Shown here piece by piece: positions 1-64,000 of a DNA stretch of 64,000 nucleotides. A program made the translations under genes and the position numbers. The stretch's first letter is position 1, and the number at the start of each line of letters is the position of its first letter. The stretch covers positions 640,001 to 704,000 of the forward strand of contig CBDDIJ010000002.1 of the NCBI GenBank assembly GCA_965228855.1, in the 5' to 3' direction. Origin of the DNA: Candidatus Obscuribacterales bacterium. Lineage in GTDB: Bacteria > Cyanobacteriota > Vampirovibrionia > Obscuribacterales > Obscuribacteraceae. Below the pieces are notes generated by a model. The model ran no database searches. It was not told the DNA's origin and saw nothing but the letters and a program-made list of their open reading frames with translations.

Positions 1-1
1 C

Positions 2-1186
2 AAGGATCCCGGTCCGTTCGTCAAGTGGCTGCTTGGCGGGCTGGAAGGCATCCTCGGTTCCAATCCCGAGAACGCGATGATCGGGTTGCTCGCCATGGCT
101 TTCATGGTGACGTACATGCTCGCCGCTCCGATCTTCGGATTGCTGTCGCTGAAACGCTGGTGGATTGTCGCCGGCGGCGTGGCGGTCTGGAGTCTCGCTT
201 CGGGCGCATCCGGACTCGCCACCACATTCGGTGGCTTGCTGTTGACCCGATGCCTCGTCGGCATCGGCGAAGCAGCTTATGGTCCGGTCGCTCCAACGAT
301 GATCGCCGATATGTTTCCGCTCAAAGAACGCGGAAAGATGTTGTCCTGGTTCTATCTGGCCATCCCGGTCGGCAGCGCTCTGGGCTTCATCTTCGGCGGC
401 GCGGTCGCGGCTTGGCTCGGCTGGCGCTGGGCGTTCTACCTGGTTGTTCCGCCCGGGCTCGTTCTCGCGGCGTTCGCAATCTGGAAGAAGGAACCGCCGC
501 GCGGGCTGTTCGACAAGGGCGGCGCGGAGAGCGGGAAGAAGAAACTGACGCGCAAAGACTACGCGTCGCTTGCGCACAATCGGTCGTACGTGCTCAACAC
601 CCTGGGCATGGCGACGATGACATTCGCTATCGGCGGCATGGCTTTCTGGATGCCCTCATACATCCATGAATTCCGCGGCGTCGGAACGCTCGCCGGGGTC
701 AATCTGATCTTCGGCGTCATCCTCGTCTTGTCCGGACTGTCCGCCACCATCGCTGGTGCGTACATGGCCGACAAGTTGAGGGCGCGTTTCAAAGGCTCGT
801 ACTTCACCGTCTCGGGTCTGGCGATTCTGGTCGGGCTGCCGTTCTTCATCGGCGCGCTCTACCTGCCGTTCCCACTCGCGTGGGGATGCATCTTCGTCAG
901 CTGCTTCTGCCTGTTCTTCAACACAGGTCCAACCAACACAATCCTCGCCAACGTTACGCACCCGTCCATCCGGGCGAGCGCTTACGCGTTGAACATCCTC
1001 GTCATTCACCTGCTCGGCGATGTGATTTCGCCACTCGTGATTGGCGCGGTGACAGACGCCTCCGACAAAAACATGAACGTCGCATTCCTCGGAATGTCCG
1101 GCGTCATGGCTGTCGGCGGGCTGCTCTGGCTGTGGGGCGCGAAGTACCTCGCTGACGACACCGCCAAAATTTCGGGTCCAGTCTAA
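2..1186 (+). CDS. MFS transporter, spinster-like (5' partial; frame is open from the window edge)
   Basis: Multiple TM segments; RCLVGIGEAAYGPVAPTMIADMFP..ERG MFS motifs; no stop codon upstream of the ATG at 77. Confidence 0.9.
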   Translation, partial: KDPGPFVKWLLGGLEGILGSNPENAMIGLLAMAFMVTYMLAAPIFGLLSLKRWWIVAGGVAVWSLASGASGLATTFGGLLLTRCLVGIGEAAYGPVAPTMIADMFPLKERGKMLSWFYLAIPVGSALGFIFGGAVAAWLGWRWAFYLVVPPGLVLAAFAIWKKEPPRGLFDKGGAESGKKKLTRKDYASLAHNRSYVLNTLGMATMTFAIGGMAFWMPSYIHEFRGVGTLAGVNLIFGVILVLSGLSATIAGAYMADKLRARFKGSYFTVSGLAILVGLPFFIGALYLPFPLAWGCIFVSCFCLFFNTGPTNTILANVTHPSIRASAYALNILVIHLLGDVISPLVIGAVTDASDKNMNVAFLGMSGVMAVGGLLWLWGAKYLADDTAKISGPV

Positions 1187-1216
1187 ACCGGGAACTAAGA
1201 CTGGTCGAAGTTTCAA

Positions 1217-1253
1217 GAGGTGCTCACGCTCCGGCGTCGGGCACTTCTTTTTT
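1217..1253 (+). terminator. Rho-independent terminator
   Basis: gaggtgctcacgc-tccg-gcgtcgggcacttc hairpin followed by a T run. Confidence 0.7.
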
Positions 1254-1264
1254 CTTATGTCTTG

Positions 1265-1536
1265 CTACTATAGAGAGGCATAGCTCCTCCTGACGGAATC
1301 GCGCCCCCGGTTCTCGCTACTATAGAGAGGCATAGTTTCTTCCGCCAAAATCGCGCCCAGCGGAAGGGATTCGAGCGTTTCTCTTTTTCTCGACCTTCGC
1401 TTGTCTATCCCACGATGACGGAAATGGAAGAATCCGGCATCGTGGGATAGACAGCCAAAGCCGACATCTGACTTGGCTCCGACCTGTCAATTAGACAGCG
1501 ACAGAATTCGCCAAATCCGTCGCTCTGGAATTGACA
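1265..1536. repeat. Dispersed CTACTATA/GACGG-N12-CCGTC element, locus A (52-bp duplicated left arm, two cores)
   Basis: CTACTATA at 1265 and 1317; palindromic cores at 1402-1453 and 1485-1536. Confidence 0.8.
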
Positions 1537-1629
1537 GGACGAGTCGTGTTTCTTGCAAAAAGATTCCATGGCACTACCCCGACTAACAAGCAATGTATAA
1601 TCCAAAGAAGCACGAGTGAGACGCCGTAA

Positions 1630-2022
1630 ATGCAACTGACAAAACTTTCGACAATAGTCATTGCAATGTGCACCGTATGCGGTTGCATAACCCACTTCTG
1701 TCAAAAACAGCTAGAGCAGTCACTCGACAAACGTCTCGAACAGTTTGGACGCCGACATCAAGACACCAGACCCGTCCGAAAAAACGACGAACTGGGCACC
1801 CTCTTTTACGCCAGACAAACAATCCCACGAGGCTCGATGATAAACATTGCGTTTGTATCCTCACAGCAGGTTGAGCGCAAACGAATTCCGATGGACGCGG
1901 TTCAACGATTCGAGCAAATGGCGAATTGCGTGTCGAGACATGATATTGTGAAAGGTGAAATAATCAGTACTCGCGAACTTCTTCCGGTGAGGTTCGCGAA
2001 TGACCAGAACAACGTGCGCTGA
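1630..2022 (+). CDS. SAF-domain protein (CpaB/FlgA-like), N-terminal membrane anchor
   Basis: YARQTIPRGSMI...SRHDIVKGEIIS fits the SAF beta-clip pattern. Confidence 0.65.
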   Translation: MQLTKLSTIVIAMCTVCGCITHFCQKQLEQSLDKRLEQFGRRHQDTRPVRKNDELGTLFYARQTIPRGSMINIAFVSSQQVERKRIPMDAVQRFEQMANCVSRHDIVKGEIISTRELLPVRFANDQNNVR

Positions 2023-2112
2023 CGATTGAGCAGGATAAAAGCCGCGATTTATCCTGCGCTGCGATGCACACCACAGGTGCCACCCTGATGCACACCGCAG
2101 GCGGTGCCAGCA

Positions 2113-4206
2113 CTACGACCTGGTAAAGTCGCGCTGTTGCACGCCCAAGTAGTAGACAGCCTGCCGAGCCAGATCAGCAGAGCTCAGGTTCGGATTCTTC
2201 ACCCGCAGCGACTCCTTCATTATTCGCATCTCGCCGGCACAAGAATCATCGTTTTGCATGCACAGCCAAAAATCCATGGGACTCGGTATTATTCGAACCA
2301 AACCGTAGTCGGTGCGCGTCTGAATAAAGCAAGGAATTACAGCTCCGTTATCTCTAGACGCATCCATTCCCAGCCATTCGAAAGCCCACGATTTTCTGTC
2401 GTGCTGCAAGAACTCACGGACAAGGCGCTTGTGCCTGGTTCGCTGGGGTAAGATGACTTTAGTATCGCAAGCAGCATCCAACAGTTCGATGATCCGGTTC
2501 GCACTTTGGAGCCGCGAGGTTACTTCGCTTGAGCAAAGCAAAATACCCATTCGTTGGACCTCTTCCAATAGTTTCTTAAACTGCCTCGCACCACCAGCGC
2601 CACCACACCACTCGCTGCTGGATGGAAGGAAAAGCGCGGTCGGTTTATTTCCGACACTGTATACCTCGCGGCAATCTTGCAGAAATTCAACGAACTCTGA
2701 CAAGTCTTGTTGCGGTTGAAGAATTGTCGCCACAGCATGTGGTTTCAAAGCAACTTTTCGAGGCAGACCCAGCTGGCAATCATTTACAAGCTCGCGACCT
2801 AAAACCTCTTGCAACGATGCGAAACTGTTGCGACCGTCCTCCACGTAAACCACATGGAAGTTGGCAGTTAGAAGCCGCACGCCCATGAGCGCGTTGAAAA
2901 AACTGAGGTCGGAATGCTCAGAGCCGACGGCTAAGATCCCGGGCTTCTTCGAATGATCGTATAACACCGGCTCATTGGACATCGCCGCAAAGCCCATCGG
3001 CAAACCAATAGAGAGCCCGCAAGATGCGCCGTACAAAGGCCAGTTTATTCGAGCGTCGGTGTGCGAGACAACGTGCGCGATGCCACCAGCATCGATACCA
3101 ATCGGAAGCGTAGATGTCCACGCGCTAAACTGATCGCACTTTGGCGTAATCAGAGCAGAGCGGGACGCAAGCTTGTCTTTGGCTGCTGTTTGCCAATTCT
3201 TGAGCTGCTTGTCGTCCCCAGCGACATGCGGTGCGATCGAGTAGTAAAAACTCATCTCGAAGAGGCTGTTTTCCGATGTCGAAATCATGCGATTAGCTCT
3301 GCGGCGGGTTTCCAAAGGCGTCTTCGCCGCGCGTTGCCGGACGGCGTTCTTGTCTCCTATCCGGCAGTGCACGCTAAGCGATGTGGCACACTCCATGGTC
3401 AGCAGATCTATCAACCAACCGTATCGAAGCTTGGCAGGCAGGCTTGATACCACTTGCACAGAGACTCTCGAACCATCTACAACTAAAAACTGTTTGCCGT
3501 TTTCGACCATCACATCTGGCATAGTTGATGCTCGCATCAACTCAACCGGCTCCTCTCTAAGTCCGGATGGATACGAGAGACGCATACAAGAATGAATCAG
3601 CGTGCGTGTTTCCGCGCGCGTAAGAACTTCAGGCGACTGTTTCGCCTTACTCAGAATTTTCGAAACGCGCTTGACAAACCGGTCGAGCAGCGCAATCTGT
3701 TTTTCCCTAGAGGATTTTTGGGAAAGCTCTGCGCCTAAAATGAGGTAGAACGATTTGCGTGGAACCAGGCGCTGCTCACACACTCGACTAAACCACTTGC
3801 GCGTATAGTCCGCGTACCACTCGAGATAAGCGTTGCCCTGGGCGTCGAGGTCCAGGACGTTTTCGCAGTGCTCACCTAAATCTAATGGTCGATTAATCGC
3901 CAGTAACTGTAGTGAGGTCTTCTCGCTCAGGCAATCGAGAATCGCACCGAACATGTCGTCGACGGCGGTGAAACCCCGTTGATCCGGAGGGATGGTGAAC
4001 CCGGTCAAACGTATGATCCTGCGCAACGACCCATCCACAAGCTCTATGAGTCCAGCATCTTCATCGGCACCGGGAATAGAACGGATCTGTGGAAGCGCAT
4101 CGTGCGCGGTTTCCGGCGGTTTCAAGTTCGGACGATGTATGGAATCGAAGACGAACAGTTTGCGGGCTGAAGGCATACTTGTGCTCCGGTCATTACTTGA
4201 AAGCAT
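2113..4206 (-). CDS. VirB4/TraE-like protein with degenerate ATPase motifs (start uncertain: 4206 or 4176)
   Basis: Overall layout resembles Gram-positive-type VirB4 (GLIELVDGSLRRII, WTSTLPIG, GLPMG..NEPVLYD); Walker A position reads GSEHSDLS. Confidence 0.55.
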   Translation of the reverse strand: MLSSNDRSTSMPSARKLFVFDSIHRPNLKPPETAHDALPQIRSIPGADEDAGLIELVDGSLRRIIRLTGFTIPPDQRGFTAVDDMFGAILDCLSEKTSLQLLAINRPLDLGEHCENVLDLDAQGNAYLEWYADYTRKWFSRVCEQRLVPRKSFYLILGAELSQKSSREKQIALLDRFVKRVSKILSKAKQSPEVLTRAETRTLIHSCMRLSYPSGLREEPVELMRASTMPDVMVENGKQFLVVDGSRVSVQVVSSLPAKLRYGWLIDLLTMECATSLSVHCRIGDKNAVRQRAAKTPLETRRRANRMISTSENSLFEMSFYYSIAPHVAGDDKQLKNWQTAAKDKLASRSALITPKCDQFSAWTSTLPIGIDAGGIAHVVSHTDARINWPLYGASCGLSIGLPMGFAAMSNEPVLYDHSKKPGILAVGSEHSDLSFFNALMGVRLLTANFHVVYVEDGRNSFASLQEVLGRELVNDCQLGLPRKVALKPHAVATILQPQQDLSEFVEFLQDCREVYSVGNKPTALFLPSSSEWCGGAGGARQFKKLLEEVQRMGILLCSSEVTSRLQSANRIIELLDAACDTKVILPQRTRHKRLVREFLQHDRKSWAFEWLGMDASRDNGAVIPCFIQTRTDYGLVRIIPSPMDFWLCMQNDDSCAGEMRIMKESLRVKNPNLSSADLARQAVYYLGVQQRDFTRS

Positions 4207-4238
4207 TATGCCCGATCTCGCCGGAGTTCGCTTGTCGT

Positions 4239-4526
4239 TGTCTACGACTCGTAGACGGAATTCCGGAATTTCGTCTACGAGCGATAGCCAAGCGCAGGGA
4301 CAGGCAAGAGGCAAAATGTCCATAAGCTGCTGTCAGCCGGACTTTTGCCAAGTTCGTTTTCACGGCGCCATATAGTAAAAAATCTCAACTTACCCATAAG
4401 CCGCTGTCAGCCGGACTTTTGCCAAATTCGGCTTCACGGAGGTATATAGTAGCAATTCTCAATTTGCTCAACAGCTGCTGTCAGCCGGACATTTGCCAAG
4501 CTCGGCTTCACGAAGACATATAGTAG
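4239..4526. repeat. Dispersed element locus B: core plus 3 x 74-bp tandem repeat
   Basis: Core at 4239-4290; repeat units start at 4321, 4395 and 4469, each carrying TATAGTA(G/A). Confidence 0.85.
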
Positions 4527-4534
4527 CCATTTTC

Positions 4535-4571
4535 AAAAAAAAACTGAAGCGGGGGGTTGGACCCGCTTCAG
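4535..4571 (-). terminator. Rho-independent terminator
   Basis: ctgaagcggg...cccgcttcag hairpin preceded by an A run on the + strand. Confidence 0.75.
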
Positions 4572-4580
4572 CTCTTGTTT

Positions 4581-4763
4581 CTAGCTGCGTTCGGAGCTTG
4601 GCTCCAGGACGTAGCCGACCACCAGCGCGGCGAGGAGGAGCACGACCATGGTCGGCATCGTCCACGTGCTTTTCCACAGCGGGATGGCGATAAACGCGAG
4701 TATCGTCCAGCCCACCATCAGCGCTTCGATGGGACGGACGTTGAGACGCGAGAAGAGTTTCAT
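4581..4763 (-). CDS. Small two-TM membrane protein (about 60 aa, holin-like size)
   Basis: Two hydrophobic stretches; GC3-rich codon use; followed by a terminator. Confidence 0.6.
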   Translation of the reverse strand: MKLFSRLNVRPIEALMVGWTILAFIAIPLWKSTWTMPTMVVLLLAALVVGYVLEPSSERS

Positions 4764-4938
4764 TAGAAGCCCTTGATGTTGCGGCACCATCGGCGGTACC
4801 GCGGGTGAAGGGAACTACTGCGACAGAAAGAAACCGGCAACGCGAACACGTTCAACAAACGCTGTCCGAGAGGAACTCGGCAAGCCGAGTTCAAGTCGAA
4901 TGGAGTTTGTCGCAACGCGTTCGCGCGGCTCGGTTTGT

Positions 4939-5697
4939 TTACTTGACGAGCAGTGCTTCGAGACGGTCGGACTGACCGTTGAAGCGGTTGATGTCAACGT
5001 TCCCGGTGATGCCGGCGACCGAGCCGTTCTCCGTGAACTGCCAGAACGTCCAGAAGTCCCACGGCTTGGGGACGCGCGGACGCGAGGCGGAGGTGTAGTG
5101 CGCCAGCCAGAGCGGGTAGTCTTTGAGGCGCGGATCGTTCTTCAGAACGTCGTCGACGAACGACGGGCTCGCGTAAACGATCGGATTGATGTTGTCACCG
5201 AGCTTGGCGCGGATGCCATCGATGAAGCCGACGATCAGGTCAACGCTCTGCTTGCCGCTGAGACGCGACCAGTCGCTCGGAACCTCGGTGTCGATGACGG
5301 GCGGCAGGTCGCCGGTCGGCACGCTTCCGAGGGTGCGCGCGAAATTGTCGATCTGCGACTGCAGATTGATGCGCGGGCGGAAGAAGTGGTAAGCACCGGT
5401 TTTGATGCCGACGCCGCGCGCTTCGCTGAGATTTTCCTTGAAGCGTTTGTCGACGAAAGTGGCACCTTCCGTGGCTTTGATGAAAGCGAATTCGACGCCG
5501 GCTTGCTTGACGCGAGCCCAGTCGATGTCACCGTTGTGATGACTGACGTCGATTCCCCATGGTGCTGCCAGTGATACCACGCTCTGCGAACCTTCAGACT
5601 CAGCGGTCCAGGCGATGCCCTTCTTGGGTCCCTCACCTTTCCCATTGTGTCGGTGATTCGCCAGCTTTGTCAAAGGCGACGAAGATTTCTTGGCCAT
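4939..5697 (-). CDS. GH25 lysozyme/muramidase
   Basis: GIDVSHHNG, FIKATEG, GAYHFF, PPVIDTE, WTFWQFT, GNVDIN motifs. Confidence 0.95.
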   Translation of the reverse strand: MAKKSSSPLTKLANHRHNGKGEGPKKGIAWTAESEGSQSVVSLAAPWGIDVSHHNGDIDWARVKQAGVEFAFIKATEGATFVDKRFKENLSEARGVGIKTGAYHFFRPRINLQSQIDNFARTLGSVPTGDLPPVIDTEVPSDWSRLSGKQSVDLIVGFIDGIRAKLGDNINPIVYASPSFVDDVLKNDPRLKDYPLWLAHYTSASRPRVPKPWDFWTFWQFTENGSVAGITGNVDINRFNGQSDRLEALLVK

Positions 5698-6553
5698 GTG
5701 GCTCTTCCTTGTTCGTTCCTGCGTCGCGCTGTGTGTGCCGGTTAGCTGAAAGCTGAACGGCGATGAACAGCAGCGTCTGTCCGAGTGTCACGCATCAGAT
5801 GCGGTTAAGCCGGACGTCACGCGAGCGACGAGTTAAATTCGGGGCGAAGTGGGGTTAATCGAAGAAAACAGTTAGAGTCCTTGAGGCAAGGAATGGAAAA
5901 AGGCATCAGAACTCTGTCTAACCCCGACGTATAGCTTCAAGTGTTTTAGTTCTTAGTGAGTAAAATCTTTTGATATTTATGGCTCCCAAACAGGCACTAA
6001 CAGACGCCGCCAGGCTTGAACCGATGTAGATTCCGCGGGTCCGAAGCTGCTGAGGCTTTGCGGCTAGCACAACTGAGTCATGTCATTCACACAGTTGTCA
6101 AACGCGCTTCTCCATTTGCTGCGAACACACTGCCACCGCAAGCGGTTCACGCGCTTGCGCTAGCCATTGCCGGCAGCTGATCAGAAGTTTATTGTTCCGC
6201 CGCCTGGCTCAAACATTCGCAATGCACCAGCGAACCCACGAGGATAAATTGCTTCCAGATGCTGACATCCATGAGCAGCGGCAGGCTGTAAAGGTTTCTT
6301 ATCAAAGAGCAAGACTGTAGCTTTAGGTTCGATATTTTCTTCAAACCAAAACAAGTCTCTTCAAGAACATCACACTCAGCCCGGTAGTCTAAGCGCATTT
6401 ACACACGGTTTCTTGACCGCATGAGGCGACCAACATGAAAACGGCGCGTTGCTGCTTCATGGTGGCGTCTGCTTGCGGTCTTCTTGGCCGAGCGCTTACC
6501 AATCCCTCGATTTGTTTCGAGTGAAGACTACAGGCAAAACCCGAAGGTGCCTT

Positions 6554-7318
6554 ATGGCAGGTAACGACACAATCTACTGCCAAAAATCTAGCTTTACTGA
6601 TACGGACTGGGAAAAGATCTATGAGGTCGCTTTCCGTCCCGATCAGCGAACCCCGCTTAATCAGCTCCACGACGGTCTCCGGAGTGGGCAGATGTTTCTT
6701 CACAGAAGCTCGAACAACGACGGGCTTCTCTGTTTTTCTGTCACGAACATTCTTCCAACCGTCGCACTGCTGGCTTATCTCGCCACGGACCCGAGCAAAC
6801 GATCGAGCGGTATTGGTTCGAAACATATGAAGTCTTTGATCGCTCAAATCAAGGCTGAAAACCCGAACCTGCTCGGCATGTTCGCGGAAATCGAATCGAC
6901 GCGAGAAAAGGGCATCAGCGAGGACGAGAAGAAGCATCGGCGGCGCCGACTGCAGTTCTACCAGCGTCTCGGCTTCAAGCGCTACAAGTCGGTGTACACG
7001 ATACCGAGCTATGACACCACTGTTCCGGATGAAGAGGGCGAGCTGATCTGGCTCGAGTTCAGCGCCGGCAGTATTGGATGCGACAAGCTGGCGGAGGTGA
7101 TCAAGGAAATCTACGTCAAGGCGTATCTGCTGAAGGAAGACGACATTCGTGTCACGAATGTCCCTGTGCTGGCAGGCGATGCCGCGTGCTCGATTGCGGA
7201 CGACCTGAGCGCCGATAATGCGTCGGTTAGCTCGACAGTCGCTCCAGCGGCGGAAGTCGTCGCTACGGACGCGCCAGCAGCCGATACGGCGCCGTCGACC
7301 GCGGATGCAAAAAACTGA
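6554..7318 (+). CDS. GNAT family N-acetyltransferase
   Basis: YLATDPSKRSSGIGS acetyl-CoA motif; RRLQFYQRLGF. Confidence 0.85.
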   Translation: MAGNDTIYCQKSSFTDTDWEKIYEVAFRPDQRTPLNQLHDGLRSGQMFLHRSSNNDGLLCFSVTNILPTVALLAYLATDPSKRSSGIGSKHMKSLIAQIKAENPNLLGMFAEIESTREKGISEDEKKHRRRRLQFYQRLGFKRYKSVYTIPSYDTTVPDEEGELIWLEFSAGSIGCDKLAEVIKEIYVKAYLLKEDDIRVTNVPVLAGDAACSIADDLSADNASVSSTVAPAAEVVATDAPAADTAPSTADAKN

Positions 7319-7542
7319 GCATTTACAAACCAATGAAACCGCGTCGCGGTTCTTCGTTGTTTTGACGCGCCCAGTCAGGTCAACGGCAGGCGGTGGATGT
7401 GATTTTGTCGCACTAGGGAAACCGAGTGCCACAGTCCATCTGCCGCTTGCCGTCTCAAAAACCCGTCTACTACTCCATGTCCAATGCTCAATGCAACAGC
7501 GATGCCAGTTTCGAGGGCTCTTCCCAAAAGCTTGTTCGTGTT

Positions 7543-8006
7543 TGGCGGTCTGGCGTAGACGGAATTCCGAAAAACCGTCTATCCAGCAGCGACAAAAGCT
7601 TGGTTTTGATGAGTGCCTACCGGTAGGAAGTCCTTGCGATCCGGTCTACAAGAGCCTTTGGACGATTTGTAGTTATACCAAGACATATAGTAGTGTGCTT
7701 GACGGTCTGGCGTAGACGGAATTCCGAAAAACCGTCTATCCAGCAGCGACAAAAGCTTGGTTTTGATGAGTGCCTACCGGTAGGAAGTCCTTGCGATCCG
7801 GTCTACAAGAGCCTTTGGACGATTTGTAGTTATACCAAGACATATAGTAGTGTGCTTGACGGTCTGGCGTAGACGGAATTCGCTGAAACCGTCTATGCAG
7901 GAGCGACAAAAGCCTGGTTTTGATGAGGGCCTACCTGTAGGAAGTCCTTGCAAGCCCGTCTACGAGGGACTTTGGGGACTTTAAGGCATACCAAGGCATA
8001 TAGTAG
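7543..8006. repeat. Dispersed element locus C: 3 x 157-bp tandem repeat (core plus right arm)
   Basis: Units start at 7546, 7703 and 7860; first two look identical, third diverged; TATAGTAG at 7686, 7843 and 7999. Confidence 0.95.
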
Positions 8007-8026
8007 GCAGATTCTCCAGGGGGTGG

Positions 8027-8497
8027 CTAGCGCCACCACTCCCAACTGCCCTTGCGGTGCGGGCGTTTGAATCGAAGATCTCCTCGTCGCAGCTGGTTCA
8101 TTTCCAGGGAGATGGGGCGCGTTGCGGTTTTGCGTTGGCGCGATTGTGAGGAGTGATCCGAAGAAATTTCCGGTTTGGGCTTTGGAGTGCGACGTTTAGG
8201 TTTTTCAGGGGATGGCGCCGGTTCGCACGAGCAGGACGTTTCCACACAACAAGACTGCCCTTTCGCAGCCAGGCTCATACACTGCCATACGCACTTCGAA
8301 AACTGCCAGAGAAACTTCGCTATCGCCGAAACGACCGCAACAAGCGTCTTGTATAACAGCACACAGGCGTTCTGCACAAGCTCGATATACAATTTGACGA
8401 ACATGTCCGGCTTCGCATCACACATCAAACCGAGAATGAGCATGACGAAGATGGGCAGCAAAAGCGGCGATAGAACGTTCACAAGAAACCAATCCAT
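8027..8497 (-). CDS. Hypothetical membrane protein with Cys-rich middle and basic tail
   Basis: Hydrophobic N-terminus MDWFLVNVLSPLLLPIF; gagg RBS-like sequence upstream. Confidence 0.55.
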   Translation of the reverse strand: MDWFLVNVLSPLLLPIFVMLILGLMCDAKPDMFVKLYIELVQNACVLLYKTLVAVVSAIAKFLWQFSKCVWQCMSLAAKGQSCCVETSCSCEPAPSPEKPKRRTPKPKPEISSDHSSQSRQRKTATRPISLEMNQLRRGDLRFKRPHRKGSWEWWR

Positions 8498-8882
8498 AAT
8501 TGAAACCTCGCATGGGTTGTGCGACCGAAGTCGTCGAATTTGAGTTTGAAGTTGCCGCAGCAAGGGGTTAAACAGTGGATTTGGACGAAACAGTTCTCCT
8601 TGCAATCAGGTGAAGCGAGATGGTTTCACCGTAGAACTTGCGATCGGCTTGAGGCAACGCGTTCTCAGCCACTCCTTGTCTTAGATAAACAGTCGCGATT
8701 CCTGCTACAGCAGGCGGTTTTGATTTCAGAAAAGAAAATTACCCGGTCAACTATCATCCACACGTTTAATGCGTAAACGTGCTGTTTTGCGCAAATAGTA
8801 GTTGTTTTGCAAAGTTATCGCGAATTGAGAAAGCGCCGAACCAGTCTGCTATCTTTAATCAGTGCTCACTGGAGAACCTTCG

Positions 8883-9332
8883 ATGTCGCCCGGCGGAATT
8901 GTTCTGCGAATTTTGATCCTGGTGGTCGCATTCTGCGTGCTTATCGCCGTTCTTGCGTTTGCGTTGAAGGTCGTCTTCATGCTCGCCGCGATAATCGGCA
9001 TCGTACTTTGCGTAGGTGCATCGTTTCTGGTTTTTCGCCATTTGTTTCTCCCGGGAAGCAAGGCGAAGAACGAATCCGGATTGCGCGAAACCAGGCTCTG
9101 GAGCCAGGCTGGAGAAGTGCAACTATTCAAAGAAGAACCGAAGGTGCATCAATTGGTCGACAAATCCAGCGCCAACTTGCCGGCGAGACTCGTCACCGTT
9201 CCCTCGGATCAAGAAGTAACAGTGCTTCAGGAGAGCGATATCGCGATTCGGATCAAAATCAAGTCCGGTGAGTACAAGGGACGAATCGGCTGGGTAGACA
9301 AGGCGAATGTTACAGGCTACTCAGAAAAGTAG
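8883..9332 (+). CDS. Membrane-anchored protein with SH3-like C-terminus
   Basis: Two TM helices, then EVTVLQE..IRIKIKSGEYKGRIGWV. Confidence 0.65.
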   Translation: MSPGGIVLRILILVVAFCVLIAVLAFALKVVFMLAAIIGIVLCVGASFLVFRHLFLPGSKAKNESGLRETRLWSQAGEVQLFKEEPKVHQLVDKSSANLPARLVTVPSDQEVTVLQESDIAIRIKIKSGEYKGRIGWVDKANVTGYSEK

Positions 9333-9873
9333 AACTCTTCCGCTCGATCATCCTCGCTAGCAGTCTTGCGAAATAGATGGCCCGCAAAACTATTCTGATA
9401 TTGCAGGTAAACAGATGTTGCGCGATCCGGTAGATGCTTACGGTGTGGGCAAACCCGGGCTCCGCCAACCCCTGTCAAGCACCCCCAATCTCAAAACTTC
9501 GCAACATTCAAGGGTAAGTAGAGAATTATTTTAAACTGCTCTTGGCAACTAGATCTCTATGAGTTCTTTCTGGCAAAGTAGAAGTGCCTTTCACATGAGC
9601 TTTTTCGAGGAGTCACAACTTAAGACCCGCCTGAACGCTAATATTCAGGAGATCTGCCCGCGCCACATGGTGGTGAGGTGAGAACTAGTGAAAGGGACGC
9701 CACCGCAGATGGTGGCTCGTGCCGTCGACTCGGCTGAACAAGAACCGTCGTTATCCGCTTCCAGTATCCGCCCTCGCTGATGTAGACGCTCACTCGGCGC
9801 CTGCAACAGTTCGGCTGTTCGACTCCTCGAACGGAAACAGATCGCGACCATTGCTAACCTCAGAGGTAGCACT

Positions 9874-11814
9874 ATGAACAAAATTCTGACAGCGCTCAGC
9901 GCTGGACTGTTTTTGCTTTGCGGCGTCTATCACGGCGCTTCCGCGCAGTCTCTGCCGGTTAAGAAGTTCGACATCGCTCCCATCACGAGCCAGTCGACTG
10001 CTCCTTCCGGCGTGATTTCACTTCCGACAGGGACCGAGGCTGAGCAAGCCATCTCTGTGCAACTGATCGCTGATACGACCGCAATCGAAGCCGGCAAGCC
10101 GTTTCGCATCGGCGCCGATTTCGCGCTGGCTCCCGGCTGGCACATCTACTACCAGAATCCCGGCGACACCGGCATGCCGACCAGCGTCGACATCAAGGTG
10201 CCCGCGGGCTACCAGGTGGTGAACATCGAGTGGGAGAAGCCGACGAAGTTCGAAGAGAACGGGTTCAAGACCTATGGCTACACGGACAAAACCGTCATCG
10301 CCATCACGGTTCTCCCGCCTGCCGACCTGAAACCGGGCGACACCGTCCAGTTCACCGCGGAGATTTCCTGGCTCGCCTGCAAGGACAGCTGCATCCCGGG
10401 CAACACCACGGGCAGTATCACGCTGCCGGTGGCTGCGAGCTCGACTGCGGCTCATCAAGACCGCTTCACAGCAGTCGGATTCACTGGCGACGTCGACTCG
10501 CTCGGCAGCGGCACCTCGGTGCTCGATCAAGATCTGAAACCGAACGGCGAGGGCAACGAACAGCACGGCTTTCTGACCGCACTGCTGTTCGCCTTCATCG
10601 GCGGTATCATTCTGAACGCGATGCCCTGCGTCTTGCCGGTGATCTCGCTCAAGATCATGCGCTTCGTTCAAGAAGCAGGCGAGAGTCGCGCGAAAATCGT
10701 TCGCCTCGGGCTCGCCTATGCAGCGGGAACGGTTTCGACCTGCGTGTCACTGGCTATTGCGGTCATCGCCGCCAAGGCTCTCGGCTACAGCGTCGGCTGG
10801 GGCTTCCAGTTCCAGGAACCGATGTTCCTCGTCGGCATGGCGACGCTCCTGACAGTCATGTCGCTCGGTTTGTTCGGCGTATTCTTCGTGCAGGTAAACA
10901 GCGGCAACCAGCTCGATAAGCTGGCCAATCGCAAGGGTCTTGCCGGCGCGTTCTTCACCGGAGTCGTGGCAACTATCCTCTCGACGCCTTGCACGGCGCC
11001 GTTCCTCGGAAGTGCAATCGGCTTCGCGTTTGCCGCTCCCTGGTACTCGATCATCGCGATCTTCTTCGCGGTCGGCGCCGGACTGGCTTTCCCGTACGTG
11101 CTTCTCTGCCTCAATCCCGCCTGGATGAAGATTCTTCCGAAGCCGGGCGTCTGGATGGAGCACTTCAAGGAAGCGATGGGCTTCGTGCTGCTCGGCAGCG
11201 TGATCTGGCTGCTGTACGTTCTCGGTCGCCAGACTGGTCCGGACGGCGTCGCCGGCACCGTTGGCTTCCTCCTGGCTGCGTCATTCGGCACCTGGCTCTA
11301 CAACAAGCTCTGCGGCTTCGACGCTTCCAGGCTCAAGAAGGTGACACTGGCTGTGGTGGCGCTCGCGATCGCCGGCAGCACAATGTATTTCCTGACCTGG
11401 CCGTCGGTAAAGGGAACAAACTGGTCGGCACTGGCCTCGGGACCCACAGTGGCGAACGGCGTGACCTGGGAAAAGTTTTCCAAGGAAGCCGTCGACAAAC
11501 ACCTCAAGGACGGCAAGGTCGTATTCCTCGACTTCACAGCCGAGTGGTGCCAGACCTGCAAGTTCAACGAGGCAACGGTGCTCGCCAGCGACACCGTAAC
11601 CGATGCGTTCAAGAACAAGGGCGTCGCGACCCTGAAAGCGGACTGGACGACCAGCGATCCCGAGATCACGCAACTGCTCGCCAAGTTCGGCCGGGCAGGC
11701 GTGCCACTGTATGTGGTGATGAGTCCGCACCGCCCAACCGCGCCAACGGTTTTGCCCACGCTCCTCACAAAGGAGATGGTGCTCGAAGCGCTCGAGAATG
11801 CTTCACGCCCGTAG
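9874..11814 (+). CDS. dsbD: Thiol:disulfide interchange protein, DsbD family
   Basis: Signal peptide; GWHIYY..PGDTG; ACKDSCIP; TM cysteines in MPCVLP and STPCTAP; thioredoxin WCQTC. Confidence 0.92.
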   Translation: MNKILTALSAGLFLLCGVYHGASAQSLPVKKFDIAPITSQSTAPSGVISLPTGTEAEQAISVQLIADTTAIEAGKPFRIGADFALAPGWHIYYQNPGDTGMPTSVDIKVPAGYQVVNIEWEKPTKFEENGFKTYGYTDKTVIAITVLPPADLKPGDTVQFTAEISWLACKDSCIPGNTTGSITLPVAASSTAAHQDRFTAVGFTGDVDSLGSGTSVLDQDLKPNGEGNEQHGFLTALLFAFIGGIILNAMPCVLPVISLKIMRFVQEAGESRAKIVRLGLAYAAGTVSTCVSLAIAVIAAKALGYSVGWGFQFQEPMFLVGMATLLTVMSLGLFGVFFVQVNSGNQLDKLANRKGLAGAFFTGVVATILSTPCTAPFLGSAIGFAFAAPWYSIIAIFFAVGAGLAFPYVLLCLNPAWMKILPKPGVWMEHFKEAMGFVLLGSVIWLLYVLGRQTGPDGVAGTVGFLLAASFGTWLYNKLCGFDASRLKKVTLAVVALAIAGSTMYFLTWPSVKGTNWSALASGPTVANGVTWEKFSKEAVDKHLKDGKVVFLDFTAEWCQTCKFNEATVLASDTVTDAFKNKGVATLKADWTTSDPEITQLLAKFGRAGVPLYVVMSPHRPTAPTVLPTLLTKEMVLEALENASRP

Positions 11815-11978
11815 TTACGGCGTGAACGCAACACACGAACTTAGTGCGAAATCGTGAAGGCAAAAGCCTCACGAGAACAACCGACAGAGCAGCGAACGTA
11901 AGCGTAGCAAACCTGGCAAGGTAACTTCGCCAGCTGCGCTTATCTCGCGCTCGTGTCATAACGATATGGTCAACAGCT

Positions 11979-12476
11979 ATGAAAAGCCTGAAAGTCCTCG
12001 CAACTCTGTGCGCATCGGCAGCCGTCGTGGTTGCCGTGATCGCGCTGTCGCCCGCAGTTTCCACCGCCCAGACCATCCAGGGTCAGGTGCAGGCAGTCGA
12101 AAAGGTCGAGATCAAAGAGCTCGACACCAACACCTTCGACACGGAACTGCAGAACTCCACAATCCCCGTGCTCGTCGACTTCACGGCGGCGTGGTGCGGT
12201 CCCTGCCAGCAGCTCAAGCCGAAGCTCGAAGCTCTGGCGCAGGAGTTCAAGGGCAAGGTGCTCTTCACGAAGGTGGAGCACACCCGCAACCCGAGCCTGG
12301 TCATGAAGAACGGCATTCGCGCCTTCCCGACGGTGAAGATCTACGCTCCCGGCGGCAAGGAGATGTCGATTTCGGTCGGCAACGTCTCCCTGAACGATCT
12401 GCGCAAGTGGATCCAGGAGCAGGTCGACGCGAACGACAAGGCGCAGTCGGCTCAGCCGCTGATTCAGAAGCCGTAA
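11979..12476 (+). CDS. Exported thioredoxin
   Basis: Signal peptide; VLVDFTAAWCGPC; cis-Pro loop AFPT. Confidence 0.92.
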   Translation: MKSLKVLATLCASAAVVVAVIALSPAVSTAQTIQGQVQAVEKVEIKELDTNTFDTELQNSTIPVLVDFTAAWCGPCQQLKPKLEALAQEFKGKVLFTKVEHTRNPSLVMKNGIRAFPTVKIYAPGGKEMSISVGNVSLNDLRKWIQEQVDANDKAQSAQPLIQKP

Positions 12477-12583
12477 GCGGCTTCCCTCGCGCTTAGACTC
12501 AAATCCTCGTTGGCTCGGTCGAGCAGTCTCGCCTACGGTGCGACGCTGACTCGACCAATCGCCAGGGATGGCTATGCCAGAGG

Positions 12584-12617
12584 TGTCGAAGGGTGTTCAC
12601 GGATGAACACCCTTCGA
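12584..12617. other. Perfect hairpin downstream of the thioredoxin gene
   Basis: tcgaagggtgttca-cgga-tgaacacccttcga. Confidence 0.6.
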
Positions 12618-12630
12618 TTCAACAGCCTGT

Positions 12631-12853
12631 CTACTATATGATTCCATAACCTTCGTTTGACTCCGATGCTGACTGGACGGGGATTCGCGGATGAACCACC
12701 AGTGTTAAACCTGTGCAGCGGGAAGCCGTGTCTATGATGTGATGACGGAATTCGCAAAAACTGTCGCTCCTAGACTGACAGGGCGAGAGCTAGACCCGGT
12801 CTGTCAATGAGTCAGCGACGGAATTCGCTGAAACCGTCGCTCCTGGATTGACA
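12631..12853. repeat. Dispersed element locus D (left arm plus two cores)
   Basis: CTACTATA at 12631; GACGG-N12-C(T/C)GTC at 12744 and 12817. Confidence 0.8.
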
Positions 12854-13523
12854 GAGGACCTGATTCGCAAACTGACATCGGAATCTGATTCGCAAACCGC
12901 GCTAGATGTGGACAGGCACCACCCTTGACAAATCACCACTCAACCGAACCCCCAGCACGAGGTTTCCAAGCAGCGCACACCACCAATAACCAATTCGAAA
13001 CTTTCGAGAACTAATAACTGTTTTCGTTTGTTGACAAGATGTCGCTCCGTTAGCGCAAACGCTACGCGCCCAGTGGTCAAGAGCTCCCGGGCATACAGTC
13101 TTTCTACAAAAGAGAAATGGAGTTTTAGCCGGATAGAGATGAGATCTCTCAACACTTTTTGCTAGATAGAAAGCCTTCACCTCCCATTCGTGATCAGGCA
13201 CACTCGTCAGCTTCGTTCTTTCATCTACGCACGGAAATTCAGTTCCAACTCGGTCTGCATTGACTGGAGTGGCGGCAACCATTTGCAGCAATTCGCACGG
13301 CGAGCGGCTCGAACGGTTTTGACGCAAAGTGAACTTGACTCTGTACGCGCTGGGGACGTCGAAGCACAGTCAACGAGTATGGGCTCTGCAAGGCACTCTT
13401 GCGAGTTTGAAGAAAGCACTACGCATACCTTGCACCGGAGGGTCGATTTTCAGATCTCTGGTCAGGACTTCCACCCTCTCCCCTTCATGCAAGAACCACA
13501 CTGTCCATATAGGGACATAGACC

Positions 13524-16220
13524 ATGAAAAAATTCCTCGAATTTTTCGTGAGCCTGTGGCAGAGCATGCTCTTCCGCAAGACTCTCATTAACTTCGGCTT
13601 CTTTTTCGCGGCGCTCGCTGCATTCTCTTTCCTCACCAGCAACCACATCATCACGCGTACTCCCGAGCGCGTCGTTCCCGCTGAATACGGCGTTCTCGCC
13701 GTTCAGAACAAGACGATGCCGGCCGTCGACCTCGAACAGTCGTTGAGGTCCGGCGCTCAGGACATCGAAGGGCTCGTGTTCTTCGACGGCATCAAGAGCG
13801 TTGTGGTGCTCGGAAAGGGTTTCGAAAAGGACCGAATTGTTCTTCAGGCGGACACCGATGAAATGCACAAACTGGCTCAGGCCAAGGGTGTGCAGATCGT
13901 CGAGAAACCATCCGCGCTCGAAGATGGCACCCTGCTTCCAGGCTGGTACCCCGTTGCAATCGTCGGCTTCATCGTCTGGTTCGCCTGGCTGATGTTCGCT
14001 CGACGCGAGAACAAGGAGGAGCCGAGCCGTTTCCGAGTGATCGTCGAGACCACTCCGCGCGTGATCGATGATATCGTCCACGCCACCAAGATGAAGAAGA
14101 CGAAGTTCTTCACCATCCTGTTCACCAGCCTCGTGCTGCTGAACGCCGGGCTCTTCTTCACGCGCATGTATCACGACAACAATCAGCTGGCATTGCCGCC
14201 GGAGATCTCGTCGGTGACGCGCGTGCAGCCCTGGCAGGCGACTCGACACCTCGACAGCCACGCCGGTGAGTTTCAGCGCGTCACCATTGTGACTGAACTG
14301 AACACCGCGTACGTCATAATCAACACTGCGACTCCGCCTGCCGGTATGAAGTCGGACGACCTCGCCGAAGGCAAGACCTTCCCGGTCGAGCGCACCGTCA
14401 TCTTCGCGCAGAACGCGCAGGGCAAGGCGGATTTCGACGCATTCGTCGCCAAGCTCACCGAGAAGAAGGTTGAAACCAAAACGGTTTCCGCAGTTCTGAA
14501 CACGAGCTACATCGACACCATCACGCCGATGGGCCGCAACATCATGCTCGGGCTCACGCTGCTTACGCTGGTCGTCGGCGTCGTGATGCTGCATGGCTGG
14601 CAGGAGTGGCAGCAGGCTGAAGGCGGTCCGAAGCCCTCGACGTCCAACCGCATGGCTGGTGCCGGCGGTCGTGCCTACGCTGTCAACGGCGAAGTCGAAG
14701 TGCGCGACGAAGATCGCAAAACGTTTGAAGACGTCGCAGGCTGCCAGGAAGCAATCGACGAGCTGCGCGTCGTCGAGAAGAAGATCCGCCGTCCGCGGCT
14801 CTACAAGGTCTTCGGCGCTCCGGTCCCGTCCGGTGTGCTGCTGTACGGTCCTCCGGGTACCGGTAAGACCCTGCTCGCCCGTGCGCTCGCAGGCGAGATC
14901 GGCGGACACTTCGAAGCCATGTCCGGCTCGCAGTTCGTCGAAATGTACGTCGGCGTCGGCGCCAAGCGCGTTCGCGAAGCTTATGCTCGCGCCCGCACTG
15001 CCGCGCGCCGCACTGGTCGCATCTCGATCGTCTTCATCGACGAAATCGATGCGATCGCCAAGAAGCGCGGCCAGGGCGAAAGCGGTGGCGACAAGGAATA
15101 CGAGCAGACGCTCAACGAGCTGCTCGTCCAGATGAACGGTTTCGGCAACCACGGTCTCGTTTTGACCATGGCTGCGACCAACCGCCTGGACATCCTCGAC
15201 GACGCCATCCTGCGTCCGGGCCGTTTCGACATCAAGGTCAAGGTGCCGAAGCCCGACAAGAAGGGTCGCGCTCAGATCTATGGCGTCTACCTGAAGAAGC
15301 TCAAGGTCGTCACCCCTGACGGCACGCCGGAAGAGAAGGCAGCGGCTCACGCCAAGCTGCTCGACGACCTGGCTCGCCGCTCGCACGACTTCTCCGGTGC
15401 CGAGATCGAAGGTGCCATCAAGAATGGTGCCACCATCGCCGTCGAACGTCAGTTCGGTAACGTTACCGAAGACATCACCGACGAGCAGATGGAAGAATAT
15501 CAGCAGATGGCCATCATCACGATGGACGACCTGAACCTCGGCGTCGACAAGATGGCATACGGCACTCAGATTCGCTCGCGCGTGCGCACCGACAAGGAGC
15601 GCTGGGCGACCGCGGTTCACGAGATCGGCCACGCCACCATCCCGACCGTTCTCGGCGGCGACCCGGTCAACCGTATCACGATCGTGATGACGGACAAGGC
15701 TCTGGGTCTGATGGACAGCTCGCCTGAAGAAGGTGAGCGTTACGACTGGACCGACAAGCAGTTCGAAGTCCGCCTGCAGATGATGCTCGCGGGTCGCGCT
15801 GCCGAAAAGATCCTGCTCGGCAAGATCTCCACCGGCGCCAGCAACGACTTCGAACGGACGAGCCAGCTCGCCCGTCAGATGGTCGGCGCCTACGGCATGT
15901 CGAAGGAATTCGGCGTGAAGTCGCTCCCGCTTGACCAGCATGGCTTCCCGATCTCCAAGGTTGGTGAGATTCTGCTCGACAAGTTCAACGTCGCCTGGGG
16001 CAAGATCGTCGACGACGCGGAAGCGGCGTGCGACAAGGTGATCGAAGCCCATCGCGTTCAGATCGAAGCCGCCGCCAAGGCCCTCTACGACGAGGAAACC
16101 CTGACCGGCGACGAGTTCCGTCGGATCTGGAAGGCTTCCGCTCCCAAGGCTGAAGCCGGAAGCGGCGACAACCAGGAGGGCGGCGACGGGCACACTGCGA
16201 CGAACGATAAGGGGAACTGA
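13524..16220 (+). CDS. ftsH: FtsH-family AAA+ zinc metalloprotease with extended 4-TM N-terminus
   Basis: [48 protein letters not shown]. Confidence 0.93.
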
Positions 16221-16222
16221 CT

Positions 16223-16606
16223 ATGCCGACCTTCCGAAAAATTCTGCAGCTCCAGCTGCCCAAGCCTGGTGAACCGCTCTGTAGCGGTCTGGAGTTCACG
16301 ACCGAGCGCGGTCAGCACCTCTACTTGAGTCACTACCACACGGTGGTGACGGTCAAGAACGTGCGGCCGCGCGGCTGGTTCGGCAGTGCCACGCTTGCGC
16401 TCGATTGCACCGTAACCATCAACGGACGTCAGTACGAAACGCAGCAGTTCGACATCGGACCGGACGACCTGGGCAAGACCCTGTTCTGCGCCGGCTTCCC
16501 GTGCCTGACGATTACCGGTCTGGATCCGGACCGCGGCGAAATCACAATCACGCAGTCGGAGATCGTGGAATCCTGCGATCCCGAGAGCTGCCCCTGGACC
16601 GACTAA
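16223..16606 (+). CDS. Hypothetical protein, co-transcribed with the FtsH gene
   Basis: Starts 2 bp after the FtsH stop; GC3-rich; followed by a terminator. Confidence 0.7.
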   Translation: MPTFRKILQLQLPKPGEPLCSGLEFTTERGQHLYLSHYHTVVTVKNVRPRGWFGSATLALDCTVTINGRQYETQQFDIGPDDLGKTLFCAGFPCLTITGLDPDRGEITITQSEIVESCDPESCPWTD

Positions 16607-16612
16607 CTTCAA

Positions 16613-16653
16613 CGCGCTGGCATCACCTAACCGTGGTGCCAGCGCTTTTTTTT
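16613..16653 (+). terminator. Rho-independent terminator
   Basis: gcgctggcatcac...gtggtgccagcgc followed by a T run. Confidence 0.85.
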
Positions 16654-16664
16654 GAGCAGAACCT

Positions 16665-16899
16665 CTACTATCGAACGTACGAGCCCATCCGTTCAAACGA
16701 GTCCAGGCATGGCGCTTCCAAAGCACACCGTCAAACTGCAACGAGTTTTGTCTACGGTACGATGACGGATCTTGTGGATTCCGTCATCATACCGTAGACA
16801 AATTCGGTTTTCTCAAACCAACGAGAACGTTCGTTTAGCTCGAAACCATTGCCCTGTCTCGAACTGAGCCACGAAGAAGCGTATTATCTCTTATAGTAG
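16665..16899. repeat. Dispersed element locus E (complete, 235 bp)
   Basis: CTACTATC at 16665; core at 16749-16800; TATAGTAG at 16892-16899. Confidence 0.85.
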
Positions 16900-16908
16900 T
16901 AAATTTTG

Positions 16909-16959
16909 AAAAAAAAGACGCGTAGCTGTGCGGCGATGATGCACACACAGCTACGCGTC
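16909..16959 (-). terminator. Rho-independent terminator
   Basis: A run followed by gacgcgtagctgtg...cacagctacgcgtc. Confidence 0.8.
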
Positions 16960-16966
16960 GAAGTTC

Positions 16967-17551
16967 TTACTTCAGCCAGGCTTCGTACTTGCCGTTGAGG
17001 CGTTGCAGGTACGAGCGCAGGTCGTTGCGATTGATCGCATAGACAGGAACACCGGACGACCCGCCGTGCATCGGCGAGCCGCCGGTGACAACGACGATGT
17101 CGTAGCAGTGACCGATGTCGCTCATGTGCCGAACGATGTGCGTGACCAGCTCATGCTCGTCGGCGGGAAGCGCATCCGGCTCGTCGAGCATCTTGTAGAG
17201 CGAGACGGACGTGATGCCGTCCTTGCCGGCCAGACGGTCGTAGTTGCGAGTCAGATACAGCACCACCTGCGGTGCCATTTCGATCTGACGACGCACGCTC
17301 GGCGCCACGATCTTCTGACCGTACCACCACGAGAACAGGCCGGTCGGCAGCGAGAAGAGCAGCGAGCCGAAGACCATCAGGCTCGACGGGGTCAGAACGA
17401 CGCCCAGTACGAAGCTGATGACGAGCGCCACGATGGAGGCGTTCTTGACGCCTTTCGGGCCAGTGTGCCGAGCGAACTCAGCGCACACAAAACCAATGAT
17501 CACAGCCTGGATAGCCGCGATCACCAAGAGAATGTTGGTATCGAGGATCAT
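16967..17551 (-). CDS. Hypothetical membrane protein (3 TM plus soluble domain)
   Basis: Hydrophobic N-terminal half; GC3-rich; terminator downstream. Confidence 0.7.
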   Translation of the reverse strand: MILDTNILLVIAAIQAVIIGFVCAEFARHTGPKGVKNASIVALVISFVLGVVLTPSSLMVFGSLLFSLPTGLFSWWYGQKIVAPSVRRQIEMAPQVVLYLTRNYDRLAGKDGITSVSLYKMLDEPDALPADEHELVTHIVRHMSDIGHCYDIVVVTGGSPMHGGSSGVPVYAINRNDLRSYLQRLNGKYEAWLK

Positions 17552-17709
17552 CTTTCTAATACCTCTTGAGGGTTTCGGGTTAGACTGACCCCGAAGAAGG
17601 CTACTGCAACTGTGCCGCGCAGCCTGTCTCCGGGTTCCAATCACTTTTCTTGACTGACGCTATTGACCCGAGTGTCGCGGTTGAAGTTTTCAAACCACGA
17701 CTCGCGTCT

Positions 17710-19092
17710 TCACGACCGGCGATTGCGCGCGATCGTTTTCGCGTACCACAGACCGCTGTCCTTGACGGTACGGTTGAGCGTGCTGCGGTCCACGTGAATG
17801 AGTCCGAAGGTCTTGGCGAAGCCCAGCGGCCATTCGAGGTTGTCCATCAAGCTCCAGGCGAAGTAACCGCGCACGTCCGCACCACCCTTGATGGCACGCG
17901 CGACAGCGCCGATGTGTTCGTCCAGATACTTGATGCGGTGACGGTCGGCAACGCGACCGCCGGAAAGCGTGTCGTCGAGCGCGGCGCCGTTCTCCGTGAT
18001 GTACACGGGCGGCATCTCGTACTCGCGCTCGAGGTCGATGAGCATCTTCGTGAACGAATCCGGAACCATCTCCCAACCCATCTGGGTACGGGGCACGTTC
18101 GGGGTCTCCACGATATCGCCCTTCTCGTTGACGAGGAAGCGCGTGTAGTAATTGATGCCGAGGAAGTCGAGCTTCTGAGCGATCAAGCTCATGTCGAGCG
18201 GACGGACGGGGTTGCCGCTGTCCGAGCGCGAGAGCGCGTCGTGCACGAGGTCCGGATAGTTGCCCTTCAGCATGGCATCGAGATACCACGAATAGCTGAG
18301 CGTCCAGCGGTCGCGTGCAGCCGCGCACTGCTTCTCGTTCTGCGGATCGACAGGATCGATCGGCACGAGGTTGAGCACGATACCGCATTCGATGTCACTG
18401 CGCGCCGCACGCATCGCCTGCGTCCCGAGCGCGTGCCCGAGCAGGAGATGGTGACCGACACGGTGACCGGAGCGAGGGAGGTTCATCCCGGGCGCCATGC
18501 CATCGCTGATGTAGCCGGCGATGATCACTTCCGGCTCGTTGAGCGTCGCCCACTTCTTGACGCGGTCGCCAAGCCGCCTGACCATAAGCGCCGAGTAATC
18601 GGCGAAGGCAAGTGCGGTTTCACGATGGAACCACCCGTGATACCGCTTCTGCAGCATCAAAGGCAAGTCCCAGTGATAGAGGGTGACATACGGGTCGATA
18701 CCGGCTTCGAGAAGCTCGTCGACGAGCCGGTCGTAGAAGTCGAGACCGGTTTCGTTGACCTTGCCCTCGCCATTCGGCATGACACGCGGCCAGCTGATCG
18801 AGAAGCGATAGGCATCCAAGCCCATCGCCTTCATCAAGCCGACGTCCTCGCGATAGCGGTTGTAGTGGTCGCAGGTCACGTCGCCGAGATCATACGACCT
18901 TCTCGGATTGCGGAGAAACGGCTCCCAGATCGACTCTCCGCGACCGCCTTCGAATGCCGCGCCCTCGACCTGATAGGCAGAGGTGGAGGCACCGAAGACA
19001 AAACCTTGTGGCAGCTTGTAGTCCCTGGCGCGCGGAAGATGCAGCGCCGGCTGCCGACTGTTTCGGTTTTTCATCATACTGTCCTTGAACAC
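17710..19092 (-). CDS. GH1 beta-glucosidase
   Basis: FGASTSAYQVEG, YRFSISWPR, TLNEP acid/base, YITENG nucleophile. Confidence 0.96.
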   Translation of the reverse strand: MFKDSMMKNRNSRQPALHLPRARDYKLPQGFVFGASTSAYQVEGAAFEGGRGESIWEPFLRNPRRSYDLGDVTCDHYNRYREDVGLMKAMGLDAYRFSISWPRVMPNGEGKVNETGLDFYDRLVDELLEAGIDPYVTLYHWDLPLMLQKRYHGWFHRETALAFADYSALMVRRLGDRVKKWATLNEPEVIIAGYISDGMAPGMNLPRSGHRVGHHLLLGHALGTQAMRAARSDIECGIVLNLVPIDPVDPQNEKQCAAARDRWTLSYSWYLDAMLKGNYPDLVHDALSRSDSGNPVRPLDMSLIAQKLDFLGINYYTRFLVNEKGDIVETPNVPRTQMGWEMVPDSFTKMLIDLEREYEMPPVYITENGAALDDTLSGGRVADRHRIKYLDEHIGAVARAIKGGADVRGYFAWSLMDNLEWPLGFAKTFGLIHVDRSTLNRTVKDSGLWYAKTIARNRRS

Positions 19093-19318
19093 AGACGTTT
19101 GTAAAACTGCAAGCGGAGCCGATCAGAATCGACCGGCTGCGCGTTTCTCTGACAGCTATCGGCGCACAGGAGACCAATTCCTGCGCGCCGACAGAAGCGC
19201 TGAGCGGCTCGAGCGCTATATCGTGACGGACTGAGCTGCGTGGAACTGAGGGTTCGCGAGCAGGCAAGGCGACAAGCTTAAGACCAGCGCAGGTCTCAAG
19301 CAGTACCTCTGCTCACGA

Positions 19319-20854
19319 CTACTTTTTGTCCAGCCAGCCACCCTTGAAACCAGCCTTCTTCAGACCGGCGCGAAGGTAATCGCATTTGCGCATCACGGAC
19401 CAGATGAGGTCGGAGCGATAGTTCTCAATCAATATGACCGGCGGTCCCTGGTCGATACCGAGGCGATGCTGGCAGACCCAACCGCTCGCGGCAGGCTGGC
19501 GAAAATCGCCACCGGCAGCGGGACGCGTGAAGGTCGGGTTGAAGGAGTCGGTGAAACCACCGGCATCCTTGAACAGCTCCGGTCGCTTAGCGAGCCAGTA
19601 GCGCATCGTGGGGATGACGATCTCGGGGACATAAGCGATCGACGAGAGCGCCGCGGTCGGCGCAATGGTGCCGTCGTCAAAGCCAGTCGGACAGCCGCGT
19701 TCCGAGTAGCCCCGGAACTCGCGCATGATGCCGTCGACTTCCTTCTTCGCGTCGCCCGGTCCATCGCACGCGGTCAGCCCCCAGTCGAACCCGCCATAGC
19801 CGGCCCACTTGTGCGGATTTTCCTGCGCGTATTTGTAGTGAACCTGAGCCATGCGGCGCGCATTCTCAAAGAGGTCGAAACCGAACTTGCCGGTGACACC
19901 ATCTTTGATACCACGGAAGTCAATCCAGCAGTGCGGGTATTGATAGCAGAACAGCGGCTCGCCAGGCATCTTGATGTACTCGACATCGTACGCCTTCACG
20001 GTCGCCGCGTTCGCCAGATACGCTTCCCAGGCGCCGTCGGGCGCGGGGTGCGTCGGCGAACCGAGAGCGAGCAGGTAGAGAATGGGAGCCTCGCTCATGC
20101 CGCGATAGACGTGCTCGATCTTGCCCGTTTCCGGCCACCAGCCATGCTGGACGAGCTTGTCTTCGCGGAAAAGCCAATCCCACTCGACGCGCCTGTAGAG
20201 CTTGTCGGCAAGATCGCGGATCTCCTGCTCATCGGCGCTGGAACCGCTGAAGTAACTGCGACTGAACAACACGCCCGCCATCAACAATGCGGTGTCGATG
20301 CTGCTCAGCTCGGAATTCCAGTAACGCTTCTTCGTGGCGCGCAGCCCCGTATCGGGCTCGAGGAAGTGGTAGAAGTAACCGTGGAAACCACTGGTCCCCT
20401 CAACTGCGTCGCCTTGTGGAGCCGACCACAACGTACGAAGAACCTTCAGCGTATAGGCGCTCGCATCCTTGCGTGTCACCCAGCCCCGCTTCACCGCGCT
20501 CGCGTAAGCAGTCAGCGAGAAGCCGACCGCGGCAATGCTGGCGGGAGCGGACGGATCATCGCGATCGAGAACCAGTCCCGTCTTCGGGTCCTGGTTGATC
20601 ACGAAGTATTGGAATTGCGCCTTGCCCACCCGGTTGAGCAACCGAGCATGGGAGCGCAAGTTAATCGGAGGGGAAAGGATTCCGTCACCGGAAGTTCCCT
20701 TCTTCTGTGTTTTCTCCTTCATGGGGGTGGTGTCCTGTTCTGGCTTGCTTGGAGCAGCAAGGCAATAGCTAAGTTGAGCACCCGACAGATTCGCGCCCGC
20801 CACAATAGCGAGCGCGAGATTCAGGTACCGATTGACTCGAAATAAACTATTCAT
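19319..20854 (-). CDS. Secreted GH144-like (glucoamylase-family) endo-beta-1,2-glucanase
   Basis: SIAAVGF, GYFYHF, ELSSIDTALLMAG, LFCYQYPHCWIDFRG, DDGTIAPTA, GIDQGP, IENYRS. Confidence 0.85.
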   Translation of the reverse strand: MNSLFRVNRYLNLALAIVAGANLSGAQLSYCLAAPSKPEQDTTPMKEKTQKKGTSGDGILSPPINLRSHARLLNRVGKAQFQYFVINQDPKTGLVLDRDDPSAPASIAAVGFSLTAYASAVKRGWVTRKDASAYTLKVLRTLWSAPQGDAVEGTSGFHGYFYHFLEPDTGLRATKKRYWNSELSSIDTALLMAGVLFSRSYFSGSSADEQEIRDLADKLYRRVEWDWLFREDKLVQHGWWPETGKIEHVYRGMSEAPILYLLALGSPTHPAPDGAWEAYLANAATVKAYDVEYIKMPGEPLFCYQYPHCWIDFRGIKDGVTGKFGFDLFENARRMAQVHYKYAQENPHKWAGYGGFDWGLTACDGPGDAKKEVDGIMREFRGYSERGCPTGFDDGTIAPTAALSSIAYVPEIVIPTMRYWLAKRPELFKDAGGFTDSFNPTFTRPAAGGDFRQPAASGWVCQHRLGIDQGPPVILIENYRSDLIWSVMRKCDYLRAGLKKAGFKGGWLDKK

Positions 20855-22538
20855 TGCTGTACTCTGTCGCTGAAACAAGCCGCCAACCGCCGCCAGGCAT
20901 GAGCTCGAGCACCGTATCATGGTACGAAATCAGTGCCTGATGGTGAGCCACCGACACGATTGTGGCACCGGTCGCGGCGACCAGGTCATACATCTTAGCT
21001 TCGGTCGCGTCGTCCAGCGAACTCGTTGCTTCGTCGAGCAGGACGAGTTTCGGGTTGGCGAGCAGCATGCGCGCGAAGGCGACACGCTGGCGCTCACCCG
21101 GCGACATCACATCGCTCCAAGTCCGAATCGAATCGAGTCCGCCGACATTCTTCACGAGCTCGCCAAGACTGACGATGTTTAGCACGGACAGAATGCGGGC
21201 GTCGTCGATACCGGCTTCCTGAGCCGACCTCGGATATGTGATCTGGTCGCGCAGAGTACCAAGCGGCATGTAGGTTTCTTGAGGGAGAACCATCATGTCG
21301 CTCAGGTCAGGGCGCTGAATCTCGCCCGTACCCGCCGTCCACAAGCCTGCGAAGGCGCGGACCAACGAGGATTTGCCGACGCCGCTAGGTCCCGCGACAA
21401 TCATCCGCCCGCCAGGCTTCGTTTCGAAGTGGAGGTCGCGAACGAGAGTGCGAGCGCCGTCCGGCGTGTTCAGTGTCAACCCCTTCGCCGTGAGCGCCGG
21501 AGCAACCTGCGTGATGATTTCGCCAGGTCCCTTCTCGTCCCCCTTCTGTTCGATGGTTTCGAGAACGCCGATGAAATCGGACAATCGGCTGATGATAGCC
21601 GAGAGGCGAGCGAACGTTTGGAACTGCGCAATCACAACCGACAGCGCTCCGATGACGCGCCCGAAAGCGCCGGCAGCCTGCACCATCATACCGAGCTCGA
21701 TCTGCCCCGACAGGTAGAGGGGGGCTGAGACCAGCGACGGCACGATCAGCAGACTGTAGTCATAGGAGACTTTGAACAGCGTGAGGTTCCGCTGCCAACT
21801 AACTATCGAACTGAGGTTGCGCAGAAGCTTGGACAGACGGTGCTTGAGCCCGTTGCCTTCACGTTCGGCACCGTTGTACAGCCCAATCGCCTCTTTGTTG
21901 TCACGCAAGTAGACAAGGTTGTAGCGGAACTCCGCTTCTAGCTTCTGCTGCTCGTAGTGCATGCCGACAAGCCGTTTACCAAACAGCAGAGTGGCCACCG
22001 TACCGACGATCGAGTACGCGATTGCCACCAGCAGCAGTATCGGTGAAATCAGATACAGAATCGTCACGAAGGCAAAGAAGGCGAGCGCACTGTCGAGCAG
22101 CGCCATCGCTACAGTCAGTGCCTCCGTGCAGAAATACAGGACGTCTTGCTGGATGCGTTCGTCAGGATTGTCGACCTGGTCGGTCGTGATCTTGACGAAA
22201 TTCCGGTTTTTCAGATATCGCTCCAGGATATTGGTCGTGAGCCAGCGGCGCCACGCCATCTCCAGTTGCGACTTCACCCAGCCAAACGAACCGACGACCG
22301 GCACGCTGCAAACCAGCACCACTGCGTACAGCATCAGGTTATGCCAGAACTGGTCGGCATCCTTGGTTTCGAGCGCATTGAAGACAGCACGCTCCGAGTA
22401 ACTGATGCGGATGTTGATGTAGCTAATCAACAGCAGCATCGCGAGAAGAACAAGCAACCAGACCCATCCAATGGACGGCCGGCGCCAATAAGGCAAAACA
22501 ACCCTCTTCAGGTTGTTCCACGCGAGTTTCGGTTTCAT
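20847..22538 (-). CDS. ABC transporter fused permease/ATPase, YddA/ABCD type
   Basis: DNPDERIQQD, EAEFRY, GPSGVGKSS, SPGERQR, LLDEATS. Confidence 0.92.
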   Translation of the reverse strand: MKPKLAWNNLKRVVLPYWRRPSIGWVWLLVLLAMLLLISYINIRISYSERAVFNALETKDADQFWHNLMLYAVVLVCSVPVVGSFGWVKSQLEMAWRRWLTTNILERYLKNRNFVKITTDQVDNPDERIQQDVLYFCTEALTVAMALLDSALAFFAFVTILYLISPILLLVAIAYSIVGTVATLLFGKRLVGMHYEQQKLEAEFRYNLVYLRDNKEAIGLYNGAEREGNGLKHRLSKLLRNLSSIVSWQRNLTLFKVSYDYSLLIVPSLVSAPLYLSGQIELGMMVQAAGAFGRVIGALSVVIAQFQTFARLSAIISRLSDFIGVLETIEQKGDEKGPGEIITQVAPALTAKGLTLNTPDGARTLVRDLHFETKPGGRMIVAGPSGVGKSSLVRAFAGLWTAGTGEIQRPDLSDMMVLPQETYMPLGTLRDQITYPRSAQEAGIDDARILSVLNIVSLGELVKNVGGLDSIRTWSDVMSPGERQRVAFARMLLANPKLVLLDEATSSLDDATEAKMYDLVAATGATIVSVAHHQALISYHDTVLELMPGGGWRLVSATEYSNE

Positions 22539-23614
22539 AAACCTGGTCCCTTAATTGTTGTTTTAAGTTAGGTCAGGAATACACGACCGCATTGCGGTCG
22601 TGAGCGGCTGGTCTCAATCGCAGAATCACTGCGCATGAAAACAGTCGCCACGGGAAGCCGCTTTGCGGTCAATCCTCGTGTTACAAACCGGCGCGAGCCC
22701 CTGCATGGCGTGTGCCGTGCGTTGAGAGTTAGCAATGCGTTGCTGAGCTGCTTGAGGGGCGTTCTTTGCGTCGGGAGAAATTAGTTACGCCAAATACTCA
22801 GATCTTTAATCATGAGATTCAAGTCTTAAACGCTTTTGAGATTATGCTTTTAAATTAACAGAACAGAAGAGACCACTAAATTTTAGAGGCCAGATAAGTG
22901 TTAGGCGCCCGACATTTGGCGCGCGAAGTGATAATGACTTTCAAGTCGAATAACGGCTTGAATACAGCAATTCAGCAGCAGACAGAGAGAAAGCCAAAGC
23001 ATCTGAATTACTGCTATAGCACTCTAAAAAATATGAGTGGCATTGAAGAAAAAGCTGCACTAGCCAGGCCAATGTTATCTTGAAATAGCGCTTATCTCAC
23101 AAAAACAACGACCGGAATCGGTTTCAACTTAAAAAAAATGCGAGAGCCTCGAGTAGGGCAAATTTCCTACCGAAAGACGGACGAAGGAGTCCGATAGCCG
23201 CGCCACAAATTACTCGAAGCTAGCGTTTTTCAAACAATCCGCTGTCCATTTTCAGGACAGGTGAGAAACAGCTTGCCGACAGGCGTTACCACATCATGTT
23301 TCAAACCTTAAAGCGCGATTGTAATGACCTGTTAAACATCACGGATCGTTGATCTGCAACCGGCAGATGATGATTATCACATTGCTTCTTCGCTATTCTC
23401 TCGAGCTTTCTTCCAGAAACACCACCTGCGGTACCATAATCCCTGAACCTCCACGCAGCCATGCTGTGCGGAATCTGCCGCAGTGGGACTCTCGACCGCA
23501 AGAGCGAAGATATGGCATCGCGTGTTCAAACGTAAGCCAAAAATCAGCATGGGAAGGAAAGCAAATCGCTTCGACTTCTCCCGATCAACCACGATTTAAA
23601 GAAGGAAACCATCG

Positions 23615-24550
23615 TTGGAAAACGCCACACTGATGTGGGGTGGCTTCGCTGCCATTGTTTCGATAATGCTCGCGCTCGACCTGGGCGTCTTCAACCGCAA
23701 GGCGCACGAACCCACCTTTCGCGAGTCGCTGTTCTGGAGCATAGTCTGGATCGGCATCGCAATCGCCTTCAACGCGGGCGTCTACTTCATGCTTGGCCCG
23801 CAAGCCGGCGTTGAATTCGCGACCGGCTATGTGATCGAGAAGGCGCTGTCCGTCGACAACATCTTCATCTTCGTGATGCTCTTCACGTACTTCCAGGTGC
23901 CGCTCATGTATCAGCACCGAGTGCTGTTCTGGGGCGTCATCGGTGCGATTATCATGCGCGGCATCCTGATCGCTGTCGGCGCTGCTCTGCTCGCCAAGTT
24001 CCACTGGATCATCTACGTCTTCGGCGCGCTACTGCTTTTCACCGGAGCCAAGATGGCATTCCAGAAACATGAGGAGAAGAATCCCGAGGACAACCCGGTG
24101 ATTCGCTTCCTCCGTCGTTTCATCCCCGTTACGACAGATCAACACGGTCAGAAGTTTTTCGTTCGCCAGAAAGGTGCAGATGGTCGTCTCGCCACATTCG
24201 CCACGCCGCTCTTCATGGTGCTGGTGCTGGTCGAACTGTCCGATCTGGTCTTCGCAGTGGACTCGGTACCGGCAATCTTCGCGGTCACGACCGACCCATT
24301 CATAGTGCTGAGCAGCAACGTCTTCGCCATCCTTGGCTTGCGTTCGCTGTTCTTCCTGCTTGCCGGAATTGTGCACAAATTCCATCTGCTCAAGTTGGGT
24401 CTGTCGCTTATCTTGGTGTTCGTCGGCGCAAAGATGATGCTGCTCGACGTCTTCAAGATTCCGGTTCTGGCGTCACTGGCAGTGGTGGCAACCATCCTCG
24501 TCGGCTCGGTTGTTTTGTCTCTCGCCTTTCCGAAGAAGGACAGGCAATGA
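23615..24550 (+). CDS. TerC/Alx family membrane protein
   Basis: YVIEKALSVDNIFIF, QHRVLFWG, DLVFAVDSVPAIFAVT, SNVFAILGLRSL; TTG start with RBS. Confidence 0.95.
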   Translation: MENATLMWGGFAAIVSIMLALDLGVFNRKAHEPTFRESLFWSIVWIGIAIAFNAGVYFMLGPQAGVEFATGYVIEKALSVDNIFIFVMLFTYFQVPLMYQHRVLFWGVIGAIIMRGILIAVGAALLAKFHWIIYVFGALLLFTGAKMAFQKHEEKNPEDNPVIRFLRRFIPVTTDQHGQKFFVRQKGADGRLATFATPLFMVLVLVELSDLVFAVDSVPAIFAVTTDPFIVLSSNVFAILGLRSLFFLLAGIVHKFHLLKLGLSLILVFVGAKMMLLDVFKIPVLASLAVVATILVGSVVLSLAFPKKDRQ

Positions 24551-24585
24551 GCGGCAACAGCAGCGGCCTGTGGAGCTTTTCATTC

Positions 24586-24723
24586 GCGGGTTACTCACAT
24601 GCGAAGTTGCAGGTTACTCACATACGAAGTTGCAGGTGACTCGTACCTCAATTCGCAACTGCCTCACGTGCAAAGTCGCGGCTAACTCGTACCTCAATTC
24701 GCGAATGACTCGCACACGAAGTC
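24586..24723. repeat. Six degenerate 23-bp tandem repeats
   Basis: Units such as gcgggttactcacatgcgaagtt, gcaggttactcacatacgaagtt, gcaggtgactcgtacctcaattc. Confidence 0.8.
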
Positions 24724-24798
24724 GCGCGCCTTGATTGGAACTGTCGCCGGGTGGAACTTTGTTTCCGCTCGGCGACGACCTTTTGTTTCTTCGCGGAA

Positions 24799-24910
24799 AT
24801 ACCGGAAGCGGTATTGTTCGTTCCACTCCCCATACCGCGCGACGTATGGCGCGGTGGGTCATACCGGGTGCGGTATCAAAACTAGTTCGCTTCATTACCG
24901 CACGCGGAAT
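24799..24910. repeat. Four 16-bp palindromes, consensus WTACCG-N4-CGGWAT
   Basis: Copies at 24799, 24832 (degenerate), 24861 and 24895. Confidence 0.6.
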
Positions 24911-25133
24911 TGTTGATACTCGGCAGCTCGAAGCAAAATGCAACTTGCGATTTTCTCGGTCAATCAATTCCTACTGTTCTTTATAGTAATGTCAATCGAA
25001 GACCTAAACCACAAAAATCATCGATGCGGAATCGAGCGAGACACCATATCCGGTGCCTCGCTCGACGTTCGAAACGGCGCAGCTGTTCGCTCCCACTCCA
25101 CAAAAGGCGGGGCAGGAGCGAACTTATTGGAAA

Positions 25134-25967
25134 TCAGCCTTCGACTTCGAGAGCCCCTTCGGAAGCGAGCTTCTCGTAGAAGGGCTTGATGTCGTCCCGG
25201 AACGGGCGACGCTTCAGCATCTCGTTGAGAAGCCCGGGAAGCTGGCCTTCGTCCTCGGCGTAGGTGATGAGGTCGATCGCCATCTTGCGAAGCGGACCGT
25301 TCTCAACGATGACGGCGAGACGTTCTCCCGTCACCAGATGGCACACCATCTCGAGGTCGCTCTGGTTGAACGCGCCCGTGATGAGCTTGCCGAGGTCACG
25401 GAGCTGGTCGGCGTTCAGCTTGACGAGCGCTCGAACGACCTTGAACTCCTTGGGCGCCGAAACCGAAGCAGCGACAGGCGAGCCCTTGGCGGCGGCATTG
25501 GCGGCCTTCACCTCGGGGTCGGCGACGCTGCCCTTGACCGGCGTCCCGTCCTCGCCCCACGGCCACACCCACGGCTCGCGCGGACGGAAGAACGGCAGGA
25601 AGTGCGCCGCGACCAGTCCGAGAATCATGTTGCTCTGATTGGCGTCCTGAACGGCCATGACGAGGGGCGTCATCAGACGCTTGTCCCACGCCATGCGGAA
25701 GGCCGCATCGGCATTCTCGAGCACCGTCTTGTTCGGGTCGATGAGCTGGCGCAGCGCCGCGCCGAACTCGTTGTCGAAGTTTTCGGCGATGAAAGCATCG
25801 AATGCATCCACCGTCGCGAAGCACGACGCGATCTCCTTGATCACGACGACCTGGTCTTCAGGGCGAAGACCGATGCGGTCCTGCGGGTACTTCTTCAGCC
25901 AGTCGCTGCGCGGCTCGGCAGCAGCGGACTCGGCGGAAACAGCAGTCGAATTGTTCTGCTCAGACAT
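25134..25967 (-). CDS. Protein with two EAD1-like (effector-associated domain) modules
   Basis: C-terminal LNADQLRDL..LITGAF...DLITYAEDEGQLPGLL..RRP fits EAD1; N-terminal segment ending AVQDANQSN is similar. Confidence 0.65.
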   Translation of the reverse strand: MSEQNNSTAVSAESAAAEPRSDWLKKYPQDRIGLRPEDQVVVIKEIASCFATVDAFDAFIAENFDNEFGAALRQLIDPNKTVLENADAAFRMAWDKRLMTPLVMAVQDANQSNMILGLVAAHFLPFFRPREPWVWPWGEDGTPVKGSVADPEVKAANAAAKGSPVAASVSAPKEFKVVRALVKLNADQLRDLGKLITGAFNQSDLEMVCHLVTGERLAVIVENGPLRKMAIDLITYAEDEGQLPGLLNEMLKRRPFRDDIKPFYEKLASEGALEVEG

Positions 25968-26137
25968 TTTGGCTCCAGATATCTGGCAGGCTCGATGTGC
26001 AATCGAACCCAGTTGCGTTTACGTAGGGTTTGACCGTTCACTAAATGTGGGAACGTGGAATCGATATCCAAGGTGGCGCGAGTCATGGTCGTTTAGTCCA
26101 CGCCGCGCACCACCTCTGATACCACAGCGAGACGACC

Positions 26138-27262
26138 CTACAAGTCAGTCGGAATCCCGGCTGGAATTTCCTCGTGGGCAGGGTCGACAAAATAGTTCGC
26201 GGGCAGCGAAATCCGGATGTTTTCCTCGGGCGTGAATTTCCGAGTCACACCGGTCTTGCGGTTGTACTCCGTCTCAAGGCTGCCGTCGGCGCGGTAACTG
26301 CGGACCACGCCATCGGATTCGACCTGCTGCGGAGTTTTGCCGTCGCCGTAAAACGTGATGAAGCGTGCCTTGCCGTTGTGCATGTCGGCAATTTGACGCA
26401 GTAACATCCCGTCCTTTTCGTCACCGGTACGCCAGATCTGCTTGCGCGTGATCTGCTCGTTCTTGTCAGCAAGCGCGACTTCCAGCGAGCGGTAGAAGCG
26501 GTTTGTGACGCGCACCTGTTCCACAGACCCATCCTCGCGCATGTACTGCGCGGTGACGATCATCGGCGTGTACTCCGCTTTGACTCGAACGTGCGCGCCA
26601 TCTGGATAGAAACGCTCGAAGGTCGAACCGTAGCGATAGTTCTTATTGGTCGACCAGCGCGTTGACGGCAAGCCGTTTTCCGAGAAGGTCGTAAGAACCA
26701 ACTTCGCATCCGGATATAGCCGTTTCTGCGACAGAAGCGTGCCGGTCGGGCGGAACTGTTCGTCGAAATAGACGGTCTTTTCAGCGTCAAGCTTGATCTG
26801 CTTGTGGCGCGAAACCGTTTTGCCGTCCTCGAAGAACCAGCTGGCGTCATAGTATTCGCGATTGACCTCGCGCCCAAGACGAGCGAGACTGCCGTCCGCG
26901 CGATAGAGCTCGTCGGACTTGTAGTGCTCGTCCGGAGACAACTCGGCGTGCAGTCGAAGCTGGCGATAGCCGTCCTCGGACGCCGGATAGAACTCCCGCC
27001 ATTCCTTCACTTTGCCGTTTTCGTGGTAGGTCGCGTAAGCAGTGATGCCGTTGCGGTACTCCACTCGAGCCTTGACAGGCGTGACGCCGTCTTTGGCATA
27101 GTCGACATAGCGAACCTCATCGTCGCGGCCATCGCGCGGAAGCTCAAGCCGTTGCTCGGTCTTCGACGGATAGCTGGGCAGATCGGTTTCGTCCTTGCAG
27201 CCGGAAAGCAGCGCGAGGACGGGAAGGAGAGCGAGAAGAATTAAGCGTGGTTTCAAACTCAT
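26138..27262 (-). CDS. Lipoprotein with MORN-variant/YwqK-like repeats
   Basis: Lipobox LLSGC; repeats such as YHENGKV, YRADGSL, FYPDG, FYGDGKT. Confidence 0.8.
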   Translation of the reverse strand: MSLKPRLILLALLPVLALLSGCKDETDLPSYPSKTEQRLELPRDGRDDEVRYVDYAKDGVTPVKARVEYRNGITAYATYHENGKVKEWREFYPASEDGYRQLRLHAELSPDEHYKSDELYRADGSLARLGREVNREYYDASWFFEDGKTVSRHKQIKLDAEKTVYFDEQFRPTGTLLSQKRLYPDAKLVLTTFSENGLPSTRWSTNKNYRYGSTFERFYPDGAHVRVKAEYTPMIVTAQYMREDGSVEQVRVTNRFYRSLEVALADKNEQITRKQIWRTGDEKDGMLLRQIADMHNGKARFITFYGDGKTPQQVESDGVVRSYRADGSLETEYNRKTGVTRKFTPEENIRISLPANYFVDPAHEEIPAGIPTDL

Positions 27263-28110
27263 GGCATAGTACCTCTATGCTCGTATTCATGCGGTCAGCG
27301 CATGTGGTGGGTTTACAGCGCCCAAGGCGCTACCTAGTCAGCAACAACTCGTCCGCCGTCACCGTCCGAACCCTCTTTCCAGCGCGAACCACACAACACC
27401 TGTCACCAGGAGCGAAATGTATTCGAGACTGTTTGGAAGGAGGCTTTTCGGAGGTTTTTGCGAAAGAGAAGAACTGAGCTATGCCTTACTGGTATCAGGT
27501 ATAAAACTGGTTTCAAAGACCTGTTATAAAAACCACGACTAAATACATAACTTCATGATGCTTATGCCAAGCCAGGCTTCAAGAGGCTTTGCGAATAAGG
27601 CGCGGTTGTTTAAGTGCGTTAAGTTTGTAAATCGGCGGAAAACCTGTTGCAGGTTTTATGCGATGAGCGCTCGCGAGAATTGCGCGAACCTATTGCCCGA
27701 GTCAGGCGAGTCGGAAGAGAAATCTAGGGTCGCCCAGAAATCAATCCACCTAGGTATAGCGCGGCTTACAAATCATCCCAAAGGATGAAAACGGTTAAAG
27801 TGGCGGCGCTATAGAGGTCGAATTGGTAAACGTTTCCAGCCGCGCTCGATCACCCGATAAAAGGCGCGGGCGGTCATCCTTTTGATTTTTGGGGTAGGCA
27901 AACATCTCGGGTGAACTTCCATCCAATTGAACCGCCCAACGCCGATGAATAGGCTGAAGTCATTCATTAACTTCAACCCTTCTTCCACGGACACCGCAAC
28001 ACTTCATCCAACACAAACCCCGCCCTTTCTCAAACCGAACAATTACGCTCAACAGCGTATGTAGAACGCTTCTTCCTTCAATTCGTACAAACTAACGCAG
28101 GAGAGCAAAA

Positions 28111-28785
28111 ATGCAAACCAATTCGGTATCCACTCAGTCCGACACCAAATCCGGAGTCGGCGTCACTGTCGAAGCCCTCGACCCGAAAAGCTACACCGAC
28201 CTGATCAAGCGCCGCAAGCCCGGTCAGAAGTATCGGCCGGCGCAGGGCAACGAGCGAGCGATCCAGGTGAACTACAAGGACCTGATCGTCCTGGCGCGTT
28301 TCCACAATGAGAAGTTCGGAAAAGTCGCACAAGCTGTCGACTCTCAAGTGGAAGGTTTTCTGCAGCAGACGATCGACGCCTCGGATTTCACCGGCAAGCA
28401 GGGTGAGACGCTCGTCGTCGATCTCGAGGCGCACGGTCTGGGTTCCGGCAACGCGCGCAAGGTTTTGATCGTCGGATTGGGCAACCGTCCGGACTACGAG
28501 CAGCTCGTTTTCTGTGGCTTCGTCAGCGCCGTCCTCAATGAGAGCGCGGCGCTCAATGTGGAACAGGTGCTGCTTCCCCTGGACGACGTCGCAAGCGCGG
28601 CAACCGCAGCCAGATTCGCATCCGTGCTGCAGTGCCGGACCGACCATCATCTCGCGACCGCCGTCGAACATGGACGGCTCAAGAAGATTCGAATCGTCGT
28701 CGCGCCCGAGTCATTCGCGGCGGCGGAAGCCGCTTTGCGTTCCAAACAACAGCTCTGCCGCGTCTGCAGCGAGCCGGAACTCTAA
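28111..28785 (+). CDS. Stand-alone leucyl aminopeptidase (M17) N-terminal-like domain with C-terminal CxxC
   Basis: DFTGKQGETLVV..RKVLIVGLG; no catalytic M17 domain; ends LCRVCSEPEL. Confidence 0.7.
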   Translation: MQTNSVSTQSDTKSGVGVTVEALDPKSYTDLIKRRKPGQKYRPAQGNERAIQVNYKDLIVLARFHNEKFGKVAQAVDSQVEGFLQQTIDASDFTGKQGETLVVDLEAHGLGSGNARKVLIVGLGNRPDYEQLVFCGFVSAVLNESAALNVEQVLLPLDDVASAATAARFASVLQCRTDHHLATAVEHGRLKKIRIVVAPESFAAAEAALRSKQQLCRVCSEPEL

Positions 28786-28803
28786 CAATCACTGGAGAAT
28801 CTC

Positions 28804-29424
28804 GTGAGAAAAACCCGAAACCAAGCGAGCACCGTTCAATTTGACGGACTCGCGATTACGTTTTCCGTGAACCCGGTTTTCAGGGCTCACAACGACCTTC
28901 TCGCCGATGTCGAAACCGACTTGCTGCTGCTGGAGCTGCACGCGCACAAGCATCTCGGCGGCGGTCCCAAAAGGATTGACACCATCCTCGGTGGCGCACT
29001 GACCGAAGCGATCGGCAGTCACGGTTTCACCGGAGAGCTCGGTCAGACTCTGCTGCTGGAATTGCCGCAGCACAAAATCAAGAACGTGCTCGTCGTCGGC
29101 GCCGGCACCGACAATGGAAGCGGTCGCTCGATCCTGTGCGCGACCATCGCCCTTTTGATCGAAACCGCTCGGCGCCTCGATGCGAAGAAGGTCACTCTGC
29201 CGGTCTTTCCCGGCGGTCTCGAGCATTCATTGATGGGCACCATGGCGATCCTGCAGTGCCGTCTGCGCCAGATTCAGAGCGCGGAGAAAGGTCTCGGCGT
29301 CCTTCGCGAGCTGGAGATCCTCTCGACTCCGCAAGCGAAGAATCGCCTTCTCGAGGGTCTGTCGACCACAGACCGTCTCTGCCCGACTTGCTCCCATCCG
29401 CAGCTTCACACCAAAACCCTCTGA
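28804..29424 (+). CDS. Paralog: stand-alone M17 N-terminal-like domain with C-terminal CxxC
   Basis: IDTILGGAL..GFTGELGQTLL..NVLVVGAG; ends LCPTCSHPQL; GTG start with ggag RBS. Confidence 0.7.
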   Translation: MRKTRNQASTVQFDGLAITFSVNPVFRAHNDLLADVETDLLLLELHAHKHLGGGPKRIDTILGGALTEAIGSHGFTGELGQTLLLELPQHKIKNVLVVGAGTDNGSGRSILCATIALLIETARRLDAKKVTLPVFPGGLEHSLMGTMAILQCRLRQIQSAEKGLGVLRELEILSTPQAKNRLLEGLSTTDRLCPTCSHPQLHTKTL

Positions 29425-29438
29425 CCAGGAGATCCACT

Positions 29439-30014
29439 ATGTCCAAGAAAAACACCACGCTTCAGGGCATTCGCCTCTCGACCATGAAGCATCAGCTCAA
29501 GGCGCTCGCCAGCCAGGTCGACGCCATCAAGAAGCTCGACTGCGAGCATCACGAGGGTCTGGATCTCGGCGTCGACCCCGAACTCGCCAACATCCAGCAC
29601 TTCTCGCGCCGCCTCGCTTCCCGGGCGGAGACCATCGTCATAAAGTCGCGCGAGAACCGGCTCGAAGGTGTTCGCGTCCTTCTCGACAAGATGCGTGAAG
29701 ATGTGACTTATCTGCTCGAGCACGCCGAAGCGTTCCGCGCACATGCCAACGATCGTGCCGGCGCGCACCTGCGCGAGATCCTTCACGTCGACCCGGCCGA
29801 GGTCGACCGCTGCGAGGTCAGCGGCACCGCTTTCACGCACGCCGGTGTGAGCTGCTTCAAAGCCGAAACCAGCCAGTACCACACCATCGAGATGCAGGTG
29901 CGAGCGCTGGTGCACCTGGCTCTGGAAATCGCCTACTTCGCCGGCGACGAAGTGGGCTTGAGCAAGGAGGAGGTTGCCGGAAAGCTGGCCGCGCAGCCGG
30001 TCGCGAAGGTCTGA
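29439..30014 (+). CDS. Hypothetical helical protein, third gene of the operon
   Basis: aggag RBS; GC3-rich; terminator downstream. Confidence 0.75.
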   Translation: MSKKNTTLQGIRLSTMKHQLKALASQVDAIKKLDCEHHEGLDLGVDPELANIQHFSRRLASRAETIVIKSRENRLEGVRVLLDKMREDVTYLLEHAEAFRAHANDRAGAHLREILHVDPAEVDRCEVSGTAFTHAGVSCFKAETSQYHTIEMQVRALVHLALEIAYFAGDEVGLSKEEVAGKLAAQPVAKV

Positions 30015-30035
30015 CCGTCTAGCGGTTGCCCACCG

Positions 30036-30070
30036 GAGGCGGGACGCGCATATGCGTCCCGCCTCTCTTC
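30036..30070 (+). terminator. Terminator hairpin
   Basis: gaggcgggacgc-gcatat-gcgtcccgcctc. Confidence 0.7.
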
Positions 30071-30083
30071 CCCCGCTCGCCTC

Positions 30084-30469
30084 CTACTATAGAACTCCGC
30101 ATTAATAGGATGTACAAACCCCGACCTGTACTGGCTTCGCTAAGCAATCGTTAAAACCGCATTCCTACTATAGAACTCCGCACTGACAGGACGTGCAAAC
30201 CTCGACCTGTACTGGCTTCGCAAAGCAGTCGCTAAAACTGCTCCTACTATAGAACTCCGCATTAACAAAACGCGCAGACTCCGACGTATCCTGGCTTCGC
30301 AAAGCGGTCGCTAAATTTATCAACGGGTTTGTCTACGCCAGAGCGACGAAATTCACCAAATCCGTCAATCCCTCGTAGACACAACCCGAAATCGGAAACA
30401 TGCAGACTCTTGCAAAACGCCAACCTCTGGGCATCTTCAGAGAATCTAGTCCACTCTTTTCTATAGTAG
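30084..30469. repeat. Dispersed element locus F (complete, left arm triplicated at about 80 bp)
   Basis: CTACTATAGAACTCCGCA at 30084, 30165 and 30244; core at 30330-30381; TATAGTAG at 30462. Confidence 0.9.
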
Positions 30470-30520
30470 CAAATCGAAGGAGTCAGGAGCGGCGGAGATT
30501 GACCCACCGCTCCTGTTCGT

Positions 30521-31252
30521 TCAGCCGCCGCGGCGCAGACCGACAGCCCGCGCGAGCATCAGCAGGATCGACTTGAACAGACCCGGGCGCTCGGCGTCTT
30601 CGCGACGCAGAAGTTCCCGGCGGTCTTCGTCGAGGTACGGATTGCTCTGCCGCTCCTTGCCGATGGTCGTATGCGGTCCGTGTCCCGGGATGACTTTCGT
30701 CTCGTCGGGGAGCGTCATCAGCCGATCGAGCGACGCGAAGATCTTCTCGATAGAACCTCCGGGAAAACGCCACTGCCCGATCGAACCGGCGAATAGAGTG
30801 TCGCCGGAGAAAAGCAGGCTGTTGTTCGCGACGTGGAAGCAGCAGGCGCCGGGCGAATGGCCCGGCGTGTGCATCACGTGCGCAGCGATGCTGCCGGCTT
30901 CGACAACATCGCCCTCGCAGAGCCAGCGGTTCGGACGAGGCGGTCTCGGGCTGAACGAACCACCGAAGAGCTTAGTCTGCACGGGCGTGAGCCGATACAG
31001 CCAGGCGTCTTTGCGATGGATGGCGATCTTGGCGCCGGTCGCCCTCTGCACCTCGCGAGCCGCAAGCACATGGTCGAAGTGACCGTGCGTGATCAGGATC
31101 TGGCGCACGTTAAGCCCGAGGGCTTTGACGCGAGCCAGGATTTTGTCCGCGTCTCCACCGGGGTCGACGATCAACGCCTCGCGCGTTTCCGGGCACCCGA
31201 TAATCGAACAGTTGCAGTCCACCGGACCGGTCTCAAACGATTCGAGAATCAT
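30521..31252 (-). CDS. MBL-fold metallo-hydrolase (glyoxalase II/YcbL-like)
   Basis: THGHFDH, HTPGHSPG, FSGDTLF, PGHG. Confidence 0.93.
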   Translation of the reverse strand: MILESFETGPVDCNCSIIGCPETREALIVDPGGDADKILARVKALGLNVRQILITHGHFDHVLAAREVQRATGAKIAIHRKDAWLYRLTPVQTKLFGGSFSPRPPRPNRWLCEGDVVEAGSIAAHVMHTPGHSPGACCFHVANNSLLFSGDTLFAGSIGQWRFPGGSIEKIFASLDRLMTLPDETKVIPGHGPHTTIGKERQSNPYLDEDRRELLRREDAERPGLFKSILLMLARAVGLRRGG

Positions 31253-31430
31253 TCCAATGGGTCTCCTTTTGTCACTTTCCGCAGCGCAAGCACTTCGGGA
31301 AGCCTGTTTCTGTTTTAACGACACCACTCACGGTATCACAACATCTTACTCGGTCGGCGCTGCACCGAAGTCGTGTATCAGAGGGCAAGCGATGTTTGGA
31401 ACGACAGATGCGACCACCAAGCCCAGCGCC

Positions 31431-31979
31431 CTAGGCGCCGACGACCTGCTCGAAGCCCTCGGGCGCCGGAGCCTTTTCCGCCATGCGCTCGACCTGCTTG
31501 CAGCGGTAGCCTTCGTGAAGAAGCAACCACTGGAAGGCGCCGAATTGCACGCTGGCGCGACCGTCACCGCCCGCCTTGCCGCTCAGACTGCTGAGTTCTT
31601 CAACGGTCCAGGGACAATCGGTTTCAAACAGAACCGGCGTGATTGCGCCCTTCCGGTTGCCCTCCAGATAGACGAGTTGACGAAGCGGATTCGCCTCGTC
31701 CCTGGCGAGCAGCGCGTCGATGCGCGGAGTGACGCCGATGGTGGCGGCTTCGACTTCCTGGCGCAGCTCGACGAGGTCGATGCTGTCGAGCCAGGTCCGG
31801 TCGAACCGCTGCAGACGAAGCGGCGCCCGTGTGCCGGTGTCGACACTCCTGCCGTCGGCGCCGCGGTGATAGACCACGCGTTCACCATCGACGACATCGA
31901 TGAGTTCGGCGCGGTTGCGGACGACGAGAATCAGTGCCTGCTCGTTGATGAACAGCAGGCGACGTTTTGAATCGCTCAT
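31431..31979 (-). CDS. Hypothetical protein
   Basis: aggag RBS; GC3-rich; same strand as the Rieske and ZIP genes. Confidence 0.65.
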   Translation of the reverse strand: MSDSKRRLLFINEQALILVVRNRAELIDVVDGERVVYHRGADGRSVDTGTRAPLRLQRFDRTWLDSIDLVELRQEVEAATIGVTPRIDALLARDEANPLRQLVYLEGNRKGAITPVLFETDCPWTVEELSSLSGKAGGDGRASVQFGAFQWLLLHEGYRCKQVERMAEKAPAPEGFEQVVGA

Positions 31980-32051
31980 GAATGGAACTCCTATCGGTTA
32001 GAGATTGCGACCGGAGAGGCTGTTTAAAGCCCCTCCAGCCGTTTTAAAAAC

Positions 32052-33185
32052 CTATTCGCTATTCCGCTTCTTGCGAGCGGTCTTCTCCTGCGTTTCGCGC
32101 CGTTTCCAGCTGCGACCGAACGACTCGTTCGCGGTGCGGACCGGCGACGGAAGGATGGTGATCTTGCCGCCGCGGTGGGTCTCGTAGATGTGATCCGCGG
32201 CGCTGTTTCCAGCCTTGAGGACCTTGTCGTACAGATTGCGCGCCGCCAGGAGGTATTTGTCGACGGGAACGCCGACCGCGCGAGGCAGCACCTCGGGAAT
32301 GCACGACTCGATCACGAGCCGGTCTTCTTCGAGAATGCGCTCGCCGAGGTTCTTCAGCTTGGTGTCCGCGACATCGCTCTTGTCGAAGTTGCGGCAGCCG
32401 TACATGCGGATGAGCACCTCGTTCTCGTCGAGCGGCGTGAACGTGAACAGCGTCACGTCCTTGTATTTGCCGATCGAGAAATCGTTGACCACCAGCGTCG
32501 GCACGTGGTAACGGCAGAACACCTTCACGTCCGGGTTTTCGCCGAGTTCGGGGACCGGTGGGAAGAACCAGTTGTCCGGGTTGAGCTTGACGTAGACCGT
32601 GCACGACACCTCGTGCTCGCCCTTCGTGACTTTGTAGTCGTCGCGGTAGGGATGCGCGCCGTTGCCGAAGGTGGCGGCGTGCAGGTACGAGAAGTGGGTG
32701 AAGTCGACGAGGTTTTCCAGCATCGGACGAACCGAACCGCGCCAGACCAGGTCGTGATAGAGCCGGTGGAATTCGGGTTTGTCGAATTCGGGAACGTCGA
32801 CAATCGGCGGTCGCTTGTCCTCCGGGGCATCGCCCAGGAAGATCCAGAGCAGACCGTACTTCTCGACGATCGGGTAGGAGTCGACCATCAAGGTCGGCGG
32901 AATCTTGCCCGATTCGAGAATCGAAGGCACCTCGTGACACTTGCCGTCCGAACCGAAACCGAAGTTGTGGTAGGGGCACACGAGATTGCCGTTCTTCACG
33001 CAGCCGAGCGACAACGCCGCGCCCATGTGGGGGCAGACGTCATTGACCGCCGTGTACTTTCCAGCCGAGTCGATGAAGAGCGCCAGGTTTTGACCGAGCG
33101 CCTTCTTCTTCAACGGCTGGGTTTCCACAGTCAGCTCTTCGGCGCGAGCGATGCAGTACCAGGAGTTTTTGAGCCATTCTTTCAT
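32052..33185 (-). CDS. Rieske non-heme iron oxygenase alpha subunit (VanA/KshA-like), paralog 1
   Basis: CPH...CPYH Rieske ligands; ENLVDFTHFSYLH; EED. Confidence 0.92.
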   Translation of the reverse strand: MKEWLKNSWYCIARAEELTVETQPLKKKALGQNLALFIDSAGKYTAVNDVCPHMGAALSLGCVKNGNLVCPYHNFGFGSDGKCHEVPSILESGKIPPTLMVDSYPIVEKYGLLWIFLGDAPEDKRPPIVDVPEFDKPEFHRLYHDLVWRGSVRPMLENLVDFTHFSYLHAATFGNGAHPYRDDYKVTKGEHEVSCTVYVKLNPDNWFFPPVPELGENPDVKVFCRYHVPTLVVNDFSIGKYKDVTLFTFTPLDENEVLIRMYGCRNFDKSDVADTKLKNLGERILEEDRLVIESCIPEVLPRAVGVPVDKYLLAARNLYDKVLKAGNSAADHIYETHRGGKITILPSPVRTANESFGRSWKRRETQEKTARKKRNSE

Positions 33186-33267
33186 GTGGTTGCTCCACGT
33201 TGGGCCGGTCAGCACCGCGGACGGTACCAACCGGCGAGAATAGTTTTCGTTGAACCGAAACCGCGTG

Positions 33268-34251
33268 CTACTCGAACAGCAGAATGGCAGCCATAAGCGC
33301 CACGCCGACGAGCGACACGAGGAAGTACTGGAAACCATTGCCTTCCTGCGACTCCTGGAGCACATGAGGCACCAGCACGCAAGCGGCGATGTAGAGAAGT
33401 GCACCGGCGGCAACAGCCGTGGCGAAGAAAACGAAGGAGCCGACCATCGAGCCGATCACGAACGCAACCACAATGCCGACCAGACTGAGCAAGCCGCTCA
33501 GGAAGTTGGTCAGCAGCGCCTTGCGCTTCGAGAAACCGGCGTGACGCATCACAGCGTAATCGCCCAGCTCGAGAGGAATCTCGTGAAGGAAGATGGTGAT
33601 GGTCGCCGCCACACCGGCAGGAACGCTGATGAGGAACGCAGTTCCGATGACGATGCCGTCGAGAATGTTCTCGATGCTATCACCAAAGGCTACGAGGTAA
33701 CCCTCCGTTCGCTCACCGTTAGCCTCGGTGCGTTTCCGCAGCAAAACATTCACGGCGTAGAAGCCGAGGAAGCCGAGCAGCATCAATGAGGCGGTGACCA
33801 GACCGATGTGCCCATGCCCGGTGTGCTCTTCGTGCGTGGGAGCCGGCGCCGGAACATTCGCGTCATGATCATGGTCATGTTCGACTGCGTCGTGGTCATG
33901 CTCATGCTCGACCGCGTCGTGGTCATGCTCATGCACGACCGCATCGTGATCATGCTCGTGCTCGCCCTTGACCGCATCGTGGTCGTGATGGGGATTGGCG
34001 GAAGCGGTTTCGTCGCCGTGCACATGAACATGCACCTGAACGCCACGCCCGGACATCCACTCCTGCTCGAGGGTGATAGCATGCGGCATAAGGTGCAGAA
34101 CGGCGTTGCCGAGCATCGCACCAGCAGCCAGCGCAAGCAAGATGTGAGACACCCGCTTGTGAAGGTCCTTGCCCTGGAAGAAAGTGAGCAAACCGACCAA
34201 AGAAACAGCGCTGACGAGAACACCCGCCAGCAGCGCATAAAGTAGGGTCAT
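33268..34251 (-). CDS. ZIP family metal transporter with His-rich repeat loop
   Basis: LAAGAMLG..LHLMPH, HEIPLELGDY; HDHDAV repeated four times. Confidence 0.92.
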   Translation of the reverse strand: MTLLYALLAGVLVSAVSLVGLLTFFQGKDLHKRVSHILLALAAGAMLGNAVLHLMPHAITLEQEWMSGRGVQVHVHVHGDETASANPHHDHDAVKGEHEHDHDAVVHEHDHDAVEHEHDHDAVEHDHDHDANVPAPAPTHEEHTGHGHIGLVTASLMLLGFLGFYAVNVLLRKRTEANGERTEGYLVAFGDSIENILDGIVIGTAFLISVPAGVAATITIFLHEIPLELGDYAVMRHAGFSKRKALLTNFLSGLLSLVGIVVAFVIGSMVGSFVFFATAVAAGALLYIAACVLVPHVLQESQEGNGFQYFLVSLVGVALMAAILLFE

Positions 34252-34607
34252 GATTTTTCCCCTGGTTAAAGTTCTAACCAGCCAACTCTCCGTATCCATG
34301 CCGGTTCCCACTGTGAAGCAGAAACGACCGGAACCCATGAGGCATTACCAGGCGCCACATGACGAACTTCTCCGCAGGTTGAGAAACCAGAAGAAGGACG
34401 CAAGAAGTTAGACTTAGTTGGATTGGGTGGAGAGAATTCCTTTTGGAACTCAAGAACGTATTTGGTGCTTTGAACGTAATGCGCGCAAAGTAAGATAAGC
34501 AAATAAGTTTGTTGTAAAGAGGCGCATCGTCAAGGTTTTGCGAACACCGACTGGCAGCGACCTGACACTAATTATGCCCAAAATATGACGTCTTACATTA
34601 GCGAACG

Positions 34608-34630
34608 GAAATGAAAGTCGTTTTCATTTC
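34608..34630. promoter_or_regulatory. Fur/Zur-like palindromic operator upstream of the ZIP gene
   Basis: GAAATGAAAGTCGTTTTCATTTC. Confidence 0.55.
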
Positions 34631-34730
34631 CGCTTCGCACCGCTCGCGCGAGCATTTGTTTTAACAAGGTCTTGTCGCGAGGTTCGAAACAGTCCTCTGG
34701 TAGAATTCTGATTTTTCGCAGAGGGTGATT

Positions 34731-35561
34731 ATGAGCGCAACGCTGTCAATCGATTACATTCAAGGCTGGCGGCGCTGGTCCGATCTGCACCATCCTGCAA
34801 ATTTCGAGATTACGATCGTCGAACAGTTTCTCGACCTAAAACGAAACGAGAACACTGATATCAAGCCGCTCGCAGCGATGAACATACTAGAAATTGGTTG
34901 CGGCGACGGACGCGTGATGCGCGAATTTGCGCCGGTCGCAAAGTCCGTAGTTGGCATCGACACAAACTCTCAAGTGATCGAGTTTCTACAATCCGAAATC
35001 GAACAAGCCTTTATGGCAATTATCAGTTCCAATCTGGACGCGGCAAACATCAACATCGCCGTCGAAAAAATGAGCGCCACCGACCTGCAGTTCGAAGACG
35101 AAAGCTTCGATCTCGTCCTCTTCCCCTGGTCGCTTCATCAGATTGAAGATAAACAGACCGCGCTCAAAGAGGCGAAGCGCGTTCTTGCTCCGAACGGACA
35201 CCTGGTCGTTTTCGGTCTCCTTCCTGGCGGAGAGTATGAAAACGCAGTCGCTGAACTCGGTTTAGATCCAGGGCCGCAAGTCGATCCCGTTGAAGCATAT
35301 GAAAAACCTTTGATGGATACTTTCGGCAAGATCGAAGATTCCCTGACCATCAGTGATAAAACGGGAGATTGCGAATTCGGTTTCCTATTTCCCGATGTCG
35401 AAACCGCGATATCCGATTGGAAGTGGGCGCTTCACAACTGGCATGAACAGTCCGTTCAACAGGAGCAGTTGAAGACCATGTCAGCGCGAATGGAGAGAAA
35501 CGTCCGCAAAGACGGCGTGTTCATGAACATCTCCGGTCGCGCGTATCTCTGCTCTAAGTAG
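34731..35561 (+). CDS. Class I SAM-dependent methyltransferase
   Basis: ILEIGCGDG; FEDESFDLV; EAKRVLAPNG. Confidence 0.9.
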   Translation: MSATLSIDYIQGWRRWSDLHHPANFEITIVEQFLDLKRNENTDIKPLAAMNILEIGCGDGRVMREFAPVAKSVVGIDTNSQVIEFLQSEIEQAFMAIISSNLDAANINIAVEKMSATDLQFEDESFDLVLFPWSLHQIEDKQTALKEAKRVLAPNGHLVVFGLLPGGEYENAVAELGLDPGPQVDPVEAYEKPLMDTFGKIEDSLTISDKTGDCEFGFLFPDVETAISDWKWALHNWHEQSVQQEQLKTMSARMERNVRKDGVFMNISGRAYLCSK

Positions 35562-35598
35562 CTAGTGTTTAAACCTGATGAAACCGGAACGAAATTGA

Positions 35599-36609
35599 AT
35601 GACCATACAAAAAATTGACGTCCACACGCATATTTTGCCAAAGAAACTTCCTGCTTGGAAAGAAAAGTTCGGCTACGGCGGCTTCATCACACTTGATCAT
35701 CACGCGCCTTGCAAAGCAAAAATGATGCGCGACGACGGAAAGTTTTTTCGCGAAATCGAACACAACTGCTGGGATTCCACACAGAGAGCCAAGGAATGCG
35801 ACGAGCAAAACGTTGGCATTCAAGTTCTCTCCACCGTTCCTGTCATGTTCAGCTACTGGACGAAACCGCAAGATGGGCTTGATATCGCGAAGTTTCTGAA
35901 CGACGACCTCGCGGAGAGCGTCGCTAAACACCCCGATCGTTTCATCGGCTTGGGAACATTGCCGCTGCAAGACCCTGATGCAGCGGTAAAAGAACTCGAG
36001 CGCTGCATGAAGGATTTAAACTTTCGTGGCATACAAATCGGCTCGCATGTCAACGATTGGAACTTGAATGAACCGGCTCTCTATGCGGTTTTCGAAGCGG
36101 CAGCGAAACTCGACGCGGCGATTTTTGTTCACCCATGGGAAATGATGGGCGAGGATAAAATGCAAAAATACTGGCTCCCCTGGCTGGTCGGAATGCCTGC
36201 GGAAACGACTCGCGCAATCGCATCGCTCATCTTTGGAGGAGTTTTGGAACGATTGCCGAATTTGCGATTCGCATTCGCCCATGGCGGAGGCTCATTTCCA
36301 GCTACGATCGGAAGACTTCAACACGGTTTTGAAGCACGCCCGGATCTGTGCGCAATAGACAACGAAAAGGGTCCGATGGAGTACCTCGGCAGGTTTTACG
36401 TCGATTCACTCACACACGACGCTGACATGCTGCGGCATATAATCAAGCTCTTCGGCGACGACAAAATAATGCTTGGAACCGATTATCCGTTTCCTCTAGG
36501 AGAGTTGGAACCGGGCAAGCTGATCGAATCGCTGGATAACGTTTCCAACGAATCGAAGCAAAAGATGCTTCGTCAGAACGCGCTTACCTGGCTCGGATTG
36601 GAACGCTAA
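35599..36609 (+). CDS. Amidohydrolase, ACMS decarboxylase-like
   Basis: IDVHTHILP, FVHPWEM, WLPWLVGMPAET, AHGGGSFP, GTDYPFPLGE. Confidence 0.9.
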   Translation: MTIQKIDVHTHILPKKLPAWKEKFGYGGFITLDHHAPCKAKMMRDDGKFFREIEHNCWDSTQRAKECDEQNVGIQVLSTVPVMFSYWTKPQDGLDIAKFLNDDLAESVAKHPDRFIGLGTLPLQDPDAAVKELERCMKDLNFRGIQIGSHVNDWNLNEPALYAVFEAAAKLDAAIFVHPWEMMGEDKMQKYWLPWLVGMPAETTRAIASLIFGGVLERLPNLRFAFAHGGGSFPATIGRLQHGFEARPDLCAIDNEKGPMEYLGRFYVDSLTHDADMLRHIIKLFGDDKIMLGTDYPFPLGELEPGKLIESLDNVSNESKQKMLRQNALTWLGLER

Positions 36610-36647
36610 ACATATTTTGACGGAGAACTCACACCCTTAGTGAACGA

Positions 36648-37364
36648 TCACACGACCGCTCGCATCTTGACAGGCTGAGCGGCACACAAACCTAGCCGCG
36701 TGGCTTGAACAGCGGCTTCGGTACGAGTGGCCACATTTAGCTTCTCGAGGATGTGGCGAACGTGCGTTTTGATTGTGTCTCCGCTAACACCAAGCTCCGC
36801 TGCAATCTGTTTGTTTCTCCAACCAAGAACCAGAAATGTGAGAACCTGCTGCTCGCGAGGCGAAAGCAGATCAGATCTGTCAGCGTTTTTCAACTCCACG
36901 TCCTTCTTCGGTTGGGAAACCGCACCAGATTTAGTACCGCAGTGAAAACCTAGATTCAATTCTATCAACCGCCGCGCTATCAATGGATCCATCCAACTTG
37001 CACCAGCATGAACAGCACGGATTGCACAGGTTAGCATCTCGGCAGAACAACCCTTGAAGATATAGGCATGGGCACCGGCACCCATCACTCGCAACAATGA
37101 TGAATCATCAGAGTTTGCAGAAAACACAACCAGTTTGCTTTCAGGCAAGCGAACTTTGATGAGCTCAGCAAACTCCACTCCAGAATCACCGAGCAGTGGA
37201 AGATCGACGAGTATCAAACTTGGCTTGAGATCAAAAATCTCACCCAGAGCTGATTCAGGAGAATCTGCAAAACCACAGATGTTCAGATCCTCCTCATGTG
37301 ACAGTACCGTCACCAGACCAACCCTTGTGAGCTGGTGCGGATCCACTATAAATATTTCTACCAT
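36648..37364 (-). CDS. NarL/LuxR family response regulator
   Basis: REC domain plus LSPREQQVL..NKQIA..TIKTHVRHILEKL. Confidence 0.92.
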   Translation of the reverse strand: MVEIFIVDPHQLTRVGLVTVLSHEEDLNICGFADSPESALGEIFDLKPSLILVDLPLLGDSGVEFAELIKVRLPESKLVVFSANSDDSSLLRVMGAGAHAYIFKGCSAEMLTCAIRAVHAGASWMDPLIARRLIELNLGFHCGTKSGAVSQPKKDVELKNADRSDLLSPREQQVLTFLVLGWRNKQIAAELGVSGDTIKTHVRHILEKLNVATRTEAAVQATRLGLCAAQPVKMRAVV

Positions 37365-37530
37365 TAACCCAACCCCGACTGTAAACGCGTAAACTCGGGT
37401 CGCCATCTACTAAATTACCGTATTCGCGACAGCGCTCGCTTCCCCACATCGAGGCATCTTTGCGCGTCATTCTTTCGAGTTACTCCAAACGGGCCGTATA
37501 AATCGCGAAGTTGAGCGTCACTCTTTAGTG

Positions 37531-40500
37531 TTACTCCTCCACTTCGTGAGCAAGTACGCCATGTTGATAGAGTAATCCTTCTTTCAAAGCCTTGACGGCG
37601 GCTTGGGTTCTGTCGGAAACAGCCAATTTCGCAAGCACATAACGCATGTGATTTTTCACGGTATCCACGGTGATGACAAGCTTCTCGGCAATCTGCTTGT
37701 TGCTCAGGCCCTGAACCACGAGATTGAGAATTTCGAATTCTCGTTTGGTGAGAGCAACCTTCGCTCCTTTAATGGAACTCTTAGACGTTTTGCTCTCCGC
37801 TTTTGCACAGACCGTCAGCGCTCTTTTGGCGATTAACGGATCCATCCAAACAACGCCTTCATGCACGGCTCGGATTGCCGCAGCAATTTGTTCGGCCGCT
37901 GTTTCTTTCAAACAGTACCCATCGGCACCCGCCGAAAATGCAGCAGTGACCTCAGTTTCATGGTCGCGACTGGTCAACATCAACACACGAACGTCTTTGT
38001 GTTCCGACTTGATTCTGCGGGTAGTCTCAATTCCGTCAATTCCCGGAAGACCAATATCCATCAGGATTACATCAGGGTTCAGATCGGGGAACTGGCGAAT
38101 CGCACTGTAGCCATCTTCAGCTTCGCCGACAATTATCACATCAGGAAACTCGCTGATAGTCACTTTTAATCCAAGTCTTGCGATGTCCTGATCGTCGACG
38201 ATAAGAACTTTGAGGGGCTGAATGCCCTCATCAGACCTGAGTACACGAGTTTGGTAGTCATTTTTATACTCGATTGACGGAGCGAAGTTGCGCACCTTCT
38301 CAAACTCGATCAACAAGTTCTGCAGCAATTCTTCCGCCTTATTCCAATCCAGATTTCTAACACTGGTTTCGATTTCACCGCATAGTCTTTGCATTTGAAC
38401 AGCGGAGATGCTACCGCAAACACCTTTTAAACCATGCGCCTGCGCAAGCACTTCGGTAGCATTGCGTTCTTCGAAACATTGACTGAGGGCCCGCAATTGT
38501 GCAGGACAGTCCATTAAGAACACCTGAAACAACATTGATGCATGCGCCTTATGACGGGCCACCAGGCCGCCTACGTCGACAGGAGATGGAGTACTCGGAA
38601 CTGCCATGCGTGCAGTAACCGGCACCGTCTGTGATGGCAGAGGGCTAACAGGCAGGTGCTGATCGAGCACTTTGCGTAGCTGGTCAGGATCAATCGGCTT
38701 GCTGATGTAGTCGTCCATTCCTGCATCCAAACACTTTTGCCGGTCTCCTTGCATCGCATGCGCAGTCATCGCGACAACCTTGAGGTGTTCGTCCGTGCCC
38801 TCTTCGCGCTTTCTCAGCTCCCTGGTGGCGCTCAGACCATCCAGTTCTGGCATCTGACAATCCATCAGAACCAAATCGAATTTACCAGTAGCTATCGCCT
38901 CGAGTGCCTCGACACCATTGGCGACCACATGAGACTGAAAGCCGAGTTCGTCCAGGTAGAGCTGTGCTACTTGTTGATTGACAGCGTGATCATCGCACAC
39001 GAGGATTCGAACATTCTCTACAATTCTGGTGCGAGAACGACCATCGATTGATAATCGAGAGAGAATCGCACTGCCACCACATACGATGCCCATAGTACTG
39101 TTCAACAACTGCGACTGAGTTACCGGCTGGGTCAGGTATGCCTTAAAACCCAGCTCCAGAGCCTGTGTCCCCAATCCAATCGTGTCCAGAGCAGTAAGCA
39201 TGACCAGATTCGTAGAAGAAATGGCCGGGTCTTGATGAATCTCGCGCGCGAGATCAAAACCGCTTCGATCAGGTAGATTCAGGCTAGTTATGACGATCTT
39301 TACTGGATCTCCATCGACGTATGCCTGACGCAAATATCTCAGCGCGTCGGAAGCGGTTACGGAGAAATCGGCACGCATTCCCCACGCCGACGCATACGCG
39401 CAGACCGTTTGATACGTGCTTGTATTCGGATCCACGACCAAGATCCGAACGTTCTTCAACTCTTCTTTTGGATTGATTACAGATGTTTCCGATCGAATTT
39501 GAAAAGGCACGGTTATCCAGAACGTAGACCCTTTGCCCTTTTCGCTGGTCAAGCCGATTGTTCCGTTCATCAGATCAACCAGCCTCTTCGATATGCTTAA
39601 ACCAAGCCCAGTACCGCCAAACCTGCGGCTAATTGACCCGTCGGCCTGCACGAATGGTTGAAATAACTGTTCCTGCTCTTCTTTAGACAAACCAATTCCA
39701 GAGTCGGTCACCGCCACCCGAATAACTGCAATGCCGTTACTGGACGACTCCAGGGTGGCGCGAATTAGCACCTCTCCTTTATCGGAGAACTTAATTGCGT
39801 TACTCGTCAAGTTTAAAATAACCTGACGCAAACGCTCCGGATCTCCACTCAGGCACTCGGGTATTGCCGGATCCACGAAAACATTGAGTGACAGCATTTT
39901 CGAGCGCGCTTGCATGACAAGTAACTCGATGGCGCTCTCAATCACACGAGCCGGCTCGAAGTCGACGTTTTCGATATGTAGCTTACCCGCTTCCATTTTG
40001 CTGAAATCGAGAATGTCGTTGATTACGGTAAGCAGCGCATGCCCTGCATCTTTGATGGCAGTCGAGTATCCGAGCTGTTCGTGCCCGAGATCAGTTTTCA
40101 AAAGAGCATTCGACATCCCGATAATCGCGTTCATAGGCGTCCGGATTTCGTGACTCATATTGGCTACGAATTCAGATTTCAGCCTGGAAGCCATTTGCGC
40201 TTGGTCTCTGGCAGCAACCAGCTCCTGGTTGATCAAAACCAATTCAGCTGTCCTCTCCGCCACTCTATGCTCCAGATCTTCATTCGCGCGAAGAAGCGCT
40301 TCCTCAGCCAATTTGCGTTGGGTGATATCGACGACGGATGCGAGCACGAAGCTCTCGCCGTTCGTCTCCAGCGGATTCAGCCCAATCTCAACCGGAATTT
40401 GAGTTCCATCTTTCTTCAGCCCAAATAGGTCCCTGCCCATGCCCATTGCGCGCACAGACGGCGAAGAGAAAAACTGCTTTCGATACTCGGGATGATTAGC

Positions 40501-40713
40501 GCGCGCGGATATTGGAACCAAAATCTCGATCGACTGACCTAGCAGTTCCTCGCGACTGTAGCCGAATAATAGTTCTACTTGCGAGTTAACCAGAACAATT
40601 GAGCCGTTCCGATCGACCATGATCATCCCGCTCGGAGCAGCCTCAATTACCAGGCGAAGACGTTCCTCGCCCAAAGAAATTTGTTCGGTATCTTTATCCG
40701 GTTTTTCGATCAT
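37531..40713 (-). CDS. Hybrid sensor kinase PAS-HisKA-HATPase-REC-REC-HPt-REC-LuxR HTH
   Basis: SHEIRTPM, GGTGLGLSI, LMDCQMP, AHGLKG, LMDIGLP, LTKREFEIL..TVKNHM. Confidence 0.92.
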   Translation of the reverse strand: MIEKPDKDTEQISLGEERLRLVIEAAPSGMIMVDRNGSIVLVNSQVELLFGYSREELLGQSIEILVPISARANHPEYRKQFFSSPSVRAMGMGRDLFGLKKDGTQIPVEIGLNPLETNGESFVLASVVDITQRKLAEEALLRANEDLEHRVAERTAELVLINQELVAARDQAQMASRLKSEFVANMSHEIRTPMNAIIGMSNALLKTDLGHEQLGYSTAIKDAGHALLTVINDILDFSKMEAGKLHIENVDFEPARVIESAIELLVMQARSKMLSLNVFVDPAIPECLSGDPERLRQVILNLTSNAIKFSDKGEVLIRATLESSSNGIAVIRVAVTDSGIGLSKEEQEQLFQPFVQADGSISRRFGGTGLGLSISKRLVDLMNGTIGLTSEKGKGSTFWITVPFQIRSETSVINPKEELKNVRILVVDPNTSTYQTVCAYASAWGMRADFSVTASDALRYLRQAYVDGDPVKIVITSLNLPDRSGFDLAREIHQDPAISSTNLVMLTALDTIGLGTQALELGFKAYLTQPVTQSQLLNSTMGIVCGGSAILSRLSIDGRSRTRIVENVRILVCDDHAVNQQVAQLYLDELGFQSHVVANGVEALEAIATGKFDLVLMDCQMPELDGLSATRELRKREEGTDEHLKVVAMTAHAMQGDRQKCLDAGMDDYISKPIDPDQLRKVLDQHLPVSPLPSQTVPVTARMAVPSTPSPVDVGGLVARHKAHASMLFQVFLMDCPAQLRALSQCFEERNATEVLAQAHGLKGVCGSISAVQMQRLCGEIETSVRNLDWNKAEELLQNLLIEFEKVRNFAPSIEYKNDYQTRVLRSDEGIQPLKVLIVDDQDIARLGLKVTISEFPDVIIVGEAEDGYSAIRQFPDLNPDVILMDIGLPGIDGIETTRRIKSEHKDVRVLMLTSRDHETEVTAAFSAGADGYCLKETAAEQIAAAIRAVHEGVVWMDPLIAKRALTVCAKAESKTSKSSIKGAKVALTKREFEILNLVVQGLSNKQIAEKLVITVDTVKNHMRYVLAKLAVSDRTQAAVKALKEGLLYQHGVLAHEVEE

Positions 40714-40813
40714 GACGCGTAAACAAACTGAACCAATAGCTAAAGTATCAGACCGGACACTAAAACTCATCAAACCTGAGTGTGATATCTCCAAAGTAAG
40801 TGACCAAAACACC

Positions 40814-41176
40814 CTACGATAGAATATCGTGGATAAAGATGGGACAAAAAACTAGCTGCCGCTGGATTTACAGACCTTCTCTACAAACCGCGCTTGCGTC
40901 TTGGCTATCACAGAGCGACGGATTTCGCGAAAAGCGGCAATCCAGGAGCGACAAATCGCACGCGAACCATCCACCGACGTCGACCGCAAGGGCTGTATCA
41001 GTTCGCCTGTGTAGCCTTTGGGACTCTACAAGATACTTGGTTCTATAGTAGTGGGTTTGGCGCAATCCAGGAGCGACAAAGTGCACGCGAACCATCCACC
41101 GACGTCGACCGCAAGGGCTGTATCAGTTCGCCTGTAAGGCATTCCGGCTTTAGCGAGATACTGTCGTTTTTAGTAG
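40814..41176. repeat. Dispersed element locus G (complete, right arm duplicated at 125 bp)
   Basis: CTACGATAGAA at 40814; core at 40902-40953; TATAGTAG at 41044; about 74-bp direct repeat at 40937 and 41062. Confidence 0.85.
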
Positions 41177-41235
41177 ACCAAATCGGAGGACGAACGGAAA
41201 GAGGGTGGCACTTCCCGTTCGTTTTGTTGGCGGTT

Positions 41236-41550
41236 TTAGTCCTTCTTCTTTTTCTTCTTCTGATTCTTGGCGAGCAGGCGCTCGATCGGCTCACCGCGCT
41301 CGGCGACGTTGCGCACGAGTTCCGCAGCGTCCTCGGGAGTGACACCGCCGTACTGAACGCCGCCGGGAGTGACGATCACGCTCGGTCCGGTGCTGCACAG
41401 CCCCATGCACTTCTCGCCTTCGAGCTTGATCTCGCCTTTGAGGTCCTGCGCTTTCAGCTCGCGCTTAATCGCCTTGTAGACCTCCTCGCCGCCACGCTTG
41501 CAACAGTGCTTGCCGCGTTCGCAGACATGAATCTTGGGTTTCTTTGCCAT
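41236..41550 (-). CDS. Thioredoxin-like [2Fe-2S] ferredoxin
   Basis: IHVC...CCKRGG...CMGLCSTGP..YGGVTPED. Confidence 0.9.
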   Translation of the reverse strand: MAKKPKIHVCERGKHCCKRGGEEVYKAIKRELKAQDLKGEIKLEGEKCMGLCSTGPSVIVTPGGVQYGGVTPEDAAELVRNVAERGEPIERLLAKNQKKKKKKD

Positions 41551-41725
41551 CGGGCTATCCCCTTCAGGTTCGTTGCTCAATTTAATCCTCTTCCAAAAAA
41601 ACATATAGCTCAGGTCGAAAGACCTGACCGGAAAGGAGTGTGACGCAATGATTTGCGCCAACGGTGGGATGAAACCGTCGAGAAGAGAGCGCGAGCAATG
41701 CCCGCGCTCCCTTCAATGACGACTG

Positions 41726-43201
41726 TTACTTCGCGGCTTCCGAACTCTTGCCGGCCACGTCGCCTGGGGCGACCGGAGTGTTCTCGGCGGCAGGTGCGGC
41801 GGAAGTGTTTTCAACCGGTGCGGAACCGGAAACAGCATCGCTGGCCGAAGGCGCTGCGCCAGGAGCAACGACGCCTTCCGAAGCCTTCGGATCGGCGGCG
41901 GGAACCGCCTTGATCTCGAGCTCCGTGAGCATCGTGTCCACACCGCCCGTGGTGGCGGGGGTGCCACCGGCAGCCTTCGCCTCCTTCTTGGCGCGCGCCT
42001 TGGAGCACGCACCACCGCAGCCGCCGGCTTTCTGCGCCAGCGCGCAGCCACCGGTGACGGGCAGCGAGCCGGGAGCCGGACCGCCGGGGTTGCCGTGCAC
42101 CGACACTTCCTTCATCGCCCAGCGGCGCGCGAACATCGGGTTGGCACCACGCACAGGCGACGGGATCACCGAGACTTCCTTGCCGCGAGCGGTCGGGAAG
42201 ACGTGGCGATCGATGTCGTGCCCGTCACGCAGGAAGGCGTCGTACATGCGGCGACAGGCGACCAGGTAGCGGTCGACACCGATCATGGCCTGGCCGGGCA
42301 GCACCTCGGGAGTGCACGACTCCAGCACCACGCGGTCCTCCTCGAGGATGGTGTTGCCGAGGTTGCGCAGGCGGTCGTCGGCGGTTTCCGTCTTCTCGAA
42401 GTTGCGCACGCCCATCATGCCGAAAACGACGGTGTCGTCGTCGATCGGCGTGAAGTGGAAGAGCGTGACGTCCTTGTAGGGACCGACCGAGAACGAGTTG
42501 ACCACGACGGTCGGCATGTGGAACCGCAGATACGAGTCGATGTCCGGGTTCGGGCCGAGCTCGGGCGTCGGCGGGAAGACCGGGATGCTCTCGTTGAACT
42601 TGACCTTGACGCGGCACCAGACCTCGTACTTACTGCGCTCCACCTTGTAGTCGTCACGGAACGGGTGATCGGCGTTGCCGAACGAGTTGCCGTGCAAGTA
42701 CGAGAAGTGCGTGAAGTCGATCAGGTTCTCGAGCAGCGGTCGCAGCGAGCATTCCCACTCGTACTTGGTGTAGAGCGGGTGGAAGTTCGGGTCGTTGAAC
42801 TCCGGGATGTCGACGATCGGCGGACGCTTGTCCTCCGGTTCGTCACCCAGGTAGACCCAGAGCAGACCGTACTTCTCCACGACCGGATACGAGTCCACCA
42901 GCAGCGCCGGTGAGATCTTGCTCTGGTCGGTGAACGCCGGCACGACCGCGCAATCACCGTCGCCACCGTAGGCGAAGTGGTGATACGGGCAGACGAGATT
43001 GCCGTCGACGACCTTGCCCAGCGACAGCTTGGCGCCCATGTGTGCGCACATATCGTGAAGGGCGCGAACATTGCCATCCTTGTCCAGGAACAGCGCGATG
43101 TCCATGCCCAGAAGCTTCTTCCGGACGGGTTGCGTCTCCACGGTGACTTCCGAGGGCTCGCCGACCACGTACCAGAAACCTTTCAGCCATTCTCTCTTCA
43201 T
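41726..43201 (-). CDS. Rieske oxygenase alpha subunit, paralog 2, with Cys/Ala/Pro-rich tail
   Basis: CAH...CPYH; ENLIDFTHFSYLH; tail GGCALAQKAGGCGGACSK. Confidence 0.92.
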   Translation of the reverse strand: MKREWLKGFWYVVGEPSEVTVETQPVRKKLLGMDIALFLDKDGNVRALHDMCAHMGAKLSLGKVVDGNLVCPYHHFAYGGDGDCAVVPAFTDQSKISPALLVDSYPVVEKYGLLWVYLGDEPEDKRPPIVDIPEFNDPNFHPLYTKYEWECSLRPLLENLIDFTHFSYLHGNSFGNADHPFRDDYKVERSKYEVWCRVKVKFNESIPVFPPTPELGPNPDIDSYLRFHMPTVVVNSFSVGPYKDVTLFHFTPIDDDTVVFGMMGVRNFEKTETADDRLRNLGNTILEEDRVVLESCTPEVLPGQAMIGVDRYLVACRRMYDAFLRDGHDIDRHVFPTARGKEVSVIPSPVRGANPMFARRWAMKEVSVHGNPGGPAPGSLPVTGGCALAQKAGGCGGACSKARAKKEAKAAGGTPATTGGVDTMLTELEIKAVPAADPKASEGVVAPGAAPSASDAVSGSAPVENTSAAPAAENTPVAPGDVAGKSSEAAK

Positions 43202-43220
43202 TTGAATGTCTCCTTGTCCA

Positions 43221-44429
43221 TCAGGACTTGATACTGTCTGCCGCGCCATCATTGGCGGTGGCAGTCGCAGGCTCGGAAGCGTCCGCTTCCTGCTGCTGAG
43301 AAGATGTAGGAATGTTGGCTGCTAGAGCCGTTTCGACAGCGGGCGCTTCGCCCGTTGTCACAATAAGCGAGTCCAGCGCATCCGCTTGTGACGCGCAAGA
43401 CGTTTCGTTCTCACCGGCATCCGTGCCGGTGGTGGCGGCAGCTGGGGAAGACCCGGCAGCCGTGGGGGAAAGCACCGGAGCTTGACGAGCCGCAACAGCA
43501 GCTTCGTAGCTGAACTCCGGGTCCAGGTCCGCATCGAGTGCGATACCATGGAAGTCGTTGAACCAGTCACGACAGACCTTACCGTGCGCATCGCGCAGAC
43601 GGTTGAGGTAAGCCGGCCAGTCGCGCTTGCGCGAGCATAGTGCCTCGAGCACGGCTTGGAATGGCGCTTGCTGTTCCTTCCGGAACTCTTCCAGCGCCCC
43701 CTCCCTCCCCTGCTCAAACCGCTTCAAATGCCGCGAGAGTGGAACCGACCCGAGATAGCGCCCTTCGGCAACCGACTCCCTGATGAATTCCTCGTCCTCC
43801 TCGCCCTCGACCTTGTTGCCGACGACGTAGGTTTTTTCCGCAAGCTCCGGCGAGACGCCGATAAAATCACGGTAAACGCTGACCGACTTGGCCGTCGGCT
43901 CGACGACAAACACATTCATGTCGTAAGCGAACCACAGCGAAGTCGCCAGATTGTCGGTACCGGCGGTGGTATCAGCGACCACGAAGTCGGTTTCGCCGTC
44001 CAGCATGTGATGCAGGATAGCGGCGAGACCGAACAGCTTGGTGTGGTAGCACGAACCACCCATGTCGGCTTGTTTGTACTGACCGACGGTCAGCAGCGCG
44101 AGCGAACCGTCGACCAGCGCATAGCGCCGGAGCAACTCGTCCGCGGGACTGACGGCGATGAAGTTCGAATCGAGCGAGGGCGGAGTCGTAGCCAACATCG
44201 GGCGTTCCCCGAGGTCGGTGCGCTCGCCGCGCAGATATTCGATCACCTCATCGAAGTGACCTTCGAGATGCACCGGGTCTCCCGACAAGCCCAACGCGGT
44301 TTTGAAATGCGCGTTGACGTCGGCATCGAGTGCAAGAACAAACGGGAATCGATCGGCGAGGTACCGGGCAAAGCCAGCGGCAGTCGTCGTTTTACCCGAA
44401 CCACCTTTGCCAAGGAATGCGATTCTCAT
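43221..44429 (-). CDS. CooC-like (MinD/ParA superfamily) ATPase
   Basis: MRIAFLGKGGSGKTT, LDADVN, SCYH, ADTTAG, VVEPT, VGNKV. Confidence 0.85.
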   Translation of the reverse strand: MRIAFLGKGGSGKTTTAAGFARYLADRFPFVLALDADVNAHFKTALGLSGDPVHLEGHFDEVIEYLRGERTDLGERPMLATTPPSLDSNFIAVSPADELLRRYALVDGSLALLTVGQYKQADMGGSCYHTKLFGLAAILHHMLDGETDFVVADTTAGTDNLATSLWFAYDMNVFVVEPTAKSVSVYRDFIGVSPELAEKTYVVGNKVEGEEDEEFIRESVAEGRYLGSVPLSRHLKRFEQGREGALEEFRKEQQAPFQAVLEALCSRKRDWPAYLNRLRDAHGKVCRDWFNDFHGIALDADLDPEFSYEAAVAARQAPVLSPTAAGSSPAAATTGTDAGENETSCASQADALDSLIVTTGEAPAVETALAANIPTSSQQQEADASEPATATANDGAADSIKS

Positions 44430-44442
44430 TGGCAGTCCTCCA

Positions 44443-44760
44443 TTATGTTCTAGTGTTCATTCCGGAACGCGAGCCCGGAAAGGGAATGACTGTTGGAGCA
44501 TCGAGCTCCAATTCACGAGAGGATGAAACTCCTTGTCGCGACGCACTCGGAACCAGTCCAAGAGCGCGCTGCAGTTGTTTAACTTGTCGGGGTGACATGG
44601 TCACCGAGGACTGCGTGAACCAACCGATTCCCGAAGCCCAACTCTGTTGTTTCAAACAGACGCGACTGCCGGACGCATCATGGAGCAAAACCAGCTCGAT
44701 GCGTTCGGTCTGCGAGTCGTCTGACAGCTCTGCCAGTACGACCTCCTTCTGACCGTTCAA
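44443..44760 (-). CDS. Hypothetical protein
   Basis: TTG start with ggag RBS; QQSWASGIGWFTQS; ends 13 bp before the ATPase gene. Confidence 0.65.
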   Translation of the reverse strand: MNGQKEVVLAELSDDSQTERIELVLLHDASGSRVCLKQQSWASGIGWFTQSSVTMSPRQVKQLQRALGLVPSASRQGVSSSRELELDAPTVIPFPGSRSGMNTRT

Positions 44761-45062
44761 AGCAATTCTCCGAATGGAAAAGAAGCGGAACGATTCTCAA
44801 AACCCGCCATCAGCTAAGCGCTAACGCGTTGTCTTCTTAATTAGTTATTTGTCTGTAAAAGAAGTTCTGTGTGGTTTAGCCAGGTTTGGGAAAAGAAACA
44901 TTAGACTCAAAGACAATAATCATTCGCAATAGACTTATTCAAAGAAATGACTATGAATGTGAACCAAGGCGCCAAAATCGCTTGTCTACCCCGAAACGGC
45001 ATACATGTCTGGCTTTCGCCCATTTTTGGGGCAGCGAAACTCGTTGCGCTATCGCAAGTTTT

Positions 45063-45077
45063 TGCAAATCATTCTCA
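45063..45077. promoter_or_regulatory. Fur/Zur-like 7-1-7 box
   Basis: TGCAAATCATTCTCA; related CAATAATCATTCGCA at 44914. Confidence 0.6.
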
Positions 45078-45118
45078 ACAAAACAGCTTCGCCAGGCTCG
45101 CGGGTTTGAAAAAGGTTT

Positions 45119-46447
45119 TCATTCCATCGCCCCAGCGTTGAACCGATTCACTAACGGAACAGCCATCGCGCAAACTAGCGAAACGCTGGCTGACAGACAC
45201 ATCAGCGGCGCAATGCTGTTCGCGAACACATGGGTGTAGAGAAATCCGCCCGTAAGTTGACCAAGCTGTCCGAATCCATTATAGGTGGCGATCAGGATAG
45301 AAAATGCGGTCGCCTCGATCTTGGACGGGCAAACCGTCGAAGCTGCTCCGTACAGCGCCAATATCGAAACAGTCGATGCGATTCCCCAGCAGAAGTGAAT
45401 AACCGACGCTCCAAACACGTTACCGTTCAACAACAGGTAGCCGAGACTGGCGGCAGAACTCACAAGAGCAGTTGTGACCAACTGCCTCTTAATGCTGAAA
45501 TGACGCTCAAACAACATCTTGAATAGCAGACCTCCGCAAAGCATGCCGAACGACGTGCATGCATTCAGTTGGCCGACGGTCAACTGATCGAACTTTAAAA
45601 CGTTTGATTCGTAGAAATATAGCGGCACTCCGCATATTGGGCTGAGGTTGAAAATACAGATATAGGCAAGGACAGCGAGGAAACGGGGGGACTTCAAACA
45701 AGCCAAGAACGCGCCTTTGATCGAAGCAAATTGAAAACCGACGTGATCGGCTCGCCTTTCCCGCACCACATATAACACCACATACAAAAACAGCAACGGC
45801 ATTAACCCGGCTAATACAGCGGCATAATTGATAGCATCGTGGTCACCGAACTTACTGCAGAGATAACCCCCCAGAGCCACGCACGCGATGTTCGCACTGT
45901 AATACGACAGGGATTGTGTACTCCACAGATTCCTGAGAGTTCCGTCGCGCAGACAGGCTTCCACCGTGAGAGCGTTTAGCACGACGTTTGCAAACGCCAT
46001 GCCGATACTACCCAGCACCAGAGCCGCCATCATCGCGTTAAGATGATCGAGGAGCGGAACGCAGAGCATAGCGAGCCCTGCCAGAGCACTGGCCAAGAGC
46101 AAATAGGAACGCCTGCGATAACCTGCAATTGGAAAAAAGTCCGTGAGAACTGCATATATCGGTTTGATAATCCATGGCACCATGAGCAGTGACATACATC
46201 CGGCTACGCTGGCGGCTGTAAGCCCCTCATGCTGCATCAGATAGTACTGAAGCGGCTGACTCAAAATGCCAAAATGTTGAGAAGCACCCTGAACGACATA
46301 TGCGGCGACGAAGAAGGCAATCGGCGTAAGCATCGCCTTCCGATCCTCGGATACGACCACCCCATCGGCGGCCAGGTTTGTCATGCCTGCAGCGGTCGAA
46401 TCGTCCTGCGAAGACGAGTAATCGGCGTTGTTCTCAACAGAATTCAT
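45119..46447 (-). CDS. MFS transporter, BT1 folate-biopterin family
   Basis: PWIIKPIYAVLTDFFPIAGYRRRSYL; CPSKIEATAFS. Confidence 0.85.
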   Translation of the reverse strand: MNSVENNADYSSSQDDSTAAGMTNLAADGVVVSEDRKAMLTPIAFFVAAYVVQGASQHFGILSQPLQYYLMQHEGLTAASVAGCMSLLMVPWIIKPIYAVLTDFFPIAGYRRRSYLLLASALAGLAMLCVPLLDHLNAMMAALVLGSIGMAFANVVLNALTVEACLRDGTLRNLWSTQSLSYYSANIACVALGGYLCSKFGDHDAINYAAVLAGLMPLLFLYVVLYVVRERRADHVGFQFASIKGAFLACLKSPRFLAVLAYICIFNLSPICGVPLYFYESNVLKFDQLTVGQLNACTSFGMLCGGLLFKMLFERHFSIKRQLVTTALVSSAASLGYLLLNGNVFGASVIHFCWGIASTVSILALYGAASTVCPSKIEATAFSILIATYNGFGQLGQLTGGFLYTHVFANSIAPLMCLSASVSLVCAMAVPLVNRFNAGAME

Positions 46448-46552
46448 AAACCCGGGTATCCACTCTGGTTCTTCACCAGATATGCTAACAAACCATTCAA
46501 ATTTAAACGGTTCCAGTCGCAATGACATGACACGCTAATAACGTCATTACAA

Positions 46553-46593
46553 AGCGAAAAGCGACCTGCTTCGATCGCGGGTCGCTTTTCGTT
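46553..46593. terminator. Bidirectional terminator-like hairpin
   Basis: gcgaaaagcgacctgc...gcgggtcgcttttcgt. Confidence 0.65.
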
Positions 46594-46633
46594 TCGTACT
46601 TCAAAACTCAGGTCTACACGACCTTCACTGAGA

Positions 46634-46957
46634 CTACTTGCTCAGATTTACTTTACCGTGGTCATCGCAGTGACCATCATGGTGATGATGAAGGTGACCA
46701 TCAACGAGATAGCAGGTGTGATCGCCGTGCGGAACGGCTTCGTGTCCGCAGTCCTTACCGTGAACATGGCCTGCTTCGTGGCCTTTGCAGGAGTGGTCGC
46801 CGCAGCCGAGCTGGTGCTCGTCCACGTGATCGCCGTGCTGATGATGGAGATGACCATCGTGGAGATAGTCCGTGTGATCTCCGTGCTGAACAGCAGTATG
46901 CCCGCAGGTTGCCGAATGCTTATGCTCGTGATCGCCATGTGTCTTGCAGTTGCTCAT
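46634..46957 (-). CDS. His/Cys-rich small metal-binding protein
   Basis: Two HxHxxxCGHxAVxHGDHxxYLxDGHLHHxH repeats. Confidence 0.85.
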   Translation of the reverse strand: MSNCKTHGDHEHKHSATCGHTAVQHGDHTDYLHDGHLHHQHGDHVDEHQLGCGDHSCKGHEAGHVHGKDCGHEAVPHGDHTCYLVDGHLHHHHDGHCDDHGKVNLSK

Positions 46958-47330
46958 TTCTTACTCCGTTTGCGAATTCTGAGATACTAATTTGATAATC
47001 AAAACCGTTTTCGATTTCAGGCTCGCCGCCTGCGTCGCGCCAAACGCGCAACAACTCCCTTTATAATGCACCAATTCGCAACGCGTCAATCGCGCGCCAC
47101 CACCCACGAGACTAAGGAAAAATGAAGATCATCCAAAGACCGGCTCGATATGCCCACTTCAGACGAACATAAAATTGCTCGTAAATTTATATTGGACATC
47201 GAAAACCGTTTTCATTCCCTCAAAACCGGCTACCCATGCCACAAACGGTGCCGTTTTACAGAACGATAATCGTTGTCGTTTTCATCAAACTCACCGACTT
47301 CATCCGGTTGCTTTCAGGACCTGAAATAGA

Positions 47331-48035
47331 TCAAACGACCCGTCGAGCAAAGAAACTGACATCGACGCAAGACCATGTGACCAAACGACCGCCGTACTCA
47401 AGATCTTCTTTGTACGGAACGAGTGAAAGCCTGTCGACAAGCCAGCCCTCGTAGTGCTTTTGGAGCATTTCGGTAACCTGCTCTTTCGTCATCGGAGTTT
47501 CCACTCTAGTGTCAATCACTTCGCCGGTATCGCATGCGGTGACATGACGGTCGGTTGAAATCGTCAAGCGATTAGCGCCAAAGACTTTAGTACCACGCAC
47601 GATCTGTTCCAGGAGCCGGTTTACACCCTGCAAGGAACTGCTGTGCTCGAGAACAGAAACAGATAATATCGCATCATAACTATCTGGCTCTATCTCAATC
47701 GCATCCATGTCGATGCATCGACCGAAGATACTTCCCTGCACGTCAAACTGTTCCGCATAGCCGTGAAGAAGCTCAATAGCTGATTCTAGAACGTCATAAC
47801 AATCTACATGAACGCCATTCAGCTTCAATTCTCTCGCTATCGGGATCGCATTTCGACCGACACCACATCCGATATCAAGCACTTTCGAATTCGAGCGCCC
47901 GGAAAGAAACGAGACTAAGCGATTAACCTCTTCATCCGGCTTTTGGAGCCAACCTTCTTCAAACAGCTTATGAGAAGAATAGTAGCTCTCGTGATACCGA
48001 ATGGTTTCTTCTCGAGCCACTTGATTGAGTTCCAT
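47331..48035 (-). CDS. Class I SAM-dependent methyltransferase (TehB-like)
   Basis: VLDIGCGVGRNAIP; AILSVSVLEH. Confidence 0.88.
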   Translation of the reverse strand: MELNQVAREETIRYHESYYSSHKLFEEGWLQKPDEEVNRLVSFLSGRSNSKVLDIGCGVGRNAIPIARELKLNGVHVDCYDVLESAIELLHGYAEQFDVQGSIFGRCIDMDAIEIEPDSYDAILSVSVLEHSSSLQGVNRLLEQIVRGTKVFGANRLTISTDRHVTACDTGEVIDTRVETPMTKEQVTEMLQKHYEGWLVDRLSLVPYKEDLEYGGRLVTWSCVDVSFFARRVV

Positions 48036-49512
48036 GATTCTCCGTCCTTGTGAAGCGATCCTGTTTTACCACTTCGAACCAGGGCATAGGAACTGCATCG
48101 GTGAAGTGATACGAAGCGCGAGCAGGCAAGACGAGATCGCTGGATAGCGCAAGTTCCGAATACAACGATGGCGGAACCCGCATCAAAACGCCACTCTGGT
48201 CGTATGATCCTTTTTCAACCGTTCCCATCGCATATTCCGGCAACATGACGACTGGCAGCTTCCGAATCGCACGAGTGCGTCTCATCATCGGCTTCAACGT
48301 GTACGAAAGCTGATGACGAATATTGCTATCGGCAAGAAATGCTGCGAGCTGTTTCAAACTCTCATAGAGCGAAACTTGACCCAATGCTTCACGGTGACCG
48401 GAAACATAATCCCTTACGGCAAGCTGGAATTCGTCGTTATCGAGCGACCATTCCGTATGAATTGCGTGCTTCAAAATGTTCCAGATCCAACTGGACGTCA
48501 CTCGGTGATTTCCATCCGCAACGCTGTCAAATTCATTGACGACGACCGGAGCAAAGCCACGCGCCGGAAGGTTCAACAACTCTTGAATCAAGCGCTCGGG
48601 AACGCACAGTTCCGTTGCGCGAATTTGACTGAGCGGCATAAAACCGACATCTAGCCAGGTGTTCGAATACCAACCGGAAGCCACGGGCATGATGCGCGAA
48701 ACATAAGTCTCATATCCGGCAAATGATTCCAGCTCAAACAAAAACGGCAGCAAATTTCGCTCATTCAATCTCGGTCTAGCCTGCTCGATCAGCCGGCTGA
48801 CAACAGCGATCGCAAACTTCGAATAAACAGGCGCAGGAGTATCGGTCCAGACTGCGTGAATCAGTTTCAAACACGCGGGCGCAGAATCTTTGGCATTGAT
48901 TGCGTTGAAAGCGAGAGAATAGAGCTGTTTCAAATATTCCTGTTTCGCGACACTAAGCTCTCTATCGGTTCTACAATCGACGGCTCCGTGATCGTAATCC
49001 GCGGTGATGAACTGTAGCTTCGGTTTCTCAATGTTCGCCCAGGGCCAAAAGGGCGTCTCATCGACGGCGGTCTTCATCAATCCAATGCTTCCAAGACCAT
49101 CCGAAGGCGAGCCTTTCGAGTAGTCAAACAGTTGCAGAAACTGTTCGAAAGCAAGCGAACCGCGATAACGAAATTTTTCATCAGTAGCGCGCGAAAGGAC
49201 CGTATTCCCCGGGAAAAGCGACAGGATGCGGGGCAAACCACCATCACACTCGAGAGCTGCCGAGACGCGGCGCGAGTAGAAGTGGTCCCAGATGCGAACA
49301 AGATAGCGCGGCACATCAGACGCGCCGACCGACGCATCAAGCCAATTGTAACCGTCAAGGCTACTCAGATCGTCGTGAGTTTCACCGACTAACGGCAACG
49401 ATTTTTGCTTGCTGTAAGCTGACAAATCCGGATCGCGAAACACATTGGTCGTACCGCGACCAACAGCCTGAAAGCCGTATGTTCCGAGAAGTGATGCCGT
49501 TGATGTGACCAT
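47968..49512 (-). CDS. Hypothetical protein with ParB/Srx-like motif
   Basis: Long ORF; APVVVNEFDSVADGNHRV. Confidence 0.65.
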   Translation of the reverse strand: MVTSTASLLGTYGFQAVGRGTTNVFRDPDLSAYSKQKSLPLVGETHDDLSSLDGYNWLDASVGASDVPRYLVRIWDHFYSRRVSAALECDGGLPRILSLFPGNTVLSRATDEKFRYRGSLAFEQFLQLFDYSKGSPSDGLGSIGLMKTAVDETPFWPWANIEKPKLQFITADYDHGAVDCRTDRELSVAKQEYLKQLYSLAFNAINAKDSAPACLKLIHAVWTDTPAPVYSKFAIAVVSRLIEQARPRLNERNLLPFLFELESFAGYETYVSRIMPVASGWYSNTWLDVGFMPLSQIRATELCVPERLIQELLNLPARGFAPVVVNEFDSVADGNHRVTSSWIWNILKHAIHTEWSLDNDEFQLAVRDYVSGHREALGQVSLYESLKQLAAFLADSNIRHQLSYTLKPMMRRTRAIRKLPVVMLPEYAMGTVEKGSYDQSGVLMRVPPSLYSELALSSDLVLPARASYHFTDAVPMPWFEVVKQDRFTRTENHGTQSSGSRRNHSVSRELLFFS

Positions 49513-49677
49513 TTGTTAGACCCACCGAGAAGTGAACCAGGTGAAGTTCCCAGACCGAGAAAAACATCAATTTCATTTTGGGTGAAACCTTGGAAATTGT
49601 ACAGAGAACTAGTTTTTAGGTTTGTTATAATGCTCGTTTGTGATACCAAATGTAAAACTACTCGGTCGAGATTTTTC

Positions 49678-50091
49678 ATGGAAACCGCACGAAAAACCCG
49701 AGCACAAAGAGCTGTTTTGACGGCACTGAAAGAGCTCCAAAACGCTACTCCTATGGAGCTTTTCGACCGTATCAATGCTCTGGGAAACTCCAGGCACATT
49801 GGTCTCACGAGCGTTTATCGCGCACTCAACTCGCTCGTAGAAAGTGGCGAATTAAGGCGAGAAAGACTTAATGATACAACCGCGAGATATGGCTTCAACG
49901 ACAGCGCAAAGACGCACAGCCACCACCTTGTATGCGTCAAGTGCAATGAAACCAAACCGCTCGATCAGTGTCCTTTTGACGAAAAAGCGATCACGCTGCA
50001 AGAAAAGTTCACACCCCTGTATCACAATTTCCAAATCTTCGGAATCTGCTTCAAATGCGACGAAAGTCCAGTCACCGCACCAGCCAATTAG
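49678..50091 (+). CDS. Fur family transcriptional regulator
   Basis: TRAQRAVL, GLTSVYRAL, HSHHLVCVKC, GICFKC. Confidence 0.93.
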   Translation: METARKTRAQRAVLTALKELQNATPMELFDRINALGNSRHIGLTSVYRALNSLVESGELRRERLNDTTARYGFNDSAKTHSHHLVCVKCNETKPLDQCPFDEKAITLQEKFTPLYHNFQIFGICFKCDESPVTAPAN

Positions 50092-50122
50092 GTGAAACGA
50101 TTACTGAACTGAAACGAGCGGC

Positions 50123-50159
50123 AAAAAGAAAACGACCTCCCGCCGGAGCGGAAGGTCGT
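50123..50159 (-). terminator. Terminator at the end of the PLP operon
   Basis: A run followed by acgacctcccgc...gcggaaggtcgt. Confidence 0.65.
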
Positions 50160-50208
50160 GAATTGAACGTACGTTGAAAGCCTTTTGGCGCCAGCGCTTA
50201 CGCGCCGA

Positions 50209-51486
50209 CTAGCAAGAGCTGTTTAGCTCTGAGCGAATTAGAGAAACGATCTTCCCGGTCAAATTTGCCGGATATCCATAGACCTTTATGACGCTGTTCG
50301 TCTCGCCTGGGAGCGGATTCTTCGCCGCCGCTTCAGGACAGACCCATTGCAAAACCAGCAAATCGTGAAAGCGATGTGTTGCGCCGTCGCCTTCGTGTTC
50401 ATACTGATACAACGGCAGAATACTGTGGAAAACAAAGCCTTCCTTGCGCAAGAAGTTCGCGATTTCAATCGCCGATGGATGATTGGCTTTGATCGTCGCA
50501 CGGATAAAGCGCTTGCCGGGCGCATTTTTCACTTCGTTGATTTTCTCTTTCACGGTTTTCGCATTCGCATGAATATCGAACCCGGAGCCGAAGTCGATGT
50601 AAGTGTGGGCGTAATCAGGCTTGAAGTCCACCTCGAAGTGATCGCTGCGGTCCGCGTTTTCACTCTTCTCATTCACCCGATAATCGAGATGCTCGGCGTA
50701 CTGGGCAAGAATTTCTCTGCCCAACGACTCATACTCATCCGGTACATAAACAAATCGCGGCTTGACCAGCGCGGTCGCCAATTGTTGTTCCGACTCGCTC
50801 GCCTTACCGACAACCTGTCGCGACTCCCGAATCAAGGTTTCGGTCAACTGCGAGTCCGACAATTTGTCCAGGTTACCAATTCGCCCTCTGAGATTCGGCA
50901 ACTCTTTGGCGAAACGACCATGTAACTGGCCGGCCCAAACAACCGACTCCGGTCGATCTACAAAAAACACATTCGGATAATGACTGTAACCGAATCCGAG
51001 GAAACGGTTGTATCCATGCTTGATGTGAGCTGTTTGAGACGCGAGATTGTGAGTCACCATCTCCGTAATGTTCGAAAAGAAAAAGCAATCGTTGATCACT
51101 CGCTTGGCGCCTTCAACGAGAATGCTTCCAATTCCCAAACCGCGGTATGCGCGATCAACCGCCATGCAGTTAAACTCGCAAGCTAGCTCGTGCAGCGAAT
51201 CCGCGATTATGCCTCCAACAATTTCGCCATCAAGCTCAGCGATAAACAAACGGCGATAAGGACTCTCGACTGTCTCCAAAACGCCTGCAGCACTATAAAG
51301 CGACGGATCAGGATATGGCTCGTGACCTTCCGCAGCAATTCCGTTTTTCCCTAGCGCCGCTTCGAACATCGCGGCGACTTTGCGCGCCTTCGCTTCATCA
51401 ACCAGCTCCCCGGTCAGTTCATAAACCTTACAACGCTGTGCAGCATCGGCTTTTGTAAGTTTGGAAATAGTTTTAGTCGCGGTCAT
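50209..51486 (-). CDS. GNAT family acetyltransferase (probably tandem GNAT)
   Basis: MAVDRAYRGLGIGS; second GNAT-like half FLRKEGFVF; 4-bp overlap with the upstream gene. Confidence 0.8.
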   Translation of the reverse strand: MTATKTISKLTKADAAQRCKVYELTGELVDEAKARKVAAMFEAALGKNGIAAEGHEPYPDPSLYSAAGVLETVESPYRRLFIAELDGEIVGGIIADSLHELACEFNCMAVDRAYRGLGIGSILVEGAKRVINDCFFFSNITEMVTHNLASQTAHIKHGYNRFLGFGYSHYPNVFFVDRPESVVWAGQLHGRFAKELPNLRGRIGNLDKLSDSQLTETLIRESRQVVGKASESEQQLATALVKPRFVYVPDEYESLGREILAQYAEHLDYRVNEKSENADRSDHFEVDFKPDYAHTYIDFGSGFDIHANAKTVKEKINEVKNAPGKRFIRATIKANHPSAIEIANFLRKEGFVFHSILPLYQYEHEGDGATHRFHDLLVLQWVCPEAAAKNPLPGETNSVIKVYGYPANLTGKIVSLIRSELNSSC

Positions 51487-53015
51487 GCTCTCACTCCAAT
51501 CTTTTCTTTAACAACTTTGGCGCAGTTATATCCAGCTATTCCTGTGACGTTGCCACCGCCAAAAGTGCCAGCGCCACATAAAAACAGGTTTTCGACAGGG
51601 CTTGCATACGGCTCACAGCCAGCCAAATTCCGTTTTTCAAAAACATATTCGCCGGTCAACGGCAAATGCCAACACATCGCAGTCGACGCGCCATATCGCG
51701 TTTTCAAATCTTCAGGCGTCACTATGAAAGTGTCCGCTATCATCTCTTCGATGTTAGGCGCAAACGGTTTTAGCGCCGCAATAACCGCAACACGAATAAG
51801 CTCCTTCGATGATTCGTTCCACGCCTCGCCGTTGTTCGTCACCGGCATCGTATGGATGTCGATGTTCATGTGATGCTGTCCTGCAGGGGCGACCGTATCA
51901 TCTGTGACGGTTGGGAACGCCATCGTCATCATGAGATGTTCGGGCATCTGACCATTCGAGACCCGCTTGAAGTCTGATATCACACCATCCACCGGAGGGG
52001 CGACGACAATGATGCCCGCGTAATTATGATTCAATGAATCCAGTGTCGGGAAAGTCGGCAAGCCCTTCAGGAGAAAATGAACTTTGCATGCCGACACCTG
52101 CGTCATCGGTGAATTGATTTGCCTGTTCAGCTCGTCGGATAGCTGTACACCAGGAACCAGGTTCTTCAACGTTGAATAAGGGTCGACGTTGGAAACCACA
52201 ACATCAAATTCCTCGACCGATCCATCTTCGAGCAAAACGCCCCTGGCGCGCCCATCGACAACGTTGATTGAGGAAACTCTTACGCCCGTTTTAATATTGA
52301 CGCCGCTCGCCTGAGCACTGCTCGCGATCGATTCGCTGACCTTGCCCATACCGCCGCGAACCTGTCCCCAGGCGCCTTCGATGCCACAGGTCTCCGCGGT
52401 GCCGTGATGCATGCAACCAAAGACGCTGCCTTTGTTAGATGCAAAACCTGGTGTGCAGGTTGCGGCAGCTGCCTTGAGATCGGGATTTTTGCAGTAGTGA
52501 TCGAAGACGTCGAACAAACTGCCGTCGAAAAGATTGTCGGCGAGTACCTTGAGGTCGTTTTCACGCAATAGTTCAACTAATTGCTGACGGGTGGTTTTCG
52601 GCTTGTAATAGTAAGGACCGATCAGCGCAGCACCTTTTCCCATGTCGGTCCAAAACTGTATCCATCCCTTGCGGTCATCTTCGGTAAGCTCACCGGCAGC
52701 GATCTTCGATTCGGATCCATCGCGCGGAGTAAACACATAACCATTGTTTGGAAGCAAAACAATCTCAGCCGGATCGGTCAGGTACGGTTTAAGACCGTGA
52801 GCATCAAGCTTGAGGTCCTCGATTATCTGTCGACGAAACATACCGTAGTAACTGGCGACAGTCGAAATCTGATGCCCGGGAAAAATTTCCTCGGTTATGC
52901 ACAGCCCGCCGACGCGCTCACGCGCTTCGAAGACCGTGACATCGAATCCGTCCCTGGCAAGATATCCGGATAATACCAGACCATTGTGACCACCACCGAC
53001 GATACCGACTTTCAT
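51483..53015 (-). CDS. FAD-dependent oxidoreductase, phytoene dehydrogenase/PYROXD2-like
   Basis: VGGGHNGL..FEARERVGG, RGGMG, LFLCGAGTFGGGNVTGIAGYNCA. Confidence 0.9.
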   Translation of the reverse strand: MKVGIVGGGHNGLVLSGYLARDGFDVTVFEARERVGGLCITEEIFPGHQISTVASYYGMFRRQIIEDLKLDAHGLKPYLTDPAEIVLLPNNGYVFTPRDGSESKIAAGELTEDDRKGWIQFWTDMGKGAALIGPYYYKPKTTRQQLVELLRENDLKVLADNLFDGSLFDVFDHYCKNPDLKAAAATCTPGFASNKGSVFGCMHHGTAETCGIEGAWGQVRGGMGKVSESIASSAQASGVNIKTGVRVSSINVVDGRARGVLLEDGSVEEFDVVVSNVDPYSTLKNLVPGVQLSDELNRQINSPMTQVSACKVHFLLKGLPTFPTLDSLNHNYAGIIVVAPPVDGVISDFKRVSNGQMPEHLMMTMAFPTVTDDTVAPAGQHHMNIDIHTMPVTNNGEAWNESSKELIRVAVIAALKPFAPNIEEMIADTFIVTPEDLKTRYGASTAMCWHLPLTGEYVFEKRNLAGCEPYASPVENLFLCGAGTFGGGNVTGIAGYNCAKVVKEKIGVRA

Positions 53016-53047
53016 TTTTTACTTCCTAACGGACCTTTCAGTCCCCA

Positions 53048-54328
53048 CTAACAGACACTGTCTTCGAGCACTTCGATAAATGCGTCAATTTCCTCTTTGG
53101 TGTTATACACCTGCAAGGAAACTCTTACATACTGGTCTTCTTCGCTTGCCTTGCTGACGCAGTGGTCGCCCGTGCGAACAAGAATGTTCTCACTGTCGAG
53201 CATGAAGCCGAGATCGGAAACCGACACTTCCTGGATGCGAAAAGCAAGAATGCCATATCCGCCAGGACAGCCGCAGCGTCCGGGACCGGGACCAAAATCA
53301 ACACCCGGGATTTCTTTAACCTTTTCGTAGAGATAACGCGTCAAATTTGAAAGACGCGCTGCGATGTTTTCGACCCCAATGTTTGAAACAAACTCAACGG
53401 CTGGAACGAGAGATAGTATCGATGGGATGTTCGGGGTGCCGGACTCGAGGAGATCTTGAAGCGTCGGCGCACTGAATTCGGTTTCACTTTCAGCGGAGAG
53501 CGTCGCGCCCATGCCACCTACGCGAACGGGGGTGAGCTCAGGCTGATACTTCTCGCTTACCCAGAGAACGCCCACACCGTTTCCAGCAAACATTTTGTGA
53601 CCAGAGAAGGAAACAAAATCGACGTCCAGTTCCTTCACATCTACTGGAATATGACTCACACTTTGGCTTGCATCGAGCGAGATGAGCACATCAGGTCCGA
53701 CGATTTCGCGAATGTCGGATACTTCCATGTCCATGCCGTAAACATGGTGAATATGAGACATGGCTATCAATCTGGTTTTCGAACTCACGCCTTCACGGAT
53801 GGTTCTCAAATCATAATCCCCGACGTCGTGAATCTCGAAGGGAACGATTTTGATGTTCTTACCAAACCCAGCCAGTATGCGCTTTACGTTAAACCAGGGC
53901 AGCACCGCAGACTTGTGGTCCTGCATGCAAAGCATGATTTCATCGCCGTCGTTTAAATTCGCAAGCCCCCAGGATAGAGCGACGGTGTTTAAACTGTCGG
54001 TCGCACCGCTTGTGAAAACGACGTCCTCGGGACGCGCGTTGATCAACCGCGCGACAGTGGCGCGGCTGTTTTGAATAGCTTGAAGAGTCTGGGAGGAGAG
54101 CCTGTAAGATGCGCGACCGGCATTGCTGCATGATTTCGAATAATATTCGTTGATTACTCGAATTACCTCGGACGGTTTTTGTGTCGTTGAGGCGTTATCG
54201 AAAAAACACACTCCCGGGCGTTCCTTCAGGATCGGGAACTGAGCACGGACGGCGGAGACATCGACGGTATCCTCGGCGATCGGTTTGATTTCGCAGGCGG
54301 TGCCTGCTGTCGCTAGAGTTGATGCCAT
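53048..54328 (-). CDS. Cysteine desulfurase-like (SufS group) PLP enzyme
   Basis: DNASTTQKP, FTSGATDSLN, SFSGHKM, ESGTPNI, VRTGDHC. Confidence 0.9.
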   Translation of the reverse strand: MASTLATAGTACEIKPIAEDTVDVSAVRAQFPILKERPGVCFFDNASTTQKPSEVIRVINEYYSKSCSNAGRASYRLSSQTLQAIQNSRATVARLINARPEDVVFTSGATDSLNTVALSWGLANLNDGDEIMLCMQDHKSAVLPWFNVKRILAGFGKNIKIVPFEIHDVGDYDLRTIREGVSSKTRLIAMSHIHHVYGMDMEVSDIREIVGPDVLISLDASQSVSHIPVDVKELDVDFVSFSGHKMFAGNGVGVLWVSEKYQPELTPVRVGGMGATLSAESETEFSAPTLQDLLESGTPNIPSILSLVPAVEFVSNIGVENIAARLSNLTRYLYEKVKEIPGVDFGPGPGRCGCPGGYGILAFRIQEVSVSDLGFMLDSENILVRTGDHCVSKASEEDQYVRVSLQVYNTKEEIDAFIEVLEDSVC

Positions 54329-54429
54329 ACGATAAGTCTCCTACACTCCGGGTTCACTCAGTTGAGTAACTCAGTTTCCTGAAAAACGTTGCGAGCAGCG
54401 CGCTGCCGCCCGCAACGTCTGTTTAGAAC

Positions 54430-55782
54430 TTAGCTGACAGCGCCGGCCAGTTCGCGGTTTTTCTTTTTGATCGATTTCTCGGTCGGCATCGACGCATCAC
54501 GCCAGCCGACGAAGCCACCACTCAAGCTCGCACATTCGACGCCTTTGTCGGCATAGAAAGCGGCAAAGCGCTTGGACTGATCGCCTTGAGGGCAGACGAA
54601 GAGAACCTTCTGACCGTTTGAGAACGGAACTCCGGCGTCGGTGATCTCATCGAGTGCATCCGTGGGGATGTTGATGGAACCAGGGATTCTCGAGGCTTTG
54701 AACGCAAGGGCTCCACGCATATCAACAATGATGAGCGGCTCTTTCGAGTCGATCCACTTTTGCGCTTCTTGCGGAGTTACTTGCGGAGCAGCTTCTTGCT
54801 TTTCCGCCGAAACCTTTCTGATCGAATCTTCTTTCTCAGCCAGCGCAAACAAGGACGGACGCGCTTTCTGCAAGTACGAGAGGTACCATTCGACACGGTC
54901 GCATACGATGAACGCGGCTTTCTTGCGCTCGGTCAATGTCCCATCGATCTTCTTGAGATACTTGAGCGCTGCCGCCAAGCTCCCACCACCTGTGGGACCA
55001 GCAAGGATGCCGCATTTGCGAATCATCGTGAGCATGGCGTCTAGTGATTCGTCAGTGTCAACTACTACGATCTCGTCGTAGAAATCTTTGCGGAACAAAC
55101 CGACTTCATACATCTCGTCCTGGTTACGAATACCGGGGAGGAGGTGTCCTTTTGCTGCGATAACACCGACGTTCTTCATGTTCGGATTCTTCTCTTTCAA
55201 GAAGGTACCGGCACCGCGGGTAGAACCAGTCGTTCCCAGACCGCCGATGAAGTAGTCGATGGAACCTGCATCGTTATAGATTTCCGTCCCAGTCGTACCG
55301 TAGTGAGCGGTGATGTTTTTCTCGTTCGTATACTGTGAGGTGTGGAAATATTTGCCCGGCTCTTTTGCCATTTGTTGTTCGATAAATGTAATCGGATCGT
55401 TGGGGTCAGTCGGGTCCGGACATTCGCTCAAACCCGGCAGTTCATCGAGTTGCGCGCCGAGCAATTGCAGAATCTGTTTTACTTCTCTGACCTTGATTCT
55501 GTTCGTAACGATCTTGAATTCGACGTTATTGATCGAGCAAATCAATTGCATAGCCTTCGCCATGTTGCCGCTCGAGGATTCAATTACAGTCTTGCCTTCG
55601 CGCGCGATTTGTTCAATATCGTCTTTCAAAACATTCCAGCCGCTCTTGTCTTTGACAGAGCCGAATGGGTTCAGCAACTCGAGTTTGGCATACAAATCGA
55701 TGTTCTTCAGTCCGTGGATTTCAGGGCTGATTTCGAAAAGCGGTGTTTCGCCAATTAGCTCGGTAACATGTTTGACTAACAT
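54430..55782 (-). CDS. Cysteine synthase-family PLP enzyme fused to a rhodanese domain
   Basis: AKLELLNPFGSVKD, ESSSGN, GLGTTGS; C-terminal RIPGSINIP..FVCPQG..LSGGFVGW. Confidence 0.9.
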   Translation of the reverse strand: MLVKHVTELIGETPLFEISPEIHGLKNIDLYAKLELLNPFGSVKDKSGWNVLKDDIEQIAREGKTVIESSSGNMAKAMQLICSINNVEFKIVTNRIKVREVKQILQLLGAQLDELPGLSECPDPTDPNDPITFIEQQMAKEPGKYFHTSQYTNEKNITAHYGTTGTEIYNDAGSIDYFIGGLGTTGSTRGAGTFLKEKNPNMKNVGVIAAKGHLLPGIRNQDEMYEVGLFRKDFYDEIVVVDTDESLDAMLTMIRKCGILAGPTGGGSLAAALKYLKKIDGTLTERKKAAFIVCDRVEWYLSYLQKARPSLFALAEKEDSIRKVSAEKQEAAPQVTPQEAQKWIDSKEPLIIVDMRGALAFKASRIPGSINIPTDALDEITDAGVPFSNGQKVLFVCPQGDQSKRFAAFYADKGVECASLSGGFVGWRDASMPTEKSIKKKNRELAGAVS

Positions 55783-55846
55783 TTTGGTATCTCCGGGGTC
55801 GTTCTTGGTGTGGGGTTTACGGTGAGTGGGAAAACTTTTCGGGGGG

Positions 55847-57361
55847 CTAGATGATCGAATACTGCTCGTCGAGCATCCATTCGAATTTACCGTTTCGCTG
55901 ACGTACCGCGACTTTACGCGCGATGGGTTCCATCATTGAATTGGTGGCACTGAAGTCCATGAAGTAACCGGATGTGTTTGGGAACACGACCAGGTCGCCC
56001 GGTTCAGGCAATTGGGTCAAGAATGTTTTATGGCGATAAACCAAGTCGCTCTCCAGGCAAAGGTTACCCGCGAAGAAAACGCCGTGTTTACCGGGCTTTT
56101 CGCAAGGCGTCTGATTGAGAACGATTGGATCGACGAAAATTTCCTGATCGAGGAAAGTCACGTCCTGACGCTTCATGTTCAAGTTTACGAGCTGATCGCC
56201 TGTGCTTGACGGTCTCAGATTGTTGACCGAAGCGACGGTGATTCCGGTTTGAGTGACGAGCGAACGGCCCGGCTCAATCCAGAGTTCGATCATGTTGTCG
56301 CGGAGAAGCGCTCCAGCTGTTTTATCCGAGAGGTTGGGGAATTGGTGCGAGAGAATTTCGTCGAGGAAGTCCGGTCCGGATTTGTCGTCGTAATAGTTGT
56401 AGCTGTTGAAGTTGCCGCGCAGCTTGCCCTTTTCGGCGTACATGCCAAAGGCGTTACCTTGCCAGGTCATCGAAGGACCGGTGCCGAGGACGGCTTCTTT
56501 CAAAGCGCTCGTATACTCATTCCACTCTTGTTCGCTTTCGAGATAGTTGACTTTGAAGCCGCCGCCAATGCAGAGCACGCGAGGCTCGAATCCGCGTCCG
56601 AGAGCATCTTCGTAGAGCTCGATGCAGTTCTCAATCGCGACTGCACGTTCCGTAATGCTGACTGTATCGAGGTGGAAGGAGAAGCCCATGAAGTCGAGCG
56701 CGTCTTCGTTTTCTTCGATAATATCGAATGCTTCTTCCAGCTCGTTGATGGTGATGCCGAACCGGCTGCCTTTGTTTAAAAACCGCGAGTGATCGGCGTG
56801 GAAACCGGACAGGCGAATGAGTACTTTCGTTGGTTTTTGTAGTTTGAGAAACTGTCTGAGTTCGAGAACCTGATTCAGTTCCCAAATGCTGTCAATGCTG
56901 ATCGTGATTCCTTGCTGAAGCGCCAGTGCGAGAAATTCGCGATTCTTTGGACCGGTAGCTTCGATGCGATCGCCGGTGAAACCGGAGGATAAGCCGTGGC
57001 GCAATTCGTTGAGAGAGGAAACGTCGAGGCAGGCGTTCTCATGCGCGAGCTGGCGAACCAGGCTGTCGGACGAATTGGTTTTATGAGCGAAGAAAACCTT
57101 GCCGCGCAAACCGTGCTTTTTGAAAAGGGCATTGAACGATTCGACGTTGTCGTGAACCAGCTCGGGGAACATGACGTTAAGCGGACTTCCAAGAGCCTTC
57201 ACAAGCTCCTGGAGCTTCGTTTGATCGGCGAGGAAGTCTTTGATGACCGGATGAATTTTCGGGGTCAATGTGAGGGCTGCATAGCTGGCGATCGGTGGCG
57301 CGTTCGCCGCGGTGGCTTCCTGGTTTGCGTTTTCGGTTTCTGTTTTCAACGTCGCTACCAT
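55847..57361 (-). CDS. Fold-III PLP decarboxylase, Y4yA/diaminopimelate decarboxylase-like
   Basis: FFAHKTN, GFSFHLD, IGGGF, IEPGRSL, AGNLCLESD, NTSGYFMD. Confidence 0.88.
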   Translation of the reverse strand: MVATLKTETENANQEATAANAPPIASYAALTLTPKIHPVIKDFLADQTKLQELVKALGSPLNVMFPELVHDNVESFNALFKKHGLRGKVFFAHKTNSSDSLVRQLAHENACLDVSSLNELRHGLSSGFTGDRIEATGPKNREFLALALQQGITISIDSIWELNQVLELRQFLKLQKPTKVLIRLSGFHADHSRFLNKGSRFGITINELEEAFDIIEENEDALDFMGFSFHLDTVSITERAVAIENCIELYEDALGRGFEPRVLCIGGGFKVNYLESEQEWNEYTSALKEAVLGTGPSMTWQGNAFGMYAEKGKLRGNFNSYNYYDDKSGPDFLDEILSHQFPNLSDKTAGALLRDNMIELWIEPGRSLVTQTGITVASVNNLRPSSTGDQLVNLNMKRQDVTFLDQEIFVDPIVLNQTPCEKPGKHGVFFAGNLCLESDLVYRHKTFLTQLPEPGDLVVFPNTSGYFMDFSATNSMMEPIARKVAVRQRNGKFEWMLDEQYSII

Positions 57362-57476
57362 GTTCGGTTCGTCCCTTTTGCGTGACTTGGAGGCTTGATG
57401 CGCGGTCGGCTTTCGACAGACTGTCTCACCTCTGGAGGTATCGGATGTATATCCAACCGGAAAGGTAACACGGAAA

Positions 57477-57491
57477 TGATTACTATTCGCA
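57477..57491. promoter_or_regulatory. Fur/Zur-like box upstream of the PLP operon
   Basis: TGATTACTATTCGCA. Confidence 0.55.
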
Positions 57492-57575
57492 AGAAGGAAA
57501 CAGTCTATTTCATAAACATTGTCACATCATTGCCGGAAGCTCTTGAAGCCCACACACACAGGCTTCTTTGGGATA

Positions 57576-57947
57576 TCAAGCGGAGGTTAATTGTTTCACA
57601 ACCTTGTTACAGCTGTCCTGTTCAAGGTGCGAATAATCTCCCCGCTCAAGTTTCCCGGTGACCCAGTCAATGGCGATGTGCAGACCGGTGAGGATGGCCT
57701 TGATCCGCTCAACCGTGTGTTCGTTGTGGCAGCGCTCCGCCTGCATTCGAGCCACCAGGAGCTTGATTATCAGGTTATTGACGGCGCGAATGCGGCAGTC
57801 GTACACGCCGAAACCGAGCGAGATAATCACGTGCCTGGCGTCCTGCGCCGAGTTGTTGATTGTTTTCAAGCGATTGATGGTCGGCTCGGGAAAGCCATCA
57901 AGCCAGCGGAAAAATCGATCGGCGACAAATGCTCTATCTGGAACCAT
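57576..57947 (-). CDS. Hypothetical protein
   Basis: Same strand as neighbours; Fur-like box TGCAAGTGATTCTCA at 57994 upstream. Confidence 0.5.
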   Translation of the reverse strand: MVPDRAFVADRFFRWLDGFPEPTINRLKTINNSAQDARHVIISLGFGVYDCRIRAVNNLIIKLLVARMQAERCHNEHTVERIKAILTGLHIAIDWVTGKLERGDYSHLEQDSCNKVVKQLTSA

Positions 57948-58065
57948 AACAATGCAGCAGCTACGCCCACAGGCGGCGCCACCAATTCCTTTTTGCAAGT
58001 GATTCTCAACAAATCTATCCTACTAAATGAAACCGACTTGCGCAAGCCAGGTTTCTCCATCATCC

Positions 58066-58435
58066 CTACTATAAAAGACAGGACGAGCGAAGACGCAAAA
58101 CCATTACCAGCCATGGCTTTGCACAATCTACAGAATTTCCACACAGCCATTTGGCTACGAGAGAGCGACGGATTTCGCGAATTCCGTCATTGCAGGATAG
58201 ACAAGATTCTCTACTATAGAAGACAGGATAAGCAAAAGGCGCGAAACCATTTACAGCCATGGCTTTGCACAATCTACAGAATTTCCACACAGCCATTTGG
58301 CTACGAGAGAGCGACGGATTTCGCGAATTCCGTCATTGCAGGATAGCCAAACAGACGTTCGCCCGAGCAGGTGCTCCTACAATCCCTTACGGCACAAAGG
58401 TTTAGCGCCTCACTACATACGCTTATATATAGTAG
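58066..58435. repeat. Dispersed element locus H (complete, left arm plus core duplicated at about 146 bp)
   Basis: CTACTATA at 58066 and 58211; GACGG-N12-CCGTC at 58167 and 58313; TATAGTAG at 58428. Confidence 0.9.
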
Positions 58436-58451
58436 GACGGTTTGCGGGAGT

Positions 58452-59057
58452 TTAGATTTCTTCTTCGAGGGCGTCGAGGGCGCGTTCACATTCGTCGACT
58501 GACTGTTGAAGGAGTTTCCGGGCGCGCTCGATGCTGGCGGCCACACTGCGGTCTTTGTCGCTCATGAGCGAACGAACGCCGGCGTCGACCACCCGTTTCC
58601 CTTCATCCAACAAGGTTGAGACGTTATCCAGCGACTGCAGAACTTGCGAAACCGTGTTCGAGTCAAGGTTCGCCTTACAATCCTTGCAAAAACCGAAGAT
58701 GTCGAAGCGGCTCTCTTGATAGATGTAGCCTTTTCGCTCTGCAACTGTTTGACCGAAACCGCTGAGCAGATCATCGTGAAACTCAATGGTCAAGCCGCAT
58801 TTAGTACAAATCAAATGGTCGTGGTGCTCTTCGCCACTCACGGCTTCCCAGAGCTGGCCTCGCGCGCTCATAATGCTGCGAATTTCGCCCTGCTCGGAAA
58901 GCCGCTCGAGAGCTCGATAAATGGTTGATAAACTGACCTCGCCGCCCTGACCAATTATCCGGTCACGCAGTTCTTGCGCGCTAATATGCTGCCCCTGTGG
59001 CAGAGAAGCGAAGATGTCGAGCAATAGCTCTTTGGGTCGGGTTCTGCTTTTAACCAT
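58452..59057 (-). CDS. Fur family regulator with C-terminal helical extension
   Basis: HISAQEL, SLSTIYRAL, HHDHLICTKC, GFCKDC, then about 65 extra aa. Confidence 0.92.
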   Translation of the reverse strand: MVKSRTRPKELLLDIFASLPQGQHISAQELRDRIIGQGGEVSLSTIYRALERLSEQGEIRSIMSARGQLWEAVSGEEHHDHLICTKCGLTIEFHDDLLSGFGQTVAERKGYIYQESRFDIFGFCKDCKANLDSNTVSQVLQSLDNVSTLLDEGKRVVDAGVRSLMSDKDRSVAASIERARKLLQQSVDECERALDALEEEI

Positions 59058-59148
59058 TTGTTGAGAACAGCGAAAGCGTCGCGGCAGACAAATCACCACG
59101 TCGTTCTATATATGTTATCTCAACAAATCCCGATCTGTTGCGTTTTTA

Positions 59149-60015
59149 CTAGTGCGCGATAACGGGATAAACATCCTGAGCTCTCGTCCGCCAGTATTCA
59201 AGGCGCTCTTCGTAGAAACTGACGTCGCCATAAAGCTCGTACAGCAGCTGGTACGTGGTGTCATCGCCGAGGTCGTAATAGCAGAACTGTCGAAGAACCA
59301 GATCTTCCGCCTGTTCCTGACGACGCCCCCTCAGGAGCTGACGCCCCTCATCGAGAATTCGGGCGCGAATCGATTGAGTCAGCACCGGAAGCTTTTTGAC
59401 GCTATTAGGTGGAAGACTTTCTTCATCTATCAGATCTTGAAGGTTTTCATTCAGATAACAGTCCAACATCAGATGAATTCGAGGTTCGGGACCGAAGTTA
59501 CAAGCGCTGTGAATCGCGGAATTCGGATTCAACTTCCAGAGATAACCGCGGTTCAAGTGAATAGCGGCACCCGGCATGACGATATGCGCGTTCGGATTGG
59601 TGACAATCGGCACGTGAAGACGAAACCGCGGAACCTGTTCGAGATAAACATAATCACGGTGCTCGTGCAAATAGCACCCAGGCTGCAACTTCAACAGGCG
59701 CGAAGCCATTATATTGAAGCCAAATCCCTCGAGAAGCTGTTTGAGAACCGGTAGGCGTTTGAGCAGTGCTGTCTGTTTCGGCTCTCTGCAATCCTTCCAG
59801 GAGAAGTTATTCTCCTCGCCGTCCGGGCTCATCAGCACCGCCACCTGCAGACCTGGAGACGCATATTCGGCGTAAGGTTCGTGCCACTCGATGTCCGGAC
59901 ACATAACTTCGCGCTCAATAGCGTCGAGGACGAATCCATCAACCGACGCCAGACGCGACACGAACGTCAGATACTCGTCCAGTGAAGCGGTACTCTTCGC
60001 CAATGCGCCTTGCAT
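59149..60015 (-). CDS. Aspartyl/asparaginyl beta-hydroxylase-domain Fe(II)/2OG oxygenase
   Basis: LHEHRD, RLHVPIVTNP, HSACNFGPEPRIHLMLD. Confidence 0.88.
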   Translation of the reverse strand: MQGALAKSTASLDEYLTFVSRLASVDGFVLDAIEREVMCPDIEWHEPYAEYASPGLQVAVLMSPDGEENNFSWKDCREPKQTALLKRLPVLKQLLEGFGFNIMASRLLKLQPGCYLHEHRDYVYLEQVPRFRLHVPIVTNPNAHIVMPGAAIHLNRGYLWKLNPNSAIHSACNFGPEPRIHLMLDCYLNENLQDLIDEESLPPNSVKKLPVLTQSIRARILDEGRQLLRGRRQEQAEDLVLRQFCYYDLGDDTTYQLLYELYGDVSFYEERLEYWRTRAQDVYPVIAH

Positions 60016-60081
60016 GACAGGACCTCTAAATCGGGAACTACTTTTCGATTATGGATCGATGTGCGTCGGTTTCAAATTATA

Positions 60082-60096
60082 TGCAAATCATTCTCA
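60082..60096. promoter_or_regulatory. Fur/Zur-like 7-1-7 box
   Basis: TGCAAATCATTCTCA, identical to the box at 45063. Confidence 0.6.
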
Positions 60097-60202
60097 ACAA
60101 TTCTTACAGCTCAGAGCGACAGATTTTCGCAACCAGGTATGTCCAATTTCCAAGAGGTGTGGATATACACAGCCAACACCCAAACGTTACTAAAGGCAAC
60201 CG

Positions 60203-61456
60203 ATGAATTACTCTTCCTTATCCTGGGCAGGAATTGAAAACGGAATTCCGCATCCGACTTTAGACACGCAAAACATCAAACACACTCTGCGCGACTTCTT
60301 TGTTGATAACGCGCAAGCCGGTTTGGACATCATCAAGGATCAGGTCAAAAAGACTGTATATAACGATAAGAACTTAGACCTTCCCGAACTCTCGTTCTTC
60401 AAGTCGCCGGAGACAAACAGTTCAGCCAATTCGCCGACCGCACGCCACAGCCAGCTTGATGGTTTTTCAAAGGTTTCGAACAGCGGCGCACGTGACGGCG
60501 GATTTGTTCACGCCGACAATGTTGGCGATAGAACAACCGCGCCGTTAAAGGTCGAAAAAGGATTCGACAAGAAATTCGAAATAACCTCTGACGGCAGAGA
60601 GCGCGAATACACGCTTCACGTGCCGCCCGGCTACGACGGCAAAACGCCCATGCCACTAGTGGTGGTGCTGCACGGACTCTCTCAAGACGCTGATTCGATT
60701 GCAAAACTTTCCGCGATGTCAGAAAAGGCCGACAAAGAAGGTTTCATCGTAGCCTACCCGAATGCCACCAAGTGGCTCGGCGTGAGTTCTCTCCGCGCCT
60801 GGGACGTGGATAACGGAGTACAAATCCCCGGCACTGATTCAAACGACGTCGGCTTCGTGCGTAACATGGTAAACGCGATCAAAGACAACATGGCAGTCGA
60901 TGATAAGCGGGTTTTCGCAGCCGGCTTTTCAAACGGTGGAATGTTGACCTACAAATTAGCTAGCGAAATGTCGGACACATTTTCTGCCGTAGCTGTTGTC
61001 GCAGGCGGATCTGATGGGAAGGAAACAAAACCCAGCAATGACGTTTCGGTAATGGCGATTCACGGAAGCCGCGATCACGTCGTCCCGAAAGACGGCTCGT
61101 GGTTTGGTTCTCGGCTAGTCGATCTAGGAGTTCCAGATTTCCAATCCTTCAAAGATTCATTCAAACACTGGAAAGAATTCATCGGCGTTGAAGAGAAACC
61201 GGACTTCTACAAAGACCAGGATGTCTTCTCGGCTCGCGCGGTAAATCAGAAAACCGGCGCCGAAGTGGTTTCGTACGTTGTTGAAGGCGGCAAACACGAG
61301 TGGCCGGGAAGCGCGAGAGCAATCAAGACGAATCCAAACAGCGCCGAAGCGCGTTTCAATGCGACCGACAAAATCTGGGACTTCTTCAAGGCTCATCCTA
61401 GAAAACAAGACACGAAGCCGCAAGCGCCTCGGTCAGCAGATCCGCTGGTTGCATAG
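60203..61456 (+). CDS. LpqC/PHB depolymerase-family alpha/beta hydrolase
   Basis: PLVVVLHG, FIVAYPN, GFSNGG, IHGSRD, GGKHEWPG, IWDFF. Confidence 0.9.
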   Translation: MNYSSLSWAGIENGIPHPTLDTQNIKHTLRDFFVDNAQAGLDIIKDQVKKTVYNDKNLDLPELSFFKSPETNSSANSPTARHSQLDGFSKVSNSGARDGGFVHADNVGDRTTAPLKVEKGFDKKFEITSDGREREYTLHVPPGYDGKTPMPLVVVLHGLSQDADSIAKLSAMSEKADKEGFIVAYPNATKWLGVSSLRAWDVDNGVQIPGTDSNDVGFVRNMVNAIKDNMAVDDKRVFAAGFSNGGMLTYKLASEMSDTFSAVAVVAGGSDGKETKPSNDVSVMAIHGSRDHVVPKDGSWFGSRLVDLGVPDFQSFKDSFKHWKEFIGVEEKPDFYKDQDVFSARAVNQKTGAEVVSYVVEGGKHEWPGSARAIKTNPNSAEARFNATDKIWDFFKAHPRKQDTKPQAPRSADPLVA

Positions 61457-62067
61457 TTTCACGGCACTCTCTCAAAACAGATATACAAGGCGCACACAGC
61501 TTTGTGATTCATTTTTCGCAGAATAAGTAGTCGCGAAATGTTTTACCACTCACCTCCCGAAACGTTCGCTTCGTAAAGCTTTCGGAAATTACACTACAAC
61601 GGATGAAACAGAATATTCATTACCAGCCACCTCAAAAACACAAACCGCCCGATCCCGAAATGCCGATAAATAAAGGGATTGTTAAAGCTAGCGCGACAGT
61701 CTAGCGCTACCCGCGTCATCGCCTGTCCGGGTGATTTCTGATTGTAATCCGCATGGTTAGCCAAGTTACGAATGCTTTATGAAGCATCGCAATCAATAGC
61801 CCTGGCACGGCTTTCCGCCTGTCCGAACCGACACTCATTTACTTCAAAATTCGTAACCGCAAGGTGGGTAATGGTTGTGACTAGGTGATAGGAACGTGGA
61901 GTCATCATCTCGCAGACACTCATCAGGAAGAAAACGACTCAGCAGCCAGCGGCAAACCAAGAAGAATTCCCGACGTAGCCAAACGTGCTGCGCAGAGTGG
62001 CTTGCTGTTTACACTTCCGTGATTGTCGCGTGATGACATCCATCAACAATTGAAAGAGAGAACACAT

Positions 62068-63384
62068 ATGAAACGAGCAATAACCATGCTCGGAGCCGTC
62101 GCGGCGCTCGCGGTTGGTTTCCTTTTCGCTGCGCCGGCCAATGCGACCCCACCAGTCTGTAACCCATACGTTGTGTCAACTCGACCTACGCAATGGCCCG
62201 CTATCAATGCGACGAGCAGTTATTTCTACAACTGTCAGAGCAATACGGCGAAACGTGATGTCGTTGAAGCTCAGCTTCACGATTTGCCAGCTCACATAAA
62301 ATCCATCTTGCAGACTAGAGGGGCGAAGTTTTATCTGTATGATACGCCCGCAAACGCAAACCAAGATCCTTTGTTTCTGGGAGCGTTTGATGATGGGCAG
62401 TCCGGTTCTACACTCTCGACCGGAACAAACCCCAGGTCCGCGATTGTCACAGAGGTCTCGCACGGTGCAAACCCGTCCGAAGTACTTTCTGACTCAATGC
62501 TGCGAGTTACGACCGCTCATGAAGCTGGCCATCACCTGGATTATATCTGGAGAACAGTCCCGACGCCCAGCGCAGAAGAGCTCACCTTGTCGAAACGATT
62601 CGTCGATTTGTATGCACATGATCTGTTTTTGCTCAACTACACATGGAATGGAGTCACAACTCCCACACCTCGCCCTCCCTGTGGTTTGAGTGGTGTCTTC
62701 TACATGGTCAGAGACCCTCTGGTTAACGGTTTCATCTGCTCGGGCACTAATGGAACAGGAGCAACTGTACAACCAGTATTCCTTGGCCTCACAAACGCCG
62801 AAATTCTCCAAGATGTTTTTCCAGGTAAATTCAGCAGAAAAGATGCGACTGCTTATGTTGAAGGTCTAGTGTCCCCAACTGATTCGTACCAAATTACGTT
62901 CACCAATGCTGATCTGCCTGGGGGATCAGTGCAGGTCTCGTATACGGCCGCACCCGGTGACGATGAAACGGATGTTAGAGACGCACTAATTGCCGAGATT
63001 AATAATCATGTGGACTTGCAAGTCCAAAACATCCATGCTGTCGCTACGTCAGTAAGCTCGTTTAGCGTGATAGCTGACACGGTCAAACTGACATACTTCA
63101 CTCAGAGTTCCAGTTCTACCTCAAGTTTTATCACTCTGAAATCGGGAGAAATTGCCGAATTCTTTTCAGAAAAGGTTGCCATTCGGTGGGCGACACCGCT
63201 AACGCCATATAACACTGGAGATGGACCTTTCACCCGTGAAACTGCCGCTCTGGATAAGTTCCTCCAGTCAACGTTCTCGTGCACAGGAACGTATCTGTCC
63301 AGCTTGATCGCTAATTCGACCGAACCTTCAGTCTACAGTGCATTCTGCATAAACGCTTTGCCAGCGGGATATTCTTTCCCCTAA
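62068..63384 (+). CDS. Secreted protein with HExxH zincin motif
   Basis: Signal peptide ending ANA; TAHEAGHHLDY; distal AEFFSE. Confidence 0.7.
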   Translation: MKRAITMLGAVAALAVGFLFAAPANATPPVCNPYVVSTRPTQWPAINATSSYFYNCQSNTAKRDVVEAQLHDLPAHIKSILQTRGAKFYLYDTPANANQDPLFLGAFDDGQSGSTLSTGTNPRSAIVTEVSHGANPSEVLSDSMLRVTTAHEAGHHLDYIWRTVPTPSAEELTLSKRFVDLYAHDLFLLNYTWNGVTTPTPRPPCGLSGVFYMVRDPLVNGFICSGTNGTGATVQPVFLGLTNAEILQDVFPGKFSRKDATAYVEGLVSPTDSYQITFTNADLPGGSVQVSYTAAPGDDETDVRDALIAEINNHVDLQVQNIHAVATSVSSFSVIADTVKLTYFTQSSSSTSSFITLKSGEIAEFFSEKVAIRWATPLTPYNTGDGPFTRETAALDKFLQSTFSCTGTYLSSLIANSTEPSVYSAFCINALPAGYSFP

Positions 63385-63998
63385 TTGGCTGTATTGCCTC
63401 CGGGAGGGATTTCGCCCTCCCGGAGTCTGTACTTTGTCTTGATAATCTTGGCTTGATTCACTATTTGGTCATGTGAAAAAGAGTTAGGAGCACTCAGAAA
63501 TGGAGCCCAGTCCTCATATATCTTTCCTAGCTTCATCAACACAACTTCTTTTTCAGTCCCGAGAGATGCAAGATTACTTACAGATCGCAGCTCTTTCGTT
63601 TTGAAAATTCCCGCGAATGAAAGTGGAACCAAGTGTACAAGCGCATCTCCCCTTAGCTCCGGATTAATTCGACGGAATTCTAACAACGAGTTATCTGAAG
63701 ATATGAATCTGTTTCCTTCAAAAAGGTGAAGAAAAACGTCGTTGGAGGATAGTGGTTTACGCATGCCTGCTTGATACAGAGCCTCCAGGCAGGCAACTTC
63801 GGTCTGTAGATCACCAGACCAACGGTCAATTTTGGGGTTTTTGATAAGACCATTTTGGTCTCTCTCAAATTTAATCCCTAACTCACCGCCTGACTCTGGC
63901 AATTTTTCCAAAGCCAGCAGCATATATACATCCCTCCTGAGAGCAGCATGCTGAGCGCTTTCTCCCCGAGGCTTATGATTTATAAAAGCTTCGTTTTT
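63381..63998 (-). CDS. Hypothetical protein with TonB C-terminal-like segment (5' partial)
   Basis: Frame open to the window end; IKFERDQNGLIKNPKIDRWSGD..ACLEAL. Confidence 0.5.
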   Translation of the reverse strand, partial: KNEAFINHKPRGESAQHAALRRDVYMLLALEKLPESGGELGIKFERDQNGLIKNPKIDRWSGDLQTEVACLEALYQAGMRKPLSSNDVFLHLFEGNRFISSDNSLLEFRRINPELRGDALVHLVPLSFAGIFKTKELRSVSNLASLGTEKEVVLMKLGKIYEDWAPFLSAPNSFSHDQIVNQAKIIKTKYRLREGEIPPGGNTAN

Positions 63999-64000
63999 CG

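Follow-up and report, generated by a model that had tools for sequence, protein, structure and literature searches.

What has placed the same palindromic arrangement again and again between the genes of an Obscuribacterales genome (G000) is the question raised by the window, the whole stretch of 64,000 nucleotides analysed here. The answer proposed, to which we give a probability of roughly two in three, is that the cores of these repeats flank a gene (L102) for a phospholipase D (PLD) nuclease with an HTH domain, whose protein likely binds the cores and likely nicks beside a CTACTA box, which would drive duplication and spread of the repeats.

Repeats in the window

A sequence-only reading of the window had reported 17 exact copies of the box CTACTATA/TATAGTAG, all of which were recovered at their coordinates, compared with a mean of 0.25 boxes and a maximum of 2 in 60 Markov-2 resamplings of the window. 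The 13 GAC positions listed for cores likewise all match cores found with a 56-bp weight matrix. The claim that each core contains GACGG-N12-CCGTC is exact for just 7 of the 13, although all 13 are cores; an eighth exact match, at 25311, is a chance match within a gene. The N12 spacer is the sole enriched spacing genome-wide, with 45 occurrences vs 4-21 for other spacers of 4-24. Of the left box-to-core distances (100, 99, 101, 103, 101, 102 and 113 bp), six of seven were recomputed as claimed, 101 occurring twice. The coordinates of the complete copies (16665-16899, 30244-30469, 40814-41051 and 58211-58435) are right, and the first box of those at 16665 and 40814 has one mismatch. An Rfam search of the window, which had been suggested as a check, gave no match at the gathering score. 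The features are as follows.

1265..1324, plus strand: two inward CTACTATA boxes, of which that at 1317 is in phase; the box region is duplicated ahead of it, at 1265-1316
1400..1538, no strand: two cores, 1400-1455 of type A and 1483-1538 of type A', GTCAAT subtype
1630..4176, no strand: two genes enclosed by the bracket, 1630-2022 on the plus strand and 2113-4176 on the minus strand
4237..4526, minus strand: core 4237-4292, degenerate in-phase box 4371-4378 and duplicated arms with arm-end boxes 4445-4452 and 4519-4526
7541..8006, minus strand: three core-arm-box units in tandem, period 157, between convergent genes
12631..12855, plus strand: box, arm and two cores 73 bp apart; the unit number varies among strains
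16665..16899, no strand: complete box-arm-core-arm-box element, core 16747-16802
30084..30469, no strand: complete element 30244-30469 with core 30328-30383, and two duplicated outer arms with boxes at 30084 and 30165
40814..41051, no strand: complete element, core 40900-40955
58020..58435, no strand: duplicated box-arm-core unit, period 146, with cores 58150-58205 and 58296-58351 and closing box 58428-58435

The cores at 1400..1538 form the left end of a box-core...core-box bracket. Contigs from two other samples break at 1254-1264, and another strain has 965 different letters in place of 1499-2093, the change beginning inside the second core. The two enclosed genes belong to no Pfam family. 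They are present in a second element-bearing genome (G007), were not found in the syntenic DNA obtained from six element-less relatives, and are possibly cargo; such L..R brackets show only marginal enrichment (6 vs 2.8, P ~0.05). Other strains lack 109 or 147 bases at 4237..4526. The box in phase there is the degenerate TATAGTAA (4371), and the exact boxes at 4445 and 4519 belong to duplicated outer arms. An extra degenerate box lies at 58020.

Architecture and genome-wide distribution

The weight matrix identifies 211 cores at about 160 loci in G000, with no intermediate scores between 10 and 18 bits; being ungapped, it misses cores decayed by indels (about 19 orphan half matches and one decayed core). 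Each core consists of two 17-bp pseudo-palindromes G[TG]C-N11-G[AC]C, spaced 33 bp centre to centre. A third pseudo-palindrome, TAC-N11-GTA, includes the box and is located about 100, 112, 123 or 134 bp from the core centre. Inverted CTACTATA boxes flank both sides at 70 of the 160 loci, and complete copies are 223-268 bp long. Instead of the two spacing classes that had been claimed, four classes about 11 bp apart were found among 213 boxed locus ends genome-wide, with box starts 100-102 (12 ends), 110-114 (97), 120-126 (88) and 132-137 bp (16) from the core centre. This phasing across the genome, and its recurrence with an unrelated core in another genus, support the helically phased nucleoprotein architecture that had been suggested.

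The arms differ between loci, as had been observed, yet they contain recurring motifs, namely CGTA at +14..17, CCnnAAA at about +28..35 and GGnTTT at about +48..55. A search for similarity of left and right arms and for arm sequence families found none, the arms of separate loci being unrelated. Left/right hairpin pairing at variable positions is barely conserved (0.54 vs 0.48 by permutation), which points to double-strand binding.

The distribution of the cores is strongly uneven, with 175 of the 211 in a 1.05-Mb domain around dnaA (C2:75-1,125 kb) and 36 in the other 7 Mb. For this reason, the density of one locus per ~8 kb cannot be extrapolated from the window. The cores of the domain lie mainly downstream of genes: its 130 loci comprise 52 convergent, 66 co-oriented, 10 divergent and 2 overlapping arrangements, and 148 boxes are turned towards a gene 3' end and 56 towards a 5' end. 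An assembly chimera was ruled out, as G007 has like clustering and synteny, and G002 and G005 are GC-rich in this region without the element.

The flanked PLD-HTH gene

The L102 gene (G000:C2:103074-103847, 257 aa) is enclosed in the order box (-320), core (-226), gene, core (+809), box (+942). Its protein has a nuclease domain of the phospholipase D fold with a single, intact HKD motif, together with a predicted zinc site and, at the C-terminus, a HipB-like HTH that matches HipB and C-proteins. The motif H-x-K-x4-D-x6-G[ST]-x-N is intact in 106 of 110 aligned homologues, and C59, H99, C156 and C159 are invariant across them. The best fold matches of the structure model (pLDDT 95) in Foldseek are NucT, Nuc, Zucchini and PLD3, and the PLD domain is closest to that of the Mokosh defence proteins MkoC and MkoB, which are matched by 109 and 88 of the 110 members. 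A homodimer via the HTH is predicted with a score of 0.52 (best control 0.00), runs agreeing in at least 82% of contacts with a pLDDT of at least 79; the mark applied is attained by 20 of 30 solved pairs as against 1 of 23 single chains, and the likeness to HipB may account for the pass. The confident contacts of the predicted dimer lie in residues 166-247 (HTH), and residues not named here are uncertain. In the flanks read, neither a conserved partner gene nor a methyltransferase was seen among the neighbouring genes. The earlier suggestion of a REPIN-like family with a dedicated flanked gene is supported, with PLD-HTH as the flanked gene and the likely partner of the repeats.

Parallel core families

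Homologues were found only in this Obscuribacterales family, where many genomes lack the full-length gene; 10 distant homologues carry no taxonomy in the cluster look-up. Phage and plasmid collections, 120 other genomes of the class and 300 other genomes of the phylum (scoring 8 candidates per genome) yielded no homologue, and a single-protein metagenome scan gave 2 full-length loci among 80 kept.

Many homologues adjoin a core of their own, unrelated in sequence, which is dispersed in 4-58 copies and shares the geometry of two 17-18-bp sites spaced ~33 bp centre to centre. Within 700 bp, 10 of the 23 full-length homologue loci have a core in which 15 or more of 18 arm bases are complementary, compared with none of 7 PLD-only loci and 4 of 149 control genes; the 13 loci without a core at this threshold include L102, which scores 14. 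Among further homologue loci, 4 of 12 have a core. The core is often located upstream of the gene. Cognate cores number 58 in G013, 13 in G042 and 4 in G005 (each with 0 in 4 other genomes), 7 in G109 (4 in its congener G061, 0 in 3 others) and 6 in G006 (1 in G002, 0 in 3 others). Two other G000 paralogues have their own families, one of 46 cores spread over 11 loci and the other of about 23 cores over 8 loci, and all three well-supported sister pairs having known cores share like cores. De novo 9-mer counts in element-less relatives found nothing.

Several other core families use the CTACTA box too: in 56 halves of foreign cores it points inward 16 times and outward once, and in G042 four boxes lie at 96.5 and three at 107.5, in two classes separated by 11 bp. 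The CTACTA box was not observed beside the G013 and G061 cores sampled, nor beside 5 of 6 G006 cores. In the one-contig genome G109, 7 of 7 cores lie at 2.28-2.99 Mb, with dnaA at 2.83 Mb. The gap in G005 syntenic to 58020..58435 holds half-sites of that genome's own core family. Cores also occur where no gene was found, as in G061 (four cores; genome 90% complete), and G000 has A' arrays without an L126-type gene. The elements of the window are one of many lineage-specific double-palindrome families near the replication origin of these non-photosynthetic relatives of cyanobacteria, each flanking its own PLD-HTH gene. Neither the origin-centred domain nor the PLD-HTH gene nor these parallel families figured in the sequence-only reading.

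Comparison of strains

One core-bounded cassette (94.5% aa) carrying a PLD-HTH gene occupies different sites. At the metagenome locus L143 it lies inside the array corresponding to 12631..12855; in G007 it lies, reversed, between two core arrays at the intergenic site of 16665..16899; and it is absent in G000. Beside the box site, divergence between G000 and G007 reaches 27% (21/78) at -3..-1 and 33% (67/201) at +19..+21, vs 11% at third codon positions and in the arms and 13% inside the box site, a rate for the triplets flanking the box that is about threefold the neutral one. Gene conversion is an unlikely source of these hypermutable triplets, because variable positions inside the box site changed at only 13%. 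Cores are conserved per locus (4.1% vs 11% neutral), and the conservation of the box is partly ascertainment. Box-edge duplications were found in 55 of 357 boxed halves (pooled from G000 and G007, whose halves are not independent) vs 7 inside the arm and 6 at 422 random intergenic points. At some duplication junctions the sequence is similar to the initial ~10 bases of the flank, which would allow a break as far as ~10 bp beyond the box.

The comparison of G000 with G007 yielded no clean empty site of a complete element, and fresh insertion of full elements is thus a conjecture. All 60 anchored G000 loci are also in G007, and 58 of 62 anchored G007 loci are shared, with just one core-only array simply absent. 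Family A may today be mostly inherited. Two IS110 families are located inside cores; as the interrupted cores are intact in G007, these elements use cores as targets. One orthologous pair switches at the core centre, the central-spacer position at which a tyrosine-recombinase att site or integron attC would recombine, and other breakpoints lie elsewhere in the core.

Proposed mechanism and alternative explanations

Binding, cutting and strand transfer are steps that we infer. Dimers of the HipB-like HTH would occupy both core sites and set family specificity, and the conserved PLD/zinc part would reach across a DNA loop to the family-independent TAGTAG box and read it on the same face of the helix. 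Two nicks ~20 bp apart, made through a covalent phospho-histidine intermediate as in BfiI, would leave 3'-OH ends that prime displacement synthesis and are then rejoined. Such synthesis would yield the edge duplications and the 146/157-bp arrays, and core-to-core exchange would move the gene and cargo cassettes. As guesses, the origin-proximal confinement could stem from local spread out of origin-linked genes or from repair off the early-replicated sister copy.

Instead of being mobile, the repeats could serve the host as an organiser or regulator of the origin domain, with the HTH binding cores as operators or centromere-like sites, the PLD part sensing or bridging, and copies multiplying by ordinary slippage and recombination only. 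The constraint on cores at each locus, the lack of scores between 10 and 18 bits, the recurrence of dnaA clustering in G109, the frequent position of the core upstream of the gene, resembling an autoregulatory operator, and feature look-alikes among XRE/DUF5919 regulators (scores 0.80-0.82, leads only) are consistent with this. However, the catalytic residues are kept in 106 of 110 homologues, congeners differ in core sequence and in copy number (4 to 211), genes move from array to array, the symmetric hypermutable triplets require local DNA breakage or opening, and the full-length gene is missing from many genomes of the family, which makes such a role unlikely. An addiction or defence module, in which cores act as sinks or self-marks restraining a toxic nuclease and selection keeps and multiplies them, is quite improbable: the Mokosh-like PLD domain, the antitoxin-like HTH and the constraint on cores argue for it, but the flanks read hold no conserved partner gene, cores persist where no gene was found, and the phased box and cassette movement are left unexplained.

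We consider it very improbable that the repeats are classical MITEs or att-like sites served by another enzyme (a DDE or IS110 transposase or a tyrosine recombinase) with PLD-HTH as a passenger. Their inverted termini, the length of 223-268 bp, the IS110 families inside cores, the switch at the core centre in one orthologous pair and 17 tyrosine-recombinase matches in the genome, none of them singled out as element-linked, would agree with such a site. However, target duplications of 2-10 bp in the 46 complete copies (0-2 direct matches) are near expectation and the arms of different loci are unrelated, so the MITE suggested earlier does not hold in its classical form; later edge mutation could have erased some duplications. 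The IS110-interrupted cores were targets, and a passenger would not come with the new matching core found in each lineage. Hardly credible is a reading of the boxes as outward-facing promoters (TATAGT as -10), regulated from the core and sending antisense RNA into neighbouring genes. TATAAT-type hexamers are a strand-biased upstream motif in the genome and boxes mostly face gene 3' ends, but the part invariant across families is TAGTAG, not TAnnnT, the arm profiles show no fixed -35, and the inner hypermutable triplet and the nuclease are left unexplained.

Going beyond the preferred reading of a PLD-HTH protein acting on its repeats, these elements could represent a new class of mobile element, for which we see slightly less than even odds. 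Here, a PLD-fold phospho-histidine strand-transfer enzyme with a swappable HTH would nick a universal TAGTAG box helically phased with a tandem operator, amplify and disperse its operators, and shuttle its own gene and cargo within the origin domain, as a counterpart of RAYT/REPIN derived from a defence nuclease and with more than 100 natural specificities. The chemistry of known transposases and repeat-spreading enzymes is of the DDE, DEDD, HUH, tyrosine, serine or reverse-transcriptase type. In the open-access literature searched, neither a description of the system nor a PLD-family enzyme acting as transposase or repeat-spreader was found. The system offers testable enzyme/site pairs, since a core can be read off at 15 or more homologue loci and there are about 110 full-length homologues of diverse sequence. 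The proposed binding site changes while the proposed cut site stays constant, the two being held in a fixed helical phase; this separation is relevant to the protein-DNA code and to nuclease design. An origin-centred zone where genes turn over in Obscuribacterales is a further implication, and the system provides an independent case for asking why REP-like repeats persist.

Comparison with known systems

Many palindromic sites restricted to the origin domain are known from Bacillus RacA/ram and ParB/parS. Here, in contrast, the putative binder carries a nuclease and is mobile, and its sites differ in sequence from species to species. The source family of the PLD domain is that of Mokosh MkoB/MkoC and helicase-PLD fusion proteins, but their loci (7 tested) are without cores and without the HTH. 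With MITEs and IS elements the repeats share terminal inverted repeats, a long form of end-gene-end, a short form of joined ends and cargo-bearing forms. They differ in that there is no target duplication, the long form encodes PLD-HTH and no DDE, DEDD, HUH, serine or tyrosine enzyme, the arms form no sequence family, and the cassette travels from core to core, not from box to box.

The distance from box to core edge, 84 bp, has a purely numerical likeness to the pMV158-type rolling-circle origin (PMC1851628), with its HUH Rep, TACTACG nick motif and bind locus 84 bp away; in other core families the box-core spacing differs. In BfiI a PLD domain is joined to a recognition domain, and the enzyme forms a phospho-histidine intermediate that can resolve by transesterification (PMC2853115 and PMC2475615). 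PLD-HTH shares with BfiI, Nuc/NucT and Zucchini a single HKD motif per chain, a like fold and HxKx4Dx6GSxN. Unlike BfiI, it has a C-terminal XRE/HipB-like HTH, no methyltransferase was seen in the flanks read, and its recognition sites are long, composite and amplified in its own host genome.

The closest parallel is that of REP/REPIN/BIME repeats with RAYT (TnpA-REP), described in PMC3733652, PMC8266576 and PMC5581495 as palindromic intergenic repeats with a dedicated gene. Both systems have high-copy, lineage-specific, extragenic palindromes 3' of genes and in tandem arrays. In each, a low-copy dedicated gene stands between copies of its own repeat, a genome can hold several such gene/repeat pairs, the word GTAG occurs, and the repeats serve as IS targets. 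However, the enzyme here is a PLD-fold HKD nuclease with an HTH and not an HUH tyrosine transposase. A RAYT flanked by the repeats, proposed earlier as something to look for, is not present, as the Y1 transposase family (PF01797) has no match in G000 and G007, the two element-bearing genomes; 3 of 8 genus genomes have a match, all three without the element. GTAG lies 70-110 bp from the palindrome in helical phase, whereas REP has GTAG (or CGTC) at the hairpin foot. A conserved 20-40-nt hairpin is lacking, as the weak pairing reflects, and the repeats cluster at the origin, unlike REP/REPIN. The system works like RAYT/REPIN, yet it is not a member of that family.

Repeat family and element anatomy

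The dispersed element noticed in the window is real, is not ordinary and is wider than first noted. The boxes (CTACTA-containing words) and 56-bp double-palindrome cores lie where the sequence-only reading had placed them and occur far more often than expected by chance, and the genome-wide motif scan showed strong enrichment, with 211 cores at about 160 loci in the genome under study (G000; 8.2 Mb, 6 contigs). The window corresponds to G000:C2:640001-704000. This genome belongs to the order Obscuribacterales within the Melainabacteria, and its 16S shows about 82% similarity to that of cyanobacteria. The core count, obtained with an iterated 56-bp matrix, was the same at all thresholds from 10 to 18 bits, and the reversed matrix found 0 cores in G000. 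Boxes are present on both sides at 70 loci, on one side at 73 and on neither at 17. CTACTATA is the top over-represented 8-mer of the genome (292 occurrences vs 58 expected under a third-order model), and CTACTATAT was enriched over its reversed control in G000 alone among 71 family genomes, a sample without the approximately 95% identical genome G007. Inner core pattern matches numbered 120 in G000, 128 in G007 and 0-2 in each of 39 other genomes. In a collection of 185,579 species, which may omit the window's own genome, the exact core pattern occurred at 15 loci of a single genome, a Candidatus Obscuribacterales bacterium.

Each half core has the form G[TG]C-N11-G[AC]C, made of two 7-bp quarter sites, and the two halves are 16 bp apart with centres separated by 33 bp. 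The box extends to CTACTATA-N6-CGTA, which forms the pseudo-palindrome TAC-N11-GTA. Box-core spacing had been described as two classes about one helical turn apart; the discrete phasing holds, with steps of about 11 bp, but the box-to-core-centre distances in G000 fall into four groups. This distance changes by at most 2 bp across 75 orthologous halves. The arms carry weak phased words only, and their sequences show no kinship either between loci or between the left and right arms of an element. Frequent array periods are 73, 146 and 156-158 bp. Isolated double palindromes with a centre spacing of 33-34 bp were found at two positions:

G000:C3:2,819,766, isolated double palindrome
G000:C3:1,507,496, isolated double palindrome near the terminus-side skew switch

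Two further word families, TGCCACCA and GTGATACC, are 3-3.7-fold over-represented and spread throughout G000; they are possibly Chi-like or regulator sites. Separately, a conserved intergenic motif of about 100 nt, in which CTACT words come after a long hairpin (GGTTCGAAAGG...CCTTTCGATTT), is a candidate RNA motif or another repeat in two congeners:

G005:C258 about 51.0 kb and G002:C101 about 11.1 kb, hairpin and CTACT motif, 3' of different genes

Origin domain and gene context

A sharp-edged domain (C2:75-1,125 kb) holds 175 of the 211 cores; within it, dnaA is found at 793 kb and the cumulative skew reaches its minimum at 789 kb. Its third-position GC is 0.62-0.73 vs about 0.54 elsewhere, and its coding density is lower. 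Syntenic DNA in the congeners G002 and G005 is GC-rich too, but without family A, the window's own core family. According to the calls of a simple purpose-made gene caller, 52 of the 130 core loci of the domain have convergent neighbours and 10 divergent ones, compared with 138 each among 827 gaps.

Outside the origin domain lie the rRNA gene (C5:632 kb) and, at C3:2.6 Mb, a putative ribosomal-protein cluster recognised by a composition heuristic only. C2:1-66 kb and the second half of C4 are very GC-rich (63-64%, third position 0.8). Since in G007 C2:66 kb is joined directly to C5-end sequence and some 20 kb of different DNA is present, these stretches may be islands or contamination.

Two gene groups within the window were also noted:

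window 47,968-57,361, minus strand, AT-richer gene run conserved in G005
window 28,111-30,014, plus strand, tandem small genes with the M17 aminopeptidase N-terminal domain only

The former follows a Fur-family regulator and an Asp/Asn hydroxylase-like gene, and encodes a PLP decarboxylase, a cysteine-synthase/rhodanese fusion, a class V aminotransferase, an amine oxidase and a GNAT protein, possibly a metallophore or polyamine pathway. The latter has been relocated as a unit among G000, G002 and G005.

The PLD-HTH gene and its protein

Scanning 25 proteins encoded between or inside closely spaced elements revealed a gene with PLD-like and HTH_3 parts at G000:C2:103074-103847 (L102), in the order box-core-gene-core-box. 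G000 has five such PLD-HTH paralogues, each lying inside the domain or at its edge; one of them lacks the catalytic motif:

G000:C2:917,966-918,766 (L251), PLD-HTH paralogue, catalytic motif lost, no adjoining core

At the corresponding site, G007 has a core-bracketed gene for a 158-aa membrane protein instead. Matches were found in 23 of 36 other family genomes (17 full-length, 6 PLD domain only) and in none of 24 genomes from outside this family. When 30 family genomes were searched with an alignment, 6 had a full-length match and 9 a PLD-only match; no match turned up in 120 other genomes of the class, nor in 300 further ones of the phylum with 8 candidates scored per genome. In G109, a one-contig genome, neither PLD-HTH gene is more than 160 kb from dnaA and 7 of 7 cores fall within 2.28-2.99 Mb; the distance to dnaA is 8 and 174 kb for two genes of G012, and 1.0 Mb for that of G016. 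Tandem pairs of PLD-HTH-like reading frames were seen at G013:C13:426-427.6 kb and at G003:C770.

A 50%-cluster library yielded 819 hits, and the query was aligned with 109 full-length hits. The active-site motif is intact: H107, D114 and N124 are invariant, and K109, G121, S122 and E133 are conserved in at least 90% of the homologues. C59, H99, C156 and C159 are also invariant, a pattern suggestive of a zinc site. The L102 model (pLDDT 95) matches the folds of NucT, Nuc, Zucchini and PLD3, its HTH part matches HipB and restriction-modification controller proteins, and among defence models the PLD parts of Mokosh MkoC and MkoB come closest. A homodimer paired via the HTH is predicted, possibly from the likeness to HipB, with a score of 0.52 vs 0.00 for the best control, contact agreement of at least 82% and pLDDT of at least 79; 20 of 30 solved pairs attained the score mark, as did 1 of 23 single chains.

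Pairing of genes and cores

Pairs of inverted 18-mers with 15 or more complementary bases and a gap of 13-16 bp were taken as cognate cores. Such a pair adjoins 10 of 23 full-length homologue loci and 4 of 12 additional homologue loci; among PLD-only loci the figure is 0 of 7, and among control genes 4 of 149. An inward CTACTA lies upstream at 9 of the 23 full-length loci vs 9 of the 149 controls. The cognate cores differ in sequence from locus to locus, each being dispersed within its own genome (58 copies in G013, 13 in G042, 7 in G109, 6 in G006 and 4 in G005) and shared at most with a congener. Within G000, the paralogue at 1,043 kb adjoins a family of 46 cores and that at 67 kb a family of about 23. 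In the 56 halves surrounding 28 foreign cores, 16 CTACTA words face inward and one faces outward; of the 8 in G042, 7 lie at 96.5 or 107.5 bp, and no box was seen at the sampled G013 and G061 cores. A tree of 34 proteins has three well-supported sister pairs whose cores are known, and within each pair the cores are alike, which can be explained by kinship alone; in a fourth, weakly supported pair they are dissimilar. A link between the PLD-HTH gene and the repeats is the main reading, with a probability of roughly 0.9.

Footprints at the box and movement of cassettes

Divergence between G000 and G007 is 11.2% in arms, 11.1% at third codon positions, 5.2% in other intergenic DNA, 4.1% in cores and 0.7% in boxes, the last value being owed in part to how pairs were selected. 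Changes affect 27% of positions -3 to -1 (21/78; 26 pairs, out of 75, whose flanks are colinear) and 33% of positions +19 to +21 (67/201; 67 pairs), two intervals that are mirror-symmetric around the box dyad; positions +8 to +13 are at 13%. Duplications occur at the box edge in 55 of 357 boxed halves, with 7 inside the arm and 6 at 422 random points. Among 74 near-box duplications, 18 start precisely at the first C and many stop at +12 to +19. Truncated cores fused to a fresh box via 5-12 bases were also observed. Some duplication junctions resemble flank, and the junctions therefore do not fix the exact cut position.

Cassettes have relocated. At the window's 16.6-kb site, G007 carries a cassette with a 54%-identical PLD-HTH homologue between core arrays. 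This cassette recurs (87.7% nt, 94.5% aa), in opposite orientation, inside the window's 12.7-kb array in a metagenome locus (L143), and G000 has it at neither place. Elsewhere, a complete family-A element of G007 corresponds to a G000 site where both boxes and outer arms enclose a different PLD-HTH paralogue. Element or cargo differs between the two genomes at various intergenic sites, and contigs from three other samples depart from the window at cores and boxes. No clean empty site for a full element was found among the 60 of 160 G000 loci anchorable in 0.8 Mb of G007, all 60 being shared. Two IS110 families have a fixed insertion position within the right half of family-A cores, which provides natural target pairs for IS110 guide-RNA work:

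G000:C2:774,711-775,673 (L082), 858.5 kb and 1,120.8 kb, IS110 element, 3 identical copies
G000:C2:987.9 kb (L094), C2:198 kb, C5:861 kb and C5:1,462 kb, second IS110 family, 4 similar copies

Proposed mechanism

In single-HKD PLD nucleases, two chains jointly build one active site, and the reaction passes through a phospho-histidine intermediate, the leaving group being 3' (PMC2853115); in BfiI an incoming 3'-OH can resolve this intermediate (PMC2475615). TnpA-REP uses 5'-phosphotyrosine chemistry, of equal polarity (PMC8266576). HTH dimers could load onto the core, a DNA loop would carry the PLD domains to the box, paired nicks would prime synthesis followed by rejoining, and cores would act as exchange points. 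The nuclease probably acts at the box; true strand-transfer mobility is proposed tentatively, at slightly less than even odds.

Comparison with known systems

RacA/ram and parS may be comparable systems. The sequence-only reading had considered an old MITE/REPIN-like family. The elements show neither the target duplication nor the known transposase of a MITE. The repeats and PLD-HTH gene work like RAYT/REPIN (PMC3733652, PMC5581495), but the enzyme is not of the RAYT kind and the cores do not fit the REPIN hairpin pattern. The IS110 insertions into cores resemble those of ISPpu9 into REPs, and no description of a repeat and PLD-HTH system was found in the literature listings searched. On comparative evidence, this is a repeat-plus-enzyme system, so far found only within one Obscuribacterales family.
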